The position numbers and the translations under genes are program-made. Below the pieces are notes generated by a model. It did not search any database. It worked only from the letters and a program-made list of their open reading frames with translations, and was not told where the DNA came from. A stretch of 64,000 nt of DNA. It comes from Tubulanus polymorphus. Lineage: Eukaryota > Animalia > Nemertea. Below are positions 1 to 64,000 of the stretch, one piece after another (the stretch's first letter is position 1; each line of letters begins with the position of its first letter). The stretch covers positions 1-64,000 of the forward strand of contig NW_027437451.1 of the NCBI RefSeq assembly GCF_964204645.1, in the 5' to 3' direction.

Positions 1-1960
1 TCTCGAGTATTATCAGCCGCTGCAGCAACCGATCTTCGAACAGACCGGGGAAGAAATTCGCGAAATCATCGAAAATATGGCTCGACGAAAAATCATCCCG
101 CTAAAAACCGCCGAATATCTATTACCGCCCGATAATCCGAAACAGAGGCAGTTCTATCTGCTTCCCAAAATCCATAAAGAACGCGAGAAGTGGACGGTAC
201 CCGATCGCGTACCGCCGGGGAGACCGATCGTCTCCGACTGCGGCTCCGAAACCTACGAAATTTCGGAATGGATCGACTACTATTTGCAGCCGATCGCCCG
301 CGGTCACCCGTCGTACGTCAAAGATACCAACCACTTTCTAGATATTTTGGCCGGTAAACAATTTAGCGCCGATGCGTTACTCGTCACCATGGACATCGAT
401 TCGCTCTACACCAACATCCCCCACGAAGAGGGTATCGCCAGCATCCGACAAGCTCTCCGAGATAACCCAAACCCGGGACGCCCGGATGCCGAGCTGCTGA
501 AACTACTCGAAATCAGCCTGAAGAAAAATGACTTTAACTTTAACGAAAACACATATTTACAGGTAAAAGGTACCGCAATGGGTAAGCGTTTTGCTCCTTC
601 TTATGCCAATATCTTTGTAGCCGAATGGGAAAAAGAGGGTCTGTCCAGAAGCGAACTCCAACCATCGCTATACGCTCGGTTCATCGACGACATCTACATA
701 GTTTGGGAACACGGCCGCGAAACGTTGATGCAATTCATCGACGTCCTACAAACAGTGAGCCGATCCATCAAACTCAAGTTCGAAATCAGCGACACCAGCG
801 TCAACTTCCTGGACGTAACCACTTTCAAAGGCCCGCGATTCGAGACAAGTGGCACAGTAGACACCAAAGTCTACTTCAAACCAACCGATTCGCATCAATT
901 ACTACATCGATCCTCGTTTCACCCTAAACACACATTTTCCGGTATAGTTAAAAGTCAAATTCTCCGGTTCCGGCGCATCTGCAATAACGATTCGGACTTA
1001 CACGCAGCGTCCGGAACCGTCCTTAAAGTACTCAGAGGTCGTGGCTACAAAGACCGCGAACTGCGACACATCAAAAGCCAAGCTCTACGGCACCACGCCG
1101 AACGAGATCTACGAGAACAACAACGGGCCGACGAACCGCCGAAAAAGCGTTTACCGCTTATCTTACCTCACTCCGAAGCCAACCGAACCCTAGCCCGTAA
1201 CATCCGAACCAGATTTACGGAACTGGCTACGGCCACCGGCCGGTCTGACGAGGTAACCACGGTCACCGCCTACACCAAGCACAAGAGTCTCAAAGATCTC
1301 CTAACTTCGTCGCAGCTCAAACCCACGGAGCCACCCCCTCCCCGAGTCCCCTCTTCACCGCATCGTAACAGAAATACTTCCGTTGTTTCCAATTCTTCTA
1401 TTTCCAGGTCTACTCAAAGAACTCCGTCAACCCGACGTCGAGGCACCGAGAAATGCAGAACACCGAGATGTCGTACGTGTCCACTCGTCCGAGAAACAAC
1501 CGTTTGCCGCAGCCACAACAAAATGCACGCGATCCGCAGCACAATTAATTGCGCGACCCGTGAAATTGTATACTGCATCGAATGCACCAAGTGCAACATG
1601 CTGTACGTCGGCCAAACCGGAATGTCTCTACGAGAACGCGTCACTCATCACGTCTCACGCATCAGAACGAAGAATTCGACTCCAGTCTCGGACCACTTCA
1701 ACCAAGTCGACCACACCCGCGAACACTTTCGGGTGTACGGTCTCCAACACCTACCAGGCTCCACGAGACCGATCCGCGAAGCAGCCGAACAAGACTGGAT
1801 ACGACGACTCGACACGAACACGCCCCGAGGCATGAACGTCCCGTAGACCGCCTCACTACAACAATTAACTCTCACTACTTTTTTACAGGGATAACCCGCT
1901 GCCCGTGCACTAGTGGGGTCTCCAAACCTTCGGTTTGGTCCCCTAACCTCTATCTCTAAA
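1..1960 (+). mobile_element. Penelope-like retroelement copy 1 (5' part outside window)
   Basis: Matches 5094-7053 (offset 5093); RT-GIY-YIG ORF plus 3' UTR ending CCCCTAACCTCTATCTCTAAA. Confidence 0.95.
2..1846 (+). CDS. PLE reverse transcriptase / GIY-YIG endonuclease, partial (N-terminus outside window)
   Basis: FYLLPKIHK, GRPIVS, TMDIDSLYTNIP, QVKGTAMG, RFIDD, VNFLD; C-terminal IVYCIECTKCNMLYVGQT...R...E...GMN. Frame is open from base 2; the ATG at 77 is internal. Confidence 0.95.
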   Translation, partial: LEYYQPLQQPIFEQTGEEIREIIENMARRKIIPLKTAEYLLPPDNPKQRQFYLLPKIHKEREKWTVPDRVPPGRPIVSDCGSETYEISEWIDYYLQPIARGHPSYVKDTNHFLDILAGKQFSADALLVTMDIDSLYTNIPHEEGIASIRQALRDNPNPGRPDAELLKLLEISLKKNDFNFNENTYLQVKGTAMGKRFAPSYANIFVAEWEKEGLSRSELQPSLYARFIDDIYIVWEHGRETLMQFIDVLQTVSRSIKLKFEISDTSVNFLDVTTFKGPRFETSGTVDTKVYFKPTDSHQLLHRSSFHPKHTFSGIVKSQILRFRRICNNDSDLHAASGTVLKVLRGRGYKDRELRHIKSQALRHHAERDLREQQRADEPPKKRLPLILPHSEANRTLARNIRTRFTELATATGRSDEVTTVTAYTKHKSLKDLLTSSQLKPTEPPPPRVPSSPHRNRNTSVVSNSSISRSTQRTPSTRRRGTEKCRTPRCRTCPLVRETTVCRSHNKMHAIRSTINCATREIVYCIECTKCNMLYVGQTGMSLRERVTHHVSRIRTKNSTPVSDHFNQVDHTREHFRVYGLQHLPGSTRPIREAAEQDWIRRLDTNTPRGMNVP

Positions 1961-1992
1961 CCTAACCCTAACCCTAACCCTAACCCTAACCC
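1961..1992 (+). repeat. Telomeric repeat tract between PLE copies 1 and 2
   Basis: CCTAA(CCCTAA)4CCC, 32 bp. Confidence 0.97.
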
Positions 1993-2685
1993 GGATTAAA
2001 GAAGAGATCATAGTGTTTTTGAACCACTCAAACTACGCAAGCTTAAACCGATTTACTGAATACCCGCGCTCCGGTCTGAATATATTTGTCACATGTTCAA
2101 GTTCACATAGCTTTACTCGATCCTAATAACTCTAAATAAGCGTAGTTTATCTAATAGAATTATATTTAAGAACTTAGAATTAAAACAGACGTATTAGTAA
2201 GACATTTCTATCAAAACTCGTCACCCATAATTAGGGCTAATTAACCACCCGCGCTCACTCAGTAATTTAGATCTTACGGGTTATAACTTCCTACTAAATC
2301 GCCGACGCCGCGCTGTCTAATTCATCCAATTTTCGGTAGAATACCGCGTAGATATTTCAAGATCCGCTCTTAAAATCTTTAGAATACGGAGAAAACTTGA
2401 TTAACTAGGAACCGGATTTCACCATTTACGACTATTTAGTAAACACGCGTATATCGGAATACGCCCCGGCCGCGCACCGCTAATTAACGCGTCTAAACTA
2501 ATTAGGAATTAAGCAATTTTGAAACTGAACTCGGACATATTTCGAACATTCCGGTTCACGTATATTAATAATACATATTCTAGATTTCTCTTTATAGAAA
2601 ACACTTTGAGTATTTATTAGGTTATATCGAAATAAACTTTTCAATTCTATATTAGACACGCCGTTCTTTAGATCTCTAGAACTAT

Positions 2686-2842
2686 ACATCAAAGCAAACT
2701 ATTCAACAGCTAGATCAAGGGCCATAATTAGTGCTGTTTTCTAGTCACTCTGGATCAAAGGCATAATTAGTCAGACCCCTAGTTTGTCTATTAGCTTGAT
2801 CACAGAAGTACAATTAGTCTAGATCACAAGGTCTCATATGGT
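2686..2842 (+). promoter_or_regulatory. Cluster of degenerate ~23-bp repeats upstream of the TATA box (putative enhancer)
   Basis: CTAGATCAAGGGCCATAATTAGT (2710), CTGGATCAAAGGCATAATTAGT (2750), CTTGATCACAGAAGTACAATTAGT (2795), CTAGATCACAAGGTCTCATATGGT (2819), plus ACATCAAAG at 2686. Confidence 0.45.
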
Positions 2843-2889
2843 CACTTAACTTCTAACTCGAATACTGTTCACTTGTTGCGCGCTGCGTG

Positions 2890-2920
2890 TATAAAAACCC
2901 GTGTCTAATCCTAGTTCAGC
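2890..2920 (+). promoter_or_regulatory. Putative Pol II core promoter (TATA + Inr-like)
   Basis: TATAAAA at 2890-2896; TTCAG with its A at 2918, 28 nt after the first T. Same motif at 7983 and 13791. Confidence 0.55.
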
Positions 2921-4483
2921 ATGATTCCTGCACTGACACTGACGAAGGCAACCTCGCCGAAATATCTGTCAATGGAGCGATCTACTCGAAAGAAGAAACG
3001 ACCACCAGCTGAGAAGACCAGCAAGGGCGGAGGACGCCCTGAGCGACACCAGCAACCCGGGATGTCGCCGAAAAATTACTATAGAGCTCTTCAAGTGGCG
3101 CACCACCTTGCCCAGTTGAGCTCTGGTCCGAAAGCGATTCGGAGGAAGAAGGACCATCTGAAGATGTTCCTGCGGCCGGCGGCTTGCACCGAAGCAGTAA
3201 CGGTGCAGCTGCACGCTGCCGCGGACGTCTGGATGGAGACAGTTTCGAAAGAGCTGACCATCCATTACGCTGCCACATTTGTTCAGCTAATGGGTGATCC
3301 TCTGCCGGACTGTCTATCAGCACAGGATGTCGCCCTGACATGGGCCCGGAGGAATTTCGGCTCCCGTCTGAGCCCCGGAACGATCCGGCTTTTCAACATC
3401 GCGCTGGATTTGCGGTCGAAATTCCGCGGTCAGGCTCTGTCTGACAAACTCAGAAATGTCCTATCTAACCCACCTTCTTCCCCTTCTCATTTCAGGTCAC
3501 ACCACCAGGAGGCACCCACGGAGCCGAAGATTCGTCCGCCGCCGAGACCGAGCCGGAAGATTCGAAAGCCCGCGACGCCGAGGACGCCTGCACCAACCGC
3601 AGCCGCGCCCGCCGCGCCCACAGCGCCTCCTTCTTTTTCTGATTCCAGGTCACCGAGAAGCTACGCGGATGTCACCAGGACGCCACCAACCAGAATGGCG
3701 CCACCACCGAGAAGCCCGATGCCGACGCCGCCGCCGCCGCCACCAAGAAGTCCGACGCCACCGAGAAGTCCGACGCCGCCGCCTCGAAACCCGACGCCGC
3801 CGCCGCCGCAGAGAACGCCGACCGCACCAACCAGCAGTCCGACGCCGTCTCTCTCTTCTTCTCTTTCCAGCTCTCCGTCTCATTACAGGTCACCAGGGCG
3901 CCTACTGCCAGCGCGAAGTCCGACGCCAACACCGAGACCGATGGCGCCCCAGGAAGTTCGCCGTCATCCGAAAACGGGTCGGAAGAAACAGGATTGGAGT
4001 CTGCCACCAACCCGGCGACCCATTCTGGTGATTGGTGACTCAAATCTGAGTAACATCACATCAAGCCGCCGTCCGGATGACGTCCAGATCGAGAGCTTCC
4101 CCGGCTGCAAGATAGCTCATCTCGCCGACCTGATCGATGCTGTACCGGAGCGCCGAGATCGCCCGGATACGGTGATCATCAGCGTCGGAATCAACAACCG
4201 CGACAACAACTTCGAAGCGACCGCCAAGAAGACCACACAGCGCCTGATCAACGCCGCAGTCAAGAAGTATCAGCACTCGTTCGTCCACTTCGTTCAACTC
4301 AACACGACCCGCGAACACCAGCAGTTCGCCCGGAAGTTCAACGAATTCCTCGAGAATCACGACGACGTCACCGCGATACCACCCATCGATGATCGACGCT
4401 TCAGAGTTGTTGGAGACGGGATCCACTGGAACCGTGGTACAGCTAACACCCTGCTGGACCACTGGCTCAGTGGTTTAAACTAA
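2921..4483 (+). CDS. PLE ORF1: basic N-terminus, Pro/Ser/Arg-rich linker, C-terminal SGNH/GDSL hydrolase
   Basis: SGNH blocks ILVIGDSN, FPG, ISVGINN, DGIH; RSPTPP repeats. The true start may be the ATG at 2972. Confidence 0.9.
   Translation: MIPALTLTKATSPKYLSMERSTRKKKRPPAEKTSKGGGRPERHQQPGMSPKNYYRALQVAHHLAQLSSGPKAIRRKKDHLKMFLRPAACTEAVTVQLHAAADVWMETVSKELTIHYAATFVQLMGDPLPDCLSAQDVALTWARRNFGSRLSPGTIRLFNIALDLRSKFRGQALSDKLRNVLSNPPSSPSHFRSHHQEAPTEPKIRPPPRPSRKIRKPATPRTPAPTAAAPAAPTAPPSFSDSRSPRSYADVTRTPPTRMAPPPRSPMPTPPPPPPRSPTPPRSPTPPPRNPTPPPPQRTPTAPTSSPTPSLSSSLSSSPSHYRSPGRLLPARSPTPTPRPMAPQEVRRHPKTGRKKQDWSLPPTRRPILVIGDSNLSNITSSRRPDDVQIESFPGCKIAHLADLIDAVPERRDRPDTVIISVGINNRDNNFEATAKKTTQRLINAAVKKYQHSFVHFVQLNTTREHQQFARKFNEFLENHDDVTAIPPIDDRRFRVVGDGIHWNRGTANTLLDHWLSGLN
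2931..2974 (+). ncRNA. Minimal type I hammerhead ribozyme motif (copy 2)
   Basis: CACTGACA-CTGACGA-A-GGC aacctc GCC-GAAA-TATC^TGTCAATG: stem I TGACA/TGTCA, cores CUGANGA and GAAA, stem II GGC/GCC, palindromic AUAU stem III; predicted cut after 2966. Confidence 0.85.
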
Positions 4484-4510
4484 GTATTAGTGAGACCAAC
4501 GGGTCCACTA
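4474..4510 (+). promoter_or_regulatory. Putative programmed -1 ribosomal frameshift signal (copy 2)
   Basis: T TTA AAC directly before the ORF1 TAA, 7-nt spacer, hairpin TAGTG-a-GACC aacg GGTC-CACTA; the -1 frame is the ORF2 frame, open from 4447. Confidence 0.8.
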
Positions 4511-4638
4511 TTGGTGAGTTAAATCAACCGGAATTAACCAATGCTTCTCTGATTTCTTCCATTTCCAGGTCCGACGAACACGAAGAACCGGCACCAAACC
4601 AAGCGCGACGCGATCCGGTCACCGCTCTCGGGAGCCCG

Positions 4639-6939
4639 GTGGTCAACCTCACACGTTCACTCCGCCTAAGTCCGGCGCAACATCAGCTACTCCGAAAGGG
4701 CCTCACTTATTGCCCGACTCCAAAAATCGGTTCTGATGCCGCCGCGACCGAGCGCACCAAGGGAGTGTGCCGATTCAACCGGCTAGTGAAACTCGACCAT
4801 CACTTCCGAGACAAACCGGACCGCGAGGCTCCGCGTTTCCGTCTGCCCAGCAGTTGGGCTCCGGATGAAATAGAACCAGTAATCGCCGGGTTCTGCAACG
4901 ACGCGCACGAATTGGCTCAACAAACCAGGGATACGCGTCGCGTAAATGATAACCTCACTAAACAGGAACGCGAAGCCCTCCAGCAGCTGCGTGACAACAC
5001 TAATATTGTCATCAAAGCCGCCGATAAGGGTTCCGCTACGGTTATCATGGACCGCGACGACTACGTCCACGAAGCCATGCGCCAACTAGCCGATCTCGAG
5101 TATTATCAGCCGCTGCAGCAACCGATCTTCGAACAGACCGGGGAAGAAATTCGCGAAATCATCGAAAATATGGCTCGACGAAAAATCATCCCGCTAAAAA
5201 CCGCCGAATATCTATTACCGCCCGATAATCCGAAACAGAGGCAGTTCTATCTGCTTCCCAAAATCCATAAAGAACGCGAGAAGTGGACGGTACCCGATCG
5301 CGTACCGCCGGGGAGACCGATCGTCTCCGACTGCGGCTCCGAAACCTACGAAATTTCGGAATGGATCGACTACTATTTGCAGCCGATCGCCCGCGGTCAC
5401 CCGTCGTACGTCAAAGATACCAACCACTTTCTAGATATTTTGGCCGGTAAACAATTTAGCGCCGATGCGTTACTCGTCACCATGGACATCGATTCGCTCT
5501 ACACCAACATCCCCCACGAAGAGGGTATCGCCAGCATCCGACAAGCTCTCCGAGATAACCCAAACCCGGGACGCCCGGATGCCGAGCTGCTGAAACTACT
5601 CGAAATCAGCCTGAAGAAAAATGACTTTAACTTTAACGAAAACACATATTTACAGGTAAAAGGTACCGCAATGGGTAAGCGTTTTGCTCCTTCTTATGCC
5701 AATATCTTTGTAGCCGAATGGGAAAAAGAGGGTCTGTCCAGAAGCGAACTCCAACCATCGCTATACGCTCGGTTCATCGACGACATCTACATAGTTTGGG
5801 AACACGGCCGCGAAACGTTGATGCAATTCATCGACGTCCTACAAACAGTGAGCCGATCCATCAAACTCAAGTTCGAAATCAGCGACACCAGCGTCAACTT
5901 CCTGGACGTAACCACTTTCAAAGGCCCGCGATTCGAGACAAGTGGCACAGTAGACACCAAAGTCTACTTCAAACCAACCGATTCGCATCAATTACTACAT
6001 CGATCCTCGTTTCACCCTAAACACACATTTTCCGGTATAGTTAAAAGTCAAATTCTCCGGTTCCGGCGCATCTGCAATAACGATTCGGACTTACACGCAG
6101 CGTCCGGAACCGTCCTTAAAGTACTCAGAGGTCGTGGCTACAAAGACCGCGAACTGCGACACATCAAAAGCCAAGCTCTACGGCACCACGCCGAACGAGA
6201 TCTACGAGAACAACAACGGGCCGACGAACCGCCGAAAAAGCGTTTACCGCTTATCTTACCTCACTCCGAAGCCAACCGAACCCTAGCCCGTAACATCCGA
6301 ACCAGATTTACGGAACTGGCTACGGCCACCGGCCGGTCTGACGAGGTAACCACGGTCACCGCCTACACCAAGCACAAGAGTCTCAAAGATCTCCTAACTT
6401 CGTCGCAGCTCAAACCCACGGAGCCACCCCCTCCCCGAGTCCCCTCTTCACCGCATCGTAACAGAAATACTTCCGTTGTTTCCAATTCTTCTATTTCCAG
6501 GTCTACTCAAAGAACTCCGTCAACCCGACGTCGAGGCACCGAGAAATGCAGAACACCGAGATGTCGTACGTGTCCACTCGTCCGAGAAACAACCGTTTGC
6601 CGCAGCCACAACAAAATGCACGCGATCCGCAGCACAATTAATTGCGCGACCCGTGAAATTGTATACTGCATCGAATGCACCAAGTGCAACATGCTGTACG
6701 TCGGCCAAACCGGAATGTCTCTACGAGAACGCGTCACTCATCACGTCTCACGCATCAGAACGAAGAATTCGACTCCAGTCTCGGACCACTTCAACCAAGT
6801 CGACCACACCCGCGAACACTTTCGGGTGTACGGTCTCCAACACCTACCAGGCTCCACGAGACCGATCCGCGAAGCAGCCGAACAAGACTGGATACGACGA
6901 CTCGACACGAACACGCCCCGAGGCATGAACGTCCCGTAG
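4639..6939 (+). CDS. PLE ORF2 reverse transcriptase + GIY-YIG endonuclease (frame open from 4447; probably expressed as an ORF1 fusion)
   Basis: IKAADKG N-terminal PLE motif, RT motifs with FIDD, CxxxxCxxC linker, GIY-YIG with internal CxxC. The track start is GTG, not ATG. Confidence 0.95.
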   Translation: MVNLTRSLRLSPAQHQLLRKGLTYCPTPKIGSDAAATERTKGVCRFNRLVKLDHHFRDKPDREAPRFRLPSSWAPDEIEPVIAGFCNDAHELAQQTRDTRRVNDNLTKQEREALQQLRDNTNIVIKAADKGSATVIMDRDDYVHEAMRQLADLEYYQPLQQPIFEQTGEEIREIIENMARRKIIPLKTAEYLLPPDNPKQRQFYLLPKIHKEREKWTVPDRVPPGRPIVSDCGSETYEISEWIDYYLQPIARGHPSYVKDTNHFLDILAGKQFSADALLVTMDIDSLYTNIPHEEGIASIRQALRDNPNPGRPDAELLKLLEISLKKNDFNFNENTYLQVKGTAMGKRFAPSYANIFVAEWEKEGLSRSELQPSLYARFIDDIYIVWEHGRETLMQFIDVLQTVSRSIKLKFEISDTSVNFLDVTTFKGPRFETSGTVDTKVYFKPTDSHQLLHRSSFHPKHTFSGIVKSQILRFRRICNNDSDLHAASGTVLKVLRGRGYKDRELRHIKSQALRHHAERDLREQQRADEPPKKRLPLILPHSEANRTLARNIRTRFTELATATGRSDEVTTVTAYTKHKSLKDLLTSSQLKPTEPPPPRVPSSPHRNRNTSVVSNSSISRSTQRTPSTRRRGTEKCRTPRCRTCPLVRETTVCRSHNKMHAIRSTINCATREIVYCIECTKCNMLYVGQTGMSLRERVTHHVSRIRTKNSTPVSDHFNQVDHTREHFRVYGLQHLPGSTRPIREAAEQDWIRRLDTNTPRGMNVP

Positions 6940-7053
6940 ACCGCCTCACTACAACAATTAACTCTCACTACTTTTTTACAGGGATAACCCGCTGCCCGTG
7001 CACTAGTGGGGTCTCCAAACCTTCGGTTTGGTCCCCTAACCTCTATCTCTAAA

Positions 7054-7085
7054 CCTAACCCTAACCCTAACCCTAACCCTAACCC
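7054..7085 (+). repeat. Telomeric repeat tract between copies 2 and 3
   Basis: CCTAA(CCCTAA)4CCC, same length as 1961-1992. Confidence 0.97.
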
Positions 7086-8013
7086 GGATTAAAGAAGAGA
7101 TCATAGTGTTTTTGAACCACTCAAACTACGCAAGCTTAAACCGATTTACTGAATACCCGCGCTCCGGTCTGAATATATTTGTCACATGTTCAAGTTCACA
7201 TAGCTTTACTCGATCCTAATAACTCTAAATAAGCGTAGTTTATCTAATAGAATTATATTTAAGAACTTAGAATTAAAACAGACGTATTAGTAAGACATTT
7301 CTATCAAAACTCGTCACCCATAATTAGGGCTAATTAACCACCCGCGCTCACTCAGTAATTTAGATCTTACGGGTTATAACTTCCTACTAAATCGCCGACG
7401 CCGCGCTGTCTAATTCATCCAATTTTCGGTAGAATACCGCGTAGATATTTCAAGATCCGCTCTTAAAATCTTTAGAATACGGAGAAAACTTGATTAACTA
7501 GGAACCGGATTTCACCATTTACGACTATTTAGTAAACACGCGTATATCGGAATACGCCCCGGCCGCGCACCGCTAATTAACGCGTCTAAACTAATTAGGA
7601 ATTAAGCAATTTTGAAACTGAACTCGGACATATTTCGAACATTCCGGTTCACGTATATTAATAATACATATTCTAGATTTCTCTTTATAGAAAACACTTT
7701 GAGTATTTATTAGGTTATATCGAAATAAACTTTTCAATTCTATATTAGACACGCCGTTCTTTAGATCTCTAGAACTATACATCAAAGCAAACTATTCAAC
7801 AGCTAGATCAAGGGCCATAATTAGTGCTGTTTTCTAGTCACTCTGGATCAAAGGCATAATTAGTCAGACCCCTAGTTTGTCTATTAGCTTGATCACAGAA
7901 GTACAATTAGTCTAGATCACAAGGTCTCATATGGTCACTTAACTTCTAACTCGAATACTGTTCACTTGTTGCGCGCTGCGTGTATAAAAACCCGTGTCTA
8001 ATCCTAGTTCAGC

Positions 8014-9576
8014 ATGATTCCTGCACTGACACTGACGAAGGCAACCTCGCCGAAATATCTGTCAATGGAGCGATCTACTCGAAAGAAGAAACGACCACCA
8101 GCTGAGAAGACCAGCAAGGGCGGAGGACGCCCTGAGCGACACCAGCAACCCGGGATGTCGCCGAAAAATTACTATAGAGCTCTTCAAGTGGCGCACCACC
8201 TTGCCCAGTTGAGCTCTGGTCCGAAAGCGATTCGGAGGAAGAAGGACCATCTGAAGATGTTCCTGCGGCCGGCGGCTTGCACCGAAGCAGTAACGGTGCA
8301 GCTGCACGCTGCCGCGGACGTCTGGATGGAGACAGTTTCGAAAGAGCTGACCATCCATTACGCTGCCACATTTGTTCAGCTAATGGGTGATCCTCTGCCG
8401 GACTGTCTATCAGCACAGGATGTCGCCCTGACATGGGCCCGGAGGAATTTCGGCTCCCGTCTGAGCCCCGGAACGATCCGGCTTTTCAACATCGCGCTGG
8501 ATTTGCGGTCGAAATTCCGCGGTCAGGCTCTGTCTGACAAACTCAGAAATGTCCTATCTAACCCACCTTCTTCCCCTTCTCATTTCAGGTCACACCACCA
8601 GGAGGCACCCACGGAGCCGAAGATTCGTCCGCCGCCGAGACCGAGCCGGAAGATTCGAAAGCCCGCGACGCCGAGGACGCCTGCACCAACCGCAGCCGCG
8701 CCCGCCGCGCCCACAGCGCCTCCTTCTTTTTCTGATTCCAGGTCACCGAGAAGCTACGCGGATGTCACCAGGACGCCACCAACCAGAATGGCGCCACCAC
8801 CGAGAAGCCCGATGCCGACGCCGCCGCCGCCGCCACCAAGAAGTCCGACGCCACCGAGAAGTCCGACGCCGCCGCCTCGAAACCCGACGCCGCCGCCGCC
8901 GCAGAGAACGCCGACCGCACCAACCAGCAGTCCGACGCCGTCTCTCTCTTCTTCTCTTTCCAGCTCTCCGTCTCATTACAGGTCACCAGGGCGCCTACTG
9001 CCAGCGCGAAGTCCGACGCCAACACCGAGACCGATGGCGCCCCAGGAAGTTCGCCGTCATCCGAAAACGGGTCGGAAGAAACAGGATTGGAGTCTGCCAC
9101 CAACCCGGCGACCCATTCTGGTGATTGGTGACTCAAATCTGAGTAACATCACATCAAGCCGCCGTCCGGATGACGTCCAGATCGAGAGCTTCCCCGGCTG
9201 CAAGATAGCTCATCTCGCCGACCTGATCGATGCTGTACCGGAGCGCCGAGATCGCCCGGATACGGTGATCATCAGCGTCGGAATCAACAACCGCGACAAC
9301 AACTTCGAAGCGACCGCCAAGAAGACCACACAGCGCCTGATCAACGCCGCAGTCAAGAAGTATCAGCACTCGTTCGTCCACTTCGTTCAACTCAACACGA
9401 CCCGCGAACACCAGCAGTTCGCCCGGAAGTTCAACGAATTCCTCGAGAATCACGACGACGTCACCGCGATACCACCCATCGATGATCGACGCTTCAGAGT
9501 TGTTGGAGACGGGATCCACTGGAACCGTGGTACAGCTAACACCCTGCTGGACCACTGGCTCAGTGGTTTAAACTAA
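8014..9576 (+). CDS. PLE ORF1 (Pro-rich + SGNH hydrolase), copy 3
   Basis: Translation identical to 2921-4483. Confidence 0.9.
   Translation: MIPALTLTKATSPKYLSMERSTRKKKRPPAEKTSKGGGRPERHQQPGMSPKNYYRALQVAHHLAQLSSGPKAIRRKKDHLKMFLRPAACTEAVTVQLHAAADVWMETVSKELTIHYAATFVQLMGDPLPDCLSAQDVALTWARRNFGSRLSPGTIRLFNIALDLRSKFRGQALSDKLRNVLSNPPSSPSHFRSHHQEAPTEPKIRPPPRPSRKIRKPATPRTPAPTAAAPAAPTAPPSFSDSRSPRSYADVTRTPPTRMAPPPRSPMPTPPPPPPRSPTPPRSPTPPPRNPTPPPPQRTPTAPTSSPTPSLSSSLSSSPSHYRSPGRLLPARSPTPTPRPMAPQEVRRHPKTGRKKQDWSLPPTRRPILVIGDSNLSNITSSRRPDDVQIESFPGCKIAHLADLIDAVPERRDRPDTVIISVGINNRDNNFEATAKKTTQRLINAAVKKYQHSFVHFVQLNTTREHQQFARKFNEFLENHDDVTAIPPIDDRRFRVVGDGIHWNRGTANTLLDHWLSGLN
8024..8067 (+). ncRNA. Minimal hammerhead ribozyme motif (copy 3)
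   Basis: Same sequence as 2931-2974. Confidence 0.85.
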
Positions 9577-9603
9577 GTATTAGTGAGACCAACGGGTCCA
9601 CTA
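9567..9603 (+). promoter_or_regulatory. Putative -1 frameshift signal (copy 3)
   Basis: TTTAAAC + hairpin as in copy 2. Confidence 0.8.
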
Positions 9604-9731
9604 TTGGTGAGTTAAATCAACCGGAATTAACCAATGCTTCTCTGATTTCTTCCATTTCCAGGTCCGACGAACACGAAGAACCGGCACCAAACCAAGCGCG
9701 ACGCGATCCGGTCACCGCTCTCGGGAGCCCG

Positions 9732-12032
9732 GTGGTCAACCTCACACGTTCACTCCGCCTAAGTCCGGCGCAACATCAGCTACTCCGAAAGGGCCTCACT
9801 TATTGCCCGACTCCAAAAATCGGTTCTGATGCCGCCGCGACCGAGCGCACCAAGGGAGTGTGCCGATTCAACCGGCTAGTGAAACTCGACCATCACTTCC
9901 GAGACAAACCGGACCGCGAGGCTCCGCGTTTCCGTCTGCCCAGCAGTTGGGCTCCGGATGAAATAGAACCAGTAATCGCCGGGTTCTGCAACGACGCGCA
10001 CGAATTGGCTCAACAAACCAGGGATACGCGTCGCGTAAATGATAACCTCACTAAACAGGAACGCGAAGCCCTCCAGCAGCTGCGTGACAACACTAATATT
10101 GTCATCAAAGCCGCCGATAAGGGTTCCGCTACGGTTATCATGGACCGCGACGACTACGTCCACGAAGCCATGCGCCAACTAGCCGATCTCGAGTATTATC
10201 AGCCGCTGCAGCAACCGATCTTCGAACAGACCGGGGAAGAAATTCGCGAAATCATCGAAAATATGGCTCGACGAAAAATCATCCCGCTAAAAACCGCCGA
10301 ATATCTATTACCGCCCGATAATCCGAAACAGAGGCAGTTCTATCTGCTTCCCAAAATCCATAAAGAACGCGAGAAGTGGACGGTACCCGATCGCGTACCG
10401 CCGGGGAGACCGATCGTCTCCGACTGCGGCTCCGAAACCTACGAAATTTCGGAATGGATCGACTACTATTTGCAGCCGATCGCCCGCGGTCACCCGTCGT
10501 ACGTCAAAGATACCAACCACTTTCTAGATATTTTGGCCGGTAAACAATTTAGCGCCGATGCGTTACTCGTCACCATGGACATCGATTCGCTCTACACCAA
10601 CATCCCCCACGAAGAGGGTATCGCCAGCATCCGACAAGCTCTCCGAGATAACCCAAACCCGGGACGCCCGGATGCCGAGCTGCTGAAACTACTCGAAATC
10701 AGCCTGAAGAAAAATGACTTTAACTTTAACGAAAACACATATTTACAGGTAAAAGGTACCGCAATGGGTAAGCGTTTTGCTCCTTCTTATGCCAATATCT
10801 TTGTAGCCGAATGGGAAAAAGAGGGTCTGTCCAGAAGCGAACTCCAACCATCGCTATACGCTCGGTTCATCGACGACATCTACATAGTTTGGGAACACGG
10901 CCGCGAAACGTTGATGCAATTCATCGACGTCCTACAAACAGTGAGCCGATCCATCAAACTCAAGTTCGAAATCAGCGACACCAGCGTCAACTTCCTGGAC
11001 GTAACCACTTTCAAAGGCCCGCGATTCGAGACAAGTGGCACAGTAGACACCAAAGTCTACTTCAAACCAACCGATTCGCATCAATTACTACATCGATCCT
11101 CGTTTCACCCTAAACACACATTTTCCGGTATAGTTAAAAGTCAAATTCTCCGGTTCCGGCGCATCTGCAATAACGATTCGGACTTACACGCAGCGTCCGG
11201 AACCGTCCTTAAAGTACTCAGAGGTCGTGGCTACAAAGACCGCGAACTGCGACACATCAAAAGCCAAGCTCTACGGCACCACGCCGAACGAGATCTACGA
11301 GAACAACAACGGGCCGACGAACCGCCGAAAAAGCGTTTACCGCTTATCTTACCTCACTCCGAAGCCAACCGAACCCTAGCCCGTAACATCCGAACCAGAT
11401 TTACGGAACTGGCTACGGCCACCGGCCGGTCTGACGAGGTAACCACGGTCACCGCCTACACCAAGCACAAGAGTCTCAAAGATCTCCTAACTTCGTCGCA
11501 GCTCAAACCCACGGAGCCACCCCCTCCCCGAGTCCCCTCTTCACCGCATCGTAACAGAAATACTTCCGTTGTTTCCAATTCTTCTATTTCCAGGTCTACT
11601 CAAAGAACTCCGTCAACCCGACGTCGAGGCACCGAGAAATGCAGAACACCGAGATGTCGTACGTGTCCACTCGTCCGAGAAACAACCGTTTGCCGCAGCC
11701 ACAACAAAATGCACGCGATCCGCAGCACAATTAATTGCGCGACCCGTGAAATTGTATACTGCATCGAATGCACCAAGTGCAACATGCTGTACGTCGGCCA
11801 AACCGGAATGTCTCTACGAGAACGCGTCACTCATCACGTCTCACGCATCAGAACGAAGAATTCGACTCCAGTCTCGGACCACTTCAACCAAGTCGACCAC
11901 ACCCGCGAACACTTTCGGGTGTACGGTCTCCAACACCTACCAGGCTCCACGAGACCGATCCGCGAAGCAGCCGAACAAGACTGGATACGACGACTCGACA
12001 CGAACACGCCCCGAGGCATGAACGTCCCGTAG
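9732..12032 (+). CDS. PLE ORF2 RT + GIY-YIG endonuclease, copy 3
   Basis: Translation identical to 4639-6939. Confidence 0.95.
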   Translation: MVNLTRSLRLSPAQHQLLRKGLTYCPTPKIGSDAAATERTKGVCRFNRLVKLDHHFRDKPDREAPRFRLPSSWAPDEIEPVIAGFCNDAHELAQQTRDTRRVNDNLTKQEREALQQLRDNTNIVIKAADKGSATVIMDRDDYVHEAMRQLADLEYYQPLQQPIFEQTGEEIREIIENMARRKIIPLKTAEYLLPPDNPKQRQFYLLPKIHKEREKWTVPDRVPPGRPIVSDCGSETYEISEWIDYYLQPIARGHPSYVKDTNHFLDILAGKQFSADALLVTMDIDSLYTNIPHEEGIASIRQALRDNPNPGRPDAELLKLLEISLKKNDFNFNENTYLQVKGTAMGKRFAPSYANIFVAEWEKEGLSRSELQPSLYARFIDDIYIVWEHGRETLMQFIDVLQTVSRSIKLKFEISDTSVNFLDVTTFKGPRFETSGTVDTKVYFKPTDSHQLLHRSSFHPKHTFSGIVKSQILRFRRICNNDSDLHAASGTVLKVLRGRGYKDRELRHIKSQALRHHAERDLREQQRADEPPKKRLPLILPHSEANRTLARNIRTRFTELATATGRSDEVTTVTAYTKHKSLKDLLTSSQLKPTEPPPPRVPSSPHRNRNTSVVSNSSISRSTQRTPSTRRRGTEKCRTPRCRTCPLVRETTVCRSHNKMHAIRSTINCATREIVYCIECTKCNMLYVGQTGMSLRERVTHHVSRIRTKNSTPVSDHFNQVDHTREHFRVYGLQHLPGSTRPIREAAEQDWIRRLDTNTPRGMNVP

Positions 12033-12146
12033 ACCGCCTCACTACAACAATTAACTCTCACTACTTTTTTACAGGGATAACCCGCTGCCCGTGCACTAGT
12101 GGGGTCTCCAAACCTTCGGTTTGGTCCCCTAACCTCTATCTCTAAA

Positions 12147-12166
12147 CCTAACCCTAACCCTAACCC
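12147..12166 (+). repeat. Telomeric repeat tract between PLE copy 3 and the SINE-like dimer
   Basis: CCTAA(CCCTAA)2CCC, 20 bp. Confidence 0.95.
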
Positions 12167-12491
12167 GAGGTCACAGGAAATGACAGTCGTCGGTCTGCCC
12201 AGGTAGCTCAACTGGTAGAGCAGTCGTCCGGCAAACGAAAGGTCCGTGGTTCGAGTCCCGGTCTAGGTGGTGGACTGTGCTTTTCCCGATGCCCCTAACT
12301 CTAATGCCTTCCGACAGGTGGGAGTTAGCCTGATTTCCCGCTGCCCGTGCTCTAGTGGGGAACTGAAAAAGAAATTAATTAATACATCTCGATTAACAGT
12401 CTCGGGGGTTAATCTGAAGAACACACTTGTCATATAATTAATATTCAAATTCAAAAATTGGTTCCCCTAACCTCTATCTCTATACCTAACC
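12167..12491 (+). mobile_element. tRNA-headed SINE-like non-autonomous element, copy 1 (lacks the first ~28 nt of copy 2)
   Basis: tRNA-like head with A/B boxes; 3' motifs shared with the PLE 3' end; repeated at +353. Confidence 0.85.
12197..12269 (+). tRNA. tRNA-like sequence (anticodon GGC, Ala-like), probably a SINE head / pseudo-tRNA
   Basis: GCCCAGG TA GCTC AACTGGTA GAGC A GTCGT CCGGCAA ACGAA AGGTC CGTGG TTCGAGT CCCGG TCTAGGT G; 73 nt; A box 12204-12215, B box 12248-12258; mismatches in acceptor, anticodon and T stems. Confidence 0.8.
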
Positions 12492-12844
12492 TCAGCCTGT
12501 GCCAGGAATGAAGGAATGCGAGGTCACAGGAAATGACAGTCGTCGGTCTGCCCAGGTAGCTCAACTGGTAGAGCAGTCGTCCGGCAAACGAAAGGTCCGT
12601 GGTTCGAGTCCCGGTCTAGGTGGTGGACTGTGCTTTTCCCGATGCCCCTAACTCTAATGCCTTCCGACAGGTGGGAGTTAGCCTGATTTCCCGCTGCCCG
12701 TGCTCTAGTGGGGAACTGAAAAAGAAATTAATTAATACATCTCGATTAACAGTCTCGGGGGTTAATCTGAAGAACACACTTGTCATATAATTAATATTCA
12801 AATTCAAAAATTGGTTCCCCTAACCTCTATCTCTATACCTAACC
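12492..12844 (+). mobile_element. tRNA-headed SINE-like non-autonomous element, copy 2 (353 bp)
   Basis: Matches copy 1 from 12520; 58-nt segment before the tRNA head; ends in CCTAACC running into the telomeric tract. Confidence 0.85.
12550..12622 (+). tRNA. tRNA-like sequence (SINE head), copy 2
   Basis: Same as 12197-12269. Confidence 0.8.
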
Positions 12845-12893
12845 CTAACCCTAACCCTAACCCTAAACCTAACCCTAACCCTAACCCTAACCC
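12838..12893 (+). repeat. Telomeric repeat tract (56 bp) with one ACCTAA variant
   Basis: CCTAA(CCCTAA)4 ACCTAA (CCCTAA)3 CCC. Confidence 0.97.
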
Positions 12894-13821
12894 GGATTAA
12901 AGAAGAGATCATAGTGTTTTTGAACCACTCAAACTACGCAAGCTTAAACCGATTTACTGAATACCCGCGCTCCGGTCTGAATATATTTGTCACATGTTCA
13001 AGTTCACATAGCTTTACTCGATCCTAATAACTCTAAATAAGCGTAGTTTATCTAATAGAATTATATTTAAGAACTTAGAATTAAAACAGACGTATTAGTA
13101 AGACATTTCTATCAAAACTCGTCACCCATAATTAGGGCTAATTAACCACCCGCGCTCACTCAGTAATTTAGATCTTACGGGTTATAACTTCCTACTAAAT
13201 CGCCGACGCCGCGCTGTCTAATTCATCCAATTTTCGGTAGAATACCGCGTAGATATTTCAAGATCCGCTCTTAAAATCTTTAGAATACGGAGAAAACTTG
13301 ATTAACTAGGAACCGGATTTCACCATTTACGACTATTTAGTAAACACGCGTATATCGGAATACGCCCCGGCCGCGCACCGCTAATTAACGCGTCTAAACT
13401 AATTAGGAATTAAGCAATTTTGAAACTGAACTCGGACATATTTCGAACATTCCGGTTCACGTATATTAATAATACATATTCTAGATTTCTCTTTATAGAA
13501 AACACTTTGAGTATTTATTAGGTTATATCGAAATAAACTTTTCAATTCTATATTAGACACGCCGTTCTTTAGATCTCTAGAACTATACATCAAAGCAAAC
13601 TATTCAACAGCTAGATCAAGGGCCATAATTAGTGCTGTTTTCTAGTCACTCTGGATCAAAGGCATAATTAGTCAGACCCCTAGTTTGTCTATTAGCTTGA
13701 TCACAGAAGTACAATTAGTCTAGATCACAAGGTCTCATATGGTCACTTAACTTCTAACTCGAATACTGTTCACTTGTTGCGCGCTGCGTGTATAAAAACC
13801 CGTGTCTAATCCTAGTTCAGC

Positions 13822-15381
13822 ATGATTCCTGCACTGACACTGACGAAGGCAACCTCGCCGAAATATCTGTCAATGGAGCGATCTACTCGAAAGAAGAAAC
13901 GACCACCAGCTGAGAAGACCAGCAAGGGCGGAGGACGCCCTGAGCGACACCAGCAACCCGGGATGTCGCCGAAAAATTACTATAGAGCTCTTCAAGTGGC
14001 GCACCACCTTGCCCAGTTGAGCTCTGGTCCGAAAGCGATTCGGAGGAAGAAGGACCATCTGAAGATGTTCCTGCGGCCGGCGGCTTGCACCGAAGCAGTA
14101 ACGGTGCAGCTGCACGCTGCCGCGGACGTCTGGATGGAGACAGTTTCGAAAGAGCTGACCATCCATTACGCTGCCACATTTGTTCAGCTAATGGGTGATC
14201 CTCTGCCGGACTGTCTATCAGCACAGGATGTCGCCCTGACATGGGCCCGGAGGAATTTCGGCTCCCGTCTGAGCCCCGGAACGATCCGGCTTTTCAACAT
14301 CGCGCTGGATTTGCGGTCGAAATTCCGCGGTCAGGCTCTGTCTGACAAACTCAGAAATGTCCTATCTAACCCACCTTCTTCCCCTTCTCATTTCAGGTCA
14401 CACCACCAGGAGGCACCCACGGAACCGAAGATTCGTCCGCCGCCGAGACCGAGCCGGAAGATTCGAAAGCCCGCGACGCCGAGGACGCCTGCACCAACCG
14501 CAGCCGCGCCCGCCGCGCCCACAGCGCCTCCATCTTTTTCTGATTCCAGGTCACCGAGAAGCTACGCGGATGTCACCAGGACGCCACCAACCAGAATGGC
14601 GCCACCACCGAGAAGTCCGATGCCGACGCCGCCGCCGCCACCAAGAAGTCCGACGCCACCGAGAAGTCCGACGCCGCCGCCTCGAAACCCGACGCCGCCG
14701 CCGCCGCAGAGAACGCCGACCGCACCAACCAGCAGTCCGACGCCGTCTCTCTCTTCTTCTCTTTCCAGCTCTCCGTCTCATTACAGGTCACCAGGGCGCC
14801 TACTGCCAGCGCGAAGTCCGACGCCAACACCGAGACCGATGGCGCCCCAGGAAGTTCGCCGTCATCCGAATACGGGTCGGAAGAAACAGGATTGGAGTCT
14901 GCCACCAACCCGGCGACCCATTCTGGTGATTGGTGACTCAAATCTGAGTAACATCACATCAAGCCGCCGTCCGGATGACGTCCAGATCGAGAGCTTCCCC
15001 GGCTGCAAGATAGCTCATCTCGCCGACCTGATCGATGCTGTACCGGAGCGCCGAGATCGCCCGGATACGGTGATCATCAGCGTCGGAATCAACAACCGCG
15101 ACAACAACTTCGAAGCGACCGCCAGGAAGACCACACAGCGCCTGATCAACGCCGCAGTCAAGAAGTATCAGCACTCGTTCGTCCACTTCGTTCAACTCAA
15201 CACGACCCGCGAACACCAGCAGTTCGCCCGGAAGTTCAACGAATACCTCGAGAATCACGACGACGTCACCGCGATACCACCCATCGATGATCGACGCTTC
15301 AGAGTTGTTGGAGACGGGATCCACTGGAACCGTGGTACAGCTAACACCCTGCTGGACCACTGGCTCAGTGGTTTAAACTAA
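13822..15381 (+). CDS. PLE ORF1 (Pro-rich + SGNH hydrolase), copy 4
   Basis: 519 aa; one Pro fewer and K>N, K>R, F>Y versus copy 2; catalytic motifs intact. Confidence 0.9.
   Translation: MIPALTLTKATSPKYLSMERSTRKKKRPPAEKTSKGGGRPERHQQPGMSPKNYYRALQVAHHLAQLSSGPKAIRRKKDHLKMFLRPAACTEAVTVQLHAAADVWMETVSKELTIHYAATFVQLMGDPLPDCLSAQDVALTWARRNFGSRLSPGTIRLFNIALDLRSKFRGQALSDKLRNVLSNPPSSPSHFRSHHQEAPTEPKIRPPPRPSRKIRKPATPRTPAPTAAAPAAPTAPPSFSDSRSPRSYADVTRTPPTRMAPPPRSPMPTPPPPPRSPTPPRSPTPPPRNPTPPPPQRTPTAPTSSPTPSLSSSLSSSPSHYRSPGRLLPARSPTPTPRPMAPQEVRRHPNTGRKKQDWSLPPTRRPILVIGDSNLSNITSSRRPDDVQIESFPGCKIAHLADLIDAVPERRDRPDTVIISVGINNRDNNFEATARKTTQRLINAAVKKYQHSFVHFVQLNTTREHQQFARKFNEYLENHDDVTAIPPIDDRRFRVVGDGIHWNRGTANTLLDHWLSGLN
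13832..13875 (+). ncRNA. Minimal hammerhead ribozyme motif (copy 4)
   Basis: Same sequence as 2931-2974. Confidence 0.85.
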
Positions 15382-15408
15382 GTATTAGTGAGACCAACGG
15401 GTCCACTA
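15372..15408 (+). promoter_or_regulatory. Putative -1 frameshift signal (copy 4)
   Basis: TTTAAAC + hairpin unchanged. Confidence 0.8.
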
Positions 15409-15431
15409 TTGGTGAGTTAAATCAACCGGAA

Positions 15432-17837
15432 TTGACCAATGCTTCTCTGATTTCTTCCATTTCCAGGTCCGACGAACACGAAGAACCGGCACCAAACCAA
15501 GCGCGACGCGATCCGGTCACCGCTCTCGGGAGCCCGGTGGTCAACCTCACACGTTCACTCCGCCTAAGTCCGGCGCAACATCAGCTACTCCGAAAGGGCC
15601 TCACTTATTGCCCGACTCCAAAAATCGGTTCTGATGCCGCCGCGACCGAGCGCACCAAGGGAGTGTGCCGATTCAACCGGCTAGTGAAACTCGACCATCA
15701 CTTCCGAGACAAACCGGACCGCGAGGCTCCGCGTTTCCGTCTGCCCAGCAGTTGGGCTCCGGATGAAATAGAACCAGTAATCGCCGGGTTCTGCAACGAC
15801 GCGCACGAATTGGCTCAACAAACCAGGGATACGCGTCGCGTAAATGATAACCTCACTAAACAGGAACGCGAAGCCCTCCAGCAGCTGCGTGACAACACTA
15901 ATATTGTCATCAAAGCCGCCGATAAGGGTTCCGCTACGGTTATCATGGACCGCGACGACTACGTCCACGAAGCCATGCGCCAACTAGCCGATCTCGAGTA
16001 TTATCAGCCGCTGCAGCAACCGATCTTCGAACAGACCGGGGAAGAAATTCGCGAAATCATCGAAAATATGGCTCGACGAAAAATCATCCCGCTAAAAACC
16101 GCCGAATATCTATTACCGCCCGATAATCCGAAACAGAGGCAGTTCTATCTGCTTCCCAAAATCCATAAAGAACGCGAGAAGTGGACGGTACCCGATCGCG
16201 TACCGCCGGGGAGACCGATCGTCTCCGACTGCGGCTCCGAAACCTACGAAATTTCGGAATGGATCGACTACTATTTGCAGCCGATCGCCCGCGGTCACCC
16301 GTCGTACGTCAAAGATACCAACCACTTTCTAGATATTTTGGCCGGTAAACAATTTAGCGCCGATGCGTTACTCGTCACCATGGACATCGATTCGCTCTAC
16401 ACCAACATCCCCCACGAAGAGGGTATCGCCAGCATCCGACAAGCTCTCCGAGATAACCCGAACCCGGGACGCCCGGATGCCGAGCTGCTGAAACTACTCG
16501 AAATCAGCCTGAAGAAAAATGACTTTAACTTTAACGAAAACACATATTTACAGGTAAAAGGTACCGCAATGGGTAAGCGTTTTGCTCCTTCTTATGCCAA
16601 TATCTTTGTAGCCGAATGGGAAAAAGAAGGTCTGTCCAGAAGCGAACTCCAACCATCGCTATACGCTCGGTTCATCGACGACATCTACATAGTTTGGGAA
16701 CACGGCCGCGAAACGTTGATGCAATTCATCGACGTCCTACAAACAGTGAGCCGATCCATCAAACTTAAATTCGAAATCAGCGACACCAGCGTCAACTTCC
16801 TGGACGTAACCACTTTCAAAGGCCCGCGATTCGAGACAAGTGGCACAGTAGACACCAAAGTCTACTTCAAACCAACCGATTCGCATCAATTACTACATCG
16901 ATCCTCGTTTCACCCTAAACACACATTTTCCGGTATAGTTAAAAGTCAAATTCTCCGGTTCCGGCGCATCTGCAATAACGATTCGGACTTACACGCAGCG
17001 TCCGGAACCGTCCTTAAAGTACTCAGAGGTCGTGGCTACAAAGACCGCGTACTGCGACACATCAAAAGCCAAGCTCTACGGCACCACGCCGAACGAGATC
17101 TACGAGAACAACAACGGGCCGACGAACCGCCGAAAAAGCGTTTACCGCTTATCTTACCTCACTCCGAAGCCAACCGAACCCTAGCCCGTAACATCCGAAC
17201 CAGATTTACGGAACTGGCTACGGCCACCGGCCGGTCTGACGAGGTAACCACGGTCACCGCCTACACCAAGCACAAGAGTCTCAAAGATCTCCTAACTTCG
17301 TCGCAGCTCAAACCCACGGAGCCACCCCCTCCCCGAGTCCCCTCTTCACCGCATCGTAACAGAAATACTTCCGTTGTTTCCAATTCTTCTATTTCCAGGT
17401 CTACTCAAAGAACTCCGTCAACCCGACGTCGAGGCACCGAGAAATGCAGAACACCGAGATGTCGTACGTGTCCACTCGTCCGAGAAACAACCGTTTGCCG
17501 CAGCCACAACAAAATGCACGCGATCCGCAGCACAATTAATTGCGCGACCCGTGAAATTGTATACTGCATCGAATGCACCAAGTGCAACATGCTGTACGTC
17601 GGCCAAACCGGAATGTCTCTACGAGAACGCGTCACTCATCACGTCTCACGCATCAGAACGAAGAATTCGACTCCAGTCTCGGACCACTTCAACCAAGTCG
17701 ACCACACCCGCGAACACTTTCGGGTGTACGGTCTCCAACACCTACCAGGCTCCACGAGACCGATCCGCGAAGCAGCCGAACAAGACTGGATACGACGACT
17801 CGACACGAACACGCCCCGAGGCATGAACGTCCCGTAG
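15432..17837 (+). CDS. PLE ORF2 RT + GIY-YIG endonuclease, copy 4
   Basis: Same motifs; DRELR>DRVLR; the track's TTG start arises from a TTA>TTG substitution. Confidence 0.95.
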   Translation: MTNASLISSISRSDEHEEPAPNQARRDPVTALGSPVVNLTRSLRLSPAQHQLLRKGLTYCPTPKIGSDAAATERTKGVCRFNRLVKLDHHFRDKPDREAPRFRLPSSWAPDEIEPVIAGFCNDAHELAQQTRDTRRVNDNLTKQEREALQQLRDNTNIVIKAADKGSATVIMDRDDYVHEAMRQLADLEYYQPLQQPIFEQTGEEIREIIENMARRKIIPLKTAEYLLPPDNPKQRQFYLLPKIHKEREKWTVPDRVPPGRPIVSDCGSETYEISEWIDYYLQPIARGHPSYVKDTNHFLDILAGKQFSADALLVTMDIDSLYTNIPHEEGIASIRQALRDNPNPGRPDAELLKLLEISLKKNDFNFNENTYLQVKGTAMGKRFAPSYANIFVAEWEKEGLSRSELQPSLYARFIDDIYIVWEHGRETLMQFIDVLQTVSRSIKLKFEISDTSVNFLDVTTFKGPRFETSGTVDTKVYFKPTDSHQLLHRSSFHPKHTFSGIVKSQILRFRRICNNDSDLHAASGTVLKVLRGRGYKDRVLRHIKSQALRHHAERDLREQQRADEPPKKRLPLILPHSEANRTLARNIRTRFTELATATGRSDEVTTVTAYTKHKSLKDLLTSSQLKPTEPPPPRVPSSPHRNRNTSVVSNSSISRSTQRTPSTRRRGTEKCRTPRCRTCPLVRETTVCRSHNKMHAIRSTINCATREIVYCIECTKCNMLYVGQTGMSLRERVTHHVSRIRTKNSTPVSDHFNQVDHTREHFRVYGLQHLPGSTRPIREAAEQDWIRRLDTNTPRGMNVP

Positions 17838-17951
17838 ACCGCCTCACTACAACAATTAACTCTCACTACTTTTTTACAGGGATAACCCGCTGCCCGTGCA
17901 CTAGTGGGGTCTCCAAACCTTCGGTTTGGTCCCCTAACCTCTATCTCTAAA

Positions 17952-17971
17952 CCTAACCCTAACCCTAACCC
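17952..17971 (+). repeat. Telomeric repeat tract at the PLE/satellite junction
   Basis: CCTAA(CCCTAA)2CCC; the last CCCTAACCC coincides with the satellite's own motif (CCCTAACCC-ATCATTTAAGAT). Confidence 0.95.
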
Positions 17972-20900
17972 ATCATTTAAGATAAAATTCATCATCTTTA
18001 GGACCATATTTTGCAAGAAAAATCTGTATCTTTCAGTCCATCTACTCGAAATCAGTTCAGTTTACCTTAACCTATCATTTCAGATCGAGTCCATCATCTT
18101 CAGGAGCATAAGTACCCAGAAAATTCAGAATCTTTCCACCTATCTATTTGAAATCAGTTCAATACGCCTTAACCCATCTTTTCAGATAGAATCCATCATC
18201 TTCAGAACCAAAAGCAGCCAGAAAATTCTGATTCTTTCCACCTATCTATTTGAAATCAGTTCAGTACACCCTAACCCATCAATTAAGATAGAATTCGTCA
18301 TCTTTAGGACCATATTTTGCAAGAAAAATCTGTATCTTTTAGTCCATCTACTCGAAATCAGTTCAGTTTACCTTAACCTATCATTTCAGATCGAGTCCAT
18401 CATCTTCAGGAGCATAAATAGCCAGAAAATTCTTAATCTTTCCACCTATCTATTTGAAATCAGTTCAATACGCCTTAACCCATCTTTTCAGATTGAGTCC
18501 ATCATCTTCAGAACCAAAGGCAGCAAGAAAATTCTGATTCTGTCAACCTATCTATTTGAAATCAGTTCAGTACACCCCAACCCATCGATTAAGATTGAAT
18601 TCATCATCTTTAGTACCCTATTTTGCAAGAAAAATCTGTATCTTTCAGTCCATCTACTCGAAATCAGTTCAGTTTACCCTTAACCTATCATTTCAGATCG
18701 AGTCCATCATCTTCAGGAGCATAAATAGCCAGAAAATTTTTAATCTCTCCACCTATCTATATGAAATCAGTTCAATACGCCTTAGCCCATCTTTTCAGAT
18801 TGAGTCCATCATCTTTAGAACCAAAGGCAGCCAGAAAATTCTGATTCTTTCCACCTATCTATTTGAAATCAGTTCAGTTCACCCTTACCCATCAATTAAG
18901 ATAGAATTCATCATCTTTAGGACCCTATTTTGCAAGAAAAATCTGTATCTTTCAGTCCATCTACTCGAAATCAGTTCAGTTTACCTTAACCTATCATTTC
19001 AGATCGAGTCCATCATCTTCAGAACCAAAAGCAGCCAGAAAATTCTGATTCTTTCAACCTATCTATTTGAAATCAGTTCAGTACACCCTAACCCAAAAAT
19101 TAAGATAGAATTCATCATCTTTAGGACCCTATTTTGCAAGAAAAATGTGTATCTTTCAGTCCATCTACTCGAAATCAGTTCAGTTTACCTTAACCTATCA
19201 TTTCAGATCGAGTCCATCATCTTCAAGCGCATAAATAGCCAGAAAATTCTTAATCTTTCCACCTATCTATTTGAAATCAGTTCAATACGCCTTAACCCAT
19301 CTTTTCAGATTCAGTCCATCATCTTCAGAACCAAAGGCAGCCAGAAAATTCTGATTCTTTCCACCTATCTATTTGAAATCAGTTCAGTTCACCCTAACCC
19401 ATCAATTAAGATAGAATTCGTCATCTTTAGGACCCTATTTTGCAAGAAAAATCTGTATCTTTCAGTCCATCTACTCGAAATCAGTTCAGTTTACCTTACC
19501 CTATCATTTCAGATCGAGTCCATTATCTTCAGGCGCATAAATAGCCAGAAAATTCTTAATCTTTCCACCTATCTATTTGAAATCAGTTCAATACGCCTTA
19601 ACCCATCTTTTCAGATTCAGTCCATCATCTTCAGAACCAAAGGCAGCCAGAAAATTCTGATTCTTTCCACCTATCTATTTGAAATCAGTTCAGTTCACCC
19701 TAACCCATCAATTAAGATAGAATTCGTCATCTTTAGGACCCTATTTTGCAAGAAAAATCTGTATCTTTCAGTCCATGTACTCGAAATCAGTTCAGTTTAC
19801 CTTACCCTATCATTTCAGATCGAGTCCATCATCTTCAGGAGCATAAATAGCCAGAAAATTCTTAATCTTTCCACCTATCTATTTGAAATCAGTTCAATAC
19901 GCCTTAACCCATCTTTTCAGATTGAGTCCATCATCTTCAGAACCAAAGGCAGCCAGAAAATTCTGATTCTTTCCACCTATCTATTTGAAATCAGTTTAGT
20001 TCACCCTAACCCATCAATTAAGATAGAATTCGTCATCTTTAGGACCCTATTTTGCAAGAAAAATCTGTATCTTTCAGTCCATCTACTCGAAATCAGTTCA
20101 GTTTACCTTACCCTATCATTTCAGATCGAGTCCATCATCTTCAGGAGCATAAATAGCCAGAAAATTCTTAATCTTTCCACCTATCTATTTGAAATCAGTT
20201 CAGTACACCCCAACCCATCGATTAAGATTGAATTCATCATCTTTAGTACCCTATTTTGCAAGAAAAATCTGTATCTTTCAGTCCATCTACTCGAAATCAG
20301 TTCAGTTTACCTTAACCTATCATTTCAGATCGAGTCCATCATCTTCAGGAGCATAAATAGCCAGAAAATTCTTAATCTTTCCTCCTATCTATTTGAAATC
20401 AGTTCAATACGCCTTAACCCATCTTTTCAGATTGAGTCCATCATCTTCAGAACCAAAGGCAGCCAGAAAATTCTGATTCTTTCAACCTATCTATTTGAAA
20501 TCAGTTCAGTACACCCTAACCCATCATTTAAGATAGAATTCGTCATCTTTAGGACCATATTTTGCAAGATAAATCTGTATCTTTCAGTCCATCTACTCGA
20601 AATCAGTTCAGTTTACCCTTAACCTATCATTTCAGATCGAGTCCATCATCTTCAGGAGCATAAATAGCCAGAAAATTTTTAATCTCTCCACCTATCTATA
20701 TGAAATCAGTTCAATACGCCTTAGCCCATCTTTTCAGATTGAGTCCATCATCTTTAGAACCAAAGGCAGCCAGAAAATTCTGATTCTTTCCACCTATCTA
20801 TTTGAAATCAGTTCAGTTCACCCTTACCCATCAATTAAGATAGAATTCATCATCTTTAGGACCCTATTTTGCAAGAAAAATCTGTATCTTTCAGTCCATC

Positions 20901-23900
20901 TACTCGAAATCAGTTCAGTTTACCTTAACCTATCATTTCAGATCGAGTCCATCATCTTCAGAACCAAAAGCAGCCAGAAAATTCTGATTCTTTCAACCTA
21001 TCTATTTGAAATCAGTTCAGTACACCCTAACCCAAAAATTAAGATAGAATTCATCATCTTTAGGACCCTATTTTGCAAGAAAAATGTGTATCTTTCAGTC
21101 CATCTACTCGAAATCAGTTCAGTTTACCTTAACCTATCATTTCAGATCGAGTCCATTATCTTCAGGCGCATAAATAGCCAGAAAATTCTTAATCTTTCCA
21201 CCTATCTATTTGAAATCAGTTCAATACGCCTTAACCCATCTTTTCAGATTCAGTCCATCATCTTCAGAACCAAAGGCAGCCAGAAAATTCTGATTCTTTC
21301 CACCTATCTATTTGAAATCAGTTCAGTTCACCCTAACCCATCAATTAAGATAGAATTCGTCATCTTTAGGACCATATTTTGCAAGAAAAATCTGTATCTT
21401 TCAGTCCATGTACTCGAAATCAGTTCAGTTTACCTTACCCTATCATTTCAGATCGAGTCCATCATCTTCAGGAGCATAAATAGCCAGAAAATTCTTAATC
21501 TTTCCACCTATCTATTTGAAATCAGTTCAATACGCCTTAACCCATCTTTTCAGATTGAGTCCATCATCTTCAGAACCAAAGGCAGCCAGAAAATTCTGAT
21601 TCTTTCCACCTATCTATTTGAAATCAGTTTAGTTCACCCTAACCCATCAATTAAGATAGAATTCGTCATCTTTAGGACCCTATTTTGCAAGAAAAATCTG
21701 TATCTTTCAGTCCATCTACTCGAAATCAGTTCAGTTTACCTTACCCTATCATTTCAGATCGAGTCCATCATCTTCAGGAGCATAAATAGCCAGAAAATTC
21801 TTAATCTTTCCACCTATCTATTTGAAATCAGTTCAGTACACCCCAACCCATCGATTAAGATTGAATTCATCATCTTTAGTACCCTATTTTGCAAGAAAAA
21901 TCTGTATCTTTCAGTCCATCTACTCGAAATCAGTTCAGTTTACCTTAACCTATCATTTCAGATCGAGTCCATCATCTTCAGGAGCATAAATAGCCAGAAA
22001 ATTCTTAATCTTTCCTCCTATCTATTTGAAATCAGTTCAATACGCCTTAACCCATCTTTTCAGATTGAGTCCATCATCTTCAGAACCAAAGGCAGCCAGA
22101 AAATTCTGATTCTTTCAACCTATCTATTTGAAATCAGTTCAGTACACCCTAACCCATCATTTAAGATAGAATTCGTCATCTTTAGGACCATATTTTGCAA
22201 GATAAATCTGTATCTTTCAGTCCATCTACTCGAAATCAGTTCAGTTTACCTTAACCTATCATTTCAGATCGAGTCCATCATCTTCAGGAGCATAAGTACC
22301 CAGAAAATTCAGAATCTTTCCACCTATCTATTTGAAATCAGTTCAATACGCCTTAACCCATCTTTTCAGATAGAATCCATCATCTTCAGAACCAAAAGCA
22401 GCCAGAAAATTCTGATTCTTTCCACCTATCTATTTGAAATCAGTTCAGTACACCCTAACCCATCAATTAAGATAGAATTCGTCATCTTTAGGACCATATT
22501 TTGCAAGAAAAATCTGTATCTTTTAGTCCATCTACTCGAAATCAGTTCAGTTTACCTTAACCTATCATTTCAGATCGAGTCCATCATCTTCAGGAGCATA
22601 AATAGCCAGAAAATTCTTAATCTTTCCACCTATCTATTTGAAATCAGTTCAATACGCCTTAACCCATCTTTTCAGATTGAGTCCATCATCTTCAGAACCA
22701 AAGGCAGCAAGAAAATTCTGATTCTGTCAACCTATCTATTTGAAATCAGTTCAGTACACCCCAACCCATCGATTAAGATTGAATTCATCATCTTTAGTAC
22801 CCTATTTTGCAAGAAAAATCTGTATCTTTCAGTCCATCTACTCGAAATCAGTTCAGTTTACCCTTAACCTATCATTTCAGATCGAGTCCATCATCTTCAG
22901 GAGCATAAATAGCCAGAAAATTCTTAATCTCTCCACCTATCTATTTGAAATCAGTTCAATACGCCTTAGCCCATCTTTTCAGATTGAGTCCATCATCTTT
23001 AGAACCAAAGGCAGCCAGAAAATTCTGATTCTTTCCACCTATCTATTTGAAATCAGTTCAGTTCACCCTTACCCATCAATTAAGATAGAATTCATCATCT
23101 TTAGGACCCTATTTTGCAAGAAAAATCTGTATCTTTCAGTCCATCTACTCGAAATCAGTTCAGTTTACCTTAACCTATCATTTCAGATCGAGTCCATCAT
23201 CTTCAGAACCAAAAGCAGCCAGAAAATTCTGATTCTTTCAACCTATCTATTTGAAATCAGTTCAGTACACCCTAACCCAAAAATTAAGATAGAATTCATC
23301 ATCTTTAGGACCCTATTTTGCAAGAAAAATTTGTATCTTTCAGTCCATCTACTCGAAATCAGTTCAGTTTACCTTAACCTATCATTTCAGATCGAGTCCA
23401 TCATCTTCAGGCGCATAAATAGCCAGAAAATTCTTAATCTTTCCACCTATCTATTTGAAATCAGTTCAATACGCCTTAACCCATCTTTTCAGATTCAGTC
23501 CATCATCTTCAGAACCAAAGGCAGCCAGAAAATTCTGATTCTTTCCACCTATCTATTTGAAATCAGTTCAGTTCACCCTAACCCATCAATTAAGATAGAA
23601 TTCGTCATCTTTAGGACCCTATTTTGCAAGAAAAATCTGTATCTTTCAGTCCATCTACTCGAAATCAGTTCAGTTTACCTTACCCTATCATTTCAGATCG
23701 AGTCCATCATCTTCAGGAGCATAAATAGCCAGAAAATTCTTAATCTTTCCACCTATCTATTTGAAATCAGTTCAATACGCCTTAACCCATCTTTTCAGAT
23801 TGAGTCCATCATCTTCAGAACCAAAGGCAGCCAGAAAATTCTGATTTTTTCCACCTATCTATTTGAAATCAGTTCAGTTCACCCTAACCCATCAATTAAG

Positions 23901-26900
23901 ATAGAATTCGTCATCTTTAGAACCCTATTTTGCAAGAAAAATCTGTATCTTTCAGTCCATCTACTCGAAATCAGTTCAGTTTTCCTTACCCTATCATTTC
24001 AGATCGAGTCCATCATCTTCAGGAGCATAAATAGCCAGAAAATTCTTAATCTTTCCACCTATCTATTTGAAATCAGTTCAATACGCCTCAACACATCTTT
24101 TCAGATTGAATCCATCATCTTCAGAACCAAAAGCAGCCAGAAAATTCTGATTCTTTCAACCTATCTATTTGAAATCAGTTCAATTCGCCTAAACGCATCA
24201 TTTCAGATTGAATCAATCAACTTCAGTAGTATAATTAGTCAGAAAATTCTGAATCTTTCAACCAATCTATTAAAAATCAGTTCAGTACACCCTAACCCAT
24301 CAATTAAGATAGAATTCATCATTTTTAGGACCTAATTAATCAAGAAAAATCTGTTTCTTTCATCCCATCTACTCGAAATCAGTTCAGTTTACCTTAACCT
24401 ATCATTTCAGATCGAGTCCATCATCTTCAGGAGCATAAATAGCCAAAAAATTCTTAATCTTTCCACCTATCTATTTGAAATCAGTTCAATACGCCTTAAC
24501 CCATCTTTTCAGATTGAATCAATCAACTTCAGAAGTATAAGTAGTCAGAAAATTCTGAATCTTTCAACCAATCTATTGAAAATCAGTTCAGTACACCCTA
24601 ACCCAACAATTAAGATAGAATTCATCATCTTTAGGACCCTATTTTGCAAGAAAAATCTGTATCTTTTAGTCCATCTACTCGAAATCAGTTCAGTTTACCT
24701 TAACCTATCATTTCAGATCGAGTCCATCATCTGCAGGAGCATAAATAGCCAGAAAATTCTTAATCTTTCCTCCTATCTATTTGAAATCAGTTCAATACGC
24801 CTTAACCCATCTTTTCAGATTGAGTCCATCATCTTCAGAACTAAAGGCAGCAAGAAAATTCTGATTCTTTCAACCTATCTATTTGAAATCAGTTCAGTAC
24901 ACCCTAACCCATCAATTAAGATAGAATTCATCATCTTTAGGACCATATTTTGCAAGAAAAATCTGTATCTTTCAGTCCATCTACTCGAAATCAGTTCAGT
25001 TTACCTTAACCTATCATTTCAGATCGAGTCCATCATCTTCAGGAGCATAAATAGCCAGAAAATTCTTAATCTTTCCTCCTATCTATTTGAAATCAGTTCA
25101 ATACGCCTTAACCCATCTTTTCAGATTGAGTCCATCATCTTCAGAACCAAAGGCAGCCAGAAAATTCTGATTCTTTCAACCTATCTATTTGAAATCAGTT
25201 CAGTACACCCTAACCCATCATTTAAGATAGAATTCATCATCTTTAGGACCCTATTTTGCAAGAAAAATCTGTATCTTTCAGTCCATCTACTCGAAATCAG
25301 TTCAGTTTACCTTAACCTATCATTTCAGATCGAGTCCATCATCTTCAGGAGCATAAGTACCCAGAAAATTCAGAATCTTTCCACCTATCTATTTGAAATC
25401 AGTTCAATACGCCTTAACCCATCTTTTCAGATAGAATCCATCATCTTCAGAACCAAAAGCAGCCAGAAAATTCTGATTCTTTCCACCTATCTATTTGAAA
25501 TCAGTTCAGTACACCCTAACCCATCAATTAAGATAGAATTCGTCATCTTTAGGACCATATTTTGCAAGAAAAATCTGTATCTTTTAGTCCATCTACTCGA
25601 AATCAGTTCAGTTTACCTTAACCTATCATTTCAGATCGAGTCCATCATCTTCAGGAGCATAAATAGCCAGAAAATTCTTAATCTTTCCACCTATCTATTT
25701 GAAATCAGTTCAATACGCCTTAACCCATCTTTTCAGATTGAGTCCATCCTCTTCAGAACCAAAGGGCCAGAAAATTCTGATTCTTTCAACCTATCTATTT
25801 GAAATCAGTTCAGTACACCCTAACCCATCAATTAAGATAGAATTCGTCATCTTTAGGACCCTATTTTGCAAGAAAAATCTGTATCTTTCAGTCCATCTAC
25901 TCGAAATCAGTTCAGTTTACCTTACCCTATCATTTCAGATCGAGTCCATCATCTTCAGGAGCATAAATAGCCAGAAAATTCTTAATCTTTCCACCTATCT
26001 ATTTGAAATCAGTTCAATACGCCTTAACACATCTTTTCAGATTGAATCCATCATCTTCAGAACCAAAAGCAGCCAGAAAATTCTGATTCTTTCAACCTAT
26101 CTATTTGAAATCAGTTCAATTCGCCTAAACGCATCATTTCAGATTGAATCAATCAACTTCAGTAGTATAATTAGTCAGAAAATTCTGAATCTTTCAACCA
26201 ATCTATTAAAAATCAGTTCAGTACACCCTAACCCATCAATTAAGATAGAATTCATCATTTTTAGGACCTAATTAATCAAGAAAAATCTGTTTCTTTCATC
26301 CCATCTACTCGAAATCAGTTCAGTTTACCTTAACCTATCATTTCAGATCGAGTCCATCATCTTCAGGAGCATAAATAGCCAAAAAATTCTTAATCTTTCC
26401 ACCTATCTATTTGAAATCAGTTCAATACGCCTTAACCCATCTTTTCAGATTGAATCAATCAACTTCAGAAGTATAAGTAGTCAGAAAATTCTGAATCTTT
26501 CAACCAATCTATTGAAAATCAGTTCAGTACACCCTAACCCAACAATTAAGATAGAATTCATCATCTTTAGGACCCTATTTTGCAAGAAAAATCTGTATCT
26601 TTTAGTCCATCTACTCGAAATCAGTTCAGTTTACCTTAACCTATCATTTCAGATCGAGTCCATCATCTTCAGGAGCATAAATAGCCAGAAAATTCTTAAT
26701 CTTTCCACCTATCTATTTGAAATCAGTTCAATACGCCTTAACCCATCTTTTCAGATTGAGTCCATCATCTTCAGAACAAAGGGCAGCCAGAAAATTCTGA
26801 TTCTTTCAACCTATCTATTGAAAATCAGTTCAGTACACCCTAACCCATCAATTAAGATAGAATTCATCATCTTTAGGACCCTATTATGCAAGAAAAATCT

Positions 26901-29900
26901 GTATCTTTCAGTCCATCTACTGGAAATCAGTTCAGTTTACCTTAACCTATCATTTCAGATCGAGTCCATCATCTTCAGGAGCATAAGTACCCAGAAAATT
27001 CAGAATCTTTCCACCTATCTATTTGAAATCAGTTCAATACGCCTTAACCCATCTTTTCAGATTGAGTCCATCATCTTCAGAACCAAAGGCAGCAAAAAAA
27101 TTCTGATTCTGTCAACCTATCTATTTGAAATCAGTTCAGTACACCCTAACCCATCAATTAAGATAGAATTCATCATCTTTAGGACCCTATTTTGCAAGAA
27201 AAATCTGTATCTTTCAGTCCATCTACTCGAAATCAGTTCAGTTTACCTTAACCTATCATTTCAGATCGAGTCCATCATCTTCAGGAGCATAAGTACCCAG
27301 AAAATTCAGAATCTTTCCACCTATCTATTTGAAATCAGTTCAATACGCCTTAACCCATCTTTTCAGATAGAATCCATCATCTTCAGAACCAAAAGCAGCC
27401 AGAAAATTCTGATTCTTTCCACCTATCTATTTGAAATCAGTTCAGTACACCCCAACCCATCGATTAAGATAGAATTCGTCATCTTTAGGACCCTATTTTG
27501 CAAGAAAAATCTGTATCTTTTAGTCCATCTACTCGAAATCAGTTCAGTTTACCTTAACCTATCATTTCAGATCGAGTCCATCATCTTCAGGAGCATAAAT
27601 AGCCAGAAAATTCTTAATCTTTCCACCTATCTATTTGAAATCAGTTCAATACGCCTTAACCCATCTTTTCAGATTGAGTCCATCATCTTCAGAGCCAAAG
27701 GCAGCCAGAAAATTCTGATTCTTTCAACCTATCTATTTGAAATCAGTTTAGTACACCCTAACCCATCATTTAAGATAGAATTCATCATCTTTAGGACCAT
27801 ATTTTGCAAGAAAAATCTGTATCTTTCAGTCCATCTACTCGAAATCAGTTCAGTTTACCTTAACCTATCATTTCAGATCGAGTCTATTTGAAATCAGTTC
27901 AATACGCCTTAACCCATTTTTTCAGATTGAGTCCCTCATCTTCAGAACCAAAGGCAGCAAGAAAATTCTGATTCTTTCAACCTATCTATTTGAAATCAGT
28001 TCAGTTCACCCTAACCCATCAATTAAGATAGAATTCATCATCTTTAGGACCCTATTTTGCAAGAAAAATCTGTATCTTTCAGTCCATCTACTCGAAATCA
28101 GTTCAGTTTACCTTAACCTATCATTTCAGATCGAGTCCATCATCTTCAGGAGCATAAATAGCCAGAAAATTCTTAATCTTTCCACCTATCTATTTGAAAT
28201 CAGTTCAATACGCCTTAACCCATCTTTTCAGATTGAGTCCATCATCTTCAGAACAAAGGGCATCCAGAAAATTCTGATTCTTTCAACCTAGCTATTGAAA
28301 ATCAGTTCAGTACACCCTAACCCATCAATTAAGATAGAATTCGTCATCTTTAGGACCCTATTTTGCAAGAAAAATCTGTATCTTTCAGTCCATCTACTCG
28401 AAATCAGTTCAGTTTACCTTACCCTATCATTTCAGATCGAGTCCATCATCTTCAGGAGCATAAATAGCCAGAAAATTCTTAATCTTTCCACCTATCTATT
28501 TGAAATCAGTTCAATACGCCTTAACCCATCTTTTCAGATTGAGTCCATCATCTTCAGAACCAAAGGCAGCCAGAAAATTCTGATTTTTTCCACCTATCTA
28601 TTTGAAATCAGTTCAGTTCACCCTTACCCATCAATTAAGATAGAATTCGTCATCTTTAGGACCCTATTTTGCAAGAAAAATCTGTATCTTTTAGTCCATC
28701 TACTCGAAATCAGTTCAGTTTACCTTAACCTATCATTTCAGATCGAGTCCATCATCTTCAGGAGCATAAATAGCCAGAAAATTCTTAATCTTTCCACCTA
28801 TCTATTTGAAATCAGTTCAATACGCCTTAACACATCTTTTCAGATTGAATCCATCATCTTCAGAACCAAAAGCAGCCAGAAAATTCTGATTCTTTCAACC
28901 TATCTATTTGAAATCAGTTCAATTCGCCTAAACGCATCATTTCAGATTGAATCAATCAACTTCAGTAGTATAATTAGTCAGAAAATTCTGAATCTTTCAA
29001 CCAATCTATTAAAAATCAGTTCAGTACACCCTAACCCATCAATTAAGATAGAATTCATCATTTTTAGGACCTAATTAATCAAGAAAAATCTGTTTCTTTC
29101 ATCCCATCTACTCGAAATCAGTTCAGTTTACCTTAACCTATCATTTCAGATCGAGTCCATCATCTTCAGGAGCATAAATAGCCAAAAAATTCTTAATCTT
29201 TCCACCTATCTATTTGAAATCAGTTCAATACGCCTTAACCCATCTTTTCAGATTGAATCAATCAACTTCAGAAGTATAAGTAGTCAGAAAATTCTGAATC
29301 TTTCAACCAATCTATTGAAAATCAGTTCAGTACACCCTAACCCAACAATTAAGATAGAATTCATCATCTTTAGGACCCTATTTTGCAAGAAAAATCTGTA
29401 TCTTTTAGTCCATCTACTCGAAATCAGTTCAGTTTACCTTAACCTATCATTTCAGATCGAGTCCATCATCTTCAGGAGCATAAATAGCCAGAAAATTCTT
29501 AATCTTTCCACCTATCTATTTGAAATCAGTTCAATACGCCTTAACCCATCTTTTCAGATTGAGTCCATCATCTTCAGAACAAAGGGCAGCCAGAAAATTC
29601 TGATTCTTTCAACCTATCTATTGAAAATCAGTTCAGTACACCCTAACCCATCAATTAAGATAGAATTCATCATCTTTAGGACCCTATTATGCAAGAAAAA
29701 TCTGTATCTTTCAGTCCATCTACTCGAAATCAGTTCAGTTTACCTTAACCTATCATTTCAGATCGAGTCCATCATCTTCAGGAGCATAAGTACCCAGAAA
29801 ATTCAGAATCTTTCCACCTATCTATTTGAAATCAGTTCAATACGCCTTAACCCATCTTTTCAGATTGAGTCCATCATCTTCAGAACCAAAGGCAGCAAAA

Positions 29901-32900
29901 AAATTCTGATTCTGTCAACCTATCTATTTGAAATCAGTTCAGTACACCCTAACCCATCAATTAAGATAGAATTCATCATCTTTAGGACCCTATTTTGCAA
30001 GAAAAATCTGTATCTTTCAGTCCATCTACTCGAAATCAGTTCAGTTTACCTTAACCTATCATTTCAGATCGAGTCCATCAGCTTCAGGAGCATAAGTACC
30101 CAGAAAATTCAGAATCTTTCCACCTATCTATTTGAAATCAGTTCAATACGCCTTAACCCATCTTTTCAGATAGAATCCATCATCTTCAGAACCAAAAGCA
30201 GCCAGAAAATTCTGATTCTTTCCACCTATCTATTTGAAATCAGTTCAGTACACCCCAACCCATCGATTAAGATAGAATTCGTCATCTTTAGGACCCTATT
30301 TTGCAAGAAAAATCTGTATCTTTTAGTCCATCTACTCGAAATCAGTTCAGTTTACCTTAACCTATCATTTCAGATCGAGTCCATCATCTTCAGGAGCATA
30401 AATAGCCAGAAAATTCTTAATCTTTCCACCTATCTATTTGAAATCAGTTCAATACGCCTTAACCCATCTTTTCAGATTGAGTCCATCATCTTTAGAACCA
30501 AAGGCAGCCAGAAAATTCTGATTCTTTCCACCTATCTATTTGAAATCAGTTCAGTTCACCCTTACCCATCAATTAAGATAGAATTCATCATCTTTAGGAC
30601 CCTATTTTGCAAGAAAAATCTGTATCTTTCAGTCCATCTACTCGAAATCAGTTCAGTTTACCTTAACCTATCATTTCAGATCGAGTCCATCATCTTCAGA
30701 ACCAAAAGCAGCCAGAAAATTCTGATTCTTTCAACCTATCTATTTGAAATCAGTTCAGTACACCCTAACCCAACAATTAAGATAGAATTCATCATCTTTA
30801 GGACCCTATTTTGCAAGAAAAATTTGTATCTTTCAGTCCATCTACTCGAAATCAGTTCAGTTTACCTTAACCTATCATTTCAGATCGAGTCCATCATCTT
30901 CAGGCGCATAAATAGCCAGAAAATTCTTAATCTTTCCACCTATCTATTTGAAATCAGTTCAATACGCCTTAACCCATCTTTTCAGATTCAGTCCATCATC
31001 TTCAGAACCAAAGGCAGCCAGAAAATTCTGATTCTTTCCACCTATCTATTTGAAATCAGTTCAGTTCACCCTAACCCATCAATTAAGATAGAATTCGTCA
31101 TCTTTAGGACCCTATTTTGCAAGAAAAATCTGTATCTTTCAGTCCATCTACTCGAAATCAGTTCAGTTTACCTTACCCTATCATTTCAGATCGAGTCCAT
31201 CATCTTCAGGAGCATAAATAGCCAGAAAATTCTTAATCTTTCCACCTATCTATTTGAAATCAGTTCAATACGCCTTAACACATCTTTTCAGATTGAATCC
31301 ATCATCTTCAGAACCAAAAGCAGCCAGAAAATTCTGATTCTTTCAACCTATCTATTTGAAATCACTTCAATTCGCCTAAACGCATCATTTCAGATTGAAT
31401 CAATCAACTTCAGTAGTATAATTAGTCAGAAAATTCTGAATCTTTCAACCAATCTATTAAAAATCAGTTCAGTACACCCTAACCCATCAATTAAGATAGA
31501 ATTCATCATTTTTAGGACCTAATTAATCAAGAAAAATCTGTTTCTTTCATCCCATCTACTCGAAATCAGTTCAGTTTACCTTAACCTATCATTTCAGATC
31601 GAGTCCATCATCTTCAGGAGCATAAATAGCCAAAAAATTCTCAATCTTTCCACCTATCTATTTGAGATCAGTTCAATACGCCTTAACCCATCTTTTCAGA
31701 TTGAATCAATCAACTTCAGAAGTATAAGTAGTCAGAAAATTCTGAATCTTTCAACCAATCTATTGAAAATCAGTTCAGTACACCCTAACCCAACAATTAA
31801 GATAGAATTCATCATCTTTAGGACCCTATTTTGCAAGAAAAATCTGTATCTTTTAGTCCATCTACTCGAAATCAGTTCAGTTTACCTTAACCTATCATTT
31901 CAGATCGAGTCCATCATCTGCAGGAGCATAAATAGCCAGAAAATTCTTAATCTTTCCTCCTATCTATTTGAAATCAGTTCAATACGCCTTAACCCATCTT
32001 TTCAGATTGAGTCCATCATCTTCAGAACTAAAGGCAGCAAGAAAATTCTGATTCTTTCAACCTATCTATTTGAAATCAGTTCAGTTCACCCTAACCCATC
32101 AATTAAGATAGAATTCATCATCTTTAGGACCATATTTTGCAAGAAAAATCTGTATCTTTCAGTCCATCTACTCGAAATCAGTTCAGTTTACCTTAACCTA
32201 TCATTTCAGATCGAGTCCATCATCTTCAGGAGCATAAATAGCCAGAAAATTCTTAATCTTTCCTCCTATCTATTTGAAATCAGTTCAATACGCCTTAACC
32301 CATCTTTTCAGATTGAGTCCATCATCTTCAGAACCAAAGGCAGCCAGAAAATTCTGATTCTTTCAACCTATCTATTTGAAATCAGTTCAGTACACCCTAA
32401 CCCATCATTTAAGATAGAATTCATCATCTTTAGGACCATATTTTGCAAGAAAAATCTGTATCTTTCAGTCCATCTACTCGAAATCAGTTCAGTTTACCTT
32501 AACCTATCATTTCAGATCGAGTCCATCATCTTCAGGAGCATAAGTACCCAGAAAATTCAGAATCTTTCCACCTATCTATTTGAAATCAGTTCAATACGCC
32601 TTAACCCATCTTTTCAGATAGAATCCATCATCTTCAGAACCAAAAGCAGCCAGAAAATTCTGATTCTTTCCACCTATCTATTTGAAATCAGTTCAGTACA
32701 CCCTAACCCATCAATTAAGATAGAATTCGTCATCTTTAGGACCATATTTTGCAAGAAAAATCTGTATCTTTTAGTCCATCTACTCGAAATCAGTTCAGTT
32801 TACCTTAACCTATCATTTCAGATCGAGTCCATCATCTTCAGGAGCATAAATAGCCAGAAAATTCTTAATCTTTCCACCTATCTATTTGAAATCAGTTCAA

Positions 32901-35900
32901 TACGCCTTAACCCATCTTTTCAGATTGAGTCCATCATCTTCAGAACCAAAGGCAGCAAGAAAATTCTGATTCTGTCAACCTATCTATATAATCAGTTCAG
33001 TACACCCCAACCCATCGATTAAGATTGAATTCATCATCTTTAGTACCCTATTTTGCAAGAAAAATCTGTATCTTTCAGTCCATCTACTCGAAATCAGTTC
33101 AGTTTACCTTAACCTATCATTTCAGATCGAGTCCATCATCTTCAGAACCAAAAGCAGCCAGAAAATTCTGATTCTTTCAACCTATCTATTTGAAATCAGT
33201 TCAGTACACCCTAACCCATCAATTAAGATAGAATTCGTCATCTTTAGGACCCTATTTTGCAAGAAAAATCTGTATCTTTCAGTCCATCTACTCGAAATCA
33301 GTTCAGTTTACCTTACCCTATCATTTCAGATCGAGTCCATCATCTTCAGGAGCATAAATAGCCAGAAAATTCTTAATCTTTCCACCTATCTATTTGAAAT
33401 CAGTTCAATACGCCTTAACACATCTTTTCAGATTGAATCCATCATCTTCAGAACCAAAAGCAGCCAGAAAATTCTGATTCTTTCAACCTATCTATTTGAA
33501 ATCAGTTCAATTCGCCTAAACGCATCATTTCAGATTGAATCAATCAACTTCAGTAGTATAATTAGTCAGAAAATTCTGAATCTTTCAACCAATCTATTAA
33601 AAATCAGTTCAGTACACCCTAACCCATCAATTAAGATAGAATTCATCATTTTTAGGACCTAATTAATCAAGAAAAATCTGTTTCTTTCATCCCATCTACT
33701 CGAAATCAGTTCAGTTTACCTTAACCTATCATTTCAGATCGAGTCCATCATCTTCAGGAGCATAAATAGCCAAAAAATTCTTAATCTTTCCACCTATCTA
33801 TTTGAAATCAGTTCAATACGCCTTAACCCATCTTTTCAGATTGAATCAATCAACTTCAGAAGTATAAGTAGTCAGAAAATTCTGAATCTTTCAACCAATC
33901 TATTGAAAATCAGTTCAGTACACCCTAACCCAACAATTAAGATAGAATTCATCATCTTTAGGACCCTATTTTGCAAGAAAAATCTGTATCTTTTAGTCCA
34001 TCTACTCGAAATCAGTTCAGTTTACCTTAACCTATCATTTCAGATCGAGTCCATCATCTTCAGGAGCATAAATAGCCAGAAAATTCTTAATCTTTCCACC
34101 TATCTATTTGAAATCAGTTCAATACGCCTTAACCCATCTTTTCAGATTGAGTCCATCATCTTCAGAACAAAGGGCAGCCAGAAAATTCTGATTCTTTCAA
34201 CCTATCTATTGAAAATCAGTTCAGTACACCCTAACCCATCAATTAAGATAGAATTCATCATCTTTAGGACCCTATTATGCAAGAAAAATCTGTATCTTTC
34301 AGTCCATCTACTGGAAATCAGTTCAGTTTACCTTAACCTATCATTTCAGATCGAGTCCATCATCTTCAGGAGCATAAGTACCCAGAAAATTCAGAATCTT
34401 TCCACCTATCTATTTGAAATCAGTTCAATACGCCTTAACCCATCTTTTCAGATTGAGTCCATCATCTTCAGAACCAAAGGCAGCAAAAAAATTCTGATTC
34501 TGTCAACCTATCTATTTGAAATCAGTTCAGTACACCCTAACCCATCAATTAAGATAGAATTCATCATCTTTAGGACCCTATTTTGCAAGAAAAATCTGTA
34601 TCTTTCAGTCCATCTACTCGAAATCAGTTCAGTTTACCTTAACCTATCATTTCAGATCGAGTCCATCATCTTCAGGAGCATAAGTACCCAGAAAATTCAG
34701 AATCTTTCCACCTATCTATTTGAAATCAGTTCAATACGCCTTAACCCATCTTTTCAGATAGAATCCATCATCTTCAGAACCAAAAGCAGCCAGAAAATTC
34801 TGATTCTTTCCACCTATCTATTTGAAATCAGTTCAGTACACCCCAACCCATCGATTAAGATAGAATTCGTCATCTTTAGGACCCTATTTTGCAAGAAAAA
34901 TCTGTATCTTTTAGTCCATCTACTCGAAATCAGTTCAGTTTACCTTAACCTATCATTTCAGATCGAGTCCATCATCTTCAGGAGCATAAATAGCCAGAAA
35001 ATTCTTAATCTTTCCACCTATCTATTTGAAATCAGTTCAATACGCCTTAACCCATCTTTTCAGATTGAGTCCATCATCTTCAGAGCCAAAGGCAGCCAGA
35101 AAATTCTGATTCTTTCAACCTATCTATTTGAAATCAGTTTAGTACACCCTAACCCATCATTTAAGATAGAATTCATCATCTTTAGGACCATATTTTGCAA
35201 GAAAAATCTGTATCTTTCAGTCCATCTACTCGAAATCAGTTCAGTTTACCTTAACCTATCATTTCAGATCGAGTCTATTTGAAATCAGTTCAATACGCCT
35301 TAACCCATTTTTTCAGATTGAGTCCCTCATCTTCAGAACCAAAGGCAGCAAGAAAATTCTGATTCTTTCAACCTATCTATTTGAAATCAGTTCAGTTCAC
35401 CCTAACCCATCAATTAAGATAGAATTCATCATCTTTAGGACCCTATTTTGCAAGAAAAATCTGTATCTTTCAGTCCATCTACTCGAAATCAGTTCAGTTT
35501 ACCTTAACCTATCATTTCAGATCGAGTCCATCATCTTCAGGAGCATAAATAGCCAGAAAATTCTTAATCTTTCCACCTATCTATTTGAAATCAGTTCAAT
35601 ACGCCTTAACCCATCTTTTCAGATTGAGTCCATCATCTTCAGAACAAAGGGCATCCAGAAAATTCTGATTCTTTCAACCTAGCTATTGAAAATCAGTTCA
35701 GTACACCCTAACCCATCAATTAAGATAGAATTCGTCATCTTTAGGACCATATTTTGCAAGAAAAATCTGTATCTTTTAATCCAACTACTCGAAATCAGTT
35801 CAGTTTACCTTAACCTATCATTTCAGATCGAGTCCATCATCTTCAGGAGCATAAATAGCCAAAAAATTCTTAATCTTTCCACCTATCTATTTGAAATCAG

Positions 35901-38900
35901 TTCAATACGCCTTAACCCATCTTTTCAGATTGAGTCCATCATCTTCAAAACCAAAGGCAGCCAGAAAATTCTGATTCTTTCAACCAATCTATTGAAAATC
36001 AGTTCAGTACACCCTAACCCATCAATTAAGATAGAATTCGTCATCTTTAGGACCCTATTTTGCAAGAAAAATCTGTATCTTTCAGTCCATCTACTCGAAA
36101 TCAGTTCAGTTTACCTTAACCTATCCTTTCAGATCGAGTCCATCATCTTCAGGAGCATAAATAGCCAGAAAATTCTTAATCTTTCCACCTATCTATTTGA
36201 AATCAGTTCAATACGCCTTAACACATCTTTTCAGATTGAATCCATCATCTTCAGAACCAAAAGCAGCCAGAAAATTCTGATTCTTTCAACCAATCTATTG
36301 AAAATCAGTTCAGTATACCCTAACCCATCAATTAAGATAGAATTCATCATCTTTAGGACCCTATTTTGCAAGAAAAATCTGTATCTTTCAATCCATCTAC
36401 TCGAAATCAGTTCAGTTTACCTTAACCTATCATTTCAGATCGAGTCCATCATCTTCAGGAGCATAAATAGCTAGGAAATTCTTAATCTTTCCACCTATCT
36501 ATTTGAAATCAGTTCAATACGCCTTAACCCATTTTTTCAGATTGAGTCCCTCATCTTCAGAACCAAAGGCAGCAAGAAAATTCTGATTCTTTCAACCTAT
36601 CTATTTGAAATCAGTTCAGTTCACCCTAACCCATCAATTAAGATAGAATTCGTCATCTTTAGGACCCTATTTTGCAAGAAAAATCTGTATCTTTCAGTCC
36701 ATCTACTCGAAATCAGTTCAGTTTACCTTAAACTATCATTTCAGATCGAGTCCATCATCTTCAGGAGCATAAATAGCCAGAAAATTCTTAATCTTTCCAC
36801 CTATCTATTTGAAATCAGTTCAATACGCCTTAACCCATCTTTTCAGATTGAGTCCATCATCTTCAGAACAAAGGGCATCCAGAAAATTCTGATTCTTTCA
36901 ACCTAGCTATTGAAAATCAGTTCAGTACACCCTAACCCATCAATTAAGATAGAATTCATCATCTTTAGGACCATATTTTGCAAGAAAAATCTGTATCTTT
37001 TAGTCCATCTACTCGAAATCAGTTCAGTTTACCTTAACCTATCATTTCAGATCGAGTCCATCATCTTCAGGAGCATAAATAGCCAGAAAATTCTTAATCT
37101 TTCCACCTATCTATTTGAAATAAGTTCAATACGCCTTAACCCATCTTTTCAGATTGAGTCCATCATCTTCAGAACCAAAGGCAGCAAGAAAATTCTGATT
37201 CTTTCAACCTATCTATTTGAAATCAGTTCAGTTCACCCTAACCCATCAATTAAGATAGAATTCATCATCTTTAGGACCCTATTTTGCAAGAAAAATCTGT
37301 ATCTTTCAGTCCATCTACTCGAAATCAGTTCAGTTTACCTTAACCTATCATTTCAGATCGATTCCATCATCTTCAGGAGCGTAAATAGCCAGAAAATTCT
37401 TAATCTTTCCACCTATCTATTTGAAATCAGTTCAATACGCCTTAACACATCTTTTCAGATTGAATCCATCATCTTCAGAACCAAAAGCAGCCAGAAAATT
37501 CTGATTCTTTCAACCAATCTATTGAAAATCAGTTCAGTATACCCTAACCCATCAATTAAGATAGAATTCATCATCTTTAGGACCCTATTTTGCAAGAAAA
37601 ATCTGTATCTTTCAATCCATCTACTCGAAATCAGTTCAGTTTACCTTAACCTATCATTTCAGATCGAGTCCATCATCTTCAGGAGCATAAATAGCTAGGA
37701 AATTCTTAATCTTTCCACCTATCTATTTGAAATCAGTTCAATACGCCTTAACCCATTTTTTCAGATTGAGTCCCTCATCTTCAGAACCAAAGGCAGCAAG
37801 AAAATTCTGATTCTTTCAACCTATCTATTTGAAATCAGTTCAGTTCACCCTAACCCATCAATTAAGATAGAATTCATCATCTTTAGGACCCTATTTTGCA
37901 AGAAAAATCTGTATCTTTCAGTCCATCTACTCGAAATCAGTTCAGTTTACCTTAACCTATCATTTCAGATCGAGTCCATCATCTTCAGGAGCATAAATAG
38001 CCAGAAAATTCTTAATCTTTCCTCCTATCTATTTGAAATCAGTTCAATACGCCTTAACCCATCTTTTCAGATTGAGTCCATCATCTTCAGAACCAAAGGC
38101 AGCCAGAAAATTCTGATTCTTTCAACCTATCTATTTGAAATCAGTTTAGTACACCCTAACCCATCATTTAAGATAGAATTCATCATCTTTAGGACCATAT
38201 TTTGCAAGAAAAATCTGTATCTTTCAGTCCATCTACTCGAAATCAGTTCAGTTTACCTTAACCTATCATTTCAGATCGAGTCCATCATCTTCAGGAGCAT
38301 AAATAGCCAGAAAATTCTTAATCTTTCCACCTATCTATTTGAAATCAGTTCAATACGCCTTAACCCATCTTTTCAGATTGAGTCCATCATCTTCAGAACA
38401 AAGGGCATCCAGAAAATTCTGATTCTTTCAACCTATCTATTGAAAATCAGTTCAGTACACCCTAACCCATCAATTAAGATAGAATTCATCATCTTAAGGA
38501 CCATATTTTGCAAGAAAAATCTGTTTCTTTTAGTCCATCTACTCGAAATCAGTTCAGTTTACCTTAACCTATCATTTCAGATCGAGTCCATCATCTTCAG
38601 GAGCATAAATAGCCAGAAAATTCTTAATCTTTCCACCTATCTATTTGAAATCAGTTCAATACGCCTTAACCCATCTTTTCAGATTCAGTCCATCATCTTC
38701 AGAACCAAAGGCAGCAAGAAAATTCTGATTCTTTCAACCTATCTATTTGAAATCAGTTCAGTTCACCCTAACCCATCAATTAAGATAGAATTCATCATCT
38801 TTAGGACCCTATTTTGCAAGAAAAATCTGTATCTTTTAGTCCATCTACTCGAAATCAGTTCAGTTTACCTTAACCTATCATTTCAGATCGAGTCCATCAT

Positions 38901-41900
38901 CTTCAGGAGCATAAATAGCCAGAAAATTCTTAATCTTTCCACCTATCTATTTGAAATCAGTTCAATACGCCTTAACACATCTTTTCAGATTGAATCCATC
39001 ATCTTCAGAACCAAAAGCAGCCAGAAAATTCTGATTCTTTCAACCAATCTATTGAAAATCAGTTCAGTACACCCTAACCCATCAATTAAGATAGAATTCA
39101 TCATCTTTAGGACCCTATTTTGCAAGAAAAATTTGTATCTTTCAGTCCATCTACTCGAAATCAGGTTAGTTTACCTTAACCTATCATTTCAGATCGAGTC
39201 CATCATCTTCAGGAGCATAAATAGCTAGGAAATTCTTAATCTATTCACCTATCTATTTGAAATCAGTTCAATACGCCTTAACCCATTTTTTCAGATTAAG
39301 TCCCTCATCTTCAGAACCAAAGGCAGCAAGAAAATTCTGATTCTTTCAACCTATCTATTTGAAATCAGTTCAGTTCACCCTAACCCATCAATTAAGATAG
39401 AATTCATCATCTTTAGGACCATATTTTGCAAGAAAAATCTGTATCTTTCAGTCCATCTACTCGAAATCAGTTCAGTTTACCTTAACCTATCATTTCAGAT
39501 CGAGTCCATCATCTTCAGGAGCATAAATAGCCAGAAAATTCTTAATCTTTCCACCTATCTATTTGAAATCAGTTCAATACGCCTTAACCCATCTTTTCAG
39601 ATTGAGTCCATCATCTTCAGAACCAAAGGCAGCAAGAAAATTCTGATTCTTTCAACCTATCTATTTGAAATCAGTTCAGTTCACCCTAACCCATCAATTA
39701 AGATAGAATTCATCATCTTTAGGACCCTATTTTGCAAGAAAAATCTGTATCTTTCAGTCCATCTACTCGAAATCAGTTCAGTTTACCTTAACCTATCATT
39801 TAAGATCGATTCCATCATCTTCAGGAGCATAAATAGCCAGAAAATTCTTAATCTTTCCACCTATCTATTTGAAATCAGTTCAATACGCCTTAACCCATCT
39901 TTTCAGATTGAGTCCATCATCTTCAGAACCAAAGGCAGCCAGAAAATTCTGATTCTTTCAACCTATCTATTTGAAATCAGTTCAGTTCACCCTAACCCAT
40001 CAATTAAGATAGAATTCATCATCTTTAGGACCCTATTTTGCAAGAAAAATCTGTATCTTTCAGTCCATCTACTCGAAATCCGTTCAGTTTACCTTAACCT
40101 ATCATTTCAGATCGAGTCCATCATCCTCAGGAGCATAAATAGCCAGAAAATTCTTAATCTTTCCACCTATCTATTTGAAATCAGTTCAATACGCCTTAAC
40201 CCACCTTTTCAGATTGAATCAATCAACTTCAGAAGTATAAGTAGTCAGAAAATTCTGAATCTTTCAACCAATCTATTGATAATTTGTTCAGTACACCCTA
40301 ACTCAACAATTAAGATAGAATTCATCATCTTTAGGACCCTATTTTGCAAGAAAAATCTCTATCTTTCAGTCCATCTACTCGAAATCAGTTCAGTTTACCT
40401 TAACCTATCATTTCAGATCGAGTCCATCATCTTCAGGAGCATAAAGAGCCAGAAAATTCTTAATCTTTCCTCATATCTATTTGAAATCAGTTCAATACGC
40501 CTTAACCCATCTTTTCAGATTGAGTCCATCATCTTCAGAACAAAGGGCAGCCAGAAAATTCTGATTCTTTCAACCTATCTATTGAAAATCAGTTCAGTAC
40601 ACCCTAACCCATCAATTAAGATAGAATTCATCATCTTTAGGACCCTATTTTGCAAGAAAAATTTGTATCTTTCAGTCCATCTACTCGAAATCAGTTCAGT
40701 TTACCTTAACCTATCATTTCAGATCGAGTCCATCATCTTCAGGCGCATAAATAGCCAGAAAATTCTTAATCTTTCCACCTATCTATTTGAAATCAGTTCA
40801 ATACGCCTTATCCCATCTTTTCAGATTGAGTCCATCATCTTCAGAACCAAAGGCAGCCAGAAAATTCTGATTCTTTCCACCTATCTATTTGAAATCAGTT
40901 CAGTTCACCCTAACCCATCAATTAAGATAGAATTCGTCATCTTTAGGACCCTATTTTGCAAGAAAAATCTGTATCTTTCAGTCCATCTACTCGAAATCAG
41001 TTCAGTTTACCTTACCCTATCATTTCAGATCGAGTCCATCATCTTCAGGAGCATAAATAGCCAGAAAATTCTTAATCTTTCCACCTATCTATTTGAAATC
41101 AGTTCAATACGCCTTAACCCATCTTTTCACGTTGAATCCATCATCTTCAGAACCAAAAGCAGCCAGAAAATTCTGATTCTTTCAACCTATCTATTTGAAA
41201 TCAGTTCAGTTCACCCTAACCCATCAATTAAGATAGAATTCATCATCTTTAGGACCCTATTTTGCAAGAAAAATCTGTATCTTTCAGTCCATCTACTCGA
41301 AATCCGTTCAGTTTACCTTAACCTATCATTTCAGATCGAGTCCATCATCTTCAGGAGCATAAATAGCCAGAAAATTCTTAATCTTTCCACCTATCTATTT
41401 GAAATCAGTTCAATACGCCTTAACCCATCTTTTCAGATTGAGTCCATCATCTTCAGAACAAAGGGCAGCCAGAAAATTCTGATTCTTTCAACCTATCTAT
41501 TGAAAATCAGTTCAGTACACCCTAACCCATCAATTAAGATAGAATTCATCATCTTTAGGACCCTATTTTGCAAGAAAAATTTGTATCTTTCAGTCCATCT
41601 ACTCGAAATCAGTTCAGTTTACCTTAACCTATCATTTCAGATCGAGTCCATCATCTTCAGGCGCATAAATAGCCAGAAAATTCTTAATCTTTCCACCTAT
41701 CTATTTGAAATCAGTTCAATACGCCTTAACCCATCTTTTCAGATTGAGTCCATCATCTTCAGAACCAAAGGCAGCCAGAAAATTCTGATTCTTTCCACCT
41801 ATCTATTTGAAATCAGTTCAGTTCACCCTAACCCATCAATTAAGATAGAATTCGTCATCTTTAGGACCCTATTTTGCAAGAAAAATCTGTATCTTTCAGT

Positions 41901-44900
41901 CCATCTACTCGAAATCAGTTCAGTTTACCTTACCCTATCATTTCAGATCGAGTCCATCATCTTCAGGAGCATAAATAGCCAGAAAATTCTTAATCTTTCC
42001 ACCTATCTATTTGAAATCAGTTCAATACGCCTTAACCCATCTTTTCACGTTGAATCCATCATCTTCAGAACCAAAAGCAGCCAGAAAATTCTGATTCTTT
42101 CAACCTATCTATTTGAAATCAGTTCAATTCGCCTAAACACATCATTTCAGATTGAATCAATCAACTTCAGTAGTATAATTAGTCAGAAAATTCTGAATCT
42201 TTCAACCAATCTATTGAAAATCAGTTCAGTACACCCTAACCCATCAATTTAGATAGAATTCATCATTTTTAGGACCTAATTAATCAAGAAAAATCTGTTT
42301 CTTTCATCCCATCTACTCGAAATCAGTTCAGTTTACCTTAAGCTATCATTTCAGATCGAGTCCATCATCTTCAGGAGCATAAATAGCCAGAAAATTCTTA
42401 ATCTTTCCACCTATCTATTTGAAATCAGTTCAATACGCCTTAACCCACCTTTTCAGATTGAATCAATCAACTTCAGAAGTATAAGTAGTCAGAAAATTCT
42501 GAATCTTTCAACCAATCTATTGAAAATCAGTTCAGTACACCCTAACCCAACAATTAAGATAGAATTCATCATCTTTAGGACCCTATTTTGCAAAAAAAAT
42601 CTCTATCTTTCAGTCCATCTACTCGAAATCAGTTCAGTTTACCTTAACCTATCATTTCAGATCGAGTCCATCATCTTCAGGAGCATAAATAGCCAGAAAA
42701 TTCTTAATCTTTCCACCTATCTATTTGAAATCAGTTCAATACGCCTTAACCCATCTTTTCAGATTGAGTCCATCATCTTCAGAACAAAGGGCAGCCAGAA
42801 AATTCTGATTCTTTCAACCTATCTATTGAAAATCAGTTCAGTACACCCTAACCCATCAATTAAGATAGAATTCATCATCTTTAGGACCCTATTTTGCAAG
42901 AAAAATTTGTATCTTTCAGTCCATCTACTCGAAATCAGTTCAGTTTACCTTAACCTATCATTTCAGATCGAGTCCATCATCTTCAGGCGCATAAATAGCC
43001 AGAAAATTCTGATTCTTTCCACCTATCTATTTGAAATCAGTTCAGTTCACCCTAACCCATCAATTAAGATAGAATTCGTCATCTTTAGGACCCTGTTTTC
43101 CAAGAAAAATCTGTATCTTTCAGTCCATCTACTCGAAATCAGTACAGTTTACCTTACCCTATCATTTCAGATCGAGTCCATCATCTTCAGGAGCATAAAT
43201 AGCCAGAAAATTCTTAATCTTTCCACCTATCTATTTGAAATCAGTTCAATACGCCTTAACCCATCTTTTCACGTTGAATCCATCATCTTCAGAACCAAAA
43301 GCAGCCAGAAAATTCTGATTCTTTCAACCTATCTATTTGAAATCAGTTCAATTCGCCTAAACACATCATTTCAGATTGAATCAATCAACTTCAGTAGTAT
43401 AATTAGTCAGAAAATTCTGAATCTTTCAACCAATCTATTGAAAATCAGTTCAGTACACCCTAACCCATCAATTTAGATAGAATTCATCATTTTTAGAACC
43501 TAATTAAGCAAGAAAAATCTGTTTCTTTCATCCTATCTACTCGAAATCAGTTCAGTTTACCTTAAGCTATCATTTCAGATCGAGTCCATCATCTTCAGGA
43601 GCATAAATAGCCAGAAAATTCTTAATCTTTCCACCTATCTATTTGAAATCAGTTCAATACGCCTTAACCCATCTTTTCAGATTGAATCAATCAACTTCAG
43701 AAGTATAAGTAGTCAGAAAATTCTGATTCTTTCAACCTATCTATTTGAAATCAGTTCAATTCGCCTAAACGCATCATTTCAGATTGAATCAATCAACTTC
43801 AGTAGTATAATTAGTCAGAAAATTCTGAATCTTTCAACCAATCTATTGAAAATCAGTTCAGTACACCCTAACCCAACAATTAAGATAGAATTCATCATCT
43901 TTAGGACCCTATTTTGCAAGAAAAATCTCTATCTTTCAGTCCATCTACTCGAAATCAGTTCAGTTTACCTTAACATATCATTTCAGATCGAGTCCATCAT
44001 CTTCAGGAGCATAAATAGCCAGAAAATTCTTAATCTTTCCACCTATCTATTTGAAATCAGTTCAATACGCCTTAACCCATCTTTTCAGATTGAGTCCATC
44101 ATCTTCAGAACAAAGGGCAGCCAGAAAATTCTGATTCTTTCAACCTATCTATTGAAAATCAGTTCAGTTCACCCTAACCCATCAATTAAGATAGAATTCA
44201 TCATCTTTAGGACCCTATTTTGCAAGAAAAATCTGTATCTTTCAGTCCATCTACTCGAAATCAGTTCAGTTTACCTTAACCTATCATTTCAGATCGAGTC
44301 CATCATCTTCAGGAGCATAAATAGCCAGAAAATTCTTAATCTTTCCACCTATCTATTTGAAATCAGTTCAATACGCCTTAACCCACCTTTTCAGATTGAA
44401 TCAATCAACTTCAGAAGTATAAGTAGTCAGAAAATTCTGAATCTTTCAACCAATCTATTGAAAATCAGTTCAGTACACCCTAACCCAACAATTAAGATAG
44501 AATTCATCATCTTTAGGACCCTATTTTGCAAGAAAAATCTCTATCTTTCAGTCCATCTACTCGAAATCAGTTCAGTTTACCTTAACCTATCATTTCAGAT
44601 CGAGTCCATCATCTTCAGGAGCATAAATAGCCAGAAAATTCTTAATCTTTCCACCTATCTATTTGAAATCAGTTCAATACGCCTTAACCCATCTTTTCAG
44701 ATTGAGTCCATCATCTTCAGAACAAAGGGCAGCCAGAAAATTCTGATTCTTTCAACCTATCTATTGAAAATCAGTTCAGTACACCCTAACCCATCAATTA
44801 AGATAGAATTCATCATCTTTAGGACCCTATTTTGCAAGAAAAATTAGTATCTTTCAGTCCATCTACTCGAAATCAGTTCAGTTTACCTTAACCTATCATT

Positions 44901-47900
44901 TCAGATCGAGTCCATCATCTTCAGGAGCATAAATAGCCAGAAAATTCTTAATCTTTCCACCTATCTATTTGAAATCAGTTCAATACGCCTTAACCCATCT
45001 TTTCACGTTGAATCCATCATCTTCAGAACCAAAAGCAGCCAGAAAATTCTGATTCTTTCAACCTATCTATTTGAAATCAGTTCAGTTCACCCTAACCCAT
45101 CAATTAAGATAGAATTCATCATCTTTAGGACCCTATTTTGCAAGAAAAATCTGTATCTTTCAGTCCATCTACTCGAAATCCGTTCAGTTTACCTTAACCT
45201 ATCATTTCAGATCGAGTCCATCATCTTCAGGAGCATAAATAGCCAGAAAATTCTTAATCTTTCCACCTATCTATTTGAAATCAGTTCAATACGCCTTAAC
45301 CCATCTTTTCACGTTGAATCCATCATCTTCAGAACCAAAAGCAGCCAGAAAATTCTGATTCTTTCAACCTATCTATTTGAAATCAGTTCAATTCGCCTAA
45401 ACACATCATTTCAGATTGAATCAATCAACTTCAGTAGTATAATTAGTCAGAAAATTCTGAATCTTTCAACCAATCTATTGAAAATCAGTTCAGTACACCC
45501 TAACCCATCAATTTAGATAGAATTCATCATTTTTAGGACCTAATTAATCAAGAAAAATCTGTTTCTTTCATCCCATCTACTCGAAATCAGTTCAGTTTAC
45601 CTTAAGCTATCATTTCAGATCGAGTCCATCATCTTCAGGAGCATAAATAGCCAGAAAATTCTTAATCTTTCCACCTATCTATTTGAAATCAGTTCAATAC
45701 GCCTTAACCCACCTTTTCAGATTGAATCAATCAACTTCAGAAGTATAAGTAGTCAGAAAATTCTGAATCTTTCAACCAATCTATTGAAAATCAGTTCAGT
45801 ACACCCTAACCCAACAATTAAGATAGAATTCATCATCTTTAGGACCCTATTTTGCAAAAAAAATCTCTATCTTTCAGTCCATCTACTCGAAATCAGTTCA
45901 GTTTACCTTAACCTATCATTTCAGATCGAGTCCATCATCTTCAGGAGCATAAATAGCCAGAAAATTCTTAATCTTTCCACCTATCTATTTGAAATCAGTT
46001 CAATACGCCTTAACCCATCTTTTCAGATTGAGTCCATCATCTTCAGAACAAAGGGCAGCCAGAAAATTCTGATTCTTTCAACCTATCTATTGAAAATCAG
46101 TTCAGTACACCCTAACCCATCAATTAAGATAGAATTCATCATCTTTAGGACCCTATTTTGCAAGAAAAATTTGTATCTTTCAGTCCATCTACTCGAAATC
46201 AGTTCAGTTTACCTTAACCTATCATTTCAGATCGAGTCCATCATCTTCAGGCGCATAAATAGCCAGAAAATTCTGATTCTTTCCACCTATCTATTTGAAA
46301 TCAGTTCAGTTCACCCTAACCCATCAATTAAGATAGAATTCGTCATCTTTAGGACCCTGTTTTCCAAGAAAAATCTGTATCTTTCAGTCCATCTACTCGA
46401 AATCAGTTCAGTTTACCTTACCCTATCATTTCAGATCGAGTCCATCATCTTCAGGAGCATAAATAGCCAGAAAATTCTTAATCTTTCCACCTATCTATTT
46501 GAAATCAGTTCAATACGCCTTAACCCATCTTTTCACGTTGAATCCATCATCTTCAGAACCAAAAGCAGCCAGAAAATTCTGATTCTTTCAACCTATCTAT
46601 TTGAAATCAGTTCAATTCGCCTAAACACATCATTTCAGATTGAATCAATCAACTTCAGTAGTATAATTAGTCAGAAAATTCTGAATCTTTCAACCAATCT
46701 ATTGAAAATCAGTTCAGTACACCCTAACCCATCAATTTAGATAGAATTCATCATTTTTAGAACCTAATTAAGCAAGAAAAATCTGTTTCTTTCATCCTAT
46801 CTACTCGAAATCAGTTCAGTTTACCTTAAGCTATCATTTCAGATCGAGTCCATCATCTTCAGGAGCATAAATAGCCAGAAAATTCTTAATCTTTCCACTT
46901 ATCTATTTGAAATCAGTTCAATACGCCTTAACCCATCTTTTCAGATAGAATCCATCATCTTCAGAACCAAAAGCAGCCAGAAAATTCTGATTCTTTCCAC
47001 CTATCTATTTGAAATCAGTTCAGTACACCCCAACCCATCGATTAAGATAGAATTCGTCATCTTTAGGACCCTATTTTGCAAGAAAAATCTGTATCTTTTA
47101 GTCCATCTACTCGAAATCAGTTCAGTTTACCTTAACCTATCATTTCAGATCGAGTCCATCATCTTCAGGAGCATAAATAGCCAGAAAATTCTTAATCTTT
47201 CCACCTATCTATTTGAAATCAGTTCAATACGCCTTAACCCACCTTTTCAGATTGAATCAATCAACTTCAGAAGTATAAGTAGTCAGAAAATTCTGAATCT
47301 TTCAACCAATCTATTGAAAATCAGTTCAGTACACCCTAACCCAACAATTAAGATAGAATTCATCATCTTTAGGACCCTATTTTGCAAGAAAAATCTCTAT
47401 CTTTCAGTCCATCTACTCGAAATCAGTTCAGTTTACCTTAACCTATCATTTCAGATCGAGTCCATCATCTTCAGGAGCATAAATAGCCAGAAAATTCTTA
47501 ATCTTTCCACCTATCTATTTGAAATCAGTTCAATACGCCTTAACCCATCTTTTCAGATTGAGTCCATCATCTTCAGAACAAAGGGCAGCCAGAAAATTCT
47601 GATTCTTTCAACCTATCTATTGAAAATCAGTTCAGTACACCCTAACCCATCAATTAAGATAGAATTCATCATCTTTAGGACCCTATTTTGCAAGAAAAAT
47701 TAGTATCTTTCAGTCCATCTACTCGAAATCAGTTCAGTTTACCTTAACCTATCATTTCAGATCGAGTCCATCATCTTCAGGAGCATAAATAGCCAGAAAA
47801 TTCTTAATCTTTCCACCTATCTATTTGAAATCAGTTCAATACGCCTTAACCCATCTTTTCACGTTGAATCCATCATCTTCAGAACCAAAAGCAGCCAGAA

Positions 47901-50900
47901 AATTCTGATTCTTTCAACCTATCTATTTGAAATCAGTTCAGTTCACCCTAACCCATCAATTAAGATAGAATTCATCATCTTTAGGACCCTATTTTGCAAG
48001 AAAAATCTGTATCTTTCAGTCCATCTACTCGAAATCCGTTCAGTTTACCTTAACCTATCATTTCAGATCGAGTCCATCATCTTCAGGAGCATAAATAGCC
48101 AGAAAATTCTTAATCTTTCCACCTATCTATTTGAAATCAGTTCAATACGCCTTAACCCATCTTTTCACGTTGAATCCATCATCTTCAGAACCAAAAGCAG
48201 CCAGAAAATTCTGATTCTTTCAACCTATCTATTTGAAATCAGTTCAATTCGCCTAAACACATCATTTCAGATTGAATCAATCAACTTCAGTAGTATAATT
48301 AGTCAGAAAATTCTGAATCTTTCAACCAATCTATTGAAAATCAGTTCAGTACACCCTAACCCATCAATTTAGATAGAATTCATCATTTTTAGGACCTAAT
48401 TAATCAAGAAAAATCTGTTTCTTTCATCCCATCTACTCGAAATCAGTTCAGTTTACCTTAAGCTATCATTTCAGATCGAGTCCATCATCTTCAGGAGCAT
48501 AAATAGCCAGAAAATTCTTAATCTTTCCACCTATCTATTTGAAATCAGTTCAATACGCCTTAACCCACCTTTTCAGATTGAATCAATCAACTTCAGAAGT
48601 ATAAGTAGTCAGAAAATTCTGAATCTTTCAACCAATCTATTGAAAATCAGTTCAGTACACCCTAACCCAACAATTAAGATAGAATTCATCATCTTTAGGA
48701 CCCTATTTTGCAAAAAAAATCTCTATCTTTCAGTCCATCTACTCGAAATCAGTTCAGTTTACCTTAACCTATCATTTCAGATCGAGTCCATCATCTTCAG
48801 GAGCATAAATAGCCAGAAAATTCTTAATCTTTCCACCTATCTATTTGAAATCAGTTCAATACGCCTTAACCCATCTTTTCAGATTGAGTCCATCATCTTC
48901 AGAACAAAGGGCAGCCAGAAAATTCTGATTCTTTCAACCTATCTATTGAAAATCAGTTCAGTACACCCTAACCCATCAATTAAGATAGAATTCATCATCT
49001 TTAGGACCCTATTTTGCAAGAAAAATTTGTATCTTTCAGTCCATCTACTCGAAATCAGTTCAGTTTACCTTAACCTATCATTTCAGATCGAGTCCATCAT
49101 CTTCAGGCGCATAAATAGCCAGAAAATTCTGATTCTTTCCACCTATCTATTTGAAATCAGTTCAGTTCACCCTAACCCATCAATTAAGATAGAATTCGTC
49201 ATCTTTAGGACCCTGTTTTCCAAGAAAAATCTGTATCTTTCAGTCCATCTACTCGAAATCAGTTCAGTTTACCTTACCCTATCATTTCAGATCGAGTCCA
49301 TCATCTTCAGGAGCATAAATAGCCAGAAAATTCTTAATCTTTCCACCTATCTATTTGAAATCAGTTCAATACGCCTTAACCCATCTTTTCACGTTGAATC
49401 CATCATCTTCAGAACCAAAAGCAGCCAGAAAATTCTGATTCTTTCAACCTATCTATTTGAAATCAGTTCAATTCGCCTAAACACATCATTTCAGATTGAA
49501 TCAATCAACTTCAGTAGTATAATTAGTCAGAAAATTCTGAATCTTTCAACCAATCTATTGAAAATCAGTTCAGTACACCCTAACCCATCAATTTAGATAG
49601 AATTCATCATTTTTAGAACCTAATTAAGCAAGAAAAATCTGTTTCTTTCATCCTATCTACTCGAAATCAGTTCAGTTTACCTTAAGCTATCATTTCAGAT
49701 CGAGTCCATCATCTTCAGGAGCATAAATAGCCAGAAAATTCTTAATCTTTCCACCTATCTATTTGAAATCAGTTCAATACGCCTTAACCCATCTTTTCAG
49801 ATTGAATCAATCAACTTCAGAAGTATAAGTAGTCAGAAAATTCTGATTCTTTCAACCTATCTATTTGAAATCAGTTCAATTCGCCTAAACGCATCATTTC
49901 AGATTGAATCAATCAACTTCAGTAGTATAATTAGTCAGAAAATTCTGAATCTTTCAACCAATCTATTGAAAATCAGTTCAGTACACCCTAACCCAACAAT
50001 TAAGATAGAATTCATCATCTTTAGGACCCTATTTTGCAAGAAAAATCTCTATCTTTCAGTCCATCTACTCGAAATCAGTTCAGTTTACCTTAACATATCA
50101 TTTCAGATCGAGTCCATCATCTTCAGGAGCATAAATAGCCAGAAAATTCTTAATCTTTCCACCTATCTATTTGAAATCAGTTCAATACGCCTTAACCCAT
50201 CTTTTCAGATTGAGTCCATCATCTTCAGAACAAAGGGCAGCCAGAAAATTCTGATTCTTTCAACCTATCTATTGAAAATCAGTTCAGTTCACCCTAACCC
50301 ATCAATTAAGATAGAATTCATCATCTTTAGGACCCTATTTTGCAAGAAAAATCTGTATCTTTCAGTCCATCTACTCGAAATCAGTTCAGTTTACCTTAAC
50401 CTATCATTTCAGATCGAGTCCATCATCTTCAGGAGCATAAATAGCCAGAAAATTCTTAATCTTTCCACCTATCTATTTGAAATCAGTTCAATACGCCTTA
50501 ACCCACCTTTTCAGATTGAATCAATCAACTTCAGAAGTATAAGTAGTCAGAAAATTCTGAATCTTTCAACCAATCTATTGAAAATCAGTTCAGTACACCC
50601 TAACCCAACAATTAAGATAGAATTCATCATCTTTAGGACCCTATTTTGCAAGAAAAATCTCTATCTTTCAGTCCATCTACTCGAAATCAGTTCAGTTTAC
50701 CTTAACCTATCATTTCAGATCGAGTCCATCATCTTCAGGAGCATAAATAGCCAGAAAATTCTTAATCTTTCCACCTATCTATTTGAAATCAGTTCAATAC
50801 GCCTTAACCCATCTTTTCAGATTGAGTCCATCATCTTCAGAACAAAGGGCAGCCAGAAAATTCTGATTCTTTCAACCTATCTATTGAAAATCAGTTCAGT

Positions 50901-53900
50901 ACACCCTAACCCATCAATTAAGATAGAATTCATCATCTTTAGGACCCTATTATGCAAGAAAATTTTGTATCTTTCAGTCCATCTACTCGAAATCAGTTCA
51001 GTTTACCTTAACCTATCATTTCAGATCGAGTCCATCATCTTCAGGCGCATAAATAGCCAGAAAATTCTGATTCTTTCCACCTATCTATTTGAAATCAGTT
51101 CAGTTCACCCTAACCCATCAATTAAGATAGAATTCGTCATCTTTAGGACCCTATTTTGCAAGAAAAATCTGTATCTTTCAGTCCATCTACTCGAAATCAG
51201 TTCAGTTTACCTTACCCTATCATTTCAGATCGAGTCCATCATCTTCAGGAGCATAAATAGCCAGAAAATTCTTAATCTTTCCACCTATCTATTTGAAATC
51301 AGTTCAACACGCCTTAACCCATCTTTTCACGTTGAATCCATCATCTTCAGAACCAAAAGCAGCCAGAAAATTCTGATTCTTTCAACCTATCTATTTGAAA
51401 TCAGTTCAATTCGCCTAAACACATCATTTCAGATTGAATCAATCAACTTCAGTAGTATAATTAGTCAGAAAATTCTGAATCTTTCAACCAATCTATTGAA
51501 AATCAGTTCAGTACACCCTAACCCATCAATTTAGATAGAATTCATCATTTTTAGAACCTAATTAAGCAAGAAAAATCTGTTTCTTTCATCCTATCTACTC
51601 GAAATCAGTTCAGTTTACCTTAAGCTATCATTTCAGATCGAGTCCATCATCTTCAGGAGCATAAATAGCCAGAAAATTCTTAATCTTTCCACTTATCTAT
51701 TTGAAATCAGTTCAATACGCCTTAACCCATCTTTTCAGATTGAATCAATCAACTTCAGAAGTATAAGTAGTCAGAAAATTCTGATTCTTTCAACCTATCT
51801 ATTTGAAATCAGTTCAATTCGCCTAAACGCATCATTTCAGATTGAATCAATCAACTTCAGTAGTATAATTAGTCAGAAAATTCTGAATCTTTCAACCAAT
51901 CTATTGAAAATCAGTTCAGTACACCATAACCCAACAATTAAGATAGAATTCATCATCTTTAGGACCCTATTTTGCAAGAAAAATCTCTATCTTTCAGTCC
52001 ATCTACTCGAAATCAGTTCAGTTTACCTTAACCTATCATTTCAGATCGAGTCCATCATCTTCAGGAGCATAAATAGCCAGAAAATTCTTAATCTTTCCAC
52101 CTATCTATTTGAAATCAGTTCAATACGCCTTAACCCATCTTTTCAGATTGAGTCCATCATCTTCAGAACAAAGGGCAGCCAGAAAATTCTGATTCTTTCA
52201 ACCTATCTATTGAAAATCAGTTCAGTACACCCTAACCCATCAATTAAGATAGAATTCATCATCTTTAGGACCCTATTTTGCAAGAAAAATTAGTATCTTT
52301 CAGTCCATCTACTCGAAATCAGTTCAGTTTACCTTAACCTATCATTTCAGATCGAGTCCATCATCTTCAGGAGCATAAATAGCCAGAAAATTCTTAATCT
52401 TTCCACCTATCTATTTGAAATCAGTTCAATACGCCTTAACCCATCTTTTCACGTTGAATCCATCATCTTCAGAACCAAAAGCAGCCAGAAAATTCTGATT
52501 CTTTCAACCTATCTATTTGAAATCAGTTCAATTCGCCTAAACACATCATTTCAGATTGAATCAATCAACTTCAGTAGTATAATTAGTCAGAAAATTCTGA
52601 ATCTTTCAACCAATCTATTGAAAATCAGTTCAGTACACCCTAACCCATCAATTTAGATAGAATTCATCATTTTTAGGACCTAATTAATCAAGAAAAATCT
52701 GTTTCTTTCATCCCATCTACTCGAAATCAGTTCAGTTTACCTTAAGCTATCATTTCAGATCGAGTCCATCATCTTCAGGAGCATAAATAGCCAGAAAATT
52801 CTTAATCTTTCCACCTATCTATTTGAAATCAGTTCAATACGCCTTAACCCACCTTTTCAGATTGAATCAATCAACTTCAGAAGTATAAGTAGTCAGAAAA
52901 TTCTGAATCTTTCAACCAATCTATTGAAAATCAGTTCAGTACACCCTAACCCAACAATTAAGATAGAATTCATCATCTTTAGGACCCTATTTTGCAAAAA
53001 AAATCTCTATCTTTCAGTCCATCTACTCGAAATCAGTTCAGTTTACCTTAACCTATCATTTCAGATCGAGTCCATCATCTTCAGGAGCATAAATAGCCAG
53101 AAAATTCTTAATCTTTCCACCTATCTATTTGAAATCAGTTCAATACGCCTTAACCCATCTTTTCAGATTGAGTCCATCATCTTCAGGAGCATAAATAGCC
53201 AGAAAATTCTTAATCTTTCCACCTATCTATTTGAAATCAGTTCAATACGCCTTAACCCATCTTTTCAGATTGAGTCCATCATCTTCAGAACCAAAGGCAG
53301 CAAGAAAATTCTGATTCTTTCAACCTATCTATTTGAAATCAGTTCAGTTCACCCTAACCCATCAATTAAGATAGAATTCGTCATCTTTAGGACCCTATTT
53401 TGCAAGAAAAATCTGTATCTTTCAGTCCATCTACTCGAAATCAGTTCAGTTTACCTTAACCTATCATTTCAGATCGAGTCCATCATCTTCAGGAGCATAA
53501 ATAGCCAGAAAATTCTTAATCTTTCCTCCTATCAATTTGAAATCAGTTCAATACGCCTTAACCCATCTTTTCAGATTGAGTCCATCATCTTCAGAACCAA
53601 AGGCAGCCAGAAAATTCTGATTCTTTCAACCTATCTATTTGAAATCAGTTCAGTACACCCTAACCCATCATTTAAGATAGAATTCATCATCTTTAGGACC
53701 ATATTTTGCAAGAAAAATCTGTATCTTTCAGTCCATCTACTCGAAATCAGTTCAGTTTACCTTAACCTATCATTTCAGATCGAGTCCATCATCTTCAGGA
53801 GCATTAGTACCCAGAAAATTCAGAATCTTTCCACCTATCTATTTGAAATCAGTTCAATACGCCTTAACCCATCTTTTCAGATAGAATCCATCATCTTCAG

Positions 53901-56900
53901 AACCAAAAGCAGCCAGAAAATTCTGATTCTTTCCACCTATCTATTTGAAATCAGTTCAGTACACCCTAACCCATCAATTAAGATAGAATTCGTCATCTTT
54001 AGGACCATATTTTGCAAGAAAAATCTGTATCTTTTAGTCCATCTACTCGAAATCAGTTCAGTTTACCTTAACCTATCATTTCAGATCGAGTCCATCATCT
54101 TCAGGAGCATAAATAGCCAGAAAATTCTTAATCTTTCCACCTATCTATTTGAAATCAGTTCAATACGCCTTAACCCATCTTTTCAGATTGAGTCCATCAT
54201 CTTCAGAACCAAAGGCAGCAAGAAAATTCTGATTCTGTCAACCTATCTATTTGAAATCAGTTCAGTACACCCCAACCCATCGATTAAGATTGAATTCATC
54301 ATCTTTAGTACCCTATTTTGCAAGAAAAATCTGTATCTTTCAGTCCATCTACTCGAAATCAGTTCAGTTTACCCTTAACCTATCATTTCAGATCGAGTCC
54401 ATCATCTTCAGGAGCATAAATAGCCAGAAAATTCTTAATCTTTCCACCTATCTATTTGAAATCAGTTCAATACGCCTTAACCCATCTTTTCAGATTGAGT
54501 CCATCATCTTCAGAACAAAGGGCAGCCAGAAAATTCTGATTCTTTCAACCTATCTATTGAAAATCAGTTCAGTACACCCTAACCCATCAATTAAGATAGA
54601 ATTCATCATCTTTAGGACCCTATTTTGCAAGAAAAATTTGTATCTTTCAGTCCATCTACTCGAAATCAGTTCAGTTTACCTTAACCTATCATTTCAGATC
54701 GAGTCCATCATCTTCAGGCGCATAAATAGCCAGAAAATTCTGATTCTTTCCACCTATCTATTTGAAATCAGTTCAGTTCACCCTAACCCATCAATTAAGA
54801 TAGAATTCGTCATCTTTAGGACCCTATTTTCCAAGAAAAATCTGTATCTTTCAGTCCATCTACTCGAAATCAGTTCAGTTTACCTTACCCTATCATTTCA
54901 GATCGAGTCCATCATCTTCAGGAGCATAAATAGCCAGAAAATTCTTAATCTTTCCACCTATCTATTTGAAATCAGTTCAATACGCCTTAACCCATCTTTT
55001 CACGTTGAATCCATCATCTTCAGAACCAAAAGCAGCCAGAAAATTCTGATTCTTTCAACCTATCTATTTGAAATCAGTTCAATTCGCCTAAACACATCAT
55101 TTCAGATTGAATCAATCAACTTCAGTAGTATAATTAGTCAGAAAATTCTGAATCTTTCAACCAATCTATTGAAAATCAGTTCAGTACACCCTAACCCATC
55201 AATTTAGATAGAATTCATCATTTTTAGAACCTAATTAAGCAAGAAAAATCTGTTTCTTTCATCCTATCTACTCGAAATCAGTTCAGTTTACCTTAAGCTA
55301 TCATTTCAGATCGAGTCCATCATCTTCAGGAGCATAAATAGCCAGAAAATTCTTAATCTTTCCACCTATCTATTTGAAATCAGTTCAATACGCCTTAACC
55401 CATCTTTTCAGATTGAATCAATCAACTTCAGAAGTATAAGTAGTCAGAAAATTCTGATTCTTTCAACCTATCTATTTGAAATCAGTTCAATTCGCCTAAA
55501 CGCATCATTTCAGATTGAATCAATCAACTTCAGTAGTATAATTAGTCAGAAAATTCTGAATCTTTCAACCAATCTATTGAAAATCAGTTCAGTACACCCT
55601 AACCCAACAATTAAGATAGAATTCATCATCTTTAGGACCCTATTTTGCAAGAAAAATCTCTATCTTTCAGTCCATCTACTCGAAATCAGTTCAGTTTACC
55701 TTAACATATCATTTCAGATCGAGTCCATCATCTTCAGGAGCATAAATAGCCAGAAAATTCTTAATCTTTCCACCTATCTATTTGAAATCAGTTCAATACG
55801 CCTTAACCCATCTTTTCAGATTGAGTCCATCATCTTCAGAACAAAGGGCAGCCAGAAAATTCTGATTCTTTCAACCTATCTATTGAAAATCAGTTCAGTT
55901 CACCCTAACCCATCAATTAAGATAGAATTCATCATCTTTAGGACCCTATTTTGCAAGAAAAATCTGTATCTTTCAGTCCATCTACTCGAAATCAGTTCAG
56001 TTTACCTTAACCTATCATTTCAGATCGAGTCCATCATCTTCAGGAGCATAAGTACCCAGAAAATTCAGAATCTTTCCACCTATCTATTTGAAATCAGTTC
56101 AATACGCCTTAACCCATCTTTTCAGATTGAGTCCATCATCTTCAGAACCAAAGGCAGCCAGAAAATTCTGATTCTTTCCACCTATCTATTTGAAATCAGT
56201 TCAGTTCACCCTAACCCATCAATTAAGATAGAATTCGTCATCTTTAGGACCCTATTTTGCAAGAAAAATCTCTATCTTTCAGTCCATCTACTCGAAATCA
56301 GTTCAGTTTACCTTAACCTATCATTTCAGATCGAGTCCATCATCTTCAGGAGCATAAATAGCCAGAAAATTCTTAATCTTTCCACCTATCTATTTGAAAT
56401 CAGTTCAATACGCCTTAACCCACCTTTTCAGATTGAATCAATCAACTTCAGAAGTATAAGTAGTCAGAAAATTCTGAATCTTTCAACCAATCTATTGAAA
56501 ATCAGTTCAGTACACCCTAACCCAACAATTAAGATAGAATTCATCATCTTTAGGACCCTATTTTGCAAGAAAAATCTCTATCTTTCAGTCCATCTACTCG
56601 AAATCAGTTCAGTTTACCTTAACCTATCATTTCAGATCGAGTCCATCATCTTCAGGAGCATAAATAGCCAGAAAATTCTTAATCTTTCCACCTATCTATT
56701 TGAAATCAGTTCAATACGCCTTAACCCATCTTTTCAGATTGAGTCCATCATCTTCAGAACAAAGGGCAGCCAGAAAATTCTGATTCTTTCAACCTATCTA
56801 TTGAAAATCAGTTCAGTACACCCTAACCCATCAATTAAGATAGAATTCATCATCTTTAGGACCCTATTTTGCAAGAAAAATTTGTATCTTTCAGTCCATC

Positions 56901-59900
56901 TACTCGAAATCAGTTCAGTTTACCTTAACCTATCATTTCAGATCGAGTCCATCATCTTCAGGCGCATAAATAGCCAGAAAATTCTGATTCTTTCCACCTA
57001 TCTATTTGAAATCAGTTCAGTTCACCCTAACCCATCAATTAAGATAGAATTCGTCATCTTTAGGACCCTATTTTCCAAGAAAAATCTGTATCTTTCAGTC
57101 CATCTACTCGAAATCAGTTCAGTTTACCTTACCCTATCATTTCAGATCGAGTCCATCATCTTCAGGAGCATAAATAGCCAGAAAATTCTGATTCTTTCAA
57201 CCTATCTATTTGAAATCAGTTCAATTCGCCTAAACACATCATTTCAGATTGAATCAATCAACTTCAGTAGTATAATTAGTCAGAAAATTCTGAATCTTAC
57301 AACCAATCTATTGAAAATCAGTTCAGTACACCCTAACCCATCAATTTAGATAGAATTCATCATTTTTAGAACCTAATTAAGCAAGAAAAATCTGTTTCTT
57401 TCATCCTATCTACTCGAAATCAGTTCAGTTTACCTTAAGCTATCATTTCAGATCGAGTCCATCATCTTCAGGAGCATAAATAGCCAGAAAATTCTTAATC
57501 TTTCCACCTATCTATTTGAAATCAGTTCAATACGCCTTAACCCATCTTTTCAGATTGAATCAATCAACTTCAGAAGTATAAGTAGTCAGAAAATTCTGAT
57601 TCTTTCAACCTATCTATTTGAAATCAGTTCAATTCGCCTAAACGCATCATTTCAGATTGAATCAATCAACTTCAGTAGTATAATTAGTCAGAAAATTCTG
57701 AATCTTTCAACCAATCTATTAAAAATCAGTTCAGTACACCCTAACCCAACAATTAAGATAGAATTCATCATCTTTAGGACCCTATTTTGCAAGAAAAATC
57801 TCTATCTTTCAGTCCATCTACTCGAAATCAGTTCAGTTTACCTTAACATATCATTTCAGATCGAGTCCATCATCTTCAGGAGCATAAATAGCCAGAAAAT
57901 TCTTAATCTTTCCACCTATCTATTTGAAATCAGTTCAATACGCCTTAACCCATCTTTTCAGATTGAGTCCATCATCTTCAGAACAAAGGGCAGCCAGAAA
58001 ATTCTGATTCTTTCAACCTATCTATTGAAAATCAGTTCAGTACACCCTAACCCATCAATTAAGATAGAATTCATCATCTTTAGGACCCTATTTTGCAAGA
58101 AAAATCTGTATCTTTCAGTCCATCTACTCGAAATCAGTTCAGTTTACCTTAACCTATCATTTCAGATCGAGTCCATCATCTTCAGGAGCATAAATAGCCA
58201 AAAAATTCTTAATCGTTCCACCTATCTATTTGAAATCAGTTCAATACGCCTTAACCCATCTTTTCAGATTGAATCAATCAACTTCAGAAGTATAAGTAGT
58301 CAGAAAATTCTGAATCTTTCAACCAATCTATTGAAAATCAGTTCAGTACACCCTAACCCAACAATTAAGATAGAATTCATCATCTTTAGGACCCTATTTT
58401 GCAAGAAAAATCTGTATCTTTCAGTCCATCTACTCGAAATCAGTTCAGTTTACCTTAACCTATCATTTCAGATCGAGTCCATCATCTGCAGGAGCATAAA
58501 TAGCCAGAAAATTCTTAATCTTTCCACCTATCTATTTGAAATCAGTTCAATACGCCTTAACCCATCTTTTCAGATTGAATCCATCATCTTCAGAACCAAA
58601 AGCAGCCAGAAAATTCTGATTCTTTCCACCTATCTATTTGAAATCAGTTCAGTACACCCTAACCCATCAATTAAGATAGAATTCGTCATCTTTAGGACCC
58701 TATTTTGCAAGAAAAATCTGTATCTTTCAGTCCATCTACTCGAAATCAGTTCAGTTTACCTTAACCTATCATTTCAGATCGAGTCCATCATCTTCAGGAG
58801 CATAAATAGCCAGAAAATTCTTAATCTTTCCACCTATCTATTTGAAATCAGTTCAATACGCCTTATCCCATCTTTTCAGATTGAATCAATCAACTTCAGA
58901 AGTATAAGTAGTCAGAAAATTCTGAATCTTTCCACCTATCTATTTGAAATCAGTTCAATACGCCTTATCCCATCTTTTCAGATTGAATCAATCAACTTCA
59001 GAAGTATAAGTAGTCAGAAAATTCTGAATCTTTCCACCTATCTATTTGAAATCAGTTCAATACGCCTTAACACATCATTTCAGATCGAGTCCATCATCTT
59101 CAGGAGCATAAATAGCCAGAAAATTCTTAATCTTTCCACCTATCTACTCGAAATCAGTTCAGTTTACCTTAACCTATCATTTCAGATTGAGTCCATCATC
59201 TTCAGGAGAATAAGCACGCAGAAAATTCTGAATCTTTCCACCTATCTATTTGAAATCAGTTCAATACGCCTTAACACATCTTTTCAGATTGAGTCCATCA
59301 TCTTCAGAACCAAAGGCAGCCAGAAAATTCTGATTCTTTCCACCTATCTATTTGAAATCAGTTCAGTTCACCCTAACTCATCAATTAAGATAGAATTCGT
59401 CATCTTTAGGACCATATTTTGCAAGAAAAATCTGTATCTTTATGTCCATCTACTCGAAATCAGTTCAGTTTACCTTACCCTATCATTTCAGATCGAGTCC
59501 ATCATCTTCAGGAGCATAAATAGCCAGAAAATTCTTAATCTTTCCACCTATCTATTTGAAATCAGTTTAATACGCCTTAACCCATCTTTTCAGATTGAAT
59601 CAATCAACTTCAGAAGTATAAGTAGTCAGAAAATTCTGAATCTTTCAACCAATCTATTGAAAATCAGTTCAGTACACCCTAACCCAACAATTAAGATAGA
59701 ATTCATCATTTTTAGGACCTAATTAACCAAGAAAAATCTGTTTCTTTCATCCCATCTACTCGAAATGAGTTCAGTTTACCTTAACCTATCATTTCAGATC
59801 GAGACCATCATCTTCAGGAGCATAAATAGTCAGAAAATTCTTAATCTTTCCACCTATCCATTTGAAATCAGTTCAATACGCCTTAGCCCATCTTTTCAGA

Positions 59901-62900
59901 TTGAGTCCATCATCTTCAGAACCAAAGGCGGCCAGAAAATTCTGATTCTTTCAACCAATCTATTGAAAATCAGTTCAGTACACCCTAACCCATCATTTAA
60001 GATAGAATTCATCATCTTTAGGACCCTATTTTGCAAGAAAAATTTGTATCTTTCAGTCCATCTACTCGAAATCAGTTCAGTTTACCTTAACCTATCATTT
60101 CAGATCGAGTCCATCATCTTCAGGCGCATAAATAGCCAGAAAATTCTTAATCTTTCCACCTATCTATTTGAAATCAGTTCAATACGCCTTAACCCATCTT
60201 TTCAGATTGAGTCCATCATCTTCAGAACCAAAGGCAGCCAGAAAATTCTGATTCGTTCCACCTATCTATTTGAAATCAGTTCAATACGCCTTAACACATC
60301 TTTTCAGATTGAATCCATCATCTTCAGAACCAAAAGCAGCCAGAAAATTCTGATTCTTTCAACCAATCTATTGAAAATCAGTTCAGTACACCCTAACCCA
60401 TCAATTAAGATAGAATTCATCATCTTTAGGACCCTATTTTTCAAGAAAAATTTGTATCTTTCAGTCCATCTACTCGAAATCAGTTCAGTTTACCTTAACC
60501 TATCATTTCAGATCGAGTCCATCATCTTCAGGCGCATAAATAGCCAGAAAATTCTTAATCTTACCACCTATCTATTTGAAATCAGTTCAATACGCCTTAA
60601 CCCATCTTTTCAGATTGAGTCCATCATCTTCAGAACCAAAGGCAGCCAGAAAATTCTGATTCTTTCCACCTATCTATTTGAAATCAGTTCAGTTCACCCT
60701 AACCCATCAATTAAGATAGAATTCATCATCTTTAGGACCCTATTTTGCAAGAAAAATCTGTATCTTTTAGTCCATCTACTCGAAATCAGTTCAGTTTACC
60801 TTAACCTATCATTTCAGATCGAGTCCATCATCTTCAGGAGCATAAATAGCCAGAAAATTCTTAATCTTTCCACCTATCTATTTGAAATCAGTTCAATACG
60901 CCTTAACCCATCTTTTCAGATTGAGTCCATCATCTTCAGAACCAAAGGCAGCCAGAAAATTCTGATTCTGTCAACCTATCTATTTGAAATCAGTTCAGTA
61001 CACCCTAACCCATCAATTAAGATAGAATTCATCATCTTTAGGACCCTATTTTGCAAGAAAAATCTGTATCTTTCAGTCCATCTACTCGAAATCAGTTCAG
61101 TTTACCTTAACCTATCATTTCAGATCGAGTCCATCATCTTCAGGAGCATAAGTACCCAGAAAATTCAGAATCTTTCCACCTATCTATTTGAAATCAGTTC
61201 AATACGCCTTAACCCATCTTTTCAGATAGAATCCATCATCTTCAGAACCAAAAGCAGCCAGAAAATTCTGATTCTTTCCACCTATCTATTTGAAATCAGT
61301 TCAGTACACCCCAACCCATCGATTAAGATAGAATTCGTCATCTTTAGGACCCTATTTTGCAAGAAAAATCTGTATCTTTTAGTCCATCTACTCGAAATCA
61401 GTTCAGTTTACCTTAACCTATCATTTCAGATCGAGTCCATCATCTTCAGGAGCATAAATAGCCAGAAAATTCTTAATCTTTCCACCTATCTATTTGAAAT
61501 CAGTTCAATACGCCTTAACCCATCTTTTCAGATTGAGTCCATCATCTTCAGAACCAAAGGCAGCCAGAAAATTCTGATTCTTATCTATATGAAATCAGTT
61601 TAGTACACCCTAACCCATCATTTAAGATAGAATTCATCATCTTTAGGACCATATTTTGCAAGAAAAATCTGTATCTTTCAGTCCATCTACTCGAAATCAG
61701 TTCAGTTTACCTTACCCTATCATTTCAGATCGAGTCCATCATCTTCAGGAGCATAAATAGCCAGAAAATTCTTAATCTTTCCACCTATCTATTTGAAATC
61801 AGTTCAATACGCCTTAACACATCTTTTCAGATTGAATCCATCATCTTCAGAACCAAAAGCAGCCAGAAAATTCTGATTCTTTCAACCTATCTATTTGAAA
61901 TCAGTTCAATTCGCCTAAACGCATCATTTCAGATTGAATCAATCAACTTCAGTAGTATAATTAGTCAGAAAATTCTGAATCTTTCAACCAATCTATTGAA
62001 AATCAGTTCAGTACACCCTAACCCATCAATTAAGATAGAATTCATCATTTTTAGAACCTAATTAATCAAGAAAAATCTGTTTCTTTCTTCCCATCTACTC
62101 GAAATCAGTTCAGTTTACCTTAACCTATCATTTCAGATCGAGTCCATCATCTTCAGGAGCATAAATAGCCAAAAAATTCTTAATCGTTCCACCTATCTAT
62201 TTGAAATCAGTTCAATACGCCTTAACCCATCTTTTCAGATTGAATCAATCAACTTCAGAAGTATAAGTAGTCAGAAAATTCTGAATCTTTCAACCAATCT
62301 ATTGAAAATCAGTTCAGTACACCCTAACCCAACAATTAAGATAGAATTCATCATCTTTAGGACCCTATTTTGCAAGAAAAATCTGTATCTTTCAGTCCAT
62401 CTACTCGAAATCAGTTCAGTTTACCTTAACCTATCATTTCAGATCGAGTCCATCATCTGCAGGAGCATAAATAGCCAGAAAATTCTTAATCTTTCCACCT
62501 ATCTATTTGAAATCAGTTCAATACGCCTTAACCCATCTTTTCAGATTGAATCCATCATCTTCAGAACCAAAGGCAGCAAGAAAATTCTGATTCTTTCAAC
62601 CTATCTATTGAAAATCAGTTCAGTACACCCTAACCCATCAATTTAGATAGAATTCATCATTTTTAGAACCTAATTAAGCAAGAAAAATCTGTTTCTTTCA
62701 TCCTATCTACTCGAAATCAGTTCAGTTTACCTTAAGCTATCATTTCAGATCGAGTCCATCATCTTCAGGAGCATAAATAGCCAGAAAATTCTTAATCTTT
62801 CCACCTATCTATTTGAAATCAGTTCAATACGCCTTAACCCATCTTTTCAGATTGAATCAATCAACTTCAGAAGTATAAGTAGTCAGAAAATTCTGATTCT

Positions 62901-64000
62901 TTCAACCTATCTATTTGAAATCAGTTCAATTCGCCTAAACGCATCATTTCAGATTGAATCAATCAACTTCAGTAGTATAATTAGTCAGAAAATTCTGAAT
63001 CTTTCAACCAATCTATTGAAAATCAGTTCAGTACACCCTAACCCAACAATTAAGATAGAATTCATCATCTTTAGGACCCTATTTTGCAAGAAAAATCTCT
63101 ATCTTTCAGTCCATCTACTCGAAATCAGTTCAGTTTACCTTAACATATCATTTCAGATCGAGTCCATCATCTTCAGGAGCATAAATAGCCAGAAAATTCT
63201 TAATCTTTCCACCTATCTATTTGAAATCAGTTCAATACGCCTTAACCCATCTTTTCAGATTGAGTCCATCATCTTCAGAACAAAGGGCAGCCAGAAAATT
63301 CTGATTCTTTCAACCTATCTATTGAAAATCAGTTCAGTTCACCCTAACCCATCAATTAAGATAGAATTCATCATCTTTAGGACCCTATTTTGCAAGAAAA
63401 ATCTGTATCTTTCAGTCCATCTACTCGAAATCAGTTCAGTTTACCTTAACCTATCATTTCAGATCGAGTCCATCATCTTCAGGAGCATAAGTACCCAGAA
63501 AATTCAGAATCTTTCCACCTATCTATTTGAAATCAGTTCAATACGCCTTAACCCATCTTTTCAGATTGAGTCCATCATCTTCAGAACCAAAGGCAGCCAG
63601 AAAATTCTGATTCTTTCCACCTATCTATTTGAAATCAGTTCAGTTCACCCTAACCCATCAATTAAGATAGAATTCGTCATCTTTAGGACCCTATTTTGCA
63701 AGAAAAATCTCTATCTTTCAGTCCATCTACTCGAAATCAGTTCAGTTTACCTTAACCTATCATTTCAGATCGAGTCCATCATCTTCAGGAGCATAAATAG
63801 CCAGAAAATTCTTAATCTTTCCACCTATCTATTTGAAATCAGTTCAATACGCCTTAACCCACCTTTTCAGATTGAATCAATCAACTTCAGAAGTATAAGT
63901 AGTCAGAAAATTCTGAATCTTTCAACCAATCTATTGAAAATCAGTTCAGTACACCCTAACCCAACAATTAAGATAGAATTCATCATCTTTAGGACCCTAT
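17972..64000. repeat. AT-rich satellite DNA: 102-bp monomers in a mostly 306-bp three-monomer higher-order repeat; continues past the window end
   Basis: GAAATCAGTTCA recurs every 102 bp (18048, 18150...); three main monomer types follow it with GTACACCCTAACCC, GTTTACCTTAACCT or ATACGCCTTAACCC; 34-aa periodicity in the spurious ORFs. Confidence 0.98.

Follow-up and report, generated by a model that had tools for sequence, protein, structure and literature searches.

Organization of the locus

The window, the whole 64,000-nt stretch of Tubulanus polymorphus DNA analyzed here (contig NW_027437451.1, positions 1 to 64,000), begins with an array of Penelope-like elements (PLEs) and continues into a satellite. 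Repeat and self-comparison of the window revealed four PLE copies within positions 1–17971, all on the plus strand and with a unit of 5.04 kb, and the complete copies share the same first base, at GGATTAAAGAAGAG. All copies are full length, except that the 5′ part of copy 1 (1–1940) is cut by the window edge; what remains comprises the C-terminal part of ORF2 and the 3′ UTR, is identical to 5094–7033, and holds a 589-aa ATG-initiated ORF at 77–1846. Copy 3 (7086–12126) is identical to copy 2 (1993–7033), in which a 5′ UTR (1993–2920) is followed by ORF1 (2921–4483), the ORF2 reading frame (4447–6939), and a 3′ UTR (6940–7033). In copy 4 (12894–17931), ORF1 occupies 13822–15381 and ORF2 ends at 17837. 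Each copy, and also the short element that lies between copies 3 and 4, runs on the plus strand into a tail and telomere-type tract. In the first of these (1941–1992), perfect CCCTAA repeats come after a degenerate C-strand segment, CCCCTAACCTCTATCTCTAAACCTAA; the second (7034–7085) is identical to it, and the third (12127–12166) is two repeats shorter and abuts the short element, a SINE-like tandem dimer with a period of 353 bp (12166–12844, plus strand). The fourth (12818–12893) is the longest, with about 8 further repeats, and the fifth (17932–17971) passes in phase into the CCCTAACCC motif of the satellite itself. The 102-bp satellite (17962–64000, plus strand, ~46 kb) is built of 306/408-bp higher-order units and carries CC(C/T)TAACC on the same strand in most of its monomers; no PLE or SINE was found inside it, nor any insertion at its 127 identical CCCTAACCC motifs.

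The first-pass annotation of this DNA had described four PLE copies in the same orientation together with a SINE-like dimer, and these are present where it had placed them, though copies 1–3 prove to be identical duplicates. Its statements that the array (1–17971) lacks poly(A) and that the 3′ ends point into a satellite are likewise correct, the last tail running in phase into the 46-kb satellite. Target-site duplications, which it had not seen, would escape recognition inside repeats. Copies 1–3 and both linkers are 100% identical, with a 5093-bp period and zero mismatches over 12.1 kb up to the window edge. Thus, they do not represent three independent events but one event or duplication, or an ambiguity of copy number in the assembly, and part of the array accordingly stems from duplication, PLE-style tandem formation, or assembly ambiguity. 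Copy 4, in contrast, carries 12 substitutions relative to copies 2 and 3 and an in-frame deletion of 3 bp; six of the differing positions are in ORF2, five of them synonymous. This divergence, the short element lying between PLE copies, and the unequal tract lengths speak for independent events in the array as well.

The PLE Encodes a Predicted Esterase, a Reverse Transcriptase, and a GIY-YIG Nuclease

ORF1 (520 aa) has a basic N terminus, a proline-rich middle, and a C-terminal region with the GDSN, FPG, GINN, and DGIHW blocks of an SGNH/GDSL esterase, which are kept in eight homologs. The Pfam match is to GDSL_2 (E = 0.008), and a profile search of the PDB returned the esterase of a LINE ORF1p (4c1b_A, E = 8e-9) as best match, so that the C terminus is predicted to be an SGNH esterase resembling that of LINE ORF1p. 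The ORF2 frame is −1 relative to ORF1, and its first ATG does not occur before 5170. Directly preceding the ORF1 stop codon (4481–4483) is the heptamer U_UUA_AAC (4474–4480, in the ORF1 frame), with a hairpin (4488–4510) located 7 nt downstream. Five of seven family representatives (the window, L017, L018, L007, and L004) have the heptamer in register, as do 36 of 80 metagenome loci. Despite the hairpin at the right spacing, the folding energy of the region is not distinguishable from that of shuffled sequences (z = −0.10). We predict that ORF2 is reached via this conserved −1 frameshift site.

ORF2 contains a reverse transcriptase (RT) domain (Pfam RVT_1, E = 1e-7; FIDD motif), a Cys-rich linker, and a GIY-YIG domain. 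The linker (Cx4CxxC, with the sequence CRTPRCRTC, upstream of the GIY motif) was recovered in the majority of 80 scanned relatives. The GIY-YIG match to Pfam (E = 3e-4) scores 21.3 bits, slightly below the 22.6-bit cut-off. The nuclease has the internal cysteine pair of the CCHH motif, VYCIECTKCNMLYVGQT...R...H...H...E...N, and residues Y676, C680, C683, Y687, G689, R698, H702, H717, E748, and N764 do not vary in alignment A4, which comprises 10 sequences of diverse members. The RT-plus-GIY-YIG layout is shared by thousands of homologs, while no match to ORF2 was obtained among solved structures. Neither the exact 520-aa ORF1 product nor the 589-aa product that ORF2 would give from its first ATG matched any record. 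When the C-terminal 299 aa were used to look for shorter annotated fragments, none was found at E ≤ 1e-20, a weak blank given this strict cut-off and the limit on length. Collectively, the RVT_1 and GIY-YIG matches and the alignment bear out the earlier designation of an endonuclease-positive (EN+) two-ORF PLE, which, as judged from its sequence, the window element is, with the GIY-YIG residues intact.

A 3′ Module and Tail Shared by All Units of the Array

The 3′ UTR contains a 3′ module (6994–7031, plus strand) composed of a conserved box, GCCCGTGCA (6994–7002), and a UUCG-loop hairpin, CCAAACC/GGTTTGG (7015–7031), which lies directly before the tail. The box was found in 30 of 83 loci, mostly 20–110 nt past the ORF2 stop codon; its only occurrences in the window are those in the 3′ UTRs of the four PLE copies and in both units of the short element. 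Taken alone, the folding energy of the 3′ UTR does not reach significance (z = −0.77), and support for the hairpin comes from a hairpin of different sequence at the equivalent place in L017. No match to the hammerhead ribozyme or other known RNA families was obtained in Rfam (E ≤ 1) for window positions 1–18500 and seven tail-bearing relatives; the position directly upstream of the repeats is occupied by the plain hairpin and the conserved box, with no hammerhead fold there. Read in the RNA sense, the end of each unit comprises the GCCCGTGCA box, then the hairpin, and then a tail of degenerate, telomere-like C-strand sequence running into CCCTAA repeats. The polarity is hence the one that had been noted, with a CCCUAA-type end on the RNA-sense strand, as would suit pairing to a TTAGGG-bearing 3′ end.

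Telomere-type sequence had been claimed for every junction. C-strand sequence of this type is indeed present at five of the six joints, but the sixth, inside the dimer, has only a 28-nt degenerate version. The sequence TTAGGGTTAGGG has 13 matches, all on the minus strand, compared with 0.01 expected by chance, and the tracts measure 28, 40, 40, 52, and 76 nt. At six of seven junctions of the window PLE family, the right-hand end of the tract has a single phase, breaking after TAACCC, and this constancy fits an RNA-templated tail better than ragged addition by telomerase. On the centromere side of copies 3 and 4, the tracts do not exceed the element's own tail in length. That tail can be seen in L001, an interstitial, 5′-truncated copy of the family elsewhere in T. 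polymorphus with AT-rich, non-telomeric flanks, which carries the tail without any telomeric flank. Thus, at least the first ~30 nt of each "telomere" joint are the element's own tail. L001, the one interstitial copy seen, also indicates that the window PLE family inserts internally.

The Short Element Combines a tRNA-like Segment with the PLE 3′ Module

The two 353-bp units of the dimer are 100% identical, and their tRNA-like segments (12197–12269 and 12550–12622) score 47.3 bits against the Rfam tRNA model, for which the gathering score is 29. The pol III box-type sequences TAGCTCAACTGG and GGTTCGAGTCC are present, and ARAGORN called no tRNA gene at these segments. Each unit also has the PLE-type box (at 12343 and 12696) and the PLE-type terminal tail, in the same order as in the PLE, with 23 of 24 nt matching in the box region and 50 of 51 nt in the terminal region. 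Because it has the 3′ module of the PLE, the short element may plausibly depend on it as a partner. The first-pass annotation had proposed a tRNA-derived non-autonomous partner, and the shared 3′ module agrees with this; however, the tRNA-like part begins 31–59 nt inside the unit, so the short element is not a textbook SINE. No copy of the short element is present in L001. The 28-nt leader of the dimer includes a 15-nt match, AGCCTGTGCCAGGAA, to the 3′ region of the L004 family, which may be due to chance.

In having a tRNA-like segment with A- and B-box-like sequences and a 3′ box and tail that match those of an autonomous element, the short element resembles those tRNA-derived SINEs whose 3′ tail is also that of a LINE partner. 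It differs from them in that the partner would be a PLE, in the internal position of its tRNA-like part, and in forming a tandem dimer, which is the PLE style of integration. It is thus a rare candidate for a tRNA-like element dependent on a PLE.

Relatives Form Polarized Arrays near Contig Ends

Independent relatives that are ~46% identical to the window PLE, with the nuclease intact, form arrays in which variably 5′-truncated copies are separated by (CCCTAA)n. In one such family with an intact nuclease, P0115, a single stretch contains eight copies, all 3′-complete, with starts ranging from position 1 to position 5875 of the 6.9-kb unit and with (CCCTAA)n spacers of 30–140 nt between them; across the relatives, tracts reach 240 nt. 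In all four large contigs that carry the P0115 family, the array lies no more than ~60 kb from a contig end (three arrays 0–48 kb from the start, one 10–59 kb from the end), with 3′ ends directed inward. A telomere tract is present at neither of the two contig starts inspected (ctg22068 and ctg22218). In long-read assemblies, contig ends frequently fall in repeats. Among 80 metagenome loci, 18 have (CCCTAA)2 or longer runs, every one on the ORF2 strand, and there is no TTAGGG run.

Not all related arrays have such tracts: the L004/L005 tandem array, about 400 kb into a 4.8-Mb contig, is without them, as is the tandem array of the L013 family. On an ORF2 tree composed of unnamed relatives only, tail-bearing members cluster weakly (19 of 500 shuffles as low). 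The near-identical L051 and L059 differ in the strict tail call, so the label "no tail" is unreliable. The relatives strongly support a polarized, end-associated habit. With regard to the flanks of the copies, on which the first-pass annotation had made its telomeric reading depend, the interstitial, non-telomeric setting of L001 counts against that reading, while the position of the relatives' arrays near contig ends agrees with it.

Origin of the Array

The array probably belongs to a young, apparently active PLE family that forms head-to-tail arrays together with a dependent short element, and whose RNA tail is primed at a G-strand 3′-OH. In the mechanism that we propose, the CCCUAA-type RNA tail would pair with a G-strand 3′-OH, provided either by an exposed or eroded chromosome end or by a nick in telomeric or telomere-like repeats, and the RT would extend the paired G-strand end. 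Repeated end extension would stack copies in one polarity with their 3′ ends toward the chromosome interior, and the short telomere tracts between units may be pre-existing or telomerase-added. The PLE machinery would copy the short element too, since it has the box and tail of the PLE. With the nuclease retained, ordinary internal insertions would be possible as well, and, given both habits, the family would resemble the Athena and Coprina PLEs in behavior while keeping its endonuclease. The closest relatives of telomerase are the PLE reverse transcriptases, and the constant tract phase hints, speculatively, that this telomerase-related RT itself copies the CCCUAA tail reiteratively. A chromosome-end position of the window array is putative, and the interstitial L001, the identity of copies 1–3, contigs that start without a telomere tract, and the constant tract phase all stand against addition at an end.

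A less probable explanation, to which we give perhaps a minor share of belief, is that the GIY-YIG nuclease, with its Cys-rich linker, would recognize and then nick (TTAGGG/CCCTAA)n or telomere-like motifs, followed by target-primed reverse transcription. By analogy with the silkworm TRAS/SART elements, copies might then enter telomeric or interstitial tracts, and a terminal array would not be required. Such site-specific insertion predicts the same polarity as end addition, and agrees with the catalytic residues being invariant in 10 diverse members, with five of the six ORF2 differences being synonymous, and with the constant junction phase (six of seven); moreover, the CX2-5CxxC linker has been proposed to steer Neptune and Naiad elements to microsatellites (PMC8557442). 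However, none of the 127 CCCTAACCC motifs in the satellite has received an insertion, the centromere-side tracts of copies 3 and 4 do not exceed the element's own tail, and the relatives' arrays sit near contig ends. In addition, the internal L001 copy in AT-rich, non-telomeric DNA indicates that the nuclease is not strictly telomere-specific.

It is improbable that the locus is simply an ordinary interstitial PLE tandem array, in which the "telomere" repeats are merely the element's AC-rich 3′ tail or initiation site, reproduced from the RNA at every joint, and the link to ends is coincidental. Tandem or partial-tandem integration is the norm for PLEs, and AC-rich stem-loop RT initiation has been demonstrated for a Poseidon element (PMC11167929); the tail is part of the element, as seen in L001, copies 1–3 and their linkers are identical, and the related L004/L005 and L013 arrays have no telomere tracts. 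Yet the tracts here range in length between 28 and 76 nt and those of relatives reach 240 nt, the variably 5′-truncated copies of the relatives are each capped by a tract, the short element lies between PLE copies, the tracts keep strictly to one strand, and all four contig-end arrays point inward. An array or copy number created by mis-assembly of near-identical repeats would account for the zero-mismatch 5093-bp periodicity that extends over 12.1 kb to the window edge, but copy 4, the dimer, and the satellite junction provide sequence-distinct anchors, and the same architecture is found in independent assemblies of other organisms, making an artifact very improbable.

Comparison with Other Elements

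TRAS1 and SART1 of Bombyx and HeT-A, TART, and TAHRE of Drosophila also build up with a single orientation in or at telomeric repeats. These retrotransposons belong to the non-LTR class; their nuclease is of the unrelated APE type or missing, they have poly(A) or other 3′ ends, and their RT is of a different clade. Their likeness to the window PLE is one of functional analogy. Closer parallels are offered by Athena and Coprina, telomere-associated PLEs that lack an endonuclease (EN-minus) and whose sense 3′ end has reverse-complement telomeric repeats beside a 3′-terminal fold; Athena has two ORFs, and Terminons carry GDSL esterases (PMC6431247, PMC8557442). With these, the window PLE shares the telomeric-repeat 3′ end next to a fold and head-to-tail, polarized arrays with short intervening tracts, as well as the two ORFs of Athena, and its relatives share with Athena and Coprina 5′-truncated copies capped by tracts. 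Unlike Athena and Coprina, it has an intact C-terminal GIY-YIG domain and Cys-rich linker, no detected hammerhead upstream of the repeats, and at least one internal insertion. It also differs in that its ORF1 ends in an SGNH esterase, and whereas Terminons extend up to 40 kb, the window PLE is an ordinary 5 kb.

In domain order, as judged from motifs, the window PLE resembles the Neptune-clade EN+ PLEs: the RT is followed by a CX2-5CxxC linker and a GIY-YIG domain with an internal cysteine pair, and both are organized in tandem. A further likeness is the bias of Neptune-clade elements to simple-repeat targets or tails (PMC8557442; PMC3846280). Canonical EN+ PLEs are described as single-ORF (PMC8557442). 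In contrast, the window PLE has a large esterase ORF1 with a −1 frameshift site connecting it to ORF2, and its tail is telomere-type rather than (TA)n. Also in contrast to the Neptune clade, no hammerhead, a motif of the terminal repeat or 3′ region in canonical PLE clades, was found in it; Naiad and Chlamys PLEs likewise have no canonical hammerheads (PMC8557442).

No description of this combination was found in the literature searched, consistent with the suggestion in the first-pass annotation that it is undescribed, and reviews up to 2026 assign telomeric behavior only to the EN-minus Athena and Coprina (PMC8557442, PMC6431247). We conclude that an EN+ two-ORF PLE with a telomere-tailed array is a real, apparently undescribed variant, the telomeric interpretation of which is partly supported. 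More tentatively, and with some doubt, we suggest that an unnamed, widespread EN+ PLE lineage of nemerteans and other invertebrates, marked by an esterase ORF1, a −1 frameshift, the GCCCGTGCA box, and a C-strand tail, colonizes chromosome ends with its nuclease working. Current reviews divide PLEs cleanly into nuclease-bearing ones that insert within chromosomes and nuclease-free ones that live at telomeres; a lineage doing both would blur this line. If true, it would be the missing intermediate between intrachromosomal Neptune and terminal Coprina/Athena elements, and telomere attachment would predate, and be independent of, nuclease loss. Such a lineage would offer a natural system for the capture of chromosome ends by an RNA tail, for recognition of telomeric repeats by a GIY-YIG nuclease and linker, and for the evolution of telomere-specialized elements, perhaps including telomerase-like repeat copying.

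The predicted esterase that ends ORF1 is shared with the ORF1p of CR1/L2 LINEs (ZfL2-1; PDB 4c1b; PMC3905857). In the window PLE, however, it accompanies a PLE-type RT and nuclease, to which it is linked via the frameshift site. Together with the U_UUA_AAC site and the 3′ box, this LINE-shared esterase ORF1 provides new, testable features that are also of use for annotation.

A polarized array of Penelope-like elements adjoins a satellite

Four copies of a Penelope-like element (PLE), with a unit length of 5.04 kb and all on the same strand, lie within positions 1–17971: copy 1 (1–1940, cut by the window edge), copy 2 (1993–7033), copy 3 (7086–12126), and copy 4 (12894–17931). Every complete copy shares the same first base and start, GGATTAAAGAAGAG. 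A SINE-like tandem dimer with a 353-bp period and identical units is located between copies 3 and 4 (12166–12844). C-strand telomere-type sequence is found at 1941–1992, 7034–7085, 12127–12166, 12818–12893, and 17932–17971, and TTAGGGTTAGGG has 13 matches in the window, all on the minus strand, compared with a chance expectation of 0.01. The four same-orientation copies reported in the first-pass annotation are real and non-random, and its statements on polarity (tracts all on one strand, 3′ ends toward the satellite) and on the absence of poly(A) at the array were also borne out. Telomere-type sequence, which it placed at every joint, is present in these five tracts, but the joint internal to the dimer harbors only a 28-nt degenerate version. 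Copies 1–3 and their two linkers are 100% identical across a 5,093-bp period, while copy 4 differs from copies 2 and 3 by 12 substitutions and a 3-bp in-frame deletion. This indel is immediately upstream of an 18-bp tandem repeat, CCGACGCCACCAAGAAGT, in the proline-rich middle of ORF1 (3734–3777; also 8827–8870 and 14632–14675).

The last PLE tail passes in phase into the satellite, which is built of 102-bp monomers in 306/408-bp higher-order units and spans ∼46 kb (17962–64000). The junction reads CCCTAACCC/ATCATTTAAG, and ACCCTAACCCATCA occurs within the satellite itself. GC content per 2-kb window is 44–58% in the first 18 kb and 34–36% in the other 46 kb. The satellite has a strong GC skew (about −0.37), contains 127 exact occurrences of CCCTAACCC and 118 of CCTTAACCC, all on one strand, and twice includes a variant 151/49-bp segment (27732–28029 and 35123–35420, spaced 7,391 bp apart).

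The 3′ module and an internal copy

The PLE 3′ end is arranged as a box, CCCGCTGCCCGTGCACTAGTGGGG, a UUCG-loop hairpin, a degenerate tail, CCCCTAACCTCTATCTCTAAACCTAA, and perfect CCCTAA repeats. The closest relative, locus L017 (ORF2 61% identical), has the same 3′ layout with a hairpin of different sequence. Of 83 related loci, 30 have the core box, GCC[CA]GTGC[ACT], beyond the ORF2 stop, mostly 20–110 nt downstream of it; in the 64-kb window the box occurs only six times, in the four PLE 3′ UTRs and the two dimer units. No hammerhead ribozyme was detected, the Rfam match being to tRNA only.

The best protein match to the window element (97%) is an uncharacterised Tubulanus polymorphus protein on the 32-Mb record OZ123226.1. 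The DNA around this match, locus L001, lies 12.1 Mb into the chromosome among ordinary genes and holds a 5′-truncated PLE copy with 98% identity to the one in the window. This copy has a 3′ end that reads ...CTCTAAACCTAAACCC/AATATAATG and non-telomeric flanks on both sides. Because this tail has no telomeric flank, the first ∼30 nt of each "telomere" joint are the PLE's own tail. The first-pass annotation identified the elements and their polarity correctly, but part of each joint belongs to the element, and the chromosome-end position that it proposed is putative for this locus. The L001 copy also indicates that the family is able to land internally, as expected of an endonuclease-containing (EN+) element.

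The right-hand end of the tract falls in one phase, ending in TAACCC, at 6/7 junctions of the window PLE family, internal copy included (1992, 7085, 12166, 12893, 17971, and L001:12999), and is followed by a PLE 5′ end, the dimer 5′ end, satellite, or unique DNA. Such constancy hints at a fixed place inside the repeats at which synthesis begins or the RNA ends. At junctions of the related P0115 family, the phase is not constant. In the 3′ UTRs of several relatives (L026, L039, L027, and L071), folding predictions pair the first C-strand tail repeats with a G-strand-like segment that lies upstream of them, as in GGGGATTAGGG...CCCTAATCCC, which would hide the tail in a hairpin. In L019 and L020, ∼735–750 nt past the ORF2 stop, the 7-nt repeat CCCTAAC occurs three times beside CCCTAA; the hosts may have another telomere motif, or the tail itself may vary.

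Two ORFs and a candidate −1 frameshift site

In ORF2, an RT domain (Pfam RVT_1, 1e-7) is joined through a Cx4CxxC linker (CRTPRCRTC) to a GIY-YIG nuclease that contains the internal Cys pair, and a separate 520-aa ORF1 precedes ORF2, in agreement with the proposed two-ORF, EN+ organization. The nuclease residues Y, C, C, Y, G, R, H, H, E, and N are kept in all 10 sequences of an alignment of diverse relatives. The block IPFS...TAYKRxKNLxDLLVxS precedes the Cys linker and nuclease in ORF2 proteins of the window type (window, P0002, and P0019) and follows the nuclease in the P0115/P0076/P0008 type (alignments A2/A4), a domain-order difference that gives two sub-architectures inside one PLE group.

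ORF1 has no Pfam match at the default threshold. Its C terminus harbors four SGNH blocks (GDSN, FPG, GINN, and DGIHW) that are kept in eight homologues, and a profile made from these homologues has as its best solved structure the esterase domain of the zebrafish L2 LINE ORF1p (4c1b_A, E = 8e-9). On other contigs, too, ORF1 homologues precede RT-nuclease ORFs, and hence the two-ORF EN+ layout is not confined to the T. polymorphus genome.

ORF2 lies in the −1 frame relative to ORF1, with its first ATG at 5170. U_UUA_AAC, a coronavirus-type slippery heptamer, is present at 4474–4480 in the ORF1 frame, immediately before the ORF1 stop, with a hairpin 7 nt downstream. The same heptamer is found in register, 9–21 nt from where the ORF1 stop codon ends and with the −1 frame open for ORF2, in L017, L018, L007, and L004 (ORF2 39–61% identical to the window) and, among 80 additional metagenome loci, in 36. 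Comparison among relatives therefore supports a putative programmed −1 frameshift from ORF1 to ORF2.

A short tRNA-like element shares the PLE terminus

The dimer unit matches the PLE at 23/24 nt in the box region and at 50/51 nt at the terminus, in the same order. Beginning 31–59 nt into the unit is a tRNA-like segment with an Rfam score of 47.3 bits and A- and B-box-like sequences; ARAGORN called no tRNA on the dimer. Together, these features make the short element a plausible non-autonomous partner of the PLE. The first unit is slightly 5′-short, and such a tandem, 5′-short dimer resembles PLE-style partial-tandem integration. Our literature search found no paper on a PLE-tailed tRNA-like element.

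The 28-nt leader between the units (12491–12518) contains a 15-nt exact match, AGCCTGTGCCAGGAA, to L004:5364–5378, in the 3′ region of a family from an unrelated species, where it is present in each L004/L005 unit; the match may be chance or a common cis-element. Inter-ORF/UTR spacers of relatives (L004:4924–6720 and L015:1–300) contain several minus-strand tRNA-like fragments, with GGTTCGAATCC-type arms in reverse complement, and tRNA-derived pieces thus seem to recur in the non-coding parts of this PLE lineage.

Arrays in relatives and the number of insertion events

The polarized array habit appears more clearly in relatives than in the window. In the P0115 family (long-read metagenome assembly ERZ25069859; ORF2 ∼46% identical, linker and GIY-YIG motifs intact), one 30-kb stretch carries eight same-strand copies, with the 3′ end complete in 8/8. 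Relative to the 6.9-kb unit, the copies start at positions 1, 1413, 2326, 2961, 5130, 5536, and 5875, with one more cut by the locus edge; their spacers are 30–140 nt of (CCCTAA)n and their 5′ junctions are heterogeneous. In all four large contigs bearing the family, the arrays are within ∼60 kb of a contig end (three at 0–48 kb from the start, one at 10–59 kb from the end) and their 3′ ends point inward. A telomere tract was absent at both contig starts read in this family, so true termini are not reached there. L018, a 6.4-kb contig, has CCCTAA-like repeats at both its beginning and end. Runs of (CCCTAA)2 or longer occur in 18 of 80 metagenome loci, every one on the coding strand as set by ORF2 orientation, with no TTAGGG runs. 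Related families L004/L005 and L013 form tandem arrays without telomere tracts. The ORF2 tree places the window with L017 and the tail-bearing loci in two clades, a clustering that is weak, with a noisy strict tail call. Just inside one relative's array (merged L006/L007) are a ∼470-bp foldback (inverted-repeat) element (∼27880–28350) and, after it, an oppositely oriented TTAGGG tract that is short and degenerate (∼28797–28860).

Within the window, six ORF2 differences separate copy 4 from copies 2/3. Five are synonymous, compared with ∼27% expected of random changes (binomial estimate, P ∼0.007), and the copies therefore descend from different functional source copies. Given this divergence, the short element interleaved among PLE copies, and the unequal tail/tract lengths at the joints (28, 40, 40, 52, and 76 nt), the array thus records three or more events, one for copy 4, one for the dimer, and one for copy 3 together with its duplicates. 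Copies 1–3, which are identical, may represent one event, later duplication, or copy-number uncertainty from assembly.

Comparison with known PLEs

In reviews and primary papers up to 2026, EN+ PLEs (Penelope/Poseidon, Neptune, Nematis, Hydra, and Naiad/Chlamys) are described as single-ORF and intrachromosomal, whereas the telomeric PLEs are the EN-minus Athena, Coprina, and Terminon, whose 3′ ends carry a hammerhead followed by reverse-complement telomere repeats. The window PLE shares its linker and nuclease type with Neptune, a likeness of domain features rather than of placement in a named-reference phylogeny. It has the tail type and array habit of Athena/Coprina but is EN+ and lacks their hammerhead; its ORF1 esterase is like that of LINEs and Terminon, and, unlike described EN+ PLEs, it has two ORFs and a −1 frameshift. 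Our literature search did not find this combination of EN+ linker/nuclease, telomere tail/array, esterase ORF1, and −1 frameshift, which is no proof of novelty.

Proposed telomere-repeat priming

The best-supported mechanism is telomere-repeat-primed reverse transcription, in which the CCCUAA-type RNA tail would base-pair with the 3′-OH of the G-strand and the PLE RT would elongate it. Such priming would account for the strict tract polarity, the stacking of copies with 3′ ends inward, the way the last tail joins the satellite's own GGGTTAGGG in phase, and the capped, truncated copies of relatives. The 3′-OH may be the natural chromosome end, used in an Athena-like, nuclease-independent manner, or a nuclease-made nick within telomeric repeats, as for TRAS/SART; the constant TAACCC phase fits neither source neatly. 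Consistent with the natural end, none of the 127 satellite-internal CCCTAACCC motifs bears an insertion, and the arrays of relatives are close to contig ends. In favor of the nick are the conservation of the nuclease and the Cys-rich linker, for which a role in targeting simple repeats has been suggested (PMC8557442).

Follow-up and report, generated by a model that had tools for sequence, protein, structure and literature searches.

The left end of contig C34 in the assembly of the nemertean Tubulanus polymorphus (268 Mb, 77 contigs) bears a short repeated unit lodged between copies of a Penelope-like element (PLE). This raises the question of what the unit is and which enzyme copies it. A preliminary description of the window, i.e. 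the whole stretch of 64,000 nt that was analysed, proposed a Pol III-type SINE mobilised by the PLE. Of that proposal, a short non-coding element with the terminal signal of the PLE and moved as the PLE is moved can be kept, and the Pol III-type SINE finds no support in the anatomy of the unit. The reading favoured here, at a probability of about 0.7, is a non-coding, non-autonomous retroelement copied by the reverse transcriptase (RT)-endonuclease protein of a 6.35-kb PLE. Integration would be at telomeric repeats in the PLE style, as partial tandems and multicopy head-to-tail insertions.

The PLE copies of the window lie on one strand (Table 1), and each is followed by 2–4 CCCTAA repeats. 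ORF2 has matches to the RVT_1 and GIY-YIG domains (GIY-YIG 21.3 bits, residues 674–755), and relatives of the protein carry PF01541; at NCBI, a T. polymorphus protein matches that of the PLE at 97% identity. The PLE copies are 99–100% identical to one another and the 353-bp units are 100% identical, and therefore both are recent. The PLE starts at 1990, 7083 and 12891 represent 5′ truncation at one same base, with loss of a 1.27-kb extension. This extension is present at the left end of C10, where a 73-nt PLE 3′ fragment is directly followed by 1276 nt that run into PLE position 3 (L031:1493-2768). It is also found on C8, itself 5′-truncated and placed after telomere repeats (L033:6712-7757). 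In the PLE arrays of C4 and C54 the period is 6354, or 5084 + about 1270, which indicates a full PLE of ~6.35 kb and truncation of all window copies at one point.

The PLE is not limited to telomeres. Interior copies are many and their 3′ ends also stop at CCTAACC; about 12 of the 20 inspected continue into short telomere-like sequence. Four of the 20, in the interior of C9 and C11 (L065, L066, L068, L071), are followed by the same sequence, CCGCCCCGATTCCCGGCC…, which could be either a preferred target within another repeat or part of a larger duplicated block.

The short unit is a perfect 353-bp direct repeat, and the window dimer, a 5′-truncated copy plus a full copy, is a partial tandem. 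Coding capacity is negligible in that the longest open reading frame in a 15-unit array has 63 aa, and no reading frame there begins with ATG. The 3′ end is a degenerate telomere C-strand tail, with no poly(A) and no simple-repeat tail.

Table 1. Features of the C34 window, with arrays and copies of families A and B in the assembly
Feature	Position	Strand	Remarks
PLE copy	1–1980	same strand as the other PLE copies	cut by the window edge
PLE copy	1990–7073	same strand
PLE copy	7083–12166	same strand
PLE copy	12891–17971	same strand
3′ end of PLE copy adjoining the unit	12081–12166	+
PLE block A	12081–12104	+	24 nt
PLE UUCG hairpin	12105–12125	+	21 nt; fold z = −3.6
PLE block B and degenerate telomere-like tail ending CCTAACC	12126–12153	+	28 nt
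CCCTAA repeats after the PLE tail	up to 12166	+
Unit copy 1, outer (younger-side), 5′-truncated	12167–12491	+	without unit positions 1–28; joined to CCCTAA repeats
Unit copy 2, complete 353-bp unit	12492–12844	+	TCAGCC to CCTAACC
Leader	12492–12549	+	58 nt
tRNA-like part	12550–12622	+	A- and B-box-like motifs; copy 1 counterpart 12197–12269
T4 run, the only one in the unit	12634–12637	+	12 nt past the tRNA-like part; same place in families B and X
Predicted hairpin, CTAACTC/GAGTTAG	12644–12684	+	85% identity, family A vs B
Block A of unit	12690–12713	+	23/24 vs PLE; stem CCCGCT/AGTGGG and 11-nt loop predicted
AT-rich insert	12714–12816	+	103 nt, in place of the 21-nt PLE hairpin; folds as a single long hairpin
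Block B and telomere-like tail	12817–12844	+	27/28 vs PLE
CCCTAA repeats, about eight, in phase with the tail	12845–12890	+	between the unit and the next (older) PLE copy
Family A array	C10 left end		~16 units
Family A array	C8 left end		7 units
Family A array	C66		15 units
Family A array	C34 (window)		2 units
Family A single truncated copy	C10:35787
Family A single truncated copy	C16:168394
Family B array	C65		26 units
Family B array	C32 right end		5 units
Family B array	near C7 right end		4 units
Family B array	near C10 right end		4 units
Family B	C10:16109		2 units
Family B	start of C9

The tRNA relationship noted in the preliminary description is borne out by the Rfam tRNA model, which scores 47.3 bits in both copies (gathering score 29). 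A B-box, GGTTCGAGTCC, and an A-box-like motif, TAGCTCAACTGG, are present. The fold is degenerate, with a C at position 33, one acceptor-stem mismatch and two G-U pairs, and ARAGORN finds no tRNA anywhere in the window. The tRNA-like part is thus a derived copy and not a gene. With Rfam at E up to 1, positions 8000–16000 give these two tRNA matches only, hammerhead and telomerase RNA being absent, and the sole CUGANGA of the unit lacks the stem II and GAAA of a hammerhead.

Unit and PLE are linked at their ends. Block A is found in the unit at 12337–12360 and 12690–12713 and block B at 12464–12491 and 12817–12844, each with one mismatch relative to the PLE, exactly as first described; 100 shuffles gave no chance match to either block. 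Also confirmed is the difference between the blocks, where the PLE has its 21-nt hairpin and the unit a 103-nt insert flanked by GGGGAAC and GTTCCCC. Genome-wide, block A occurs 192 times vs none for a reversed control, and the matches listed are all at PLE or unit 3′ ends, many interior PLE ends included. In older interior A-like copies, the base at which block B differs is that of the PLE version.

The 5′ ends are related as well. The leader start at 12494–12506 (AGCCTGTGCCAGG) matches the 5′ end of the full-length PLE, where AGCCCGTGCCAGG stands directly past a tail junction. The PLE extension begins TTAGCCCGTGCCAGG and family A units begin TCAGCCTGTGCCAGG, with close variants in families B and X, and the units of all these families start directly after a CCTAACC junction. 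Over the first ~15 nt, unit and PLE agree at 12 of 13 bases at a fixed offset, far beyond chance. The common motif indicates that full-length PLEs and full-length units make the same tail-to-head junction. Upstream of block A, the PLE 3′ UTR is colinear with the unit at weak similarity (116/2000 shuffles, p about 0.06), the left half of the hairpin at 12644–12684 included. A resemblance of the leader to the block A region was dropped, being not significant for family A (437/1000 shuffles) and marginal for family B (41/1000).

In single-sequence folds of the RNA, a hairpin is closed by pairing between the G4 run in block A and the C4 run in block B. The tops of this hairpin are unrelated in sequence and length in the PLE and families A, B and X (z = −3.6, −1.5, −3.2 and −3.2), and the replaceable part measures 103 nt in A, about 88 in B and 40 in X. 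RNAalifold on eight copies gives zero compensatory pairs and prefers a hairpin within block A over the G4/C4 closure, and the G4 run therefore has two competing predicted pairings. Eleven distinct versions of block A differ from one another only in the predicted loop or by wobble-compatible changes in the stem. The module of two conserved blocks around a freely replaceable hairpin is solid. The blocks themselves are putative cis-signals for mobilisation.

A genome-wide check for further copies and their flanks shows that the unit is no one-off chimera; arrays are found at many ends with CCTAACC/CCCTAA junctions. Family A, to which the window copies belong, has ~45 units with a period of 353, identical and arranged head-to-tail at six or more chromosome or contig ends; 35 of 36 full units from four contig ends are identical. 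Family B (~45 units of 335–337 bp, periods 334–338, five or more ends) is 80% identical to A. Between the two, identity is 95% in the tRNA-like part, which is the most conserved segment, 84–86% in blocks A and B, 70% in the insert and 64% in the leader. Nearly all copies of families A and B belong to telomeric arrays; about six are interior. The 171-nt head alone as a genome query reveals no large interspersed family, and its 101 candidates are mostly array units.

Family X, reached via weak matches to the tRNA part, consists of about 40 diverged copies (68–94% identity) dispersed over many chromosomes, and is older. It has a leader with the same start motif, the tRNA-like part, T4 at the same offset and an unrelated body, followed by a variant block A, an unrelated 40-nt hairpin, a variant block B ending CCTAACC and telomere-like flanks. 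About 80 nt precede the tRNA-like part vs 58 nt in A and B, and the acceptor stem is degenerate. Partial tandems of X are seen at several interior loci. That families A, B and X have the same plan indicates that the architecture represents a lineage and not an accident.

Two observations concern family X and its relatives. A 5′-truncated X copy on the minus strand at C10:10269067-10269337 (L041:1060-1330) is bordered on either side by the same 20–24-nt sequence, CTCTGGACCCTTTCCCTACC. The pair is a candidate target duplication, but the motif is part of a degenerate telomere-like repeat that occurs beside many PLE ends. A sequence with an inverted family-X-like tRNA part recurs at four or more ends, ~200 nt in from the terminal telomere tract (L047:520-1500, L044:1915-2900, C16:166103, C8:13325; 98% identical between C51 and C9).

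The junctions show how the units came to lie where they are. All arrays are oriented as the PLEs are, their 3′ ends facing the chromosome interior, and in orientation and CCCTAA junctions the window units are the same as the four PLE copies, as originally proposed. Of 12 arrays, 11 stop on the inner side exactly at CCTAACC, from where CCCTAA repeats continue in phase, and none ends at the two other telomere-like 7–8-mers inside the unit. The outer ends are variable. Family A units are cut at about positions 28, 74, 102, 116 and 237, and what adjoins the cut is either CCCTAA repeats or the 3′ end of a PLE followed by two repeats. Inward of the arrays, the neighbouring sequences differ, and include the PLE from position 1 or from position 1399, family B units, 1.4 kb or 2 kb of telomere, and variant telomere repeats. 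At six sites the 3′ end is exact, the 5′ end ragged and the flanks unrelated, a pattern that marks repeated reverse transcription from the 3′ end and not the recombinational transfer of a single block. It should be pointed out that the C7 and C10 right-end arrays have an equal number of units and an equal cut point, and thus some end-to-end exchange is likely.

Three interior copies of the short element are 5′-truncated and have the canonical 3′ end (C10:10269319, C2:3912860 and C4:9664612, B-type). One adjoins a degenerate telomere-like flank as is found beside interior PLEs, and another has the flank CCTAACCAC…TTCTTGAATCTTACC, which is also present after two interior PLE copies. PLE-like mobilisation of the unit, as first suggested, is well supported by telomeric attachments that are many and independent, exact at the 3′ end and variably truncated at the 5′ end, by these interior truncated copies, by the three related families, and by the 5′ terminal motif in common with the PLE.

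Two junctions are of a different kind. On C65, where family B forms a 26-unit array, the inner end consists of the first ~60 nt of a unit fused to PLE position 1188 (L035:8757-8830); this inner end is not a tail and is a misfit to a simple tail-priming model. A PLE fragment in C10:10001-10401 stops within the element, at CCGCCTAA (PLE position 2680), and telomere repeats follow from there (at C10:10393). Its copying was apparently primed by pairing at this internal telomere-like 5-nt match.

Two telomere tracts should also be mentioned. The tract at C10:36023-36183 contains a regular variant, CCCTAACCCTAACCCTGAGA, and is not pure CCCTAA. The truncated family A copy on C16 (168388–168599, minus strand) lies on the outer side of a 2-kb telomere tract that is followed by >20 kb of non-repeat sequence; a misjoin, an old healed end and an interstitial telomere are the candidate readings.

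A mechanism can be proposed from these features. The unit has the 3′ module of the PLE, in which blocks A and B enclose a predicted stem whose top can be exchanged and a tail ending CCUAACC follows, as well as the first ~15 nt of the PLE, with an old tRNA-derived segment and filler between these ends. The C-strand tail of the RNA would pair with G-strand telomeric DNA, either at a natural chromosome end or at a GIY-YIG nick in telomere-like sequence, and from there synthesis could be primed by annealing; the interior copies speak for a nuclease route. The RT, bound to a 3′ module whose blocks it may recognise, would copy the RNA toward the 5′ end, and a frequent early stop would give the 5′ truncations. 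On reaching the 5′ end it may move on to the tail of another template, which would lead to partial tandems and head-to-tail arrays, and telomerase would then add CCCTAA repeats. Spacer-free arrays may reflect template jumping or multimeric templates, with units perhaps added later by unequal exchange. The polymerase that makes the RNA is possibly the one that transcribes the PLE. Elsewhere, PLE insertions are typically a 5′-truncated plus a full copy in partial tandem, telomeric PLEs have telomere repeats added onto truncated 5′ ends (PMC3846280), and non-autonomous Chlamys PLEs have common 3′ ends and multicopy head-to-tail insertions (PMC8557442).

A further proposal concerns the arrays themselves and is speculative and rather doubtful. 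The PLE RT, a sister of telomerase RT, might build an array in a single event: once at the shared 5′ motif, it would start again on the tail of the copy just read or of a different one. In this case the unit would serve as a giant repeat-addition template by which chromosome ends grow, in parallel with telomerase, and the element would belong to the end maintenance of this worm and be no mere parasite.

Several findings count against copying by the PLE. Among the matches listed, no PLE bears the block A version of family B or X, and the partnership for these families therefore depends on a signal that has diverged. Unequal exchange would also produce perfect 353-bp periodicity and 100% identity, and copy number is low (~45 A, ~45 B, ~40 X). 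The periodicity and the near-zero divergence in arrays raise the question of whether the unit is a subtelomeric satellite, i.e. one chimeric cDNA of a PLE 3′ end and a tRNA pseudogene that turned into a tandem repeat and spread at the DNA level only, by unequal exchange, break-induced replication and end exchange, with no ongoing retrotransposition. The location of arrays at ends only and the likeness of the C7 and C10 right-end arrays in unit number and outer cut point would also follow, and the telomere tracts on either side would permit recombination. However, the six family A sites differ in proximal flanks, unit numbers and cut points and yet have the same exact 3′ end, and single truncated copies are present at C10:35787 and on C16. 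In addition, the interior 5′-truncated copies keep intact 3′ ends, and the dispersed family X has the same architecture together with partial tandems. An exact 3′ and ragged 5′ end is the asymmetry of reverse transcription, not of exchange, and an origin by DNA-level spread appears quite improbable.

The remaining alternatives concern the RNA template and center on the tRNA-like part. Its Rfam score, its A- and B-box motifs and its 95% conservation between A and B are what a classical Pol III SINE would show, where a monomer transcribed from these internal boxes is the template. Such transcription is nevertheless unlikely. The tRNA-like part begins 58 nt from the start of the unit in A and B and ~80 nt in X, a distance too great for a type-2 Pol III start at the 5′ end of the unit, and the conserved T4 12 nt downstream would stop many transcripts before the 3′ module, if termination is as efficient as assumed here. 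Moreover, outer cut points are not clustered near the tRNA start, families A and B lie almost entirely in telomeric arrays (X is dispersed), and the 5′ end of the unit is that of the PLE, which points to PLE-like transcription. One may also envisage a retrozyme-like cycle in which RNase P or RNase Z cuts array transcripts at the tRNA-like fold, circles possibly form, and the PLE RT copies the products. Non-LTR retrozymes are regarded as tandem arrays that derive from PLE termini (preprint 10.64898/2026.07.22.740005), and although the unit has no hammerhead, it has a strongly conserved internal tRNA-like fold. Yet the acceptor stem is poor, with its mismatch and two G-U pairs, and is degenerate in X, and neither cut points nor array junctions coincide with the borders of the tRNA-like part; a cycle of this type has very little probability.

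With the PLE as the likely source of the enzyme, the unit can be compared with other dependent elements. Stringent LINE–SINE pairs, e.g. UnaL2/UnaSINE1 of the eel, share a 3′ stem-loop and terminal repeats. The unit resembles the SINE of such pairs in being short and non-coding, in having a tRNA-related part and the 3′ module of its partner below unrelated upstream sequence, and in 5′ truncation. It differs in that the partner is a PLE, with GIY-YIG and a telomerase-related RT, and that a 5′ terminal motif is also common to both; further differences are the internal tRNA-like part followed by T4, the partial tandems and arrays, and the telomere C-strand tail. With respect to the SINE class as a whole, the tRNA-related A/B-box part and the partner-shared 3′ end are present, but the partner is not a LINE, the promoter-bearing head is not at the 5′ end, and T4 lies inside the body. 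A full-text search of one literature collection found no SINE or tRNA-derived element partnered with a PLE, only non-autonomous PLEs and retrozymes.

Non-autonomous PLEs are the closer relatives. The unit has the 3′ similarity, 5′ truncation and non-coding nature of such elements, and partial tandems or arrays of 2 to 26 units. The non-autonomous Chlamys PLEs, e.g. MRC1 of Chlamydomonas, are likewise non-coding, with 3′-end similarity, pseudo-LTRs and head-to-tail multicopy insertions (Craig et al. 2021, PMC8557442). In contrast to the unit, they are non-telomeric members of the N-terminal-EN PLEs of green algae and lack a tRNA-derived part (PMC8557442). Animal non-LTR retrozymes are also tandem units of a few hundred bases related to PLE termini, for which PLE enzymes are proposed, and their multimers in Xenopus are enriched near chromosome ends (preprint 10.64898/2026.07.22.740005). 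They differ in having a type I hammerhead in every unit, where the nemertean element has none, and instead has a tRNA-like part and telomere-like tail.

Telomeric retroelements in one orientation include TRAS/SART of Bombyx, which are specific for telomere repeats, and HeT-A/TART of Drosophila, and the RT of HeT-A is supplied in trans. These are LINE-type and none is short and tRNA-derived; at the Tubulanus ends, telomerase repeats are present and interleaved. The EN-deficient Athena/Coprina PLEs and Terminons are similar in uniform orientation, 3′ reverse-complement telomere repeats, stacked arrays and telomere repeats on truncated 5′ ends, and a tRNA-headed passenger of Athena is not described in the texts consulted (PMC8557442, PMC3846280). 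The partner PLE differs from Athena/Coprina in its GIY-YIG domain and many interior copies. It represents an EN+ PLE that behaves like EN-deficient telomeric PLEs, with telomerase repeats interleaved, in a nemertean. To our knowledge, there are no telomere studies in this phylum.

SINEs are, as far as we know, treated as LINE-dependent by definition, and the only PLE-dependent passengers known to us are algal deletion-type elements and hammerhead retrozymes. If the PLE does copy the unit, a tRNA-headed element with three families and both termini shared with its partner would mean that the SINE strategy is also used with the third great class of retrotransposon enzymes. The natural comparison would also define the minimal cis-module of the RT, i.e. 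two short blocks, a stem with a variable top and a telomere-like tail. We know of no in vitro system as yet for PLE reverse transcription.

Additional features of the PLE copies and their surroundings were observed. A hammerhead-like core, CUGACGA with a short GC stem and GAAA, is found at window positions 8020–8075 and also at about 13830–13870. It sits about 0.95 kb into the window PLE unit and is absent from the Rfam report at E up to 1. On C10 (L031:1329-1499), a PLE fragment (positions 4662 to 4571) lies in inverted form and adjoins PLE position 5006, with the junction inside block A and just under the terminal telomere tract; the fragment looks like snap-back cDNA. A 102-bp satellite begins right after the innermost PLE copy of the window and forms a 46-kb array (17972–64000). 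It has a higher-order pattern in which every third unit is about 96–98% alike, and a strong skew of C over G.
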